Positions 1 to 64,000 of a stretch of DNA of 64,000 bases are shown in pieces. Every line of letters begins with the position of its first letter. Positions within the stretch are counted from its first letter, which is position 1. Both the position numbers and the translations under genes were made by a program. The notes under the pieces were generated by a model. The model saw nothing but the letters and a program-made list of their open reading frames with translations, was not told where the DNA came from and made no database searches. Source of the DNA: Squalus acanthias (Eukaryota); contig CM059435.1 of NCBI GenBank assembly GCA_030390025.1, positions 25,854,001 to 25,918,000 on the forward strand. Reading direction: 5' to 3'.

Positions 1-1784
1 AGAAGCCAGAAAGAAACTATTTTCTTCTCTATAACAAAACAAATGACTTCCGTGTGAGAAGTGAGCACAAATATTGCCAGCCCAGGGAGACTATACAACA
101 GGATGACTGTCTCTTCAGTTCTATTTCTGAAGGGGGGCCAAACCGCAAAAATTGCACTGTTCCCATTTTGAGCAGGCAAGCAATCTCCGATCTTTACGAG
201 GAATAAAATGTGATTCTGAAGGTACCCGCTGCTTACAGCCATGCTGTGCCAGTGGCTCCAAAGGTATCTGCAGCTGGCGCTCACTGGAGATATTACTTGC
301 ATCAACCAACCTTCCATATGTAAGTGCTTCTCACAAGTCAGAGCTGACGTAGGATAGCAAGCAAATACATCTGCTTCTATTTGATTAATGATCAGCAACA
401 GCAAATAAACCGAGTTGGCTTATCTTGTGCTTAAATGGGCAGAACATTGAGGAATTGTTTATTTTTACAGCACAGAAATGTCCTGACAGGATTACAGTGT
501 TTCTGATAGTTCTGAAAATAAACTCTTCAATCCTACATTTGTGGTGTATATTTTATAAGCTTATGGTTGAGTTTCTGCAGAGTTAAAATACATGCTGTTC
601 TTGTGTCTGTAAAGTGCTTTAGTGATGCATAAAAATATTGGGCCTGAATATCCAGGGGTCCTGCTCGACTGGTGTAAGAGCAGCGGCGCAGAAGAACCCC
701 CACCTGCCCAAGCACAAGGCCACAGACCTCTTTCAAAATTGCAGAGACGGAAGCCCCGATATTTACTGGGGTGTGATTTCCATCTGGGGCAGGAGTTCTG
801 GTTGGGAATCCTGGAAGTCCGGGTTTCACCCAACGCTGTGGAATTTTGACTCCACAGTCTGCGTGCTTTTATTTAAACAGGATCCCTGCCCGGAAGCCAG
901 GCTGATTGACGGGCTTGGCTCCCTGCTGGGCGGGGATCACTGCAGCAGAGGCTGCAACCCAGGAGCAGGTAAGTTTGTGCGAGGGGGGCGGGGTGGGAGT
1001 ACAGAGTGCCTTGTGGTGGGTTGGTTATCGTGGGGATGGCGTCTGATTGCGGGGTGGTCCGATCGCGGAGAGGGAAGCAAGTTAGCTTGGGAGCTGGGAG
1101 GAAATATCTGCTCCTCCTGGCTCACAAAGCAGTGCTGGAAAGGCACTTGCATCTTCGACGCAGCAGTCCTCGCCTCCCTTTAGCTGCCGGGTTAAATTTA
1201 AAACCGGGATAAAATCTGAGGCAGCAGCCTCATTCAAATATTTAAATAATCAACCCGATTCCTGGGAGCGGGTTGGTTGCCCGGGCCCCCCTGTCCCGCC
1301 TCCGTTATAACCAGAAGCGGGCGGGCTGGGTTTGAGATTTAAACATTTTTTTCATCCCACCTGACCCAAACCCACCCGTTTTTGGGAGTTGAAATTCCCC
1401 TCGGGGTCATTGCCATAGATGGGATGGCCACTGTAAGGGTGCTTCAGTGACACCTGCCCCAGTGCACCCTGGTAAGGAGGACCAGTCCGCAGCTGCTCTG
1501 CCATAGGTTCCTCTCCACCACTTCAGGTCTAAGGGAGCCATTTTCAGGCACCACAAAGGTAATCAATCTCCTCTATGATCAATTACGTTTGTCTGCTTAA
1601 GGTGTAGGACCTTCTCTCTAAGCGCACAAACGTTCTGCTGTGGCCTTGTAAGGGCATATGGAGCGGAATTCCCCGAGTAGACTGGAAACCACCCCTCCTC
1701 CCTCACCAGACATGCTTCCTTGAAGTGAAAGAGCTGTGTATTCTCTCTCGCCCCCCTGCAACATAAAATGGTGGTTGGTAAGAA

Positions 1785-1890
1785 ACAAAAATGAGAAGTC
1801 GCACAACACCAGGTTATAGTCCAACAGTTTTATTTGAAATCACAAGCTTTCGGAGCTTACGTGGCCCCTTCCTCAGGTGAAGTGAAGAAA
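1785..1890 (-). mobile_element. Penelope-like pLTR fragment
   Basis: Reverse complement is nearly identical to 3793-3895 and to the pLTR of the GIY-YIG element at 49.7-50.8 kb; contains a hammerhead and AATAAA. Confidence 0.85.
1840..1880 (-). ncRNA. Minimal type I hammerhead ribozyme (PLE-derived)
   Basis: Minus strand TCAC-CTGAGGA-A-GGGGC cacgtaa GCTCC-GAA-AGCT-T-GTGA. Confidence 0.75.
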
Positions 1891-3792
1891 CAAGGCAGAA
1901 TCCTGGCGGAACCTGATTCTATCCCAGATTCAAGTGATGGTTGACGTGATTCAAGTGATGATTCAAGTGAGCTACCAGACTCCGCCCTTGGCTCAGGGTG
2001 GAATTTTGGGCCTAGTGTTTTCAGAAGGATGGTGTGCATTCGAAGTGCACTTAAAAAATTTTAATTATTGATGGGATTTTCCTCACTGGGTTGACACTAT
2101 TGGGTCTCGTATGATAGTCCAAGATCTATCTAAAGTTTCATGCTGTGGGGCAGCTTACTCCTTAGGGCAATTGCCAGTCTACATTAACAATACCTTTGGC
2201 CCATAGGAGAAGGGAGAGAGTCCCTAAATGTAATTGGGACGTGGTAGTGAAGTATTCAGGGTCCATTATTGAATCTTCAGCCCTGTCTATACTGCTGCTT
2301 AGTATCTGGGTCCAAGAGGATTCTAGTTTTAATCTAAAATCCAACTTCAGCAGATTCTGCGGAGCACTAATTGTTGTGGGTGAGTCCACTCAGTGAGCTG
2401 TCTTTGTTATTCATTCAATCATTTGTAAATTGGAGCCTCCTGGAGAAGAAGTGTTCAGGTCTGTAGCTGATCTAAATAGCACATATTACATTCTAGTAAA
2501 TGAATTGACAAGCTTGAGCTGAATCAACTTGTCTTTATTTTGGGGCATGGGTGAATGCCAACTCACTGGTAAATATGGTATTCTGCTAAAGAATGCACCA
2601 AACTGTGAATTGTGAGTTGATATGTATAGATTGCTTTTGCAGGAGATACTGACTACAGTTTAAAGACTTGGCTAATGACTTGAGTAGATGAGCCCCCTTA
2701 TCCCCCAAATGAATTATAACAAGAGATCTAATTCAAGCATTGTATGGCTTGTGCCTCAATTGTGCATGCGTGGAATTTTCAGACCTGACACGGGATTCTC
2801 CACAATGTAGCCCCAGAAAGGCTTGTACGATGTTGTGTGTTCACTCACATTGGTATTAGCTTTGGATTTTGAAGGGTGATGTGATTTCTGCACAAGCTAC
2901 AAAATATGCAGCTTCTGATGGGTCAGGCTAGGTTGCATCCATCTCTAAGTTGAAAATGTATCTGCGGAGATCACAGCCAGTAACTTATGATAAAGGTAAG
3001 AGAGTGAAACCAGGGTACTTTAGACCAGTTAGCCTAACATCTGCTGTCAGGAAATTACTAGAGCCTAAATTAAGGATAGAGTGACTGAACACCATGTACA
3101 TTTTCAGCTGATCAGAGAGAGCCAGCATGGATTTGTAAAGGGTAGGTCATACCTGACGAACCTGATTGAATTTTTTTGAAGAGGTGACTAAAGTAGTGGA
3201 CAGGGAAATGTCTATGGATGTTTATTTATATGGACTTCCAGAAGGCATTTGATAAAGTCCCTCCGAAGAGACTGTTAGCTAAAGTTGAAGCTCATGGAAT
3301 TGAAGGCAAATTATTGACCTGGTTAGGAAATTGGCTGAACAGCAGGAGACAGAGTGTAGGGATAATGGACAGGTACTCTAATTGGCAGGATGTGACTAAT
3401 GGTGTCCCGCAAGATTCTGTGTTGGGGCCTCAACTATTCACCATATTTATTAATGGCTTAGATGATCGGATAGAAAGCCACATATACAAGTTTGCCAATG
3501 ACACAAATATAGATGGCATTGTAAGCATTGTAGATGGAAACATAAAATTACAAAGAGCTATTAATAGATTACGCAACTAGGCAAAACTGTGGCGATTGGA
3601 TTTCAATGTAGTCAAATGTGAGGTCATCCACTTTGGACCTAAAAAAAAGATAGAACAGAATACTTTCTAAATAGTTAAAAGCTAGAAACAGTGGAGGTCC
3701 AAAGAGACTTTGGGGGGGGGGGGGATTATTCGGGGGGTCAGCGGGCGAGTTTGGTGGCGGGTCGGCTGGGAATTGTTTTTTGCCCATATGCA

Positions 3793-3928
3793 TTTCTTCA
3801 CTTCACCTGACGAAGGAGCAGCGCTCCGAAAGCTTGTGATTTCAAATAAAGCTGTTGGACTATAACCTGGTGTTGTGCGACTTCTCACTTTTGTCCACCC
3901 CAGTCCAACACCGGCATCTCCGCATCAT
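3793..3928 (+). mobile_element. Penelope-like pLTR fragment with 3' tail
   Basis: Hammerhead, AATAAA and tail GTCCACCCCAGTCCAACACCGGCATCTCC shared with the 3' end of the element at 49733. Confidence 0.85.
3803..3839 (+). ncRNA. Minimal type I hammerhead ribozyme
   Basis: TCAC-CTGACGA-A-GGAGC agc GCTCC-GAA-AGCT-T-GTGA; stem I TCAC/GTGA, stem II GGAGC/GCTCC, palindromic AGCT in place of helix III. Confidence 0.82.
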
Positions 3929-6900
3929 CTCTTTCCAGTGTCACCTCATTGGAACAACCTCTCTCACCATTGACAGATCGCTTCTATCATCTCAACCTCA
4001 CCTGCCATCTATTCCATCAGCATCGTTGCCCTTGAAAAAATCTCACCTTGGTCCTCAGAATCCCACCACGATCAGCCCCAACACCAGCTGCACCAGGCAC
4101 ACCAGCAGCACCAACAACAACACCAACCTTCTCCGCAATCAGCTGATGCTGCACAGGACACAGGGCATCTGCACCCGACCACATTGCTGCCCGGGAGGTC
4201 AGAGATGGCCTCACCATGGCCACATTTACTTCACCTGATGCTGTACACCCTGGATGCCACATGATGCGCCAGGTTGGCACCTCCCCACACCAGCACCATA
4301 AAGTATCCCTACAATGCCCAAGCCATTCCTTTCACACTCATCGCCATTGCGGGGGGTACCGTTATGTCTCACCATTCACTGCAACTCACTAAGCCACTTC
4401 CAAAGTTGCACACAAATCTGTCCAAGAACGCAAAGTGTTGAAAATAAGGATTTCAATGTTTGACAGCACATTAACAGAAACTTCACATGAACATTGGCTA
4501 AAACACCCAAGTGCCTACCCTTGTGTGTTATTAGTTGGTATGATTGGACTAGGATGAGGGTGAGTGTGAGCAGTGGCTAGTGAGATGGAGATGTGATAAT
4601 GTAGATAGCGAGGGATGGGTGGAGGTGCAAGGTAAGTTGATGTGAGTAAGGATGTTCAGGAGTAGGGTAGGGAAGGCAGAGTGATGGGGATGTGATGAGT
4701 GGCACAGCAGCAGGATGAGGTTGAGTGTGGCTTTGCAGTAACGTTTCGTGATCTACTGAGATCATTGAAAGGCTTGCACCACTGCAGCCTGGTCCTCCTG
4801 AGGACATCCCTGCTTGTGTCCTTCTGTGCAATGTGCAACCAGGCTGCGTTGATCTTCTGGGGAGGTCTCTTCCGCCCATGGGAAGGGAAGAGAACCTCCC
4901 TGTGTGCTGTGACTCTCTCCATAAGCATATGGAGGGAGTCATGGGAGAGCCTGGGTGCAGCCGTGCACCTCTGTGCAGTGCTTGTCAGTGTTTGCAGCAC
5001 CTCAGTGCTGTCGAACACGGAGAGCAGGACTGTCAAAAACACTTGCGCATGGTCCCTTTAAGGAAACCGGCTGATGGCGCATCATCAAGTGACGTCATCA
5101 GACCTGCTTCCTTCAATTGGCCGGAAAACCCGCTCGGCGGGCTTAACAAGCCCAATCAACGTAAACTTCTTTTCACAGAGCGGAATGGAGCCAGCAGCGG
5201 GGCCGCACCGGACCCACCTCGGTAGACGAAATCGCGGCCTTGGTGTCCAATACATAGATTATTAAAATGTCATGGACAGGTACAGAAAATAATCAAAAAG
5301 GCTAATGGAATGCTGGCCTTTATATCTAGAGGACTAGAATACAAGGGGGTAGAAGTTATGCTACAGCTATACAAAGCCCTGGTTAGACCACACCTGGAGT
5401 TCTGTGAGCAGTTGTGGGCACCACACCTTAGGAAGGATATATTGGCCTTGGAGGGAGTGCAGCATAGATTTACCAGCATGATACCTGAACTCCAAGAGTT
5501 AAATTAGGAGGCGAGATTACACAAACTAGGGTTGTATTCCCTGGAATTTAGAAGGTTAAGGGATGATTTGATAGGGTGGATAGAGAGAAACTATTTCCGC
5601 TGGTTGGGGAGTCTAGGACCAAGGTTCATAGTCTTCAAAATTAGAGCCAGGCCTTTCAGGAGCGAAGTTACAAAACACTTCTACACATAGAGGGTGTTAG
5701 AAGTTTGTAACTCTCTTCTGCAATCGGCAATTGATGCTAGATCAATTGTTAATTTTAAATCTGAGATTGATAGATTTTCGTTAACCAAGGGTATTAAGGG
5801 ATATGGGGCAAAGGCGGGTATATGGAGTTAGGTCGCAGATCAGCCATGATCTCATTGAATGGCAAAACAGGCTGGAGGGGCTGAATGGCCTACTCCTATT
5901 CCTATGTAACTCTGATTTGAAATACTGTGGAGAATTAAGGGTGCAGATATGCAGAGTACTGCTCTGGTACCACACCATAGCTCCTCTTGTCTTTGGAGAA
6001 ATTCCCTTCGTTCCAGCAATGGCAACCATACCTTCAGCCATAAATGCCCCGTGATCAAAAGAGTTCGGGAACCTTTAAAGTGAATTTCACTTTCCATAGA
6101 CTGTCTTGTTTTCCCACCATTTCTGTTGTTTCTCTACTTCGATAAGCCTTTACTTAATCTGCATATCATTTGAATGGTCATGGAAGTAAGTTCCAGCCTA
6201 TTGGCTACACGTCATTGGAAATAAATTAGCAGTGTGCTGTTTTTTATGCTGTGGCTGAATGACAGCCAAACATGTTACCACAAAAAACACAGACAAGCCA
6301 CAAAAACAGCTGCAGATTCAAGCCTTCATGTGCTAATAAAGTTAACATTCACACTACAGAACCCAGCAAACTTACTAATGATATAAACTCCCTGGGCTTC
6401 AAGCTACAGGATCCTTTCATAGAAACTATATAAACTTACTGGAAAGTTAATGTTTTCATACGGTATGCAAGTTTAATCATTCATTCTCTTTGAAAGCAAA
6501 AAGCAAGTTGTGGAACTGCACATCCACCCATCCGATCTATCTAATTATAAAAACCTTAAAAATCCATCACACTTCAGACATCACACACTGTCTAATACAA
6601 TTTTCTGTGTTATGCAGGCAGTTATTTTGAATGTACGGAAAAGCTCTCCAGTAACAGAAAATACCAGGACCACAATGGCTGTAGTCTCTCAATTGACTTG
6701 CGTGTGAACTCGCACAGCGTTTAAGTGTTTACTTATAGTAAATTGACTTTGCAGTCTTAAAGGGGTGTGCAGCAGCATGGCACATTGTGCTTTACATGGC
6801 ATGATGTTCCTTCCTTAAAAAACAGTATATCCTCTGACTACTGTGAGTAGCACAATATATTCTTCAAAGTATTCACAAGGGAAGACAGAAGAATATGCTC

Positions 6901-6939
6901 TTCCCAAAAAGAGAGTATCAAAACAAAATTCATAATTTA

Positions 6940-9172
6940 GATGTAATGGAAGTCCTAGACAAGCTGAAAAGGCTTAAACCAAATAAATCCCCAGGCTTAA
7001 ATAGTATTTATGCCAGAGTGCTGAAGACAAATTCAGAAGGAGATTTGTGAGCCAGTCGCAATCATTAAGAGGGAGTCAATGGACACTGGGGGGGTACCAG
7101 TAGATTGAAAACAGGCTAATGTGTGGTGCCCATATTCAAAAAGGGTGACAGAACAGACACAGATAATTGAAGACCCATTCGTCTTACTTCAATTCTATGT
7201 AAATTAATGGAACTGATTATCAGGAGTAAATCTGTACAACAACAACCTAGTAAACGGGAGCCAATGTAGTTTTAGAAGGGGAGGACCCTGTCTAACTAAC
7301 CTCCTTGATTTCTTTGAGGAAATGGCAATCCATGTGGACTGTAGCAAACCTTCCAAAAGTAATTTGATAAAATTCCACACAAAAGGCAACTAGTTAAGTT
7401 TAAAACTGTGGGGCTTCAGGAGAAAACTTGGGAATGGATAAGAAATTGGCTGAAGGGTAGAAAATAGGTACGTGTTAAGAGTCAGGTTGGCATGGGGGCA
7501 GGAGTTCCCCCAGGGCTAGGTGTTGCGACCACTCTTGTTGCTTACATCAATGACTTGGATTCAGAAACTCCATGCAAATTCATCAAATTTGCTGATGATA
7601 TCAAACTAGGGGGAATAGTGTAATTGAAGTAGGAAGCCCTGAAATTACAGATTGAGTTCAAATTAAATGTGAGTGAGCCGAGCAATGACAGATTAAATTT
7701 TATGCAAATAAATGTAAATTAAATAGGAAGGAATGTGGGTGCAACATCCTCCGTGAATGATGTTGAAATAGCTGCGGATGAAGTTGATGTAGACTCCAGA
7801 CACTCTACGGCTGTGATTTTACGTTGATTGACCTTGTTAAGCCCGCCAATTAAGAGGAAGCCAGTCAGATGACGTCATTTGATGATGCGTCATCTGCCGG
7901 TTTTCTTAAAGGGACCACGCACAATTTATTTTTGACAGTTGATTTCTCAGTGTTTGGCAGCATTGAGGTGCTGCAAACACTGACAATCACTGCACAAAGG
8001 TGACCTCTTGCACCCAGGCTCTCCAATGACTCCCTCCATAGGCTGGAATAGATGGCAGCTGCAGGTGAGGTGACAGAAGCGATCTGTCACTGGTGAGAGA
8101 GGTTCTCCCAATGAGGTGGCACTGGACATGGATTTCAAAACTTGTAATCTAAAGAAATGTGTAAATGTATTAAAAATGCATTTCCCAACATTTTCTTACC
8201 TCTGAGACTCACCAGTGCAACATTGGATCCTTCACACCACTTCTGCAGCTGTCTTGATCCAGAAACATTATAGCAGACTCACAACACGCCACACTTACCT
8301 GGCATGGTGTCCAGACGTTGGGAAACCCGAGGCAGAAGCGGCAAAATTCAAAAATAGCCTGTCAACTACTAGCAACTACCTGTTAATAGGCAGGTAATTG
8401 CCTTTAATCCTCTTCCTGCCGCTAGGTGTCGGGTCCATGCGCAAATCGGGGACCCGACACTTGGGAAAATTGTTTGGAGGCGGGTTGACGGCGGGATTGC
8501 AACCCGCCATCATTCAAAACAATTTTACCCTTTGACCCGCCTCCAAACCCGCCCTCTGAGCGCCGGCAAAATCGCGGCCTACATGTCTAACCAGTGCACA
8601 GCAGCAATAAGCAAAGTCAATAACCTGTTGAATTACAGTACATAGCTAAAACAGTATAATGTGAGTTAGAAGAAGTTAAGATCAAACTGTACAGTGCTCT
8701 GGTCAGTCTTCATATTGAGTATTGTGCCCAGTTCTGACCACCGAGAAACAAAGGAGACATTCAAGCGCTGGAGGCAGTGCAGTGAAGAGCCACAATGCTG
8801 ATCTCTTGTATCAAAAGGTTTGAGTATGAGACTGGAGAGATTTGGGCTTTTCAGCCTGGAATGGAGGCACTTGAGAGTGACCCTATGAAAGGATATCCGA
8901 TATTTAATGGAAAAGATAAATTTGGAATATTACTTTAAATTAAACTGAGGAGGAGGACAAGGTGACACAGGTTCAAACTGGTGAAAGGTAAATTTAGAAC
9001 TGACATCAGGAAGTTGTTCTTCACGCAGAGTGATCAACATGTGGAATGGACTTGCTGAGGTGAAAACTCTAATCATTTAAGAAACAAGTGGATGCAGCAA
9101 TAGGAGGACTGTAAGGTCATTGTAAATGAATGCATTAGGATGGGTTGAATGGTATTCCTCATCCTTAAGTAT
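6940..9172 (+). mobile_element. Old CR1 LINE remnant, split by the MITE at 7809-8579
   Basis: Degenerate RT motifs (TNLLDFFE, KFADD-like) and a CR1-type 3' end. Confidence 0.8.
7809..8579. mobile_element. Harbinger-type MITE
   Basis: TIRs GGCTGTGATTTT / AAAATCGCGGCC; TSD TAC on both sides; homologous to both ends of the 3713-5239 element. Confidence 0.85.
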
Positions 9173-9984
9173 CATCTTACACAGGGTGCACACTTTCTGT
9201 CCACAAGCTTACTAATACTAGTCACGATTTTGGTCATGTTTCTGTGTCCACACTTACATTTGTAAATTGCTATGTCAGCATCAATTTTACAATGTCAACT
9301 GTCACAATGTATTTGCAGGCAGTGGCTTTACTTGAAGAGAGAATAAGTTGCTTACTCGAGTTGCCACTGTTGGCATCACTAACCTGATCTTCACAACTTA
9401 CATTGCATTGAAAATGAGATGTGCAGCTTTTCTTTTTGATTGACCTTTTGCATGGAAAATCATTTTTAAAGGTAATTTCCCTGATTATTTTGGACCTTTC
9501 TAGAATAATGTGCACAAGTATTAGAAATTGCTAGATCTGTTATGAAATTGTAAACTGGCCATCCTTTATGGAACATGGACCTCCTGATTGTTTTGTAAGC
9601 AAGCAAAGTTATTTTTAGTTAATGAAACAACTGCTTTTAGTTCTGTGTGGATTTTATAGCAGTGAGGAACTTTCACCACTCCAAAACAAAAGGGCACAAT
9701 ATATAAGATTTAAGACCAATGCACCAATCAGAAATAATGTCTTCAAGACGCAAACAATTCAAGACACAGAATCTTGGCGAAACTCGCCAATGTTCCTGTA
9801 ACTGTCCAAAAACAATCTGAGAAAACATAAAAATTTTAAGTACAGTTCAGTTCAGACTTTAATTCAAACACTTATCAGCTGCTTTCCTGAAAGCCCCCAG
9901 GGCTTTAGGTACCTTGCTCAAGAGGGCTCTTTTTTTTCTCCATTTTTCTCTCTTCCTGAAGACACTGACTTGCTAGAGACAGGC

Positions 9985-10080
9985 ATCTTAGCACAGACCA
10001 GGAATCGAACCTACGATGTTCTGGTCACTATGGTTTAATGCTGTACCAGCCAGTGTTTTTAACCCACTTGATCAGCTGGA
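9985..10080 (-). mobile_element. tRNA-derived SINE head fragment
   Basis: Reverse complement contains B-box-like GGTTCGATTCC followed by TGGTCTGTGCTAAG; same family as the element at 53600-53968. Confidence 0.5.
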
Positions 10081-10578
10081 AAAGCAGCATGCTGACAGGC
10101 CACGTAGCTCAGGCTAAAACTACTATTTCTTCATCAAAAACAAATTGTCATACTCAACTTACAACAGTAAGTTTAGCTATTTCCGTAAAGCAGATTATGC
10201 AGGCGCATTTAGTGTGGATCAGGGTTGCCCAAGTGATGGACCATAGGCTCCATGTGGCCTTCGAGACCTGGTAATCCACCTCACAATGCCCAGGCAACTC
10301 AGTCCTATTTATGTTTATATTTTTTATTCACTAGTTTGTCCTGTTTGAATTTTGGAAAGCTCTGATCTGAACACTTGCCTCATGGATGGATAAATCTTGA
10401 CTCAGAACACCAAGATCTGTTAATATCCGTAGCTTGAACTAGATTCAAATTAATGTATACAGCTAAGTGGCAAAAAGTTTGGAAGTTCAAGGTTTAGGAG
10501 AGTGGGAGGGGGGATTTCCACTTATTTTGTCTATAAGCACCTTTCAAGAAGAAAATGGAATCTTTACATGAATGTCCA

Positions 10579-10978
10579 CGATTTAAAAATTCTCCACCTT
10601 GTTTTCAAATCCCTCCAAACCCCTCCCTATCTCTGTAATCTCCTTCAGCCCCACAACCCCCCGAAAAATCTGAGCTCCTCTAATTCTGCCTTCTTGAGGA
10701 TCCCTGATTATAATCGCTCAACCTTTTGGTGGCCGTGCCTTCTGTTGCCTAGGCCCCAAGCTCTGGAATTCACTGCCTAAACCTCTCCGCCTCGGTACCG
10801 CCTCCTTTAAGACACTCCTTAAAACCTACCTCTTTGACCAAGCTTTTGGTCACCTGCCCTAATTTATCCTTATGTGGATCGGTCAAATTTTTTGTCTTAA
10901 AATACTCCTGTGCAGCGCCTTGGGACGTTTTACTATGTTAAAGGCGCTATATAAATACAAGTTGTTGTTGTTGTTGTT
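10579..10978 (+). mobile_element. L2 LINE 3' fragment
   Basis: LKILHLVFKSL..PPYLCNLLQP peptide; tail GGCGCTATATAAATACAAG(TTG)n. Confidence 0.85.
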
Positions 10979-11035
10979 CAAACTGAAACATTTTTGAATG
11001 CAGCCAATCATTACTGACTCCTTTTGTTTCTGCAG

Positions 11036-11107
11036 GCTGCTCAACAATAACCAGATTAAGGGGATTCCACGGAGGGCCTTTGAGGAGTTGGAAAACCTGA
11101 AGTATCT
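11036..11107 (+). CDS. PXDNL: Peroxidasin-family (PXDNL-like) coding exon, LRR (exon 3 equivalent)
   Basis: tgcag|G...CT|gtgagt, 72 bp, phase 2-2. Encodes [24 protein letters not shown], matching the peroxidasin LRR (human PXDN [24 protein letters not shown], from recall). PXDNL vs PXDN is an inference. Confidence 0.93.
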
Positions 11108-11789
11108 GTGAGTTTACATTAAGAAGCCGCAAGATATATTTGCTGTGGGTTGCATCTTGTATTGGAAGGCAGGCATGATTCGATTCTCCTTGATCTTGTT
11201 TCTCTCTTGTAATATTGGTTTATAACTTGAATGTGCATGAAGTAATCATGTGTAGTGGGGTAAATGTATTTATTTGCTGTAAGATGATATTGATCCCAAT
11301 AAGTCACTCGTACCTCATGTGTTTGCTTCACAAACATGGGGGGAGAAATTCGGCATGTTAGCGCCTGGGTTTGCAGCAGGGCGAATCCAACGCCGCACGC
11401 GACATTCACCCGGGATTTAGCGCTGCCGATTAACATTTAGCCTATGCCTTTAGTGGCTGCCAGATCGTGACGTCAACACGTGTGGAACGCCCCGTTAACG
11501 GCCCAGAGACAAAATTGACTGCCACCCCCCTGCCTTAGCGCCTGGCGTGAACAATGGCAGGAAGAGGAAGCGTGATGCAGTCGGATGGCCGCTGTAGGAG
11601 CGGTATTTAAAGGCATCAACATCCGGTTTCATTTTAGTCGCCAATCAATGCTGCCTTCTCAGTTTGACATAGGGGAAAGAGCTGTTTTCAGTGAGGTAAA
11701 CGTTTATTACTTTCAGGAGTGTTCTGGCTGCTAAAAATTTGTCAGTTTAATTGTGCTGAGATTTCGAAGTACTACACTTGGATACGTTA

Positions 11790-12864
11790 CTGGGAGCTGT
11801 ACTGGCACTCGACCTCGCCCTCCAGCGTCAACATCACAGGCAGAGACAAAGATTGGAAAATGTGGCCAGAGGGAGGAGGGCCAACAGAGCTGTCAACAGG
11901 AGGCCTTACCCTCCCAGGGTATTCCGGGAGCACTTCTACATACATTAACTGAGGAGCAGTGAAGGCTCCGCTTCACCAAGGAGGTGGTCACAGAGCTCTG
12001 CCACCTCCTGCAGCCAGACCTCGAGCCTTAGATCAGGACCACCACGACTCTCACAGTAGCAGTCAAGGTCACCGTCACCCTCAATTTCTACGCCAGCGGA
12101 TCCTTCCAGTCTGCCGCAGGATGCATCCGGGAGGTCACAGAGGCTCTCCACAGAAGGAGAAGGGACTACATTTCCTTCCCCATGACCAGAGAGAAGCAGG
12201 ACGCGCGTGCATGTGGCTTTGCCAGGATAGTGGGCTTCCCCATGGTGCAGGGCGCCATTGACTGCACCCATGTGGCTTTGTGGGCACCCCGCTACAATCC
12301 TGAGGTATTCCGTAACCGGAAAGGATGCCACTCACTTAATGTGCAGTTGATGTGCGACCACAGACAGTGAATTCTCACCGTCAATGCCCGCTATCCTGGC
12401 AGCAGCCACGATGCCTTCACCCTGCGCCAGACCGGTGTGCCAGCACTCTTCCAGCCAGCACATCAAGCTCACGGCTGGCTGGTCAGAGACAAGGTATATC
12501 CGAACTTCACCTGGCTCATGACTCCCCTCCGCAACCCCAACACTGCTGCTCAGCTCTCATATAATGAGAGCCATGCCGCCACCAGGAACATCATCGAGCA
12601 GACCATCGGAGTGCTCAAGCAATGGTTCAGCTGCCTTGACCGCTCGGGAGGAGCCCTCCAGTACTCGGCTGAGCGGGTGTCCCTTTTCGGCGGGGTGCAC
12701 AACTTGACCATCATGAGGGCCCAGCCATTGCCACCAGGCATTGCGGCACCACCTCGGGAGGAGGACGAGGAGGAGGAGGAACAGCAGCGAGGGAGGAGGC
12801 AGCCACTCAATCGGCCTTCAAAAGGGCAGTCCGTGACTGTCTGATCAGACTGCGGTTCCAATAA
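11790..12864 (+). pseudogene. HARBI1-type DDE transposase pseudogene
   Basis: Motifs GFPMVQGAIDCTHV, RNRKGCHSLNVQ, YPGSSHDA, WLVRDKVY, RNIIEQTIGVLK spread over several frames; start codon mutated. Confidence 0.9.
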
Positions 12865-13942
12865 ATTCTACCCCACATCCCTATCCTTGCATCCATTTTG
12901 CTTGCCATATCACAGCGCAAAGCTGAATGAGAGACACCACAAAATCAGCAAAATTCTATTAATAAATTTATCAACATTCAGTAAACACATCTATACAACA
13001 ATAATATGAACTAATCACTCTTGTGCAAACCCTTACTTCCTCTCTTTACAGTGCCTTTTCCTAATCTTCTGCTCCTACGTAGTGTCTCCCCAGTGGCTGC
13101 AGCAGGGCTGGTGGAAGGCTGCTGAGTGTCGGTGCCAGAGACCACAGATGGCCTTGCAGGACGCCCTCGACCAGCTCTGAGCCTGGAAGGCCTGGCTGTA
13201 CACTGCACCACCTCAGGCTGGGCGGCGGCAGTCTGGGCTGGCTGGATGACAGGTAGCGACAAGGGCAATGGCGGAGTGGCAGTGGTGGGAGCAGGAATGC
13301 TGTCATCCTGAGAGGACAGCAGCTTCCTGCTCGACTGACACACTGCCACTCCCCTGGGGCAGCACCTCAGCATCCCTAGCAATCTGCTGGAGCACAGATT
13401 GGTGGCCTGCTGCGACACTGTGAGATCCCCGGTGGATTGTGTTGGACCCAGCGACAATGGCAACAGTCAGAGCTTGCATGGCATCCAGCTGTCTGAGACT
13501 CGATGGCAGCAACCATTGACTGCATTACAGCACTAAGACATTGCATGGCTTCCGCCTGTGCTGCAATGGATGCTGCCACATTGCCCATGACACGCGGCAT
13601 GAGATCTGGGTCCCCACGGTCTCTCGGGAAGTCCACTATCCTTTGCAGACTGCCAAGGATGGGCTCCACAGTGTGTGCAGAGCTCTGTGCAATGTTGGAG
13701 GCGGACTCCTCCACGCTCCTTACCATTGCCGACAGGCTATCGGGCACCCTTACCATTGATCCTATGATCTCCTTGTGCGTGCCCATCACCCTTCTTGTAA
13801 ACGCCTCCCCATCGAGGTCCTCATCTGAGTCCTGTGCAGCAGAACTCGCCCTCCCGTGCTCCCCTTTCCCCCTGGCCTTGCTGCAGCCCGCTCATCCCCA
13901 GTGCATCACCCAGTGCAGACCCTCTACTAAACTCCCACATGA

Positions 13943-14044
13943 CAACAGTGACTCCACTTCAAAAGTACTTCATTGGCTATAAAGCGCTTTGAGACGTCCG
14001 GTGGTCGTGAAAGGCGCTATATAAATGCAAGTCTTTCTTTCTTT
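13943..14044 (+). mobile_element. DeuSINE (SacSINE1-like) 3' end
   Basis: CTTCAAAAGTACTTCATTGGC...GGCGCTATATAAATGCAAGT(CTTT)n, an L2-type tail. Confidence 0.7.
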
Positions 14045-14113
14045 CTAAAGATCGCGTAGTCCCAGTATCTGAGGTGGTGCCTGCGGGTGAGACATGCAGT
14101 GACGCAGTGCTTT

Positions 14114-14192
14114 CGTAGAATCATAGAATTATATAGCACAGAAGGAGGCCATTCGGCCCATCGTGCCTGTGCCGGCTCTTTGAAAGAGCTAT
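14114..14192 (-). mobile_element. CR1 3' tail fragment
   Basis: TAGAATCATAGAAT...GGAGGCCATTCGGCCCATCG. Confidence 0.7.
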
Positions 14193-14769
14193 CTGTTGGC
14201 ATATGGACCTCGGTTAATTCAGCTTCCGAAAGGTGTTCATGTTTCATTCATTCAATATGGGGAAAAGTGGTTGGCATCATTAGAGAGAGAGAGAGAGAGA
14301 GAGAGAGATACTGACTTCACTTCGCAACAGTCAGTGTTGAAGACTGAAGTAGGGCTTTGGGGTGTTTATAGTATTGCCAGACTGTAAATATCCCACCACA
14401 CACCATTGCAATTTTTGCAAGAGGATGTTGAAGTACAAGCCGATGGAAGGACGGTACATTGAATGGAAACACCGAATGTTGATGTACAAGAAATGTAAAC
14501 TTGTGTGCATCGGCTGAAGGACGGTGCTTTTGACCGGAGACTACCAAATACCCAGTTTGATAAAGGGAATAATGTATAATTATAAGCTGTTTCCTTTGTT
14601 CAAGCAGCACGAGAAGGGACGCATGCCTACATTTGCGTGCTCTATCTGTGACTATACTCCGCTTGTAAATTGCTTTTTATGCTGCAGTTAAAGAATAAAA
14701 TGATTCTAACCAGAAGACTGAATTCGTTACTACTCAAGTGAACAACAGAATGTTGTTTTGCGACCGCAC

Positions 14770-14832
14770 AAGAGACAGAGTGGGAGCGGGAGAAGGACGG
14801 GGAGAGACTGTTGGAGATGGACGGGGAGGGAT

Positions 14833-14884
<52 letters not shown>

Positions 14885-15470
14885 CGGGGGGGAGACAGAG
14901 AGAGAGCGACAGACTGGAGGTGGGGGGCGGGGGAGACAGATGGTGGATGACATAGAGAGAGACCAACAGGAGGGAGGGAGACAGACAGACAGACAGAGAG
15001 AGAAAGAGAGAGACAGACCAACAGGAGGGAGACAGACAGAGAGAGACAGACGGACGGTGGGGGAGACAGCGAGGGAGTCAGACGGAGAGACAACCGGGGA
15101 AGGGAGACAGAGACAGAGAGAGAGAAAGAGGGAGCGAGAGAGACAGAGACAGACGGGCAGACAGATGAGAAGACAGAGCAAGAGAGACAGTGGTGGGGGA
15201 GACAGACAGGGGTGAAAAACGGGGGATACAGGTGTGGGGAGACACATAGAGAGACACGCATGGTGGAGACAGAGATTGAGACAGACGGCAGGGAGACAGA
15301 TGGGGTGAGCCAGAGAGTGATGGGCAGATGCGTAGGAGAAAGAGAGAGAGTGAGACAGACTGGAAAACAGAAGGGGGAAGCCTGATGGGGAAGACAGAGA
15401 GAGAGAGAGACAGATGGGGGAGAGACAGAGGGAGAGTGACAGACTGTGGAGACAGAGGGAGAGAGAGATG
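14770..15470. repeat. Purine-rich (GA)n/(GACA)n compound microsatellite
   Basis: Long (GA)n run near 14839-14879 and degenerate GAGAC/GACA units over about 700 bp. Confidence 0.9.
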
Positions 15471-17879
15471 GGAATTCTTCCTCCTCCTCTTCTCCAGCCT
15501 CACGCTCACTGGGAGGCTCAGGGACAGGCTGGTCATCTGGTTGCTGATGACCTGAAAACATAAAGGCACAAGACTCGCGTTGTGAGGGCAGGAAGGGAGC
15601 AAGGCATGCAGACAGTATAATGAGCTGGAAAGTGGGAAAGGCTTGTGCTGTGAGGGGGAAGTGGAATAAGAGAATGAGAGGGGATGAACATACCATTGTT
15701 GTCCCCAAGGGGGTCGACATCGCCGACGGCCACGGTGCCCACCACCTGGTGCCCAATGACTGTCTACACTCGCTCCTCCAGGTCCGTAAGCTGTTGGATG
15801 TCCGCTTCAACCCCGCCTGTTCGTTGCTGCTCCCTCCTATGGTGGGCCAGCTTGGCCTGCAAGAGAAAGGAAAGTGTGTGAGTGAGTGTGCAGCTATGTG
15901 TTTGGGAGATGTGCCTGCCATAGTTGAATAGCTGTGATTGTAAGCAAAGCATGAGATGTGGATGTGAGTTTGAGTGGGTGGAGATGCTTGGTGGGTGAGT
16001 GATGGGGGTGTGGTGGTTTGCACAGTGTGTACAGACTGAAGTTCAGATGCTGGTATGTAGGACTTGTTGAAGCATGTACTCACCCTGACCACCCGAGTGA
16101 GGTCGTTGAATTTTTTACAGCACTGTGAGGGTCCTGTGCCACTTCCCTCCACATTGCCCTGAAGCCACGGGGCAATGGCCTCCTGCCAGTGGCCGGGAAC
16201 AGCACTGCCCTCCTTCTTTCGACTGCCGCGACCAATGCCTCCAATGCCTGGTCGCTGAAAAGGCGAACTCTCTCCCTGGGACTGGAATCAGCCATGAGGA
16301 TAAGAGGTGTAGCTGTTGAGTTGCTTGGAGGTCACCTTCAGAGCCAGCAATGTTGAGAATGAGGTTGTGCTGAATCGTCAACCTCCCCTTTAAGAGCTGG
16401 AGGGAGCCAGTGTGAATGATGAGTCCCGATTGGACTGCACCTGAAATTGGTTATAGCTCTGCGGGTAGCGCCCCGCTCTCTGTGAGTAGCGCCCTAAGTT
16501 AGGTGATTAGCGCTTGATTTAGCGCTCCAGTTCTTTCTTGGAGCGCTAACAATCAATTTAGCGGGAGGTCAGAAGGATTAGCACCTGGCGCTAATTCTCC
16601 AACTTTTTAAAATTTAGCAGGGCAATATCGAATTTCTAGCCCATGGTATCCATGCACTTATTAAATGTGGATAATACAAAACAGCGACATCATTGGGTGG
16701 CCAAATCTCTAAACATGATACAGAAGTCCATCTTTTTAATAAATGTCACCAGGCATATCTCAAGCTCCAGATGTATATTTTTTTCTCTATAAGCTTAAAG
16801 TTTTTATGTATTTAAGGAATGCTCATAACCAGATTTTGGGCTGAGTTCCCAACTCAGCATGAAGCATAACTGATCCTTGGTGTTAACAGATCTCTTCCAT
16901 AGGTTGTCACTAAAACTAACCTCTTCAATATTCATACGCATGCTGCAAGAACAACAGACAGCTAGTAGCTGTGCTGTGTGTGTAAGTGCACATGCATTGA
17001 GATGGACTGAACCTTCAGGCTGGGCACTATTTTCTCTCCTTACAATTCATAGCGATATGGTAGACATAAACATAAAGTGGGGAATGCTGCCCTGCATTCA
17101 TGTCTTTTTTTTTTCTAAAAACGCGAGAGAATTAAATGTATGCCGTAGACTTCCATGACTCGACTTCTCCATCACCATTCCAAAAATGGTACAAATTACA
17201 AATGAGAATTGGTAATTTTACAAGATTCACTGCAGGCAGGGATTCTCGCCCATTGGTGGCACAAATCATAAATTCAAGCATATCATTTTCTGACCATTAG
17301 TGGTTGAGAAATCGTGAGCACCTCTCTCCCAAATTTCCAATTTGTGCTGATGGCGGGCAAGGCTCGTAAAATTACCTCACTAGTGTAAACTCGAGAAGGC
17401 CTGAAATGATTAAGTGGATAAATCCAAGAGAACTGTCAGCAGCATGACATGTGACTGGAACAATGTTATGATTGAAGTCTTGGTAAAGGACAAGACAGTA
17501 CTTCTTCTGTACCAACATGCCATTTTCATCGAGACCATATATGTAGAGTAAATATTTTGTTTCCATGCAACCAACTATTGCTGTACAGTAAGGAAAGTAT
17601 ATTCTGCGATGATAGCATGGTTTTCCATTGGAATAGTAACACATTCGCTAACCGTCCAAGTTTCAGGTGGATGATCAGGTTGGGGCTTGTCCCTGTTCGT
17701 GCATGAAAATCAGCACTGTGTGCTGCTCTGTCCCCTCATCCCCACCTGAAGCTGCTACAGCAAACCAAAACTCTGTTACATGCTATGGTTGGGAACTTTT
17801 GATTTTGCAGTAGTTTTGTGAGATCAGGAATTCATGGCCACCGTCATAATGGGGTATATATCCACTGGAGCAGCAGAAT

Positions 17880-18360
17880 CAGGTACAGGTGAGGGGAGAA
17901 TTGGGAAATGCAATACTAGTGTGAACTGGATGGGATGAAAGAGGGAGATTCCAAAAAGAATACGATTGTGAACTGGGAAGACAAAGGGGTATACCCATGT
18001 GAATTAGTGGGCGGGGGGAGGAGAAGAAGTAGAGTGCCAGCGTGAATAGGGGAGATGCGGGAGAAGTAGTACGCCAGTGGGAATTGGGGGTAAGGGGGAA
18101 AAGAGTGCCAGCGTGAACTGGGGATTTGTTTTTGCAATATGAAGAGTTCCTTCCCATGGCTTGTGTCAGAATTTTGATATCTGCAGAAACCATCAGGTTT
18201 GGGTGAAGGGAGAATTGGGAAAGAACAATGCCAACATGAAGTGGGTGGGGGAGAGAATTTAAGAAGATGTGGGGGGCCAGAATTTGAATTGTCTGTGAAC
18301 TGTGGGAAGTGGCAGTGTGAACTGTGGGAAGTGGCAGTGTGAATTAGGGGAACGGGAGTG
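17880..18360. repeat. Degenerate G-rich minisatellite (GTGAACTGGG core)
   Basis: Recurring GTGAA(C/T)TGG units and an exact 22-bp tandem GTGAACTGTGGGAAGTGGCAGT near 18295-18340. Confidence 0.65.
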
Positions 18361-19099
18361 CCTCTTTGTCATTGTGACAACCATAGACACAACTTAAAAC
18401 AATTTAGTACATTTAGCAGCATAGACTACAAGTACATATCTACAATAGCCCACAATTTCTCCCCAAGAAATGAGGGAAAATCACCAAAGTTTCTGCCACA
18501 GTCTTCCACTACGCAACTGATGGAATGTCAGGTGTACCTGCAGCTTAAGGTATAATGAGTCAAGCCCCACTGCATTTTCAGTGTAGCTGCATGCCATAGG
18601 CCTGTTTTTGAGTTGTAAATCTTTTGGGGCCATCAGCTTTTGCTAATTTTCTAAGTTGACCTGTATGAACTCAGAAGTTAATGCACAGAGTCCCGAGGAG
18701 TGACTCGATCAAACGACCCCGAGGGATGTATCAATGTTTGAAGGAGTCCCCACACAAATGTTTGAAACCACTATTAGAAATCAAGTGGAGAGCTGATGAA
18801 ACTCTCCCCAATAATGTAGGCAGAGTGTAATTGTGCTCAAATCTATGGCTGTCTAGTTAAGCTATGGAGGCTGAATTTCTGTGGGGGATCTCCTACTTTT
18901 CTCGAGTTTCCATGGCTCTTCTATCAAAGTTACAGAGCGAGCGGTAGATTCCCTGCCGAAACTCACCCCCTCTGTATTTTGTCACAGTCTATAAATGTTT
19001 GTTTCCACATCTGACTTGCAATAAGTATGATAGATGACTTGATAATGCACTATTTAAAATAAATTATTGTCTGACGAGCTTTTTCCCATTTTTCTTAAG

Positions 19100-19171
19100 C
19101 TACCTTTACAAAAATGAAATCCAGACAATTCAGAAACAAGCTTTTAAAGGATTGGTTTCCTTGGAACAGCT
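19100..19171 (+). CDS. PXDNL: PXDNL-like coding exon, LRR (exon 4 equivalent)
   Basis: ttaag|C...CT|gtaagt, 72 bp; YLYKNEIQTIQKQAFKGLVSLEQL. Confidence 0.93.
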
Positions 19172-19821
19172 GTAAGTTTAATAATTATCTTTCTATGTAA
19201 TGATAAATATATTTTTTTTTAAATGTGTGCATTTCTTAATGTATTTAAAATGAACATAATAACCGATTGCCAATTTTAATTGAATTGTGTGACCATCAGT
19301 GTGCGATTCAGTCTGCTCACTCTTAGCATAGACACGCTGTAGTGCTGCAGCAAGATGGTTTATCCAGGTATGGTGGTGTTAAAAGTTCTTCATTCATTAT
19401 GAAGTAAACTAGCTGATCTCCCATGGCATTGCTCTGGGGCTTGAAGCATGGTTGTGATGTTCAGCTGTTAACCTGGCCTATTCCTTTCAATGGCCTTGCC
19501 CTGTGGGCAAGTGTCTGAGTAGAGGCAGCCAGGTAATTGCAGCTGTTTCCTGAATTCCTGAGGTCAATTAGCTGGCTGTAAATTTCAGGCTCCAGGTCAA
19601 TGACTGGCTTTCTTTTTCTTAAAAGCATTATTTTGTCTCTGTAATAAAATGTGACACTTTGGAAGTGTGACTGCTGGAGTTTGACAATTGCAACCCAGAT
19701 GAGTCAAAAACTTAATGAAGAACCAAGAATAAAGATGCTTGTCCTAAAGTTTCAATTAGTTGTTTTATGCTAACTTTCTGAAGTGGTTATATTTTGGGGG
19801 GAAAAAACACCAACTGGTGTC

Positions 19822-20215
19822 ACCCTGGCCCAGTAATAGCACTCCCTCCTCTGAATCAGAAGGTTGTGGGTTCAAGCTCCACTCCAGGTACTTGAGCACA
19901 AAATCATCAGTGCAGTGCTGAGGGAGTGCTACATTGTAGGAGGTGCCATGTTTCAAATGAGACGTTAAATCAAGTCCCGTCTACCTGTTCAGGTGAATGT
20001 AATAGATCTCATGGCACTGTTCTAATGATAGCAGGGGAGTTCTCCTGGTACCCTGGCCAACATTTGTCCCTTGGTCAACACCACCAAAAATAGATTAACT
20101 GGTCATTTTTCTCACTGCTTTATTGGACCTTGCTGTGCACAAATTGGCTGCCATGTGACTGCACTGCAAAAATATTTTATTGGCCAAGAGCTCTTTTTGG
20201 GATGTGAAAGGCCCA
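19822..20215 (+). mobile_element. DeuSINE (SacSINE1-like) tRNA-derived SINE
   Basis: B-box GGGTTCAAGC, then CAGTGCAGTGCTGAGGGAGTGCT...GAGACGTTAAA and GGGGAGTTCTCCTGG...CCTGGCCAACATT. Confidence 0.75.
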
Positions 20216-20229
20216 TTCATTCTTCATTC

Positions 20230-21072
20230 TAACTGCTCAGGATTATGAAGATTAAATAGTGAAAGTTTCTTTTCTCTGGTTGTCCAATCGGAATGAGAAG
20301 ACATGGGTTTACCACATTCTGTGTACAGTTCTGGTCACCACATTACAGGAACGATGTGATTGCACCAGAGGGGGTGCAGAGGAGATTTACGAGGATGTTG
20401 CCTGGGCTGGGGAATTTTAGCTATGAGGATAGATTGGATAGGCTGGGGTTGTTTTCTTTGGAGACCTAATTGAGGTGTATAAAATTATGAGGGGCCTTGA
20501 TAGATCGGATAGGAAGGACCTATTTCCCTTAGCAGAAGGGTCAATAACCAGGGGGCATAGATTTAAAGAAATTGGTCGGAGGTTTAGAGGGGATTTGAGG
20601 TGAAATCTTTTCACCCAGAGGGTGGTGGGGGTCTGGAACTCACTGCCTGAAAGGGTGGTAGAGGCAGAGACCCTCATCACATTTAAAAAGTACTTGGATA
20701 TGCACTTGAAGTGCCATAATTACGGACCAAGTGCTGGAAAGTGGGATTAGGGTGGATAGCTCTTTGTCGGCCGGCACGGACAAGATGGGCCGAATGGCCT
20801 GCTTCTGTGCTGTAAATTTCTCTGATTTACCACCAGAAGAATAAAAGGGGAGAATTTTTTCTCACAGTGTCATTAAAATGTGGAAACTTTACCCAAAGTG
20901 GCTGTTGAGAGAGAGACTATAACATCATTTGAAAGGTAATTGGATAAATATTTCAAAAGGAAGATTATAAAAGGATATGGGGCAAGGGCAGGGGAATGGG
21001 ATTAGATTAGTTAGCTCCAGTTGAAGAGCTAGCCGAATGGCCACCTCCTGTGCTGTAATTTCTATATAATTT
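20230..21072 (+). mobile_element. Nested CR1 3' fragments (younger copy at about 20310-20828 inside an older one)
   Basis: VQFWSPHY/GVQRRFTR-type RT C-terminus; two CR1 tails ending GCTGTAAATTTCT and GCTGTAATTTCTAT. Confidence 0.8.
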
Positions 21073-21089
21073 TCTTTTTCCCCCAACAG

Positions 21090-21161
21090 GTACCTTCACT
21101 TCAATAATATAGAAGTGTTAGAATCTGAAACTTTTAGTGACCTTCCTAAACTTGAAAGATT
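21090..21161 (+). CDS. PXDNL: PXDNL-like coding exon, LRR (exon 5 equivalent)
   Basis: aacag|G...TT|gtaagt, 72 bp; YLHFNNIEVLESETFSDLPKLERL. Confidence 0.93.
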
Positions 21162-21661
21162 GTAAGTAAAACCTTTTGGTACAAATAATTTTTGCCAAGT
21201 ATTTTTATTTTCAAAACTGATCATTTTTAATCAGCACAGTGCAAACAGCTTTATTTAAAATTTCTGATATCCCTCTGCCTTTGATCTAACACATTAGGCC
21301 TTGAAATTACACTGTGGGATACCAATGTGCAAATACTTAACACATTCATTTAAAAATCCTCTCTTTGCTATTTTATTGGAAGCATTAACCTGTTTAAAAT
21401 ATATGTCTTAATGCCTTTGGCAAAATAGTGGACAGAGGAATTTCTGACAAATATGTTTGTACACTGGCAGCCACACGTAATTGTTTGATTTTTATTTAAG
21501 AGGGCTATTGAGAATCTTCTACAGAACATTGCAACTGCATGGAACAGGATCTGATTTTCAATTCTTCTGAGCTGAACACATATACAGTTATTGCCTTTTT
21601 AGTGTATCTCAAATTTACTGGTGCTATTTTTAAAAAATTAATGTTCTTTTTAATTTTGTAG

Positions 21662-21733
21662 ATTCTTGCATAACAATAGACTATCAAGAATACATCCAGG
21701 GACTTTCTATCAGCTTGAATCATTGAAAAGACT
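21662..21733 (+). CDS. PXDNL: PXDNL-like coding exon, LRR (exon 6 equivalent)
   Basis: tgtag|A...CT|gtaagt, 72 bp; FLHNNRLSRIHPGTFYQLESLKRL. Confidence 0.93.
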
Positions 21734-22333
21734 GTAAGTAACAAAATCTGTTTGTGGAGCTATCCTGAATTTATGAGTGTGTTTGTATTCCAAGACAGTT
21801 TCTACTTGCACTGGTTTGCTATGTGCCGTGGTTGAGGTACTTTGGGATCTGCCCTCCTTGAATTGCAGCCCAACTTTCAGAATAGCAGTGGCAATGGAGA
21901 AACATGTGCAGCTTATTTGAAAATTGTGATTGAAGACTTCTACCAAGCCATTCAAAAACAGCACAGCTGACCTGTGTGGGTGCGGTAAGAATGCAGCCCA
22001 CCTTCAGTCCAAAGCAATTGTAGCTAGGGTGACGCTAAAGTGAAGTCATTGGCAGCCGGTAAATAGAGTCACTGCTGACATGATGGGCAAATAGCCTCTT
22101 GTTCCCTTCTGTTGGTGGTTTAGCTCACACTCAAAGGGGACGGGGAGAGCGATTTTGGGGAAACTTCATTTGTGCAGATATATGAGGAAAAGATTGTTAT
22201 TTCACCCCCCCCCCCCACCCCAAAAAAAAACCCCCACTGTATTAATGGAGATAAGGGGTAGATGCCCTGCCATGTTTTTGATTGCTGGTTTTGCACTGCT
22301 GCTGGTCAACCCAGATTGTAATATAAGCATGGA

Positions 22334-22493
22334 GGGGTAGGCTGTCTGCAGGGGTTCTCCCGCTGTAACTTCGGCTGAGGATCGGCGGAAATCCCAGAGA
22401 AACGGCATGAACACAGTTTCTCCCGGATTTCCGCCAATCTCCTGCCAAAGTTATGGCGGAAGATCGGGAAAACCCCTTTCGGAGATTCTACCC
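22334..22493. mobile_element. Short palindromic Harbinger-type MITE
   Basis: Ends GGGGTAG... / ...GATTCTACCC; internal inverted arms GGCGGAAATCC / GGATTTCCGCC. Confidence 0.6.
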
Positions 22494-23554
22494 TATCGGT
22501 ATTATCTGCAGAAAGGTGAAACCTGAAAGTACGGAGCTGCTTTTGAAAGTGGCTCCGTGCTATACGCGGGTACTAAAGATTCGGCTCGGCCCTCTGCGGT
22601 GATCTAAAGTGGTACGGCTGAGTGTTCCAGAATCCACTGAAATTCCAGGCGATGGTCCATTGCTACCATAATATCGGCATTTATTTTCACTGGAACTTGG
22701 AAAAGCAGTTGGCTTCACGCCAGCCACTTAAAGGGCTTTTATATTTCTCTTTTTAAGTCTGATTCCAGGAGCCTGGCATCCATGAACCATTTCCTGGTGT
22801 TTATGCTTTTAAATCCAGCTTCTGTGGACCAGTGGCAGACTTGTAGGCTCAGTTTTACCTGGGTTTACAAGTCTGCCACCGTTTCAGGTATTTCCTGTGG
22901 CCAGCCTCAGCAAAACCAATGAGTTTACTTTGGTAAACTGCCATGCGACCTGTCTGTCAGGAGCCAGCAGCACTAACACTGCAGTACTGTAATACAAAAG
23001 CAGCACAAGTGGCGTAGAAACCTCTTCATGGGAACACAACCATTGTCATTCTCTTTGTTTAATCATTTCCACCAAGAAAACACTATTCTCAGTTAACTCA
23101 ATTGACACTAATATGTTCACTAAGTGCCCCAAAATTGAAGTAATTAATCTGCCTTTAGCAGCAGGTTTAGATTTGATGCTGGGACCAAATAAATATTTCC
23201 TACTGCGCTCCTTTGGGAATCAAACTATTATCTGTCACTGACAGTAGGGCTTGTAAATTCTACTCCGACAGTCATGCTGGCTAATGATCACAGCTCATCT
23301 GTTCGGGAGAAACTAATTGTTCATCAACAATCACAGAGAATTACAAAACTTGGTTAACTATGTGTAAATGAAAAATTGCAAACTGATTTGGAACATTTGT
23401 AAATGGCTGTAAACCTTAATTCATGCCATCTATTTCCAAGACAATCTCTAATACCTAATAGGAGGTGGGAGGTGATCTGATGATACATCTCTGGTTTGCT
23501 AATTTAAACCTTGGGAATTGACACCATTCTGAATAAGTGGAATCATTTTTTTCC

Positions 23555-24125
23555 TTTACTTTGCCACTTTAATTCTCCCCTCCACTCCCACTCTGATCTC
23601 TCCGTCCTCGGCCTCTTACATTGTTCCAACAAAGCTCAACGTAAGCTCGAGGAACAGCACCTCATCTTTCTAGTAAGCACTTTACAGCCTTCTGGACTTA
23701 ACATCGAGTTCAACAATTTCAGACTATAAATTGGCCCCTGTATTTCTTTATATATTTTTTTCTCTTGTTTCCTCCCATGGTAGCTGTTAATGTTGCTGCC
23801 ATCATCATGCACACATCATCTAGAGCCATCTTTTGTTTCTGAACTTGTCCCATTACCTCTTCTTTTGCCTTGCACTATCATCCCTTTTGTCAGTCAATCT
23901 CTCCTGCCTTCCATCCTATCACAGACCTTCCCTTTGTTCTTTCCTCCCCTCCTCCCTGCCCCTGCTTAAAAATCTCTCCTCCCGAACCTTTTCCAGTCCT
24001 GACGAAGGGTTCGACCTGAAACGTTGACACTGTTTCTCTCTCCTCGATGCTGCCTGACCTGCTGAGAGTTTCCAGCACTTTCTGTTGTTATTTCAGATTT
24101 CCAGCATCCGCAGCATTTTGCTGTT
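23555..24125 (+). mobile_element. Penelope-like element 3' fragment (GIY-YIG C-terminus plus pLTR)
   Basis: CHFNSPLHSHSDLSVLGLLHC...RKLEEQHLIF...LQPSGLNIEF*, then a pLTR with hammerhead and GATGCTGCCTGACCTGCTGAG. Confidence 0.85.
23996..24028 (+). ncRNA. Minimal type I hammerhead ribozyme
   Basis: GTC-CTGACGA-A-GGGT tcg ACCT-GAA-ACGT-T-GAC. Confidence 0.78.
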
Positions 24126-24617
24126 GAATCATTTCGGAGGGTTTTATTTGAAACTCAGTTTTCTAAATGAATAGCTCCCACAGAATAAGCACTGGTGATG
24201 AATTTATGTGGCCATTGCTAGCCCTCCTGTTTGTGTCCAGACAATTCCATGTGCTTTCACAAGATCTACCTGGAATGTGGCTGCTCTGCACATGGTTCTA
24301 AAATGCAGCTGAATAAATGTTTTCTACTGAAAATAATGCATGTTCCAATATGGTGTTGGATGTACAGATTTTGTTTCAATGCTTTCTTTTCCACTTTTCG
24401 AGCATGACCTTATGAGGGGTCATAGCTAAGATAGGTCCTGACAGAAGCCAGATGACAGGCTAACATGGCCATCATATTCTCCAATCATCTAAATAGGGCA
24501 AGCACCAATAGGATGGAGAAACTGAATGTTCGGAGCCACATTGTGAACGTGGCTCTGATTATAAAGTAGCACAAGTAGAATAAGAATATCGTTATAACAT
24601 GATCATTGGTAATCATC

Positions 24618-27543
24618 TAGAAACATAGAAAATAGGTACAGGAGTAGACCATTCGGTCCTTCGAGCCTGCACCGCCATTCAATGCGTTCATGGCTGAACA
24701 TGCTACCTCAGTACCCCATTCCTGCTTTCTCGCCATACCCCTTGATCCCCCTAGTTGTGAGTGTTATATCTAACTCCCTTTTGAATATATTTAGCGAACT
24801 GGCCTCAACAACCTTCTGTGGAAGAGAATTCCATAGATTCACCACTCTCTGGGTGAAGAAGTTCCTCCTCAGCTCAGTCTTAAATGGCTTCCCCTTAATC
24901 CTTAGACTGTGACCCCTGGTTCTAGTTTTCCCTAACATTGGGAACATTCTGCCCGCATCTAATTTGTCTAAACCAGTCAGGATTTTAAATGTCTCTATAA
25001 GATCCCCCCTCATTCTTCTGAACTCCAGAGGATACAAGTTCAGTTGACCCAATCTTTCTTGATATGTCAGTCCGGCCATCCCAGGAATCAATCTAGTGAA
25101 CCTTCGCTGCACTCCCTCAATAGCAAGAATGTCCTTCCTTAAGTTGGGAGACCAAAACTGCGCACAATACTCCAGGTGTGGCCTCACCAAGGCCCTGTAC
25201 AACTGCAGCATCACCTCCCTACTCCTGTACTCAAATCCCCTTACTATGAAGGCCATCATTCCGTTTGCTTTCTTGACTGCCTGCTGCACTTGCATTCCCA
25301 CCTTCAGTGACTGATGTACCATGACGCCCAGGTCTCGTTGCACCTCCCCTTTCCCTAATCTGCCACCATTCAGGTAATAGTCCGCCTCTCTATTTTTACC
25401 ACCAAAGTGGATAACCTCACATTTATCCACATTGTACTTCATCTGCCATACATTTGCCCATTCACCCAACCTGTCCAAGTCACTCTGTAGCCTCCTAGCA
25501 TCCTCCTCATTGTTCACACTGCCTCCCAATTTAGTGTCATCCGCAAATTTGGAGATATTACATTTAATCCCTTCGTCCAAATCATTAATATATAATGTAA
25601 ACAGCTGGGGTCCCAGCACCGAACCCTGCGGTACCCCGCTGGTCACTGCCTGCCATTCTGAAAAGTACCCATTTACTCCTACTCTTTGTTTCCTGTGTGC
25701 CAACCAGTTCTCAGTCCACGTCAACACATTACCCCCAATCCCATGTGCTTTAACTTTGCTCACCAATCTCTTGTGTGGGACCTTGTCGAAGGCCTTCTGA
25801 AAGTCCAAATACACCACATCTACTGGTTCCCCCCTGTCCACCCTATTGGAAACATCTTCAAAAAATTCCAGAAGATTTGTCAAGCATGATTTCCCTTTCA
25901 CAAATCCATGCTGACTTGGACCTATCATGTCGCCACTTTCCAAATGGTCTGTTATGACATCTTTAATAATTGCTTCCATCATTTTACCCACGACCGATGT
26001 CAGGCTGACCGGTCTATAATTCCCTGCTTTCTCCCTCCCTCCTTTTTTAAAAAGAGGGGTTACATTGGCCACCCTCCACTCCATCGGAACTGATCCAGAG
26101 TCTAAGGAATGTTGGAAAATGATCGTCAATGCATCCACTATTTCCAAGGCCACCTCCTTAAGTACTCCGGGATGCAGACCATCAGGCCCCGGGGATTTTT
26201 CAGCCTTCAGTCCCATCAATTTCCCCAATACCTTTCCCGACTAATAAGGATTTCCCTCAGCTCCTCCCTCTTACCAGATCCTCTGACCCCTTTTATTTCC
26301 GGCAGGTTTTGTGTGTCCTCCACAGTAAACACCGAACCAAAGTACTTGTTCAATTGATCTGCCATTTCCTTGTTCCCCATTACGACTTCCCCTGTTTCCG
26401 ACTGCAGGGGACCTATGTTTGTTTTTACTAACCTCTTTTTACATATTTATAGAAGCTTTTGCAGTCCATTTTAATGTTCTCTGCAAGCTTCCTTTCATAT
26501 TTTATTTTCCCTGCCCTAATCAAACCCTTCATCCTCCTCTGCTGAGTTTTGAAGTTCTCCCAGTCCCCAGGTTTGCTGCTACTTCTGGCCAATTTGTATG
26601 CAACTTCCTTGGTTTTAATACTATCCCTGATTTCCCTGGTTAGCCATGGTTGAGCCACCTTCCCTTTTTTATTTTTACGCCAGACCGGGATGTACAATTG
26701 TTGTAGTTCATCCATGCGATCTCTAAATGTCTGCCATTGCCCTTCCACTGATAGCCCCTTAAATATCGCTTGCCAATTTAACCTCGCCAATTCACGCCTC
26801 ATACCCTCAAAGTTGCCCTTATTTAAGTTCTGGACCATGGTCTCTGACTTAACTGTTTCCTTCTCCATCCTAATGTAGAACTCCACCATACTATGGTCAC
26901 TCTTCCCCAGGGGGCCTCGTACCACAAGATTGCTGATTAGTCCTTCCTCATTACACAGCACCCAGTCCAGGATGGCCTCCCCTCGAGTTGGTTCCTCAAC
27001 ATATTGGTTTAGGAAACCATCCCTTAAACACTCCAGGAAATCCTCCTCCACCGTATTGCTTCCAGTTTGAGTAGCCCAATCTATATACATATTAAAGTCA
27101 CCCATGATAACTGCTGTGCCTTTTTTGCACGCACCTCTGATTTCCTGTTTCATACCCTCCCCCACCTCACTACTGCTGTTTGGAGGTCTGTACACAACTC
27201 CCACTAACGTTTTCTGCCCTTTGGTGTTCTGCAGCTCAACCCATATTGATTCCACATCCTCCAAGCTGATGTCCTTCCTAGCTATTGCATTAATCTCCTC
27301 TTTAACCAGCAATGCTACCCCACCCCCTTTTCCTTTTATTCTATCCTTTCTGAATGTTGAATACCCCTGGATGTTCAGTTCCCAGCCTTGATTGTTCTGG
27401 AGCCACGTCTCTGTAATCCCAATCACATCGTATCCGTTAACATCTATTTGCACAGTCAATTCATCCACCTTATTACGGATACTCCTTGCATTAAGACACA
27501 GAGCCTTTAGGCTTGTTTTATTAACATCCTTTGTCCTTTTAGA
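24618..27543 (-). mobile_element. Relatively young, 5'-truncated CR1 LINE with near-complete ORF2 (APE endonuclease and RT)
   Basis: 372-aa APE ORF (LNARSIRNK, GITETW, VIMGDFN, GKSDH) and 506-aa RT ORF (YLDFQKAFDKVPH, GVPQGSVLGP, KFADDT); frameshifts near 26435 and 26233. Confidence 0.95.
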
Positions 27544-27847
27544 CAAAAGGACAAATGGTCATTGCAGCGAACGTCTCTGTAGAAGGGTTGTTTCTCTCGC
27601 CTCTCTTCTCATTCCTCTCTAATTTGCACTATGCCTTTTGTCTCTTTCTGTCTCTGATCTGTCTTTAATTGTACTCTTTCAAATTGCTAATTGTGCATTC
27701 TCTCTCTCTCGCTCACACACACACACCATGTCGTCTATAATCGCTCTCTTACCTACCTCAACCTTCAATTTCATTTATTTTAGGGGTGCCCCAACCTTTT
27801 GCTATTATGGGCTGCAGGGGGCATTTATAAGATTTAAATCCATGTTT

Positions 27848-28340
27848 ACATAAGAACATAAGAAATAGGAGCAGGAGTAGGCCAATCGGCCCTTCGAGCC
27901 TGCTCCGCCATTCAATAAGATCATGGCTGATCTGATCCTCACCTCAAATCTAAAGAACACAAGATATAGGATCAGGACCCGGCCCGCTACGCCACCCACA
28001 GGGCCTCGACCGATCCGAACTCAGCCTCATGTCCAATTTCCTGCCCGCTCCCCGTAACCCCTAATTCCCTTTACTTCTAGGAAACTGTCTATTTCTGTTT
28101 TAAATTTATTTAATGATGTAGCTTCCACAGCTTCCTGGGGCAGCAAATTCCACAGACCTACTACCCTCTGAGTGAAGAAGTTTCTCCTCATCTCAGTTTT
28201 GAAAGAGCAGCCCCTTATTCTAAGATTATGCCCCCTAGTTCTAGTTTCACCCATCCTTGGGAACATCCTTACCGCATCCACCCGATCAAGCCCCTTCACA
28301 ATCTTATATGTTTCAATAAGATCGCCTCTCATTCTTCTAT
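27848..28340 (-). mobile_element. CR1 3' fragment with an internally duplicated 3' tail
   Basis: RRMRGDLIETYKI...RGYGERAG; tail ACATAAGAACATAAGAAATAGGAGCAGG with a diverged second copy at 27953-28029. Confidence 0.88.
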
Positions 28341-28361
28341 TACCTTTCACATATCTCAAGT

Positions 28362-28915
28362 AACGAACAACAACTTGCATTTATATAGCACCTTTAACAA
28401 AGGAAATTGTCCTAATGCCATTTATAGGAGTGTAATTAGACAAAAATTGACACCGAGCCAAAGAAAGAGATATTCGGACACGTGCCTAAAAGCTTGACCA
28501 GAGAAATAGGTTTTAAGGTAGGTCTTAAAGAGGGGGGAGAGCGGTGGAGAGGCAAAGGGGTTTAGGGAGAGAATGCCAAAGCTTAGGACCTAGACACCAA
28601 TGTTGGGGTGAAGGGAGTGGGGATGCACAATTGGCCAGAGTTGGAGGAATGCAAAGTTCTTGGAGGGTTGTAGGGCTAGAGGTGTTTTACAGAGCTAGGG
28701 AGGGGGAAGGCCATGAAGGGATTTGAACACAATGAGAATTTTAAAATCGAGGCGTTGGTGGACCAGTCGCCAATGTAGGTCACCGGTGGGTGATAGGTGG
28801 GCAGGATTTGGTGTGGGTTAGGGTATGGGCAGCAGAGTTTTGGATGTGCTCAAATTTCTGGAGGGCGGACGATGGGAGAACGACCAGGAGAGCATTGGAA
28901 TAGTCAAGTCTGGAG
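28362..28915 (-). mobile_element. L2 LINE 3' fragment
   Basis: (AAC)n TTGCATTTATATAGCACCTTT tail; homologous to 10579-10978. Confidence 0.8.
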
Positions 28916-29261
28916 GTATTGATACTAACAGATTTTGGTATTCTGATTCAGGATTAATCCACCAAAGAGACAAATGTGCTAAGAGCCCTTTCCAAACCAC
29001 CAGGCCCACAAAACTCAAACAGACAAGTAAATGTGAAATATACTTGGTGGAAGAACCAAGTTTTGAGGCTCCAATTGCTACATGTGGCACACAGGTAGTT
29101 TGGACATCCTTTATGATAGGATTGAATCTTCTAGGATGTTTTACAAAAATTGGATTAGAATCTAAGGTGTAAACACTCCCTAAATAATTTACCTGTGTAG
29201 TCTATGAACTGTTCCGTCATTGAGTTTACATATATTATATTTCTATGATTTTATTTTGCAG

Positions 29262-29431
29262 TCGCTTGGACTCCAATTCACTGATCTGTGATTGTGAATT
29301 AATGTGGCTGGCAGAACTGCTGAAGAAATATGCTGAACATGGTAACGCCCAGACAGCTGCCACCTGTGAGCATCCCAGGAGGCTTCAGGGGCGGTCGGTT
29401 ACAACAGTAACAGCACAGGAGTTTAATTGTG
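29262..29431 (+). CDS. PXDNL: PXDNL-like coding exon, LRRCT (exon 7 equivalent)
   Basis: tgcag|T...TG|gtaaat, 170 bp; [56 protein letters not shown]. Confidence 0.95.
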
Positions 29432-29779
29432 GTAAATTAAATTGTTTCTGAATTATTTCGTTCTTGTAAAGTAAATGAATCGATCCCCCATGAGTTTGTT
29501 TCACGGGTGATTGGGGGCGTGGAGAGGGGGGTGGAACAGTGCAAGGGGAGCAAAGCAGTCAGGCAGTTAATGCAACACTGGGCTAGGGAATGGATCCGTT
29601 GGGTGAAGTGAGAGCTAGAGTGGGAATGGAACAGGGCATGAGGCCCAAGTTCATGCAGCGATGGAGGTGAGTTGGTTTCCTATATTTGGCAACCTGGAGC
29701 AGCAAAGTCTTGGGCTGAGGCCAGGTGCGGAACCATTCCAAGGGCTGAGACCATGGTGTGTTTTTATGTCCTTGGTTTA

Positions 29780-30805
29780 CTGACAAAGCAAGATGGTTGC
29801 CAAAAGCTTTTCAAAAAATATTTTGACATTTTAAGGGAATTGCTGATTACAGGAGTTGTATCAAAGGACTGGAGAGAAGTAAATGTGGTGCCAATATATA
29901 AAAAAGGGATGGAAGGATAACCCAGGGAATTCTAGACATTGGTAGTGGTTGAAATATTAGAAATTATGCTGAAAGGAGAAGAGTGAGGTTTTAGGAGAAA
30001 TCTAGTATGATAAGTAGTCAACATGGTTTGAAAATAACAGATCTTGCTTGACTACTAGAATATACTTTAAGTATCGAACTGAGTTAAATGACCAGAAGAA
30101 CTCAGTAGATTAATATACCTATACTTTAGCAAAACCTTTGATGCAGTACCGCATAGATTATTTTATATGGTAGAAAGGCTTGGAATAGGAGGGACATTTT
30201 TGAACTGGATCAGTTAGTAATGCGAAAGGTAATTATTAAGGGAGAAGTCTAATGGGGGTGCCAAATAGATCAGTTCTTGGGACCATTGTTGTTTTCGGTG
30301 TACATTAAGGATTTGGAGGATGGGATGGTACTCTCCAAGTTTGCCAATGATATCAAATTTGGAGGGGTCATAAATAGTAGGGAACAAGCCAGAGGGATCT
30401 GGGCAGGTTGGGAGACTGAACCAAAAAGTGGGAGATGTTGTTTAATGTAGAGCAAAAGGGAAACTGGGGAAGGGAAACAAACAATGACAGTACAAAAATA
30501 AATGAAAATCATCTACAGGAAACAACACAGGAGAGGAATCCAAAGTAGATCCTTATATTCAGCACAATGTGGAGTGGTAATAAAAAAGCAAAACATGGTC
30601 TTAAGATGTACGGCTTGAGGGACAGAGCACAAGTCCCATGGAGTGATGATTAGTCTGTATAAAGGTCTGATCCAACTCAACCTTTAGTATAGTGTACATT
30701 ACTGTACCAAAGGGCGAAATCCTTGCCTTGGATGAATTCGGAGAAGTGCAACTAAGTCGATAAATGGGATGAGGCACTTGAGCTATGAGGGAAAACTAAG
30801 GTTAC
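29780..30805 (+). mobile_element. Old CR1 RT remnant
   Basis: DWREVNVVPIYKKG, SVLGPLLFSVYIKDL and SKFAND motifs, heavily decayed. Confidence 0.75.
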
Positions 30806-31562
30806 TAGTCATTGGTACTTTCCCATAGGTTATTTCCCACCTGTTGAGTTGTGTTTTTTTATATAAATGATATTTGAACTAATCGTGATTTTTTGTACCC
30901 AAGGAACAATGCCTAAATATGATGGGGTGCAATACACAAGATTTTAATATATATTATCTGATCACCTGTGGCATTGCTCATATGTAGTCTGGGGTCTAGA
31001 GCACAATTGTAGTGCTTAGCTGCTGACCTGAGGCACTGCTCAGGTACTCTAGATTAATCCACGTTTAAATGTTGTTTGATGAGAGAAGTTTGCAGATTGT
31101 AAATTTCTGGCAGAAGAGGCAGATGGGGCTTTGGCTTAACATCTCACTTGAAGAATGCTACTTCCTCATGACTGAACAGGGGTGTCTTGCTAGATTAAGG
31201 GCGGAAATCCTGGACTCTGGCTTGGACCTACAACCTTCTAACTCTGATGTGAAATTGCTATCAACTGAGCCCAGCTGAGACATGCTCCAAAGCTGTCTAA
31301 AGAGATTTTACGCACTTGTGCTAATAGTGCTATGTCAGATATTGAGGGAAGAAGAAATAGAGGACTTTGGGTTTAGATTCATTAGGTAAGAATAATTAAT
31401 TTGGACTGGCGGGGTTCTTGAGTTTCAGCCACAGTCCAAATACGCACAAGTGCTCATCCTTAGCACGTTGGTAACAATTCTCAATTTTTACAATTACTTT
31501 TATTGCTTTTCCCGATTCAAAGAAAGCAATTTGAACTCACCACAAATTTTGTTTCCTTGTAG

Positions 31563-31680
31563 AGAGGCCTCGTATCACTTCTGAGCCACAGGATGTGGAT
31601 GTTACTCTGGGAAACACAGTTTACTTCACCTGCCGGGCAGAGGGTAACCCTAAGCCCAACATCATCTGGTTGCACAATAA
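31563..31680 (+). CDS. PXDNL: PXDNL-like coding exon, Ig1 N-half (exon 8 equivalent)
   Basis: tgtag|AG...AA|gtgagt, 118 bp; [39 protein letters not shown]. Confidence 0.95.
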
Positions 31681-32159
31681 GTGAGTACCGGGGCAGAGGC
31701 AATGTGACACCAAAAGTGGAGCCATTCATAAATAGTGATTGAAAATCATAAATCAGCTTCAGTAAAGACTGCAAAAAATTATAGTAACTACAAAGTGAGC
31801 ACATGTATTGGATGAGAAATTATTTGATGTTATCATACTGTCCACTTTTGGGTCTTCCATATTGATTTCAATTTGAGTAATTTATTTTTGGACTGCAGTG
31901 ACCATGCCCTTTAACTTGCAATTTAAAAGTGTTCAAGTACATACAGCTTGCCAAAATTGCAAAGACTAATTCCCTTTTGGGTAACTCTTGCATATTTCAC
32001 AGTGTCTAATCATTGCAAGAGGCATGGAAGCCACTCTAAATCAGCAGAGGAAAATATCTGTGACATGAGAGAGTAGGCAATGTCAGTAGGCAATAATTAA
32101 AATGTCACTTGTAGGTCAGAGAAGGTTACAATAATAGATTGGCTGTAAGGAGACTAGCT

Positions 32160-32720
32160 ATCAATCACAATAATTGGGGGGCAGCAACAATCTGCTCTTT
32201 GTAACAAAACAGCCCAAGGTGCTTCATGAACAGGAGAGGATACTGACACCAAGCAGGAATTAGAAGACTTGGTGCAGGCGGCTAAGGCATTGTTGAAATG
32301 GTAGGTTCTGAAGAGGTTTTTCAAGCTGGGGAGAGATAACGTGAGATGTAATGGTTTCGCAAGAGTGTTCTAGAACGCAAGGCTGTACCGACGATGATGG
32401 GGTGAAACATACAGCAAGCTGCAGTCAGAATACCAAAGAGTGCAAACTGGGACATAAGGCTTGAGAAGGTTGAAGGGATGAGGAGGGGTGGTAGAGTGGC
32501 CTAGGCATGCAAGTGGGCAATGTTACAGAAGTGGAAAAAGATGGTCTTGGCGATGGATAGGATATGAGCTTTGAAAGCACAGCTCATGGTCAAACAGGAC
32601 ACTGTGGTCATGCACTGTAGGGTCCACCTTGAGCCAGCAGATAGGGAGGTAGCTGGAATCAGCTGGTTGTTTGCAGAGTTAACTTGGAGGATGTTCCAGA
32701 TCATTCACAATTTCTGGCAG
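32160..32720 (-). mobile_element. Old L2 remnant
   Basis: HILSIAKTIFFHFCNIA peptide (L2 RT-like) and a degenerate L2 3' region. Confidence 0.55.
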
Positions 32721-33337
32721 TAAGTAGCTGTTATCATGTAAAGATGCTAAAAAGGTGATAAATGTTGTTTTAAACACTGTTCCTACAGACTTCCTGAAGG
32801 GACTGGTGTAATGGCTAATTTGTTATGGCTATCTATTCCCAGGACATTTCCATTTTATTGAAAAGTTTTTTCAAATTATTGATACCATGTTGTCATGTTC
32901 CAATAACTGACATATCCTGTGTAGTCTTTGGCTAGACAATTCCATTATTACAAATGAAACAAACTGCAATAGACAAGTAACAACAAATTTCAAATATGTT
33001 TGTTACTATTTAGATTTAGAAGGACAGATGAACTGATCATTTCATTTATTGATCGTTGGATCTTGCTGTGAGCACTTTGGTTGCCATGTTTACCCAAGCC
33101 ACAACCGTGACTACACTTTAATTGGATGTGAATTGCTTTGGGGCAGCCTGAGAGACGTAAGGCGCTACAGAAAAATTAATTCAAAAAAGAAAAGAGGCAA
33201 TGGTTGCTCAGCAACACCTTTGGCCCAATTATTTTACTCCTTGTCTTTTTGAGCCACATAGTTGCTTCACAAAACTGCATTCCAGAGATCAGTAGTTGAT
33301 TGTTTTTATGAGCCAGCATGAGAATTCATATCAATGC

Positions 33338-33635
33338 AAAGAAAGAACTTGCATTTCTATAGCGCCTTTCACAACCTCAGAACATCCCAAAGCACTTTAC
33401 AGCTAATGAAGTACTTTCAAAGTGTAGTCGCTGTTGTAATGTAGGGAAACGCAGCAGCCAATTTGCACACAGCAAGATCCCACAAACAGCAGTGAGATAA
33501 ATGACCAAAAAATGTGTTTTTTGGTGGTGTTGGTTGGTTGGTTCTCCTGTTGGCCAGGACACCAGGAGAACTCCCCTGCTCATCTTTGAAAAGTACGATG
33601 AGATCTTAAAACCCACCTGAGAGAGCATTCAGGGC
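33338..33635 (-). mobile_element. DeuSINE (SacSINE1-like) 3' half
   Basis: AAAGAAAGAACTTGCATTTCTATAGCGCCTTTCAC...GCAGCCAATTTGCACACAGCAAG; reverse complement of the 19822 and 13943 family. Confidence 0.75.
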
Positions 33636-35237
33636 TTAGCACACATTTGTAAAAGAAGCCCTTATATGTCCTCTGTTGCTACTTTATCTGTTACCTTGTG
33701 CTTCTTCTGGCGATTACACAAAGTCCTCCAAGGTGCTAACACTGTATAGGTTCTTCCAATTACATAATAGCCCACTTGTTGCCTTATTGCATTTGTGGGT
33801 GGTCTTCCCTTGTCAACAGTCCGGTAATATTTCTCTATAATCGAGTTTTCCAGAACATCCAGGGTCTGGTTGGTAAAAGAGGCTATTTGAACTCGAAGTT
33901 GAGCATTTCTTCACAATATTTTGTAGATTACAACTTGATTAAGAAGCATTTTTCATATTTATTCTAGTTAAGGGTGGTTCACAGCGGGAACTATGGGCCT
34001 AGATATCTAACCATGTTCAAATCATTTATTACACTGCAAGAATATTTGTGGAACTTGTTTTCTAATAGGGCTGTTGAACAGTTCATGCAGCTGTGTAACA
34101 CTTCGTACACTTCGGCTGTTGGGCAACAAGGCAGAAGCAAATGCCTCAGAACAAGCAAGTGGGATACTTTGAAACATTTTTCTGCCTTTCAAAAGAAATG
34201 TGTATCAGTAATTATTTAATTTCCCTCCTTCTCAGATCCCTTGGTTAAACTCATAATCTCCGCTGGACTGATGTTCCAGTCATTTTATTAATATTCTCCA
34301 GCTGTACAGTTAAACATCTTATACAAACATATGAAAAGGAAGGACAGGAAAAGACCAACTGGTTCATCAAGCCTGTCCCATCCCAGCATGGTGTAACTTT
34401 CACACACCATCAGCCCATTCCTCCTCCCTTCCCCACCTCCCCTCTCCCACCCCATCACAGCAATCTCCTAGGAGGGGCAAAAAAACCACAGAAAAACCTG
34501 AGGCCAATTTAGGAAAAACTCTAGGAAATGGCCCTTTTTAAATATTATTGCCACATGGGCTTCTCTTCAGTCTATGGGAACAATCTCAAACCCAACAAGC
34601 TATTAAATATATGAAAACGTGGCTTATAGAGCACTGTCTCTATTTCTTTGAAGACTCTGAGATGAAATACTGTCAGGCCAGCTGCCTGATCCAGTTTAAC
34701 ATAATTAATCATAGCAAGGACTATATCCACATCTGCTTTAACTCATTCAATTCCAGCATCATCCCTATTTTGTATTGATCACCCAGCATCATCTTTAGTA
34801 ATGAAGATTGATGCTAAGTAGCACTTTAAAACCTCTGCCATATATCCTGTAAATGCAATGAGAGTTCAACTAATATTTATTATTTTTCAAATTAGCAAGT
34901 TGTGGCTTGTACAAAAGCTGGACCATATTTAACTCATTGATAGCAGTAGGAATTATGTAAATGCAATATGCATGTATCAGCAATGCCATTATCCATCATT
35001 TGACATTGAATAGCCTGCAGGAATGTAAAATCTGAGGCATCTCCACAATCGCTTTTAAATAGCACAAAATGTCCACAGCAAGAACGTGAGGTGTGTGTTT
35101 GTTTGTTTTTGAGTATTTCATCCCTAATTCTTTATTTGTTTTATTAGATGAATTAATTACTTTGGATTTGGTTAATGTACCTTTTTTTCCCCCAAGTGCC
35201 CATGCTGCATCATCATTACCTATTTGTGTCCCCTCAG

Positions 35238-35407
35238 TAATGAGATAGATATGAAAGATGACAATCGTGTGAACCTACTGGAAGATGGGACGCTGATGAT
35301 TCAGGACATAAAGGAGTCAGACCAAGGTGCCTACCAGTGCATGGCCAAAAACGTTGCAGGAGAGGTCAAGACTAATGAAGTGATCCTCCGGTATTTTGGC
35401 ACACCAT
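35238..35407 (+). CDS. PXDNL: PXDNL-like coding exon, Ig1 C-half (exon 9 equivalent)
   Basis: ctcag|T...AT|gtaagg, 170 bp; [56 protein letters not shown]. Confidence 0.95.
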
Positions 35408-36075
35408 GTAAGGAAGCAGAAATGCATTCTAATATTTATGCTGCTATGTATTTTATTGTCTGCTCCATGGGAGTGTTTATCATAGAACTGTAGAAATTAT
35501 GACCCAGAAGAAAGTCATTCATTACATCTGCCTGTGCCAATGCTAGCTTTTCAACTGGAGTTGACTAAACCAATTTCTCTCCGTTTCCTCTGTATCCTTT
35601 CATATTTTTCCTTTGCCAAATATTCATCTAATTCCCTTTTAAACGATGATCTCTGCCTCAATAGCCACTTGTGTATAACATTCTATATTCTAACCCTTTG
35701 TGTGATTTTTTTTTTTAATTTCTCCCTTTGTTATTCTAGTGATAATTCTGAGTCTATGCTTCCTTTGTATTAATTAAAAGATTATGCTTTTATTGCATTT
35801 TAAACAAAACTATTCATGGTATTATTTTGCAGTATAACGTTTTGTTCTTTGGTTTAATAAGGGGTGACTCATATCACTGAATATAACATTGAGAAAGATG
35901 CTGCTCATAAAATAATCTCTTTAAGATAGTTAAATGACTTTTTATTTTAAGATGAGGCCATTGACTTTTTCTTCATGGATTTTTTTCTGACTCGGTTCCC
36001 CTTGAATTTTTGATTGGCTCATACTATGAAGGAACATGGGGTGCAAATCATGATTTTTAACTTTACAGTTAAATT

Positions 36076-36183
36076 TAATTAATGAAAACATACATTTTAT
36101 AAAAGCTACTACAGAAATTTTTAGTAAAGCACTTTTTCTTATGTGAATTTATTACCTAGTTAAACTTCAGAAGGTGGGTGCAT
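36076..36183 (+). repeat. AT-rich direct repeat, copy A (intron 9)
   Basis: Roughly 80% identical by eye to 37838-37944. Confidence 0.8.
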
Positions 36184-37475
36184 ATGTAAGACAAGCCCAT
36201 GTACAGCGGATTTGTTGGCGACTGAGTAACACACTCTCACATCCTGAATTGCATTCAGCCAGCCAGACAGGGTGAAAGTCTTCTCTCTCCTAGTTTAACG
36301 GGGGAAATTTTAACGTGACCTGCCTGGCGAGAAGCTGACGGGATTCAATTCTAAACATTTTTTTAATGTATTGACCTGTACCCATTTGTTTTATTGGCAT
36401 TTTTGTGCAAGGCAATATTTATGCCTAAAAGCACAGAATATGTGCCCCAAATTATCAGTTGCTTCACAGTTACTATTCTACCATGATATTCTCCCTTAAA
36501 TCACCTTTTTTATGTATAAGCTTCAATACCTGTGTGTCTAAATGTTAGTGAATCAAGTGTGAAATTTGAGCTGTGCGGTAGATATGTATTGTAGCAGAAT
36601 TTCAGTAGAATGTATACATAATATATTGTATCTTAAAAGTGGAGGTGGGTCAAAACATTCCATTTCAAAATGCATTGAAAACTCTCATTTAAAATGGTCC
36701 TTTGGAAAGTTCCATTATAGAAGTGTCCACATCTACCTGCAATAACTGTTCTGCCTGTAGGTGGTGTTATGATGAGGGTTTCTCAATTTTAAGCATTGCT
36801 AACATTCATAACACCTTGAACAATCCTGGAGAAATCAATGCCTGTTCAAAAATGGAAAAACTCTTGACAGTACAGATGGACATCTGTGTTTTTTAAAAAA
36901 ATCAGGGCCTCTTCAAGCTCGAATAATCACAACCTCTTCATTGCTTGAAAAATCGGGCCTATTAAAGGTAATAACATTCTGTGTTGTTTTTAAAGTATCA
37001 GTAGTAGAAAAACTCCAAGCAGCCTCATTAATTTTTTCAGTAAATCGGGGTATCTCCCTCACACGCTGAAATACTTTTCCAACATCCACTGTAATATTTT
37101 CCCCCATTCCTACTTATTTTCTCCTTCCCTCCTGCTTCTCGTCCTTCCCCCCCCCCCCCCCCCGTCCTTCCCCTACCACCTCCTCCTACCCCTCTTCCTC
37201 TGCATCAATCCAATTATCTAACCCTACTCTACCTGAAGACAGCATTTGGTCTTGATAACCCAATGTGCGATTGGCAATGTCACATAGATCGACAGTTTAC
37301 TTCAAAATATTTGCAGAGGTTGGGCACAGTTCCATCAATTTAATGAATTGTCTAATGCAGGAAGTTGTTGCTTTTCACAATATAATGGATGCTATCTGGA
37401 TGGTTGGTATATAACATTAACCCACACTTTAAGGTAAAATATTTAAACGGTCCTACTTGACTTGTATTTTTCCAG

Positions 37476-37748
37476 CAAAACCCACTTTTGTGATTCAGCC
37501 TCAAAACACGGAGGTATTGGTAGGGGAAAGCGTCACACTTGAATGCGGTGTCTCGGGACATCCTCAACCTCGCATCATCTGGACTAAGGGTAGCAACAAC
37601 CCGATTCCTGATGACTTCAGGTACACCATCACTTCTTCTGGTGGGCTTTTCATGCAGAACGTCACCTTCGAGGATCAGGGGCAGTACAACTGTAATGCAA
37701 GCAACACTGAAGGTTCCATTCAGGCTGTGGCCCACATCATTGTACAAG
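37476..37748 (+). CDS. PXDNL: PXDNL-like coding exon, Ig2 (exon 10 equivalent)
   Basis: tccag|CA...AG|gtacac, 273 bp; [38 protein letters not shown]...[21 protein letters not shown]. Confidence 0.95.
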
Positions 37749-37837
37749 GTACACAATAAGCTGTTACTAGTTTTCAGTTATTGTTAATAATATTAAAAGT
37801 GCAATCCACTGGTTTTAATGAAGGATAACGGCAAATG

Positions 37838-37944
37838 TAATTAATGAAGGAATACATTTTATAAAAGCTATTTCAGAAACTTTTAATAAAGCTCATTTTC
37901 TGTATTAATTTATGACCTAGTTAAACTTTAGAAGAGTGATGCAT
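37838..37944 (+). repeat. AT-rich direct repeat, copy B (intron 10)
   Basis: Shares ATACATTTTATAAAAGCTA and ACCTAGTTAAACTT with 36076-36183. Confidence 0.8.
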
Positions 37945-39602
37945 TTTTAAAGCATATCTGGCACAAACACTCTGGTTGTCAAGTATTAATTAAAAAAAAC
38001 TCTTGACAAATGAAACACTGGATGAGGTAAAGCACTAAAGGCTGGAAATTACTGTGCGATATTAGTGTATGAACATAATATGACATTCTTTTGTGCGCTA
38101 CACGGGCGCTAACTCATTTATTTAAATGGATTAACAAGTCCATTAAATTCTGGACAATAGGGAGTCATATGTAGTATTTGCCAATCTTGTCAACAGTAAT
38201 TTTTTTATAACCCTGGATTTTTCAATCAGCATAAAAATAAGTTATTGGAAAAATCTAGGCTACATTAGCGATACATAACAGTAATAGACTTCAGTTCTAA
38301 TTTAAATTTCAGCTGAAGTGATTGAAAAAAGGATTAGCACAGGATATGAAAACAATTATTTAGCTTGTGAATATATTTGAATTTGAACTTAGTTTATTGT
38401 TTTCCATTGACTCAAAAAAGTCAATGTTTTTTAAAAAATGTAGTTAAATATGCCATGTTATTGCTGTTTGATTTCTTTTCCGTGCAGAAGAGACGCTTCA
38501 ACAAGACTAGTCTTGCCAGTTTTCAGTCACTCGAGCCTATGTGAAAAACTTACTAATTTGCTGCATTTATATTATAGCTTTGACTCTGGTGGCAGTGCTG
38601 CAATACAAATGAATCATTGGATTCAAACATATAGCCCATTATTCTCTAACCTGAGCATATATTTGGGAAAAGCTGAGGAGCACTTGCTCTCCCATTTGTA
38701 ATTTCAGAGCACCTCTAAACTGAATGAACTTGACTCATCCTGACACCTGATGATTGGATTTCTCAGACTCATTGCCCCTCCCAGGGTGCCTGCCTGTGGG
38801 TAGTGAGGAGTTGGGCTGGGGCTCCACTAACCATGTATTTTCTTTTGTTGATCTTTCTTTTGTATTCTTGTCTCTTTTTGTTCTTTTGGTGACTGTTCAT
38901 TGTTGGCTTTCAATGAGCAGTTAGGGGCTCAATTGGTGGATTTAGAGTGAAGTCTAACCATAGCAAACCCAGGCCACTTGTTAGCATAGGTGAGGAGGGG
39001 GATGCACAGTTTTGCACGGTGAATCTTGCAGAGAGGGAGACAAGAAAGAAAGAGTAAAAGAGAGATGGCGCCGTCTTCCTCTTTTTGAGGATCATGCTCG
39101 TGTCCAAAGCTGTTCGCAAGTTATGCCAAAGCACCCACCTTCAAGTAATCCCCATGAAAAGCCACAATCGTATTCACTCATTTTTGACCTCGCAAAGCAT
39201 TGAGTCCTTATTTTTTCTATAGCTGGTAGCTGCCAAAATCGTTTTTGACTGATGGATTTTTGCTGAATTTGGGATAGCAAAGCAGTCTAGGGCCACAGCA
39301 CACATTGGCTTGTTTCTCCTAATGTGTGGTACTCCATTGCTCATACAACTGCTCATTTGTCTACTAATTATAAATTCTGGTGGCAATTCTTGGTTGAACT
39401 GCAGTAGGAATAGCTTATTAGTGTGCTGTGTGTCCAAAACACGAATGCACTGCAGGTTTGGTTAAATAAATCACCCCAGTAGTCATCTTACATTGGGAGT
39501 AATAAATGTGAAACCTTTTATTCATCCTTAGTTTCAGCAGTCTGCATTTTCTGATTGGGGAGCATCTCTCCTTGGGTGGGACTTCCCATTGTGGCCTTTT
39601 TT

Positions 39603-41012
39603 AATTTGTTCATGGGATGTGGGCGTCGCTGCCAAGGCCAGCATTTATTGGCCATCCCTAGTTGCCCTTGAGAAGGAGGTGGTGAGCCGCCTTCTTGAAC
39701 CGCTGTAGTCTGTGTGGTGAAGGTACTCCCACAGTGCTGTTAGGGAGGGAGTTCCAGGATTTTGACCCAGCGATGATGAAGGAACGGCGATATACTTCTA
39801 AGTCAGGATGGTGTGTAACTTGGAGGGGAACTTGAAGGTGATGGTGTTCCCATGCGCCTGCTGCCCTTGTCCTTCTAGGTGGTAGAGGTCGCGGGTTTGG
39901 GAGGTGCTGCCGAAGAAGCCTTGGCGAGTTGCTGCAGTGCATCCTGTAGATGGTACACACTGCAGCCACGGTACGCCGGTGGAGGAGAGAGGGAATGTTT
40001 AAAGTGGTGGATGAGGTCTCAATCAAGCGGACTGCTTTGTCCTGGATGGTGTCGAGCTTCTTGAGTGTTGTTGGAGCTGCACTCCTCCAGGCAAGTGGAG
40101 AGTATTCCATCACACTCCTGACTTGTGCCTTGTAGATGGTAGAAAGGCTTTGGGGAGTCAGGAGGTGAGACACTCACTGCAGAATACCCAGCATCTGACC
40201 TGCTCTTGTTACCACAGTATTTATGTGGCTGGTCCAGTTAAGTTTCTAGTCAATGGTTACCCCCATGATGTTGATGGTGGGGGATTCGGCGATGGTAATG
40301 TCATTGAATGTCATGGGGCGGTGGTTAGACTCTCTCTTGTTGGAGATAGTCATTGCCTGGCACTTGTGTGGCGCGAATGTTACTTGCCACTTACCAGCCC
40401 AAGCCTGAATGTTGTCCAGGTCTTGCTGCATGCAGGCATGGACTGCTTCATTATCTGAGGAGTTGTAATGGAACTGAACACTGTGCAATCATCAGCGATC
40501 ATCCCCTCTTCTGAACTTATGATGAAGCAGCTAAAGATGGTTGGGCCTAGGACACTGCCCTGAGGAACTCCTGCAGTGATGTTCTGGGGCTGAGTTGATT
40601 GACCTCCCGCAACCACAACCATCTTCCTTTATGCTAGGTATGACTCCAGCCAGCGGAGAGATTTCCCCCTGATTCCCATTGACTTCAATTTTACTAGGGC
40701 CACTTGATGCCACACTCGGTCAAATGCTACCTTGATGTCAAGGGCAGTCACTCTCACCTCACCGCTGGAATTCAGCTCCTTTGTCCATGTTTGGACTAAA
40801 GCTGTAATGAGATCTGGAGCCGAGTCGTCCTGGTGGAACCCAAACAGAACATCGGTGAGAAGGCTGTTGGTGAGTAAGTGCTGCTTGATAGCTTGACGAC
40901 ACCTTCCATCACTTTGCTGATGATTGAGAGTAGCCTGATGGGGTGGTAATTGGCCGGATTGGATTTTTCCTGCTTTCTGTGGACAGGACATAACTGGGCA
41001 GTTTTCCACCTT
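39603..41012 (-). mobile_element. CR1-group LINE of a second family (RT to 3' end)
   Basis: ALDIKVAFDRVWH, GVPQGSVLGP, IADDCT, IYKAQVRSVMEY; tail TTCATGGGATGTGGGCGTCGCTG. Confidence 0.88.
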
Positions 41013-41381
41013 GAGATATCTTGCATAAGGAAGTCGGGCTCACCAGCTGCTTCCAGGAAGTCGCACTATCCCGGGGTTGTGGAGGGTGAAGACTTGATAC
41101 AGCAGACCTCAGAGACTAACCATAGCAAGAGAAAGAAGCGGCTTCTGATCAAGTTTTTTTTTCTGGGGCCTGTGCATGCCATGCTCTGAGTGAGCTTGTA
41201 TAGGCCCCTCTTCCATTGAATCACCAACGTCCTCTTCAGTGACCTTAGAACGCTAGATGCTGAGGCTTACCAAGTGGCCCCTTCTAATGATCTAGCACTA
41301 TCCACCCCAGAGCCACCAAAACAAAATGGTGGGGGGGGGGGGGGGGAGGGGCAGAAAAACCAGGCTAGCATATCTATTTTA

Positions 41382-41490
41382 TTTCCAGTTCTGACGAAGG
41401 GTCTTCGACCTGAAACGTTAACTCTGTTTCTCTCTCCATGGATGCTGCCTGGCCTGCTGAGTTTTTCCAGCGTTTTCTGTTGTTATTTTA
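41382..41490 (+). mobile_element. Penelope-like pLTR fragment (same family as 23555-24125)
   Basis: Hammerhead followed by GATGCTGCCTGGCCTGCTGAG...TTCCAGC...TTCTGTTGTTATTT. Confidence 0.8.
41387..41423 (+). ncRNA. Minimal type I hammerhead ribozyme
   Basis: AGTT-CTGACGA-A-GGGTC ttc GACCT-GAA-ACGT-T-AACT. Confidence 0.82.
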
Positions 41491-42302
41491 GCATATCTGT
41501 TGTTTGTGACATGAGGTATCCCAGAGGATTTAAATCTGCGACGTAGATATACCTGTGTTCACTGCTATTAATTTGAGAGCTTCTAGATTTTCCCTATTTG
41601 CTTTCTTAGAACCTTATGACAACAAGAGCAGTTCATATGAAGCAGCAGAAAGTTCTGTAAATGGGCGAGGCTTTACATTATCAAGGGCCTTAGTACCGTT
41701 CCTGGCAAATCAGACCCTAACTACAATGTCATGGTGTATATGATTTTTCAGTGATTCATACCCTAGTGCACAAAGCAATACTAATATTTAATTTTTGTGG
41801 TTTTCTGTTTAAATCCAGTTCCAACTGACATAATAAGCACTTTGTACAGCTAACCTTACTGTGATGTAATAAGAAGGGCATGCTGATGAGATGAGGATTA
41901 CATTCCAAAGATTTGAAACTTATCTCTTCAAATATTAGTGTATGAATGCTTAACAAAATTCCTTTCTCTGCTTTATAATGGAGGTATTAATCTGTTTATT
42001 TTGAAAATGTCAAGAGAACGTGTTAATATGCTAGTATCACACAGAATAATTTCAGGGCCAAATAATTCTGATGATGTAGTCAGAAGCCACACTTTATTTT
42101 TCATTAAGATGTAAGTTCATCTTGTGACATCAAAGTTGTTTTTCCAGGTTTTGAAACAAAGTGTGTGTAATGTTAACATGCTGGCTTGTGGCTGAGAAAC
42201 CAGCAATAAAACAGTGCAATAGTACCAGTAACACAAGGATGACCTCATTATTGCACGCAACTAAATTCAGGTCTATTAGCCAAAATTATTTCCTAAAACT
42301 AA

Positions 42303-42452
42303 GGGGGGAAAATTGAGTTGCGCCCCCTTTGGGGCGCTAACTTCGCCGGGGCGAAAAAATTAGCACCCCCGCGGCCAAAATTGAGTGGTAGCGCCGCGGG
42401 CGCTAGTTGCTTTGCGCCCACGGGAAGTGCAAAGCAACCAAATTTTTCCCCC
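42303..42452. mobile_element. 150-bp Harbinger MITE (ends related to 48342-49104)
   Basis: TIRs GGGGGGAAAATT / AATTTTTCCCCC; flanks TAA / GAA. Confidence 0.75.
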
Positions 42453-42696
42453 GAAAACTGGATTCTAACATCAGCTAAAACTTGCTTCATTCAATTATTT
42501 TCCTAATTTCAAGCAAAGTTTTTAAAAACTTGTGCGGCTACGAGTGACGGATATTTCAAGGGCAACATGTCATGATGGAATTAGCTGGCTGATTGCAGCA
42601 TTGGGGCTGACTGTGCATATGTGCTGAGCCTCTGTCCTGCTCTCCCACTGTTATATATAGTTTGGTCTCTTCGGAACATCTTTATGTAAACAACAT

Positions 42697-43389
42697 GGAC
42701 TGGAATTTCCGGGAAAGTTTCAGGGTAACTATGGTGTAAGAGTGGACTTGCACCCTTTTACTCCAAGGAAATTCGCACGTAACCAAATTAAAACGGTTTT
42801 ACGTCGAAACTTTGCTAGGCGTGAATTTCCTCGGTTTACTTGCGCCACTTCTGAGATACGTCTGCCAAAACCATCTGCCGCTCATTTACATAGCTCTGCC
42901 TCCATGCATAAGACCAGCTTGTGCGGGTTTCCTGGATTTACACGAATAATGTGCTGCCGTAAGTTTACAGTCAACTGATATAACTCAGATTTCTACAGTT
43001 TGAAGCTGATTTTCTTCGCGATTTTTAAAAATAAATCCTTTCTGAGACCTGCACTATGTTAACCATAGTGTTCTCAGTCTCCGTGCAGCTGAAATTTGTT
43101 GGACCCCACCCCACCCCACATGTTCAGAAGCACTAAGCAGCTGGAATGGCCTTCTCAATGGTCTTATGTCTGTTCAGCATAATAATGGAAAAGGAGCAGC
43201 CGAGGTAAGAGGCCCTAAGAGTGAGGAGCAGAGCACAGCAGCCCAGTATATCGCCCCCTTTTGGCGGAATAGGCAAATGAGCCCTGCAGGAAATTTGGGC
43301 ATAAGTTCTTTATCGGCAAGATCAGTGCAGAAGCCGGTGTAATTTTCAGCATAATTTCTCCATAAGTGTGATCCAGGAAATTCCGGCTC
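42697..43389. mobile_element. Harbinger-type MITE
   Basis: TIRs GGACTGGAATTTCC / GGAAATTCCGGCTC; TSD CAT. Confidence 0.65.
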
Positions 43390-43429
43390 CATATTGTGCA
43401 CTTCATGTGATTGTGGTCATAGTAACATC

Positions 43430-43669
43430 GGCCGTGATTTTGCTGACCACAAATTTGCTGTCAAAAGCTCTTGACAGATGAAACATCACTCGCTGATGTC
43501 ACCCGTAACCGGCTTTCCCTTAATTGGCCTGCTAAGCCCACTGGGCGGGCTTAACAAGGTCAATCAAGGGAAAATAGCGTGGGTTGGCCACAGGTCGATG
43601 GAGGCGGGACTAAAACCCAACAAGTGGGTGTCCCGCCTCCAAAAGCTCCCCGTTGGCAAAATCCAGCCC
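43430..43669. mobile_element. Harbinger-type MITE (family of 7809-8579)
   Basis: Ends GGCCGTGATTTT / AAAATCCAGCCC; shares GGCGGGCTTAACAAGGTCAATCAA; TSDs do not match. Confidence 0.65.
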
Positions 43670-45963
43670 AAAGTATTTGTTTAATTTCTCTGCCATTTCC
43701 TTATTCCCCATTATAATTTCTCCTGTCTCAGTCTGTAAGGGACCCACATTTACTTTCGCTAATCTTTTCCTTTTACATATCTATAGAAGCTTTTATAGTC
43801 TGTTTTTATGTCTCTCGCTAGTTTACTCTCATATTCTATTTTCCCTTTCTTTATCAATTTCTTGATCCTCCTTTGCTGAATTCTAAAATCCTCCCAATCC
43901 TCAGGCTTACTGCTCTTTTTGGAAACATTATAAGCCTCTTCCTTTGATCTACTACTATCTTTAACTTCTTGTTAGCCACGGTTGGACCACTTTTCCTGTG
44001 GGGTTTTTGTGCCTTAAAGGAATGTATATTTGTTGTAAATTATGTATTAATTCTTTAAATGCTATCCATTGTTTGTCTACCGTCATACCTTTTAATGTAG
44101 GTTCCCAATCTACCTTAGCCAACTTACCCCTCATACCTACGTAGTTTGATTTGTTTAGATTTAAGACCCTAGTTTCGAATTTAACTAAACCACTTTCGAA
44201 CTTAACATAAAATTCCATCATATTATGGTCACTCTTCCCTAAAGGCCCCTTTACTACAAGATTATTAATTAACCCTTTTTCATTGCACAATACTAGATCT
44301 AAAATAGCCTGTTCCCTAGTTGGTTCCTCAACATACTGATCTAGAAAACTATCTTGCATACATTCCATGAATTCGTCCTCCACACTATTAACTGCAAATT
44401 TGGTTTGCCCAGTCTATATGTAGATTAAAGTCCCCCATGATTATTTTATTACTCTTGTTACATGCACCTCTAATTTCCTGATTTATACTCTGCCCTACAT
44501 TACAACTACTGTTTGGGGGCCTATAAACAACTCCCACCAATGTTTTCTGCCCCTTGCTGTTTCTTAGCTCCACCCAAACTGATTCTACTTCTTGATTTTT
44601 GGAGCTAAGATCCTTTTTCTCAACCGTCTTTATCCCATCCTTATTATCAGGGCTACCCTTCCTCCTTTTCCATTTTGCATATCCAGTCTAAAAGTTAAGT
44701 ATGCAGGAATATTTAGTTCCCAACCTTGGTCACTTTGCAACTACGTCTCCATAATGGCTATTCGATCAAACCTATTAATTACTATCTCTGCTATTAATTC
44801 ATCTGTTTTGTTGCAAATGCTTCGCGCATTCAGATATAGTGCTTTTAGCTTTGACTTTTTTCTATTTATCCCTGATGTCCCCTTAGTCCCTATTACCTTT
44901 GTTACTCTCTCTGTCCCTTCCTGACCCACTCTACTTATTTTTACCCAAAACTCTGTCCTGTTCTAGAGCCTTGACATTTCTCTTGCTGCTTTTAAACTTA
45001 CTCTTTCCTGAATCCTCCCAACCCCCTTCATTAGTTTAAAGCCCTGTCTACTGCCCTAGTTATTCGATTCACCAGGAACACTGGTTCCAGCCCGGTTTAA
45101 GTGGAGCCCGTCCCAACGGAACAGCTCCCTCTTTCCCCAGTACTGGTGCCAGTGCCCCATAAAGCAAAACCCCTGCCTCCTACACCACTCTTTGAGCCAC
45201 GCATTTAACTTTCTAATCTGCTTATCCCTGTGCCAATTGGCGCATGGCTCAGGTAACAATCCAGAGACTATTACCTTTGAGGTTCTGCTTTTTAATTTGG
45301 ACCCCAACTCCTCAAACTCTCTCAGCAGAACCTCATTCCTAGTTCTACCTATGTCATTGGTTCCTATGTGGACCACGACAACTGGATCCTCCCCTTCCCA
45401 CTCCAAGTTCTTCACCAGCCGTGAAGCGATTTCTTTAACCCTGGCAGGCAACACAACCTTCGTAACTCCTGGTCACAGCTGCTGAGAATAGTATCCCTCT
45501 GACTATACTGTCCCCTACCACAACTACATTCCCTTTCACACACCCCCACTTGAATGGCCTCCTGCACCATGGTGCCATGGTCAGCTTGCTCATCTATCCT
45601 GCAGGCTTTTCCCTCATCCACACAGGCAGCAAGAACCTCATACTTGTTGGATAAGGACAAATGCTGAGGCACCTCCAGCACTTCACCTGGGGTCCCTTTA
45701 CCTGCCTGAGTTGCAGTCACACCCTTCTGTCCCTGACCACTAACCAGACCTGTACCACTAACCTAAGGGGTGTGATTGCCTCCTGGATCAAAGTGTCCAG
45801 GTAACTCTCCCCCCCCTCCCTGATGCCCCGTAATGTCTGCACCTCAGACTCCAGCTCAACAACTTTGAGCTGAAGTTCCTCAGGATGCAAGCACTTACTG
45901 CAAAAATGGTTGTCCAGGATCACAATACTCTCCACAAACTCCCACATGTTGCAGCTGAGGCAC
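43670..45963 (-). mobile_element. CR1 LINE 5' portion: ORF1 (zinc finger/leucine zipper plus SGNH esterase) and APE endonuclease
   Basis: CLSCNMWE...CSKC; VVVHIGTNDIG...WDGLHLNRAG; LYLNARSICNK, IIMGDFN, GKSDH; frameshifted. Confidence 0.9.
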
Positions 45964-46780
45964 ACCAACTGGTTGAGGCTTGGGCATTGTAGGGATGCTT
46001 TATGGTGTTGATGTGGGGTGGTGCCAACCTGGCGTGTCATGTGACAGCCAGGGTGTACAGCGTCAAGTGAAGTAAATCTGGCCATGGTGAGACCATCCCT
46101 GGCCTCCCAGGCAGCAATGTGGTTGGGTGCTGATGCCCTGTGTTCTGTGCAGCATCAGTTGATTGCGGAGAAGGTTGGTGGTGTTGTTGGTGCTGCTGGT
46201 GTTGGGGCTGATTGTGGTGGGATTCGGAGGACCAAGGTGAGAGGGTTTTAACGGCACCCATGCTGATGGAATAGATGGCAAGTGAAGTAGAGATGACAGA
46301 AGCGATTTGTCAATGGTGAGAGAGGTAATGAGGTCAGACTGGATGGAGACTTATGTAAAGACTTGCAGCATGGTGAATCTGTTGTGGAAATGCAGTGAGG
46401 AAGAGCTTGTGGCTGAGGGAAGGTGGGAGCTTTTACTTTACATTTGAAGCAGTCAACTCAACAACTGATTCAATGACCACTGAACTCCCGCCTCAGCTTG
46501 ACAGACATGGTCCACGACTAGCGTGGACACTGGGCGAGCTGTCAAATGCAAAAGAGAAGCTGAAAATCATTCTTAATTGGCTCTAAACAAGCCACTAATT
46601 ACCTGAATTGGGTCCCCTGCCGCTGCGTGTTGGGTCTGCTCAGCGTTGATAGACCCGACATCGGGGAAAAGAGCGTGGCGGCGGGTTCACAGTGGGGTCC
46701 CGACCCGCTGGGGAAAAAAAACACATTCCCACCCGACCCGCCACCAAACACGCCCGCTGACCCCCTGGAAAATTCCAGCC
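45964..46780 (-). mobile_element. Left half of a Harbinger deletion derivative (same family as 3713-5239)
   Basis: Reverse complement is colinear with about 3713-4325; terminus GGAAAATTCCAGCC. Confidence 0.8.
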
Positions 46781-46784
46781 TTTG

Positions 46785-47285
46785 TAACATTTCAGGCAGG
46801 AGAAGATCTTTGGTCCATCTTGCCCACCTGTCCACACACCGTATTCCCTTGGTTCATTTCTAATAACCCTGAATCCCATTTGTTGACAAGAATGTTCTGT
46901 GTTAACCTGTCTAATTCCTCCTTGAGACCCATTAAGGTTTCTTGTATTTAATTTGCACCTTGTGCTTAAATTCTGTACACGACAGAAAAGCTTACTTGGA
47001 TCTAATTTGTCCAAAACTTTCATAATTTTAAACACTTTCATCATATCCCCTCTCCGTCTTCTCTTTTCAAGAGAGAACAGACCCAGTGTAGTCACTCTTT
47101 CCTCATATGTCATTCCCTTAAGTTATGGGATGTGGCATGTAGCCCTTCTCTGTACACCTTCCAATAACTGAATATCTTTTCCGAAATAGGCAGAATAAAA
47201 CTGCACGCAGTACTCCAGATGTGGTCTCACCCGAGCCAAAAACTGTTTTAAATTGACCTCTCTGGATTTATATATTATACCCCTT
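46785..47285 (-). mobile_element. Old CR1 3' fragment
   Basis: MTYEERVTTLGLFSLEKRRRRGDM. Confidence 0.75.
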
Positions 47286-48341
47286 GCTGTGATTCCGCAT
47301 CCTGGTTCACATCATGCTGGGGACCAACACTCAAAGCAACCTGGAGCAGTGTGTTAAAATTATCAGGGCTTAGTCCAGTGAAGGGGGCGAAAGGAGAATG
47401 ATCATAACGGAAAGCCTGGCGCTCTATTGTGTTACCCCACATCTACATTATCGCACCAGGAGACTTGGGAAAGGGGAGATAGAAAATTCATGTCCGGAAC
47501 TGCAAGGATTTACTCTCTTTCTGCTGACGGTTAGATGATCCGGAAGTGAGCAGATATGAAATGAGAAGAATAATAGTGGAAAAATGGAGTGTATATAATC
47601 CCTTGTAGTTAAGAGAATTGTATGGGGATAAATATAGTGTTCATGCTAGAATATCAAGAGGGGAAATATTCTGCAGAATAAAGCAGTAATGCTTCTGGCT
47701 AAGGTTAAATGTGCAGTGAACAGAAATGTCTCCAGATGTAGCAAGACACCTTTACTGAGAAATCGTCTGGTACGTTCTAACTGAGTGTACACAGTATGTG
47801 ACCCTGGAGTGTTTATTGCTTTTAGATTTGGAAGAAACATTTAAGGCCCAGTATGGTATTAATGTTCATTTACGATGTTTCCATGATCTGTAGAATAGTC
47901 CAGCCTGTTTCCATAGTGAGGACAACCTTCTGATATTGCTCATGGCAAAGTTGAATATCTGGATATTGAACAAACATGCTGGCTAGAAAATACTCAACTG
48001 GGATTTTTTGGTTGCATTACCCTCCATAAACAGGTACAATTGGAGTGTAGCAGCATGTAAAAATGGACAAATCCATTACATTTACCCATATTTCCAGTTG
48101 GTGAAAGGAAGCTCCAGCCAAAAGAGGTAGACGCTTCATCACAATATTAAAATTAATATTCATGCTGTTTCCAGCATTTACACAAGATCTGGACTCGGTT
48201 ATGTGTAATACCTTGTACAATGGGCCTGCAGGATTACTGGGCAGCTGTTCAATGCAGAAGGGAAATTTTAACGGGCCAGTGACAGTCAAAGTAATGGTTA
48301 TTGAATCTTCCCCCTTATCTTTGCCCACTAAGTTAATCTTA

Positions 48342-49104
48342 GGGGTAAAAATTGAGTCGCGCCCCATTTGGGGCGCTAACCTCGCCGGGGTGCAACTTTT
48401 AGCGCCCCGAAAAAATTAGCGGCCCCGCGCCGGAACTTCAGTGGTTGCGCCCCAAGAGGGAAGCGGGGCGCCACTGGAAGCACCCCGCATCCCTCTTGGG
48501 GCGCTGCGAGTGAATATCCTGGCGCTACGTGCCGCAGCGCCATGCGCTGCGGCACGTCGCGCCGCGGTATTGCAGGCCTTCCTCCCCTTCTTAAAGGGGA
48601 GGGACCCTGCGCAGCGCGAACCTGGGCCCCCAGGGATCGGGAGTGCCGGCAAAAGAGCCCGGCACTCAAGAGAAGTGCCGGGCTCTTGGAGCGCAGCCGG
48701 CACTTCACGGTGGGGGGGCTTCACGGGGGCCGGGGACAGCAACGGGGGCAGGTGCTGGCAGGCGGCCAGCAACAAAAATGGCCGCCTGCCACCTCCCCTT
48801 TAAATATCGCCGCCCCGGCCGCACGTACGCCTCCCTGAACCCGTCGGACATAGCGTCTGGCGGTAAATCAGGGGGCGCGACTGAAGATCACGGCCGGGGC
48901 GCGAGCGGGGTGCTGCGCACGGCGATGACGTCATCGCCGGCGGCGCAGCGCCACAGGGCGCTACCGGCTGCCGCCGCCGCTAACCTCCCACTAAATTTTT
49001 CGGGAGGCGTGGGCGGCGCTGCGCCCGGGCGTTAGCTGCTTTACGCCCCATTAGCGCCCTCTTAAGGCGCTAACGGGAGGCGCAAGCAGCTGAATTTTTC
49101 CCCC
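48342..49104. mobile_element. CpG-rich Harbinger MITE
   Basis: TIRs GGGGTAAAAATT / AATTTTTCCCCC; canonical TSD TTA (48339-41 and 49105-07). Confidence 0.9.
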
Positions 49105-49817
49105 TTAAGGTTTTGTGCCATGGGGCGTGGCCTTGCCATATTTTGGTTAAGACCTAAAAATGTGGTCAGTGGGTGCAGTCAAAGGCGCCCTGCACCATGG
49201 GGAATCCCGCTATCCTGGCAAAGCCACATGCATGCTTGTCCTGCTTCTCTCTGGTGATGGGGAAGGAAATGGATTCCCTTCTCCTACTGTAGAGAGCCTC
49301 TGTGACCTCCCGGATGCAGCAATGGACGGCGAACTGCGAGATGTTAGCTATGCCTCCTGTTGCAGACTGGCGAAGAAATTGAGGGCGACGGTGACCTTGA
49401 CTGCTACTGTGAGAGCCGTGGTCGCCCTGATCTGAGGCTGGAGGTCTGGTTGCAGGAGGTGGCAGAGTTCTGTGACCACCTCCTTGGTGAAGTGGAGCCT
49501 TCTAATACACTACTCCTCACTAAATTGGAGGTAGGAGAAGTGCTCTCGGAATTCCCTCGGAGGGTAAGGCCTCCTGTTGAGAGCCCTGATGGCCCTCCTC
49601 CTCCCTCTGGACACATGTTCCAGTCTTTCTCGCTGCCTCCGCTCCCTCCACCATAGATCCTGGAGGGTGAGGTCGACTGCCAGTACAGCCCCCATTAATG
49701 TAACCAAGTGTAGCAGTTTGAATTTTTCAAGATGTGGAGATGCCGGCGTTGGACTGGGGTGGACAAAAATGAGAAGTCGCACAACACCAGGTTATAGTCC
49801 AACAGATTTATTTAATT

Positions 49818-49855
49818 TTACAAGCTTTCGGAGCTGTCGCTCCTTCCTCAGGTAA
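49818..49855 (-). ncRNA. Minimal type I hammerhead ribozyme (pLTR)
   Basis: Exact reverse complement of 50693-50730. Confidence 0.8.
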
Positions 49856-50089
49856 GTTAGCAGTGAGAGAATCTCCCAGAATTCACAATTTAAACACAGA
49901 CAAAATCTATTCAAATATTTCCCTACATCAAAGACACACTAAGAGTACAGCCAAGACAATGAGATGTGTCCCAGGGGGTCCAACGTGTCAAACCACCTGC
50001 TGGCTGCATATCCTGTCAATTTGTGTTGGTTCTTGAGCTAGTCTTTTTAAAAAAAAAAAACACCTGGGAAGACCGGCCATGATGTCAAG

Positions 50090-50555
50090 TCACGTTCTGT
50101 ATCGTGACATGAACCCGATATCGCGATTGAGGCCATCCTCATGAGTGCGGAACTTGGCTATCAGTTTCTGCTCTATGATTTTGCGCTGTCGTGTATCCCG
50201 AAGGCCGCCCTGGAGAACGCTTACCCGCAGATCCGAGGCTGAATGCCCCTGGCTGCTGAAGTGTTCCCCGACTGGGAGGGAACCCTCCTGCCTGGCGATT
50301 GTTGCGCGGTGTCCGTTCATACGTTGTCTCAGTGTCTGCATGGTCTCGCCGATGTACCATGCTCTGGAGCATCCTTTACTGCAACGTATCAGGTAGACAA
50401 CGTTGGCCGAGTCACATGAGTATGTACCGTGTACCTGGTGGGTAGTGTCCTCACGTGTGATGATGGTATCTGTGTCCATGATTTGGCATGTCTTGAAGAG
50501 GTTGCCGTGGCAGGGTTGTGTGGTGTCTTGGTTGCTGTTCTCCTGAAAGATGGGT
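50090..50555 (-). pseudogene. Penelope GIY-YIG endonuclease domain fragment
   Basis: TYSCDSANVVYLIRCSKGCSRAWYIGETMQTLRQRMNGHR...VGEHF...RKIIEQKLIAKF...GLN. Confidence 0.9.
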
Positions 50556-50692
50556 AATGACACGTTGGACCCCCTGGGACACATCTCATTGTCTTGGCTG
50601 TACTCTTAGTGTGTCTTTGATGTAGGGAAATATTTGAATAGATTTTGTCTGTGTTTAAATTGTGAATTCTGGGAGATTCTCTCACTGCTAAC

Positions 50693-50730
50693 TTACCTGA
50701 GGAAGGAGCGACAGCTCCGAAAGCTTGTAA
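50693..50730 (+). ncRNA. Minimal type I hammerhead ribozyme (inverted pLTR)
   Basis: TTAC-CTGAGGA-A-GGAGC gaca GCTCC-GAA-AGCT-T-GTAA. Confidence 0.8.
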
Positions 50731-51424
50731 AATTAAATAAATCTGTTGGACTATAACCTGGTGTTGTGCGACTTCTCATTTTTGAATTTTTCAAGAATAA
50801 CTGTAACTACTTTTTAGTTGCCACAACACAGCTCATACAAAATAACCTTGAAATTACTGAATTAAACTATTGCACGATGTGAAACTGACAAGAAAGCACT
50901 GAAACTCCACTAACCTGACAGCTGCGAGTTATTACTCATGAACCCTTTAAATAACGTCCCTGGAGCCGTCTTCCTGCTGCTTCACGCCAGCTCTCCCTGT
51001 CGCTGTTTACTCCAGGCGCTCAGGTAGGTGGCGACAATCAATTTCGCAGATCGGGTGCTCAGTGAGCGTTGCACACTCACTGACAATCACGATGGCGTTG
51101 AGGCTCCTGCTGATAATTGTCAGTGGCAGCACTGTTTGGGGGAGGGGGGGGGGACGGGATTTGGCATGCAGCATTGGATTCGCCTCGCCCCGGCGATAAT
51201 GCTCTAGCACTGGCACTAAAGGGAGGCGCGACGGTACCGAATTTTCCCCCCCTGTATTCTTACGAACTATAGTTAAATATAGTAACTTTCTAAATTTGAT
51301 TAGATGCAACTTAATAGTTTGGCAAAATAAAATATTAAAAGAATGTAATGTTTTGTTCTCCTGGCAGTCTTCTGCCCTCTCTTTAATGTTTAACTGTGGT
51401 TTGTTTTACTTTTTATTTCTCCAG

Positions 51425-51541
51425 ATGGTCCTAAATTCTCTCTGATTCCCAGCAATCAGGTTGTAGTGGAAGGAACTGCTGTGGAATTTTACTGCCTTGC
51501 AGAGGGAACCCCAGCTCCAGTAATTGCCTGGACTAAAGCAG
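51425..51541 (+). CDS. PXDNL: PXDNL-like coding exon, Ig3 N-half (exon 11 equivalent)
   Basis: tccag|AT...AG|gtctcc, 117 bp; DGPKFSLIPSNQVVVEGTAVEFYCLAEGTPAPVIAWTKA; the donor is weak. Confidence 0.9.
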
Positions 51542-51754
51542 GTCTCCACCATGTTTTATTTTAAGTGCTGCAGATATTGATTCTTGAATTTAACTTATTC
51601 TACTTTCACATAGAAAATCTAAGACAGAGTTGACCGGTGAAATACATAACAAAAGTTGTTACAAATTATTAGTCCTGTCAAATAACAATACAGTAGAGAT
51701 ACCAGACTGCCTCATATAGATTGGATGGTAAAACAATGTCATTTATATGTTTTT

Positions 51755-52183
51755 TTCATTCGTTCACGGGATGTGGGCATCGCTGGCAAGGCCAGCATTT
51801 ATTGCCCATCTCTAATTGCCCTTGAGAAGGTGGTGGTGGTGAGCTGCCTACTTGAAGAGCTGCAGTCTGTCTTCTTTGTACCGGTTTGGTACAACGGAGG
51901 CCGTTTCAGAGGGCAGTTACGAGTCGACCACATTGCTGCGGGTCTGGAGTCACATTATAGGCCCAGACCGGGTAAGGACGGCAGGTTTCCTTCCCTAAAG
52001 GGCATTAGTGAACCAGATGGGTTTCATGGTCACCATTACTGATACTAGCTTTTTATTCTAGATTTATTTAATTAACTAATTTAAATTCCCTAGCTGCCAT
52101 GGTGGGATTTGAACCCACGTCGCCAAATCATTACTCCAGGCCTCTGGATTACTAGTCCAGTAACATAACCACTATGCTACCGT
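51755..52183 (-). mobile_element. tRNA-derived SINE with the 3' tail of the 39603-41012 LINE family
   Basis: Head (reverse complement) GGTAGCATAGTGG (A box) and GGTTCAAATCC (B box); tail GGGATGTGGGCATCGCTGGCAAGGCCAGCATTTATTG. Confidence 0.82.
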
Positions 52184-52439
52184 ACCCCTATATAATGGGT
52201 CCTATTTATTTCAAAGAAGTGGTTCTCAATATTTTGTTATATGGGGAACTCCCCTGCAAGCAAAAGAAAGAAAGTAAGAAAAGAAGAAAAAAAAGTGCTA
52301 AAAGGGGGAACTGGATGGCCCACTGGTGTTTTACCTCTAGGGCGAAAGTCTCCTATGCTTGCTGTCCTCCATGAAATGAATTTGTGCAGCCTTATTCTTA
52401 TTCCTGGTCAGTGTGGGCCTAGAAGGAAGGGAAGATGTG

Positions 52440-53103
52440 CCCTGGTCCTTGTGAGGCGGGGTTGACATGGGGCCAAGTGTGAGGATGACTAGGAGCAGGA
52501 CTATAGGGGTCCACGCCTGTGAAGATTGATGATGCAGGAGCATCGCTGGTATCTGCAACATCTGAGGACAATCAACTGCCAGATGATGCTAGTCGGCGGT
52601 GGTTTGGCCACAATTGGGGATACTGGACAACTTATACCAGGAGTTAGTGCCAGGAGCTCATTTGATTGTAGAGGCTTCCACAGCCATCCTGCAGCTGACA
52701 CCCGGCTCCCCCAATGCAGCACCTCCCACTGCAATGACAGTCGTGGTCCCGAAGGTCGATCACCTGTTGTGTAGCACACAGGGAGTCGAGAACAAGTGTA
52801 GTCTGCGGGGTTAATGAAGTAGAATGCCCTGCGGAAGAGGGCATCTGCCACCTGTTGAATGGAGCTCCCCACAGCTCCTTGGCTGACCGTACAGAGCTCT
52901 ACAGTTCCTGGCTGGAAGGAACCAGAGCTGTAGAAATTGAGAGCCGCCATCACCTTCATTCGCACTGACAAGGCCGTGCAGGACATAGACCGTGGCTTCA
53001 CAGCTTCTTGGATCATCTCACCGGGATGGCCAATTGCTTCCTTGGTGAATAATTGGACCAGGGTGCATAGACATAATTTAGTCCCCATTTTAAAGTCAGG
53101 CCC
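52440..53103 (-). pseudogene. Decayed Harbinger transposase fragment (third family)
   Basis: LSVRMKVMAALNFYSSGSFQ...SQGAVGSSIQQVADAL; TIR-like AAAGTCAGGCCC at the right end. Confidence 0.7.
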
Positions 53104-53599
53104 TTATTTTTATCTTTCTATTGCTAGTCGATCTCCTGTGACCTTGCACATGGCGAGTCAGAACCATTAGTGGGAGGGTGTAATTGCAGCGTGACAAGTT
53201 CATGTTGTCAGTTTCCATTATGAATGTGGAAATAGGAATTTATAATAGAAAAAGTTGGCAAGATGCACATCAGATGTATGATTTGTAATGTATTGAAAAC
53301 AAATTAGCCTTATTTAAGAACTATTTTCTTTGAGCTAAGAATTTGGAGATAACTAGACTACATGCAGCTCTGATATATTTGTGACAATCACTCAGTTTGC
53401 ACTGAATAGAGGAGACCTTAGCTCCCTCCCCATCGCTATGTTAATTATTGAATTTCTCTACAGCGCAGCATTACGTGGAAAAAGATACATACTAAAGGAT
53501 TCTATTTACAAGTAAACTGCTTTAAAGTTAGCTATCTTCTAAGTTGAGGTTTTTCCCTTTCTGAGTCGCCTCTGTCCCTTGAAAGCTCTAATTTGTTTC

Positions 53600-53968
53600 C
53601 ATTCCCTCCTTTTGTTGGTTCCTTGCAGGGGTATGGTTTCATGAGTGCTGGTCACCCTCCAGTCCCCTCCTCTTATGGCCATTCTTCAGGCATGAATCTA
53701 TACAGCTGGTTGTCAGAATATTTGGCCATAGAGGACATCACAGCCAAGCTCAATCCTGTCTACTTGATGTCTACGCACTTCTGGCAGATGTTGCTGGACA
53801 GCGCTCAGGAGTGGGAACTCCTTAATCCAAGTGCAGTGGGAATAATTGTAGTGCTGGTAAATTCAAACCAGCTTGAGCTCAGCTACCTTAGCACAGACCA
53901 AACATCAAACCTGGTAGCATCCTGGTCTGATGGCTGAGCTACTCATTGTCTTAACCTGTTCAGCCATC
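53600..53968 (-). mobile_element. tRNA-derived SINE
   Basis: Reverse complement head ...CAGACCAGG...GGTTTGATGTTTGGTCTGTGCTAAG; related to about 60490-60760 (+) and 9985-10080. Confidence 0.55.
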
Positions 53969-54101
53969 GTGAAAATCCAACTGGTTAATACCTCTTGGCT
54001 TTCAGTACACTATCTATTCAACTAAAAGCACTGTCACCTACAGTTTAACTGAAAACAATATAATCCCTTTTTTTCCCCCTCCGGTTACCCATTTCATTCA
54101 G

Positions 54102-54260
54102 GTGGTCAGTTGCCCAATGACCGAAGACACACTGTTTTGTCTACTGGAACACTACGTATAGTGAGAGTGGCTGCCCATGATCAAGGCCAGTACGAGTGTC
54201 ATGCGATTAGTGTTGTGGGGGCAAGACATGTACCAGTACAACTGACTGTTGAGTCACTAG
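54102..54260 (+). CDS. PXDNL: PXDNL-like coding exon, Ig3 C-half (exon 12 equivalent)
   Basis: ttcag|GT...AG|gtgaga, 159 bp; [53 protein letters not shown]. Confidence 0.94.
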
Positions 54261-54659
54261 GTGAGATCTGAGATTTTTATCATGAGTTCTTTGTGTTATA
54301 GTGTAAGGAGTCATTCTCCACTAACACAACCTAAGATCTTTATGACCTCTAGAGCCAGTTCAATTGCTATATGAAAGTGTTATTAATTACAGATGCCATA
54401 AAATTCTATGGATCCTCCTGTTGTGTATTTAATTAAAACAGTTGTACAATTCCCTTCAAAAATATCAGAATTTTTGACATTCTTAAATGTAAAAGGATTT
54501 TAATATTTTGTGCTATTTTTCTATACAAATTAAGTTGTATAGAAACCATTGTCTGTCTACTTTTGAAGTCCTAATGTCAAATTGTATGGAACAATGTAGA
54601 AGAGAAAGAATTGAACTTGACGCAAATTTAGTTCTGAATTGTGCTTCCTCTCTGGGCAG

Positions 54660-54772
54660 TGACACCTGTGTTCATTCACACACCATATGACACCACAGCA
54701 GAAACCGGTCAGGATGTGGAAATCCGATGCTCTGCACAGGGAGAACCTCACCCCATCATTACATGGACCAAG
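54660..54772 (+). CDS. PXDNL: PXDNL-like coding exon, Ig4 N-half (exon 13 equivalent)
   Basis: ggcag|TG...AAG|gtatgg, 113 bp; [38 protein letters not shown]. Confidence 0.94.
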
Positions 54773-55499
54773 GTATGGATTACACATTTATCTGAAGATT
54801 ATTGGAGTGAAATTCCTGTCTTCCTTAATTTGAGCAAAGAAGTAATGCCCCACCATTTCATTCTTGGGTTTACTTTTTCCCTAAAATTAGAAAATCTAGA
54901 AATGTCATCTCTATGTGCCTAACAATATACTTTTCATCTGGCACAAGCTCAACTTGATGGAGGGCAAGTTAACCTCCACAGTTCTCCACAGGGATTTTCT
55001 TATCTCAGTCCTGCCACTGTAGGAATATAGAGTATGTAGGGCAGGTGCCTCCCTCACAGAGAGGAAAGGTTGCTTAGGGCTGTTGCTGTGTACCTACCAG
55101 TAACCTGTTGTGGAAAAGTGCTTTCAAAGACCTGGAGCAAGTCACTTGCCCACCCTCTCACTTGGAGATGGGCATTACAATTTTGAAACCAACAGAAGGC
55201 ATGAAAGTATCTTACTAAAACTATCAATATGTTAAACTGCCGATCAGGGAAATGTCTGATACTAAACATATTCTTTCATTTTGAGTGAATATGATGAGCA
55301 AGATCTGATAGATTGGTTGTAACAAGTACTTAATCCATGCTTTGTCATTGAATCGCCATTGAAGAATCAACTGGAATTGCCCTGTATATACCACTGGCGT
55401 TCAGTGGGTTACCTCCACAGCCTTGTATTTCCGACAGCTTCTACTCTCACTGGCAATTAAAGGTCAGATTTTGGCAAATATGCTAAGTGAATATTTCCT

Positions 55500-56218
55500 G
55501 GGGCCAAAATTGTATTGCCATAACACTGCAACTTCACTGGGGCCTACAGAAGTATGGAATCCAGTAGTACAGAATCCACAACTACCCTCCGCTGCTAGAG
55601 GTGCGACAGGGCGGGACTTCTGCCCACAACTGTGAAGAACATTGACCCAGTCCCAGATCACAGGGATGGGCCATTTTAATATTTGGGACAGGCGGCCCAT
55701 GCCTGTAAAGGCACGACAGAGGTGCCCACCGCACGTGCCTGGTAGAAAATCAGAGCAGCAGCCTACTGCTCTGATTGGGGGGGCGGGATCCAGAGGCCCT
55801 TATTGTTCCAAAGAGGACATACAACATTTTCCATTTTTTTTCTCCAAGAGGGCAAGCAAGGGCCTGCAAATGGAGGCTGCCAATCCCTTCAGGGAACAAT
55901 TGTCTTCCTGTCAGGCCTTTGGAAGACCTCGTACAGAACCTACGTCAATTCTCGGCAAACCGCTGAGCCTAAAACTGTACATTTGAACGGAATTCCTGGG
56001 ATAGCCTGTGAGTACTATCAGACACCCTACCCTCCCCGCCCAAACTGCTGTTGGTACATGGAGAAGGAAACAGGTAGAATACTTGCCTGCTCCCTTTCAG
56101 AATTTCTGGCAGAGGACAAATAGGGCAGAAACCTGGCAGATCTGGGTTGCACCCCCCCATAATCTCCTTGCAGCGATCGATCCCAAGTTGTGCCCTCCCC
56201 CATCCAAGAATTCAGCCA
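55500..56218. mobile_element. Decayed Harbinger-type MITE
   Basis: GC-richer block with TIR-like ends GGGGCCAAAATTG / GAATTCAGCCAC; no clear TSD. Confidence 0.35.
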
Positions 56219-56551
56219 CCGTGAGTTGCAAAGTTGACACTAACTACATGCTATTCGGAACGCCAGAGCTGACTGGTGCAGCCCTAATTCTCACCTTGAG
56301 CCCATGGGAAACTGTAACACGTAAGAGCATAAAATAATGATGGAAGCAAACCTTGGGTTGGATTAATGTGGTTCAGCACCAATAAACAATGGGTTAGACA
56401 TTAGTAACTAAAATGAGAAGTGATTCAGAAAGACATGGTCACAGTGTCTATTCCCAGAGAAAGAAAAGAGCAGAAGTTCATAGAAGATGAAATAGATTAA
56501 ATCTTTATGTTCACAAAGCCGGTTTACTTTCAACTTACTCTTTGTAAACAG

Positions 56552-56708
56552 GATGGTGTACAGATCACAGACAGTGGAAAGTTCTTTGTCACTCCAGAGG
56601 GAGCTCTGATTATTCGAGATGTTGGAGAAGCAGATCAGGGCCGATATGAATGCATTGCCCGTAATGCATTTGGTTTTATCTCCAGTACTATGCTGTTAAC
56701 TGTCACTG
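56552..56708 (+). CDS. PXDNL: PXDNL-like coding exon, Ig4 C-half (exon 14 equivalent)
   Basis: aacag|GAT...TG|gtatgt, 157 bp; [52 protein letters not shown]. Confidence 0.95.
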
Positions 56709-56844
56709 GTATGTTACTGCAATTAACATATTTTAATGTTCTGGACACAGGTGTTGTTTCTCAGCAGTATTGCTGGTACAGATTGGGTAACGGTTATATA
56801 GATTTAGTATTCTTTTGGTGCGAAGGAAAGTAATGTATTTAAAA

Positions 56845-57120
56845 ATGAGGTGTGGAGAAGTCGAGGAGGATGAGGAGAGACATTGAGCCACCTGGGATGT
56901 TACTTGTAACTTTGACCAGATTTAGAACAAATTCCAAAGGGAAGGCTTTCATGCAAAAAATGATAAATGTTTGGAAGAATTTATCAGACAGGTTAATAGA
57001 GACACAGACTTTAAGGGCATACAAAACCCAAGTTTGCTGCAAACCTGAGAGAGTTAGAATACTAGGGGGGTGAGATTCAGTGGGCCCAATGGCCATTACT
57101 CATCCTTGACTTTTCTTGTA
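56845..57120 (+). mobile_element. Old CR1 3' fragment
   Basis: EKSRRMRRD...FRT...F...INVWKNL and a CR1-like tail GGCCCAATGGCC. Confidence 0.6.
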
Positions 57121-57809
57121 TACTATTTGTGCAACAGACCATACACTGTACTGTCAATGTTCACAAGTGCAGTTTTGAACATAATGTTAATGATACTTAG
57201 TCCTGTCATCTCAGGCATCACTTTGGTGCACGTGGTTTAATATATCAAAAACAAGCATGGCCTTGCTGTTGTATCGTTAGAAGTTAATTGGTGCAATGTG
57301 CAGCCCCTATAATAACATCCTGTTCAGGTTACACATGGCTACATATGGGTCAAAGCTTCTATTGGCACAAATTCTCAGCCGGTTTCAAGGCTGCGAGAGA
57401 CAGGCTGAGAACCTGTGCAAGCCATAACTTCCTTCCCCAAAGCCTAAGACATCACAAGCAGGATTATTAGTATCTCACCATTTCCTTAACACATCATATA
57501 ACAAGTAACTGAAACTTCTCATTTTATATGTTCACACGTCCTTCTGCCTGATATAATAAATCCCAAGCAGGTAAGGCCTTGCCTTACTCTCCCCTTAGCA
57601 AAAGGAAGTAGCATATTACTGAAATTTCTTAACGTTAGAAATCACTGTTAATGATATCCTAATGCGTTCGTATGACCTTCTGTTATTTTAAAGAAGGCGT
57701 TAAACTTTTAATTTAATGGGTTAATGCCTTTGTTAAAATAGGGGACAGAGGCATGTTATACAAAATCATTAAGTGCTTATCCAGAAACATTGGCAATAGT
57801 AATTTCTAG

Positions 57810-57975
57810 CTACTGTTCCCTTTAAACTGTGCGGCCGCACAGCGCCCTGCAGTTCCCACGCAGTCGGCTCACCGGCTTTTAAATAGGAAAAACCGCGCAT
57901 GCACAGTATTTTGAATGGGTTGTGCAGCCCCTTAAAGGGGCCGTGCACCCCCCAAAAAAATTAAAGGGAACATTG
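57810..57975. mobile_element. hAT-type MITE
   Basis: TIRs TACTGTTCCCTTTAA / TTAAAGGGAACATTG; flanking direct repeat (A/C)TTTCTAG(C) of about 8 bp. Confidence 0.65.
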
Positions 57976-58566
57976 CTTTCTAGCCTGTTATAAACGCTCC
58001 CACTTGATTTAGTATTATAGTCAAATATGTTCTCTGGCCCGTGACCCAGACTGTAGACCTCAGATCCAGGAGAGCTGGTGGCGGTCTTGATCCTGACCAG
58101 CAGGAAGAAACAGCAAATTCACTTTTTTTAAATCTTGAAAATCAGCACACATTTTGAGGAGAAAAACTGGCTATAGGAGAAAAATAAACAAAATTAGTTT
58201 AAAATAATAGGCCCATTTGAAAAGATCACTGCAGAAGCAAATGATTCACCTCAGAGTTCATTTTACTTCATTGCAATTACTGAAACATGGCTACTTTGGC
58301 AGTTTTGCCTTTCATTCTCAAACGCTCCCTTGAATACGGTTATCTGTCAGACCCCTAACTACTCCACAAATTTTCATGAATGTGGGCCCTAGCACTGAAA
58401 CCTTGTACGCGCTGTTGGAAGGTTAGTGTGTATAGTTATGTAACCTCTGCTGTGTAGCATTGCAGTTGATGCTGATGTCCATCTTGCCCTTTTTAGGGTT
58501 TTTTTTGTAAGGAAATAAACTAAATAAAACTGTCTTTGTGTGTGTTTTTGATGCTGCGTTTTTCAG

Positions 58567-58675
58567 CCTTGGAAGGTGGGCGAACTGGCGATACCTTTGT
58601 TGAAGAGTCACTCCAGGAAGCTATTAACAGCATTGACAGTGCAATTAATTCAACACGAAGGGATTTGTTTGACAA
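58567..58675 (+). CDS. PXDNL: PXDNL-like coding exon, Ig-peroxidase linker (exon 15 equivalent)
   Basis: ttcag|CC...AA|gtaagg, 109 bp; ALEGGRTGDTFVEESLQEAINSIDSAINSTRRDLFD. Confidence 0.93.
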
Positions 58676-59204
58676 GTAAGGATGCAATAATCTCTAAATC
58701 TTTTTCCAACTTAGTCAAACACGTTCATAAATTCTTTCATGTGTGAAAAATGTAGAGGTTCTTCATGACTATAAATACTGTCGATTCATATATAGTTACG
58801 AACATTAATACTATACTTCAGCTGTGTAAATTTTCCCAAATGTGTGATGATTTTAGGCACTGATTGCATTTTTCTTTAATGTTTGTGCCATGTGGTGAAC
58901 ATATTAAAGGGTCTGAGCACTGCCTTTATTTATTCAGCTGTGAGCCATTTTCACATGAATTTCATTTAAAAGCGACTCTACCATTTAGATGTCTGAGTGG
59001 AAACCCATGGGATCCTCCCAGTTTTATCCCTGAGACCAAGTCCTTTGATGAAGCCATGGCACTTCAAAGCACACAAAGAGTACAGATGGAAGATTTTGAG
59101 AAGGCAATGAAAAGTGTGTATTTAGCAGGGTTTTCACTTTAATGCACAACATTGGCAATGAAATAATGTTTTACAAGTGGATCTGAATAAATTTGTGTAT
59201 TTGA

Positions 59205-59655
59205 CCTGAATGATACCGGGGTTAAAAGGGTTAAGTTATGAGGACGGGTTGCGTAGACAAGGCTTGTATTCCCTTGAGTGTAGAAGATTGAAGGGTGATC
59301 TAATTGAGGTGTTTAAGATGATTACAGGAGTTGATGGGGAGAAACCATTTCCTCTGGTGGGGGAGTCCAGAGTATAGGGGGCATAACCTTAAAATTAGAA
59401 CTGGGCCATTCAGGGTGATGCCAGGAAGCACATCTTCACACAATGGGTCTTGGAAATCTGGAAGCCTCTCCCCCAAAAAGGCTGTTGAGGCTAGGTCAAT
59501 TGAAAATATAAAAACTGAATAGGTTTTTGTCAGACAAGGATTAAGGAACCAAGGTGGTTGATGGAGTTAAGATACAGATCAGCCATGATCTAATTGAATG
59601 GCAGAACAGGCTCGAGGGGCTGAATTGCCTTCTTCTGTTCCTGTGTTTCCTATGA
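59205..59655 (+). mobile_element. CR1 3' fragment
   Basis: GLSYEDGL...LYSLECRRLKGDLIEVFK; tail GGCTCGAGGGGCTGAATTGCC. Confidence 0.85.
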
Positions 59656-60843
59656 AGTTAATGTATTAAAAGATACTGAACTCTAGCCAGTCATTTAATA
59701 CGAGTTCAAAAGTCAGGTCTGGAAGGCCAATAAACAATAATTAAAAACACTGAGAAATCGAAGTACCTGTGCTGGGTTTGTTACCTAGCAACAAACACTG
59801 ACTTTACTTGACCAGAACCTACTCACTCAACAAATGCATAAATCTATCATCGCTAATGATAGAGGAGAACAGTTTTTTTGTCTGGTAGATGAAGTGGGGC
59901 TTGCGTATTGATTTTAAATCCCCCGCCATCCTCTTACATACAAGTCTAATAGTATTTTGTTAAATTACTCGCAGCCGAGATGTATTTCTATTTTTTTTTT
60001 AAACTTGAGTTGTAAATAATATGGTTAGAAAATAGTAATCTGGGGCATATCATCTAAAGCCAAGTCATCTAAATTTCCCTACACCCTATCTTCCAGAAGG
60101 AGAAAATGTACCTATATAGGAGAGGAAGTAAGGCAGCACTAGTGACCCATCCATCAAAAGCCTCAGACAGCAAACCCAACCAACGGAACCATTGGTAGCC
60201 GAGATCCCTTATCATAACAAAGTTCCAGGAATCAAAACCAAACAAATTCATTCAACATTTAAAATGGCATCACTCCCAGTGCAAGCACCTGCAGCCCAAG
60301 AAACTTTAATGTATCGGTTTACTCCGGCAAGCAATGTGCAATCAAAATATTGTTCATAAAGTATATACGTGAATGTAAACTCTTCAAAATACAATTAAAA
60401 GAAAAACTGGCGGGTAGCTCTCTCCATGACCCAGCAATCCAGCGAGTAACTGAACCGGTTGCACCCCTGATCTTGTGCAGAGCTAGCTGCTCTGAGCTGG
60501 GGCGATGGTTAGTGCTTATAGAGTCCCTGGGTTATAATGGGGAAGGTTGGTCAGGGTTTCTGTTCCTAATCACTGTGCTGGAATCCACATTTGTGGGTGT
60601 TGAGTAAAGACAGAATCAGGCTCAGCTGTGATACACTTACAGTTGAATAGCCTGATAATGTTCACTGTTGAGGCTCACACATACCTAGTGGCTAACTAGG
60701 CAAAGTACTTGAAAGATATCAATTTCCAGGGAGACGCACACCAGCAAGGAATATTTTCAGAAGACGAGGGTATGAGAACAATGGGTGAGGAAAAGGAAAC
60801 CAGCTGGTATATCTTAAACTCTGGTCATTGCACTGGGATCTGA

Positions 60844-63760
60844 ATAAGAACATAAGAAATAGGAGCAGGAGTAGGCCATTTGGCCCCTTGAGCCTGCTCC
60901 GCCATTTAATGAGATCATGGCTGATCTGATCTTGGGCTCAGCTCCATTTCCCTGCCCGCTCCCCAGAACCCATCACTTCCTTATTGTTCAAAAATCTGTC
61001 TATCTCCACCTTAAATATATTCAATGACCCAGCCTCCGCAGCTCTCTGGGGCAGAAAATTCCACAGATTTACGACCCTCTGAGAGAAGAAATTCCTCCTC
61101 ATCTCAGTTTTAAATGGGCGACCCCTTATTCTGAAACTATGCCCCCTAGTTATAGATTCCCCCATGAGGGGAAATATCTTCTCTGCATCTACCTTGTTGA
61201 GCCCCCTCAGTATCTTATATGTTTCAATAAGATCACCTCTCATTCTTCTAAACTCCAATGAGTATAGGCCCAACCTGCTTGACCTTTCTTCATAAGACAA
61301 CCCCTTCATCTCAGGAATCAACCTCGTGAACCTTCTCTGAACTGCCTCCAATGCAAGTATATCCCTCCTTAAATAAGGAGACCAAAACTGTACGCAGTAC
61401 TCCAGGTGTGGTCTCACCAATACCCTGTACAGTTGTAGCAGGATTTCCCTGCTTTTATACTCCAACCCCCTGCAATAAAGGCCAACATTCCATTTGCCTT
61501 CCTGATTACTTGCTGTACCTGCATGCTAACTTTTTGTGTTTCGTGCACAAGGACCCCCCAGGTCCCTCTGTACTGCAGCATTTTGTAATCTCTCTCCATT
61601 TAAATAATAATTTGCTTTTTTATTTTTCTTACCAAAGTGGATAACCTCACACTTTCCCACATTATACTCCATCTGCCATATATTTACCCACTCACTTAGC
61701 CTGTCCATATCCCTTTGCAGGCTCTTTGTGTCCTCTTCACAACTTGCTTTCCCACCTACCTTTGTATCATCAGCAAATTTGGCTACATTACACTTGGTCC
61801 CTTCATCCAAGTCATTAATATAGATTGTAAATAGTTGAGTCCCCAGCACTGATCCCTGTGGCACCCCACTAGTTACCGTTTGCTAACCGGAAAATGGCCC
61901 ATTTATCCCGACTCTCTGTTTTCTGTTAGTTAGCCAATCCTCTATCCATGCTAATATATTACCCCCAACCCCGTGAGCTCTTATCTTGTGCAGTAACCTT
62001 TTCTGTGGCACCTTATCGAATGCCTTCTGGAAATCCAAATACACCACATCCAATGGTTCCCCTTTATCCACCCTGCTCGTTACATCTTCAAAGAACTCCA
62101 GCAAATCTGTCAAACATGATTTCCCTTTCATAAAACCATGCTGACTCTGCTTGACTGTGTTATGATTTTCTAAATGTCCTGCTACTGCTTCCTTAATAAT
62201 GAACTCCAGCATTTTCCCAATGACAGATGTTAGGCTAACTTGTCTATAGTTTCCTGCTTTCTGTCTCCCTCCCTTCTTAAATAGGGGCGTTACATTTGCG
62301 GTTTTCCAATCCGCTGGGACCTCTCCAGAATCCAGGGAATTTTGGTAGATTACTACCAATGCATCCACTGTCTCTGCAGCCACTTCTTTAAGACCCTAGG
62401 ATGCAGGCCATCAGGTCCAGGGGACTTGTCCACCTTTAGTCCCATTATTTTACCGAGTACTTTTTCTTTAGTGATAGTGATTGTTTTAAGTTTCCCCCTC
62501 CCTATAGCCCCTTGATTATGTATTATTGGGATGGTTTTAGTGTCTTCTACCATGAAGACTGATACAAAATATTTGTTCAAAGTCTCTGACATTTCCCTGT
62601 TCCCCATTATTAATTCCCCAGTCTCATCCTCTAAGGGACTAAAGTTTACTTTAGCTACTCTCTTCCTTTTTATATACCTGTAGAAGCTCTTACTGTCTGT
62701 TTTTATATTTCTTGCTCGTTTACTCTCATAATCCAGCTTCTCTTTCTTTATTATTCTTTTAGTCGTCCTTTGCTGGTTTTTAAAAATTTCCTAATCCTCT
62801 GGCCTGCACTAATCTTGGCAACATTGTATGCCTTTGTTTTCAATTTGATACCATCCTTTACTTCCTTAGTTAGCCACGGATGGTTTTCCCTTCTCTCAAA
62901 GTCTTTCCTTCTCACTGGAATATATTTTTGTTGAGAGTTATGGAATATCTCCTTAAATGTCTGCCATTGTTTATCAACCGTCTTACCCTTTAATCTATTT
63001 TCCCAGTCCACTTTAGCCAACTCTGCCTTCATACCTGTGTAATTGCCTTTATTTAAGATCAGGTCACTGGTTTGAGACCCAACTTTCTCGCCCTCCAATT
63101 GAATTTGATATTCAACCATGCTATGATCACTCTTTCCTAGAGGATCCTTTACTATGAGATCATTTATTAATCCTGTCTCATTACACAGTACCAGATCTAA
63201 GATAGCCTGCTCCCTGGTTGGTTCCACAACATATTGTTCTAGGAAACCAATCCCGGATACACTCTATGAACTCTTCCTCGAGGCTACCTTGGCCAATTTG
63301 ATTTGTCCAATCAATATGAAGATTAAAATCGCCCATGATTATTGCTGTACCTTTCTTACAAGCCTCCATTATTTCTTGATTTATACTCTGTCCAACAGTG
63401 TAGCTACTGTTAGGGGGCCTATAGACTACCCCACCAGTGACTTCTTTCCCTTATTATTTCTTATCTCCACCCAAACTGATTCTACATCTTGCTCTTCTGA
63501 GCCAATACCATTTCTCACTACTGCACTGATCTCATGCTTTATTAACAGAGCTACCCCACCTCCTTTTCCTTTCCGTCTATCCTTCCGAAATGTCAAATAC
63601 CCCTGAATATTCAGTTCCCAGCCTTGGTCACCTTGCAACCACGTCTCTGTAATAGCAATCAAATCATACCCATTTATATCTATTTGTGCCGTCAATTCAT
63701 CTATCTTGTTACGAATGCTGCGTGCATTCAGATAATTTAGTCTTTTTACTATTTTTCCGT
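60844..63760 (-). mobile_element. 5'-truncated CR1 LINE, ORF2 (APE and RT) with multiple frameshifts
   Basis: YLNARSIRNK, ITETW, IMGDFN, GKSDH, YLDFQKAFDKVP, PQGSVLG, KFADDT; tail ATAAGAACATAAGAAATAGGAGCAGG. Confidence 0.93.
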
Positions 63761-63762
63761 AA

Positions 63763-64000
63763 GTGAGTGCCGGGCTCGTTTGCCGGCACTCCCGATCCCT
63801 GGTGGCCCAGCTGGGTGCTGCGCCAGGCCCCTCCCCTTTAATAAGGGGAGGAAGGCCTGCAGTACCGCGGCGCCATGGTATTGGCTCACAGTGCCCCAAG
63901 AGGGACGCGGGATGCTTCCAGTAGCGCCCCTCCTCCCTCTCGGGGTGCTACCTGGGAAAAACGGCCGCGGGTCGCTAACTTTTTCAGGGGGCTACTCAAA
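63763..64000 (-). mobile_element. Part of a Harbinger MITE of the 48342-49104 family (runs off the window)
   Basis: Reverse complement is similar to about 48390-48668 (GCCGGCACTCCCGATCCCTGG...CTCCCCTTTAA). Confidence 0.75.

Follow-up and report, generated by a model that had tools for sequence, protein, structure and literature searches.

The six minimal hammerhead motifs in this 64,000-nucleotide stretch of the Squalus acanthias genome (the window) very probably derive from five truncated insertions made by two families of Neptune-type Penelope-like elements (PLEs), whose hammerhead-bearing 3' ends likely persist as inert or neutral passengers in the introns of a peroxidasin gene. They are real motifs of an already known kind, to which they add further members. 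The question of peroxidasin itself matters little, as these are ordinary PLE remnants with nothing pointing to peroxidasin control. Instead, it is the minimal hammerheads, a load both very large and young, together with intact tandem parents, that provide ready test material.

Hammerhead motifs and the elements that carry them

A descriptor of hammerhead structure (CUGAnGA and one extra base, helix II of at least 4 bp, GAAA, a palindromic NN, UH, and helix I of at least 3 bp) found six minimal type I hammerhead cores in the window, and none in 200 dinucleotide shuffles. Named by the position of C3, these are 3807, 23999, 41391 and 50697 on the forward strand, spanning 3803-3839, 23996-24028, 41387-41423 and 50693-50730 with helix I included, and 1876 and 49851 on the reverse strand, spanning 1840-1880 and 49818-49855. 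All six combine the CUGAnGA and GAAA core with an NUH site, which is NUU in every case, alongside a helix I of 3-4 bp, a helix II of 4-5 bp, an AGCT or ACGT tetramer and an extra base after A9. The helix I strands vary between copies (TCAC/GTGA, GTC/GAC, AGTT/AACT and TTAC/GTAA), and a G10.1-C11.1 pair in the four AGCT copies is replaced by G-U in the two ACGT copies.

Hence the first-pass annotation was accurate at the level of the motifs. The six cores it had listed are all present at those spans and strands; its description of the stem I covariation, the two tetramers and the NUU sites holds in every copy; and the cut positions it gave for the forward-strand copies, after 3835, 24025, 41419 and 50726, are correct as predicted sites. 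Its identification of the motifs as minimal hammerheads of the dimer-type architecture, from the pLTRs of PLEs, is also borne out, as all of them are located in PLE 3' ends. The hammerhead search it had proposed succeeded with the descriptor and failed with Rfam, which returned no hammerhead family in the window at E<=5, the seven weak matches all falling under the gathering score.

The six motifs correspond to only five insertions, since 49851 and 50697 occupy opposite arms of a single element. All lie within introns: intron 2 holds 1876 and 3807, intron 6 holds 23999, and intron 10 holds 41391, 49851 and 50697, as set out below in order of position.

1789..1884, reverse strand: short, 5'-truncated Neptune family 1 pLTR fragment, antisense to the host in intron 2; hammerhead at 1840-1880 with AGCT and helix I UCAC/GUGA
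3782..3927 (ends approximate), forward strand: Neptune family 1 pLTR fragment with tail, in intron 2; hammerhead at 3803-3839
11037..58676, forward strand: host exons 3-15, from tblastn of P0001 and P0006
11037, 19101, 21091, 21663, 29263, ~31559 and ~35239, forward strand: starts of host exons 3-9, from tblastn
23562..24126, forward strand: older family 2 PLE 3' end, 80-87% identical to other copies, in intron 6; hammerhead at 23996-24028
~37472, ~51425, ~54100, 54659, ~56549 and ~58572, forward strand: starts of host exons 10-15, from tblastn
41376..41488, forward strand: 113-bp family 2 PLE 3' end, in intron 10; hammerhead at 41387-41423
49733..50780, reverse strand: young, 5'-truncated Neptune family 1 element with tail, 3' pLTR, GIY-YIG fragment and inverted 5' pLTR copy, in intron 10
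49818..49855, reverse strand: minimal hammerhead in the 3' pLTR of that element, antisense to the host gene
50093..50521, reverse strand: fragment of the Neptune ORF comprising the C-terminal linker and GIY-YIG endonuclease
50558..50784, forward strand: inverted pLTR arm of 227 bp, 100% complementary to 49764-49990, carrying the hammerhead at 50693-50730

Target-site duplications (TSDs) were found for three of the five insertions. The 1876 fragment is bordered by a duplication of 9 bp (1780 and 1885), the 41391 insertion by a 10-bp TSD at 41366 and 41489, and the inverted element by a 16-bp TSD at 49717 and 50781. None was found for the 3807 insertion, and the search around 23999 returned only an 8-bp match that was inconsistent with the element ends. 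The 1876 and 3807 fragments are short 3' ends of related family 1 subfamilies, while 814 of 819 bases (99.4%) agree where the inverted element aligns with a full-length copy; a Pfam search of its GIY-YIG fragment gave no match. The older family 2 copy at 23999 has an ACGT tetramer, a 3-bp helix I and the G10.1-U11.1 pair.

The family 1 parent encodes an 892-aa ORF, which includes a reverse transcriptase (RVT_1, E=2e-8), a Cys linker and, at the C-terminus, a GIY-YIG domain, with the ATG placed after the tail, 121 nt beyond C3. At the locus L081, three identical hammerheads lie head-to-tail at a spacing of 3,031 nt and bracket two intact ORFs. A pLTR structure that is tandem or inverted, with a tail, is seen both in this trimer and in the window element at 49733-50780. 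Longer copies of family 2, to which 23999 and 41391 belong, carry reverse transcriptase and GIY-YIG endonuclease fragments 187-321 nt upstream of the hammerhead. The Cys-rich linker between these domains, identified by the motif as defined in PMC8557442, reads CHGNLCKTC in family 1 and CKRRRCNTC in family 2, and the two proteins are about 32-41% identical in aligned stretches. Judged by these motifs rather than by a tree, both families appear to be endonuclease-bearing (EN+) PLEs of the Neptune clade.

The host is a forward-strand peroxidasin paralog, one of three in the 3.71-Gb genome, in which tblastn of P0001 and P0006 places 23 coding exons between -114874 and 105081, counted in window coordinates; the second of its Ig exons shares 95% identity with a stingray 'peroxidasin homolog'. 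Matches to positions 21000-29600 in two putative RNA runs comprised repeat-derived contigs, which were abundant in these runs, and one 226-nt piece over the edge of intron 6 and exon 7. No splice joint was among the matches listed for this interval, and such contigs cannot reveal RNA ends, so that they weigh neither for nor against cleavage. For 51300-59000, no RNA dataset was listed.

These motifs are common throughout the genome. A relaxed core matched 144,263 times, against 1,127 matches to a control, giving a density of 2.49 per 64 kb (39 per Mb); strict patterns identified 46,872 AGCT-type and 19,783 ACGT-type copies, and family anchors numbered 102,102 for family 1 and 79,242 for family 2. 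At this density, six in 64 kb has a Poisson probability (P(>=6)) of 0.04, corresponding to about 2,400 such windows genome-wide, and five of the 105 64-kb windows at the beginning of C1 hold at least five strict matches. Hence the six motifs exceed shuffled sequence, but only mildly exceed the genome background. Published counts rest on other descriptors and are not strictly comparable, but stand at around 4,000 minimal hammerheads for coelacanth and 9,000 for X. tropicalis (PMC4209133), and, again with a different descriptor, 126,247 for the type I motifs of axolotl (PMC7229834). The searched portions of PMC4209133 name no shark, and a search of openly accessible literature found no paper on hammerheads in shark or cartilaginous fish genomes.

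Pairing and cleavage in the host transcript

The first-pass annotation had paired 3807 with 50697, and likewise 23999 with 41391, as dimers that could act over long range to cut the nascent transcript or to free intronic RNAs bounded by ribozymes, which would make them a regulatory device. The cores are indeed intact, the two members of each pair share a palindrome, and all four copies are in the sense orientation. Nevertheless, this proposal is not supported, and is barely credible given the combined evidence against it. Firstly, the partners lie in separate introns, with 47 kb and eight exons between 3807 and 50697, and 17 kb and four exons between 23999 and 41391. Given the rates of elongation and splicing, intron 2 would usually be excised before 50697 is made. 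Secondly, the covariation of stem I, which had been offered in support of the pairs, works against heterodimers. The palindrome of a double hammerhead pairs across the two strands, with the result that the partner supplies each core with its cut site and with the 3' strand of helix I; this swap leaves a C-A mismatch in both pairs. For 23999 with 41391, the mismatch falls at 2.1-1.1 in one core, while the other makes 3 bp opening with U-G. For 3807 with 50697, one core makes 2 bp before a C-A at the third pair, and the other can make 4 bp including a G-U, which is a point in favour of the proposal. Overall, relative to the separate folds, the active heterodimers are predicted to be less stable by 8.9 and 7.1 kcal/mol, and homodimers by 2.5 kcal/mol for AGCT copies and by 7.9-8.7 kcal/mol for ACGT copies.

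Thirdly, the copies are predicted to be poorly folded or masked where they stand. Helix II has a probability of no more than 0.06 in local folds of 3807, and of 0.0 in those of 23999; that of 41391 forms, yet its core and palindrome are predicted to be paired. Although 50697 taken alone folds best of these copies, in the full element it is predicted to pair with its own antisense arm with a probability of about 1.0, and this arm lies upstream, and is hence transcribed first. Fourthly, comparable pairs are common by chance. Seven gene spans, totalling 1.41 Mb and including this gene, with gene strand backed by a motif check, contained 55 copies by the descriptor, a density equal to that of relaxed cores in the genome. 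Among their 27 sense copies, 17 had a sense partner with the same palindrome within 47 kb, meaning matched-palindrome sense pairs are the norm in gene spans.

Finally, the positional conservation that characterises domesticated intronic hammerheads was not found. The 41391 element is lineage-specific, being absent in relatives B and C, in which single contigs jump from 41339 to 41489 or 41492, and the very young element at 49733-50780 is near-identical to an intact parent. At the 23999 element, contigs from the relatives break at the element edges.

A different copy in intron 2 has a more suitable sequence for pairing. Outside the window, 8.6 kb upstream of 3807, lies a copy with its C3 at -4843, which would form perfect 4-bp helices with 3807 in both crossed cores; the active dimer is predicted to lie 2.5 kcal/mol above the isolated monomer folds. 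The inverted arm of this copy covers sequence from about +5 onward only. This match is one result in favour of the idea put forward in the first-pass annotation.

A weaker form of cleavage would be incidental, with sense copies, 3807 being the best of them, occasionally cut through the matched copy at -4843 or through other abundant transcripts, perhaps aided by PLE protein in the germ line, and with little effect on the mature mRNA. The perfect crossed pairing of -4843 with 3807 favours this, as do the 59,854 copies sharing the 3' strand of helix I, the abundance of repeat-derived contigs in the two putative RNA runs, a weak trend in orientation, and the signal at the scissile bond described below. 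However, the predicted misfolding of 3807 in its context (helix II P<=0.06) counts against it, the dimer depends on three 4-bp helices, and published dimers are weak, needing high Mg2+ or protein in the systems described in PMC4209133 and PMC11167929. The S. mansoni minimal hammerhead is reported as inactive in monomers and low in dimers and trimers (PMC4209133), and that of the Anolis element PAc as cleaving only with PLE protein, as dispensable for insertion in vitro, and as having no RNA-seq reads ending at its site (PMC11167929); dimer cleavage by such motifs was reported by Luense et al. 2017. Incidental cleavage of this kind is unlikely.

The trend in orientation comes from the same seven gene spans, in which 27 copies were sense and 28 antisense, with 33 of the 55 in divergent inverted pairs, and solo copies dividing into 9 sense and 13 antisense (p=0.52). 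This gene contributes 8 sense and 6 antisense copies; without it, the counts are 19 and 22 overall, and 6 and 12 for solo copies (p=0.24). The orientation test is weak, and the 6:12 split allows for real or moderate selection against sense copies.

The insertions might also act on host RNA through signals other than the ribozyme, and these are present in the sequence. The family 1 fragment at 3782..3927 has an AATAAA at 3845-3850, just past the predicted cut at 3835; family 2 has a pyrimidine tract plus CAG shortly before helix I; and the 227-bp duplex of the inverted element, which is perfect, lies ~640 nt upstream of exon 11, where it could affect editing or splicing. Yet the family anchors show no orientation bias (25:28 and 16:18), and an effect of this type is very unlikely.

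The preferred reading therefore remains that of neutral passengers. The ribozyme would belong to the element's own tandem transcript, in which identical copies and the PLE protein would build the strand-swapped dimer. Reverse transcription would start at the tail and stop early, with uncut RNA as the main source of the short, scattered copies. Those isolated in introns, having no matched partner nearby, and being misfolded or masked by an inverted arm, would then likely be spliced out uncut.

Extra nucleotides at the scissile bond

Copies of the UCAC/GUGA type show an excess of a single extra G at the scissile bond. Alongside 59,854 intact copies, 131 have an insertion at this position, and a hand count of the 100 listed found 59 with a single extra G, 31 with an 8-nt tandem duplication, 4 with an extra T, 1 with an extra A and 5 others. 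Scaling this estimate gives about 77 extra-G copies, or 0.13% of 59,854, against 0 to about 5 copies at neighbouring positions of the same motif, used as controls. Duplications of G accounted for 4 of 33 matches at 15.2, and for none of 8 matches two bases downstream of the bond.

The 56 extra-G copies with intact cores include six helix II variants with at least three copies each, and both CTT and CTC. Inverted partners were found within about 400 bp for 6 of the 18 extra-G copies fetched (background 17/27), and the extra G was absent in all four same-subfamily partners crossing the site. As it turns up across subfamilies and is missing in the partner arm, the extra G arises repeatedly, in one arm. 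A single source element is ruled out by the six helix II variants, the presence of both CTT and CTC, and the partner arms without the G.

In the UUAC/GUAA subfamilies, 26,383 copies are intact and 12 have insertions at the bond, none of them a single extra G, compared with ~34 expected at an equal rate. An explanation based on age is unsupported, as the divergence between arms (11/900 vs 6/400) indicates these subfamilies are not younger. A helix I weaker by 2.3 kcal/mol in these subfamilies is compatible with a structure-dependent cause of the extra G, without singling out cleavage. The extra G also lengthens helix I by pairing with C3, which makes polymerase error guided by the structure a rival source.

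The alternative, possible but held only tentatively, is that the extra G is a genomic scar of self-cleavage in vivo, with the Neptune hammerhead cutting its own RNA, and the reverse transcriptase adding or repeating a nucleotide at the 5'-OH end as it jumps the break. Template jumping with non-templated addition has been shown for the R2 reverse transcriptase (PMC8857657), and is not known for that of PLEs. The signal suggests that the UCAC/GUGA type, 3807 included, may cleave in some setting. A literature search covering journals outside subscription found no report of scars at PLE cut sites.

At the family 2 bond, there were 110 insertions, with 41 T, 26 A and 1 G among the 100 listed. As controls, another TT had 4 duplications of T, from a denominator about half as large, and an AAA run had 20 duplications of A, such that the excess at this bond is weaker, and lies within a slippage-prone TTAA context.

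Short copies starting at a fixed 5' end or at the cut site were also sought as a trace of cleavage. An alignment of 163 copies had no clear spike, and was noisy from inverted arms in the references. In genome counts normalised for flank chance, 377 copies started at the bond, compared with 166 at -3 and 249 at +3; copies beginning at the bond make up less than 1% of the family. This excess is not a clean cleavage signal because an inverted partner accompanied 8 of the 12 such loci examined, and 2 consisted of small insertions into intact copies.

If the extra G is indeed a scar, then PLE minimal hammerheads have left in this genome a record of their activity in vivo, graded by the strength of helix I, among ~144,000 copies. 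A site-specific genomic scar would also provide a computational test in any PLE-rich genome, alongside a simple reverse transcriptase assay.

Relation to known hammerhead systems

The intronic hammerheads conserved in amniotes, such as that of RECK (reviewed in PMC6155905), differ from the window copies, which have no canonical helix III, no loop-loop contacts and, at 41391, no conservation, that element being absent in two close relatives. Non-LTR retrozymes (PMC7229834; bioRxiv 10.64898/2026.07.22.740005), like the amniote hammerheads, share with the window copies the presence of type I hammerheads in vertebrate genomes, some of them intronic, but not the organisation, as the window copies are all single or inverted, rather than in a short tandem array. 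The retrozyme preprint (bioRxiv 10.64898/2026.07.22.740005) describes a sample with one chondrichthyan, and a depletion of Xenopus retrozymes from introns.

The Poseidon element PAc of Anolis (Frangieh et al. 2024, PMC11167929) similarly has a hammerhead in its pLTR, a tail marking the ends of insertions, and unprocessed RNA as its main template, although its ORF starts at stem II, whereas the ATG here comes after the tail, 121 nt past C3. The EN+ Neptune elements described by Craig et al. (2021, PMC8557442) share the single ORF with a reverse transcriptase, Cys linker motif and C-terminal GIY-YIG, as well as partial tandems, an inverted 5' copy and a 30-40-bp tail at one end. Unlike the minimal hammerheads of PLEs described by Cervera and De la Pena (2014, PMC4209133), which include those of the fish elements Xena, Poseidon and Neptune, the copies here have a helix II of 4-5 bp, which in window family 2 is closed by G10.1-U11.1 rather than G-C. 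Yet both have the type I topology without a stable helix III, the palindromic 15.1-16.1 tetramer, the extra base between A9 and 10.1, and a short helix I, and both occur mostly as dispersed single copies from truncated PLEs, with close pairs on opposite strands.

Hammerhead copies that could pair

A closely matching partner for the family 1 hammerhead at 3807, a sense copy in intron 2 of the peroxidasin paralog, lies within the same intron:

Window -4843 (G000:C11), intron 2: sense AGCT-type hammerhead copy, about 8.6 kb upstream of 3807

For an assay, this pair is preferable to the ones put forward from copies within the window in the first-pass annotation. Helix I of the two copies cross-pairs perfectly. 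A natural setting for the hammerhead dimer is found elsewhere in this genome:

G000:C5:29355000-29364999 (L081): head-to-tail Neptune array

It holds three identical hammerheads at a spacing of 3,031 nt, together with two 892-aa ORFs, both intact. The array belongs to a very young family, many of whose copies share 99% identity at the protein level.

Inverted copies and the scissile bond

The intron 10 insertion at 49733-50780 presents its two pLTR arms to the pre-mRNA in opposite orientations:

49764-49990 and 50558-50784: the 227-bp arms of a perfect inverted repeat that lies some 640 nt before exon 11

In the pre-mRNA this repeat is likely to form dsRNA and an editing substrate. Across the seven gene spans sampled, 26 of 34 AGCT copies lie within such inverted pairs. 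At two hairpin-shaped PLE stubs (L007 and L010, G000:C1), the inversion junctions hold short tandem repeats, their unit being the 5-6 nt 5' strand of helix I. Genome-wide, a single additional G falls precisely at the scissile bond in approximately 77 of 59,854 UCAC/GUGA family 1 pLTR copies (a scaled estimate), arising recurrently and confined to one arm; it was not found in the UUAC/GUAA subfamilies.

Other repeats in the window

24620-27552, minus strand: CR1-type LINE carrying long reading frames for endonuclease and RT, missing from the relative, organism B
11763-12844, plus strand: DDE_Tnp_4 (Harbinger-like) transposase fragment
49166-49722, minus strand: DDE_Tnp_4 (Harbinger-like) transposase fragment
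52501-53103, minus strand: DDE_Tnp_4 (Harbinger-like) transposase fragment
52098-52166, minus strand: weak tmRNA match (E=0.008, under gathering score) that probably reflects a SINE's tRNA-like head
14263-15500, intron 3: long GA-rich simple repeat

Candidate processing signals in PLE ends

Both families carry motifs adjoining the ribozyme:

3845-3850 and 50736-50741: AATAAA, just 3' of the family 1 cut site
23988-23995 and 41379-41386: pyrimidine tract and CAG, directly 5' of helix I in family 2

In the host sense, these motifs could represent cryptic poly(A) and splice signals, respectively. The family 2 arrangement resembles that of D. virilis Penelope, in which the intron end, as described in PMC4209133, is likewise placed just before helix I.
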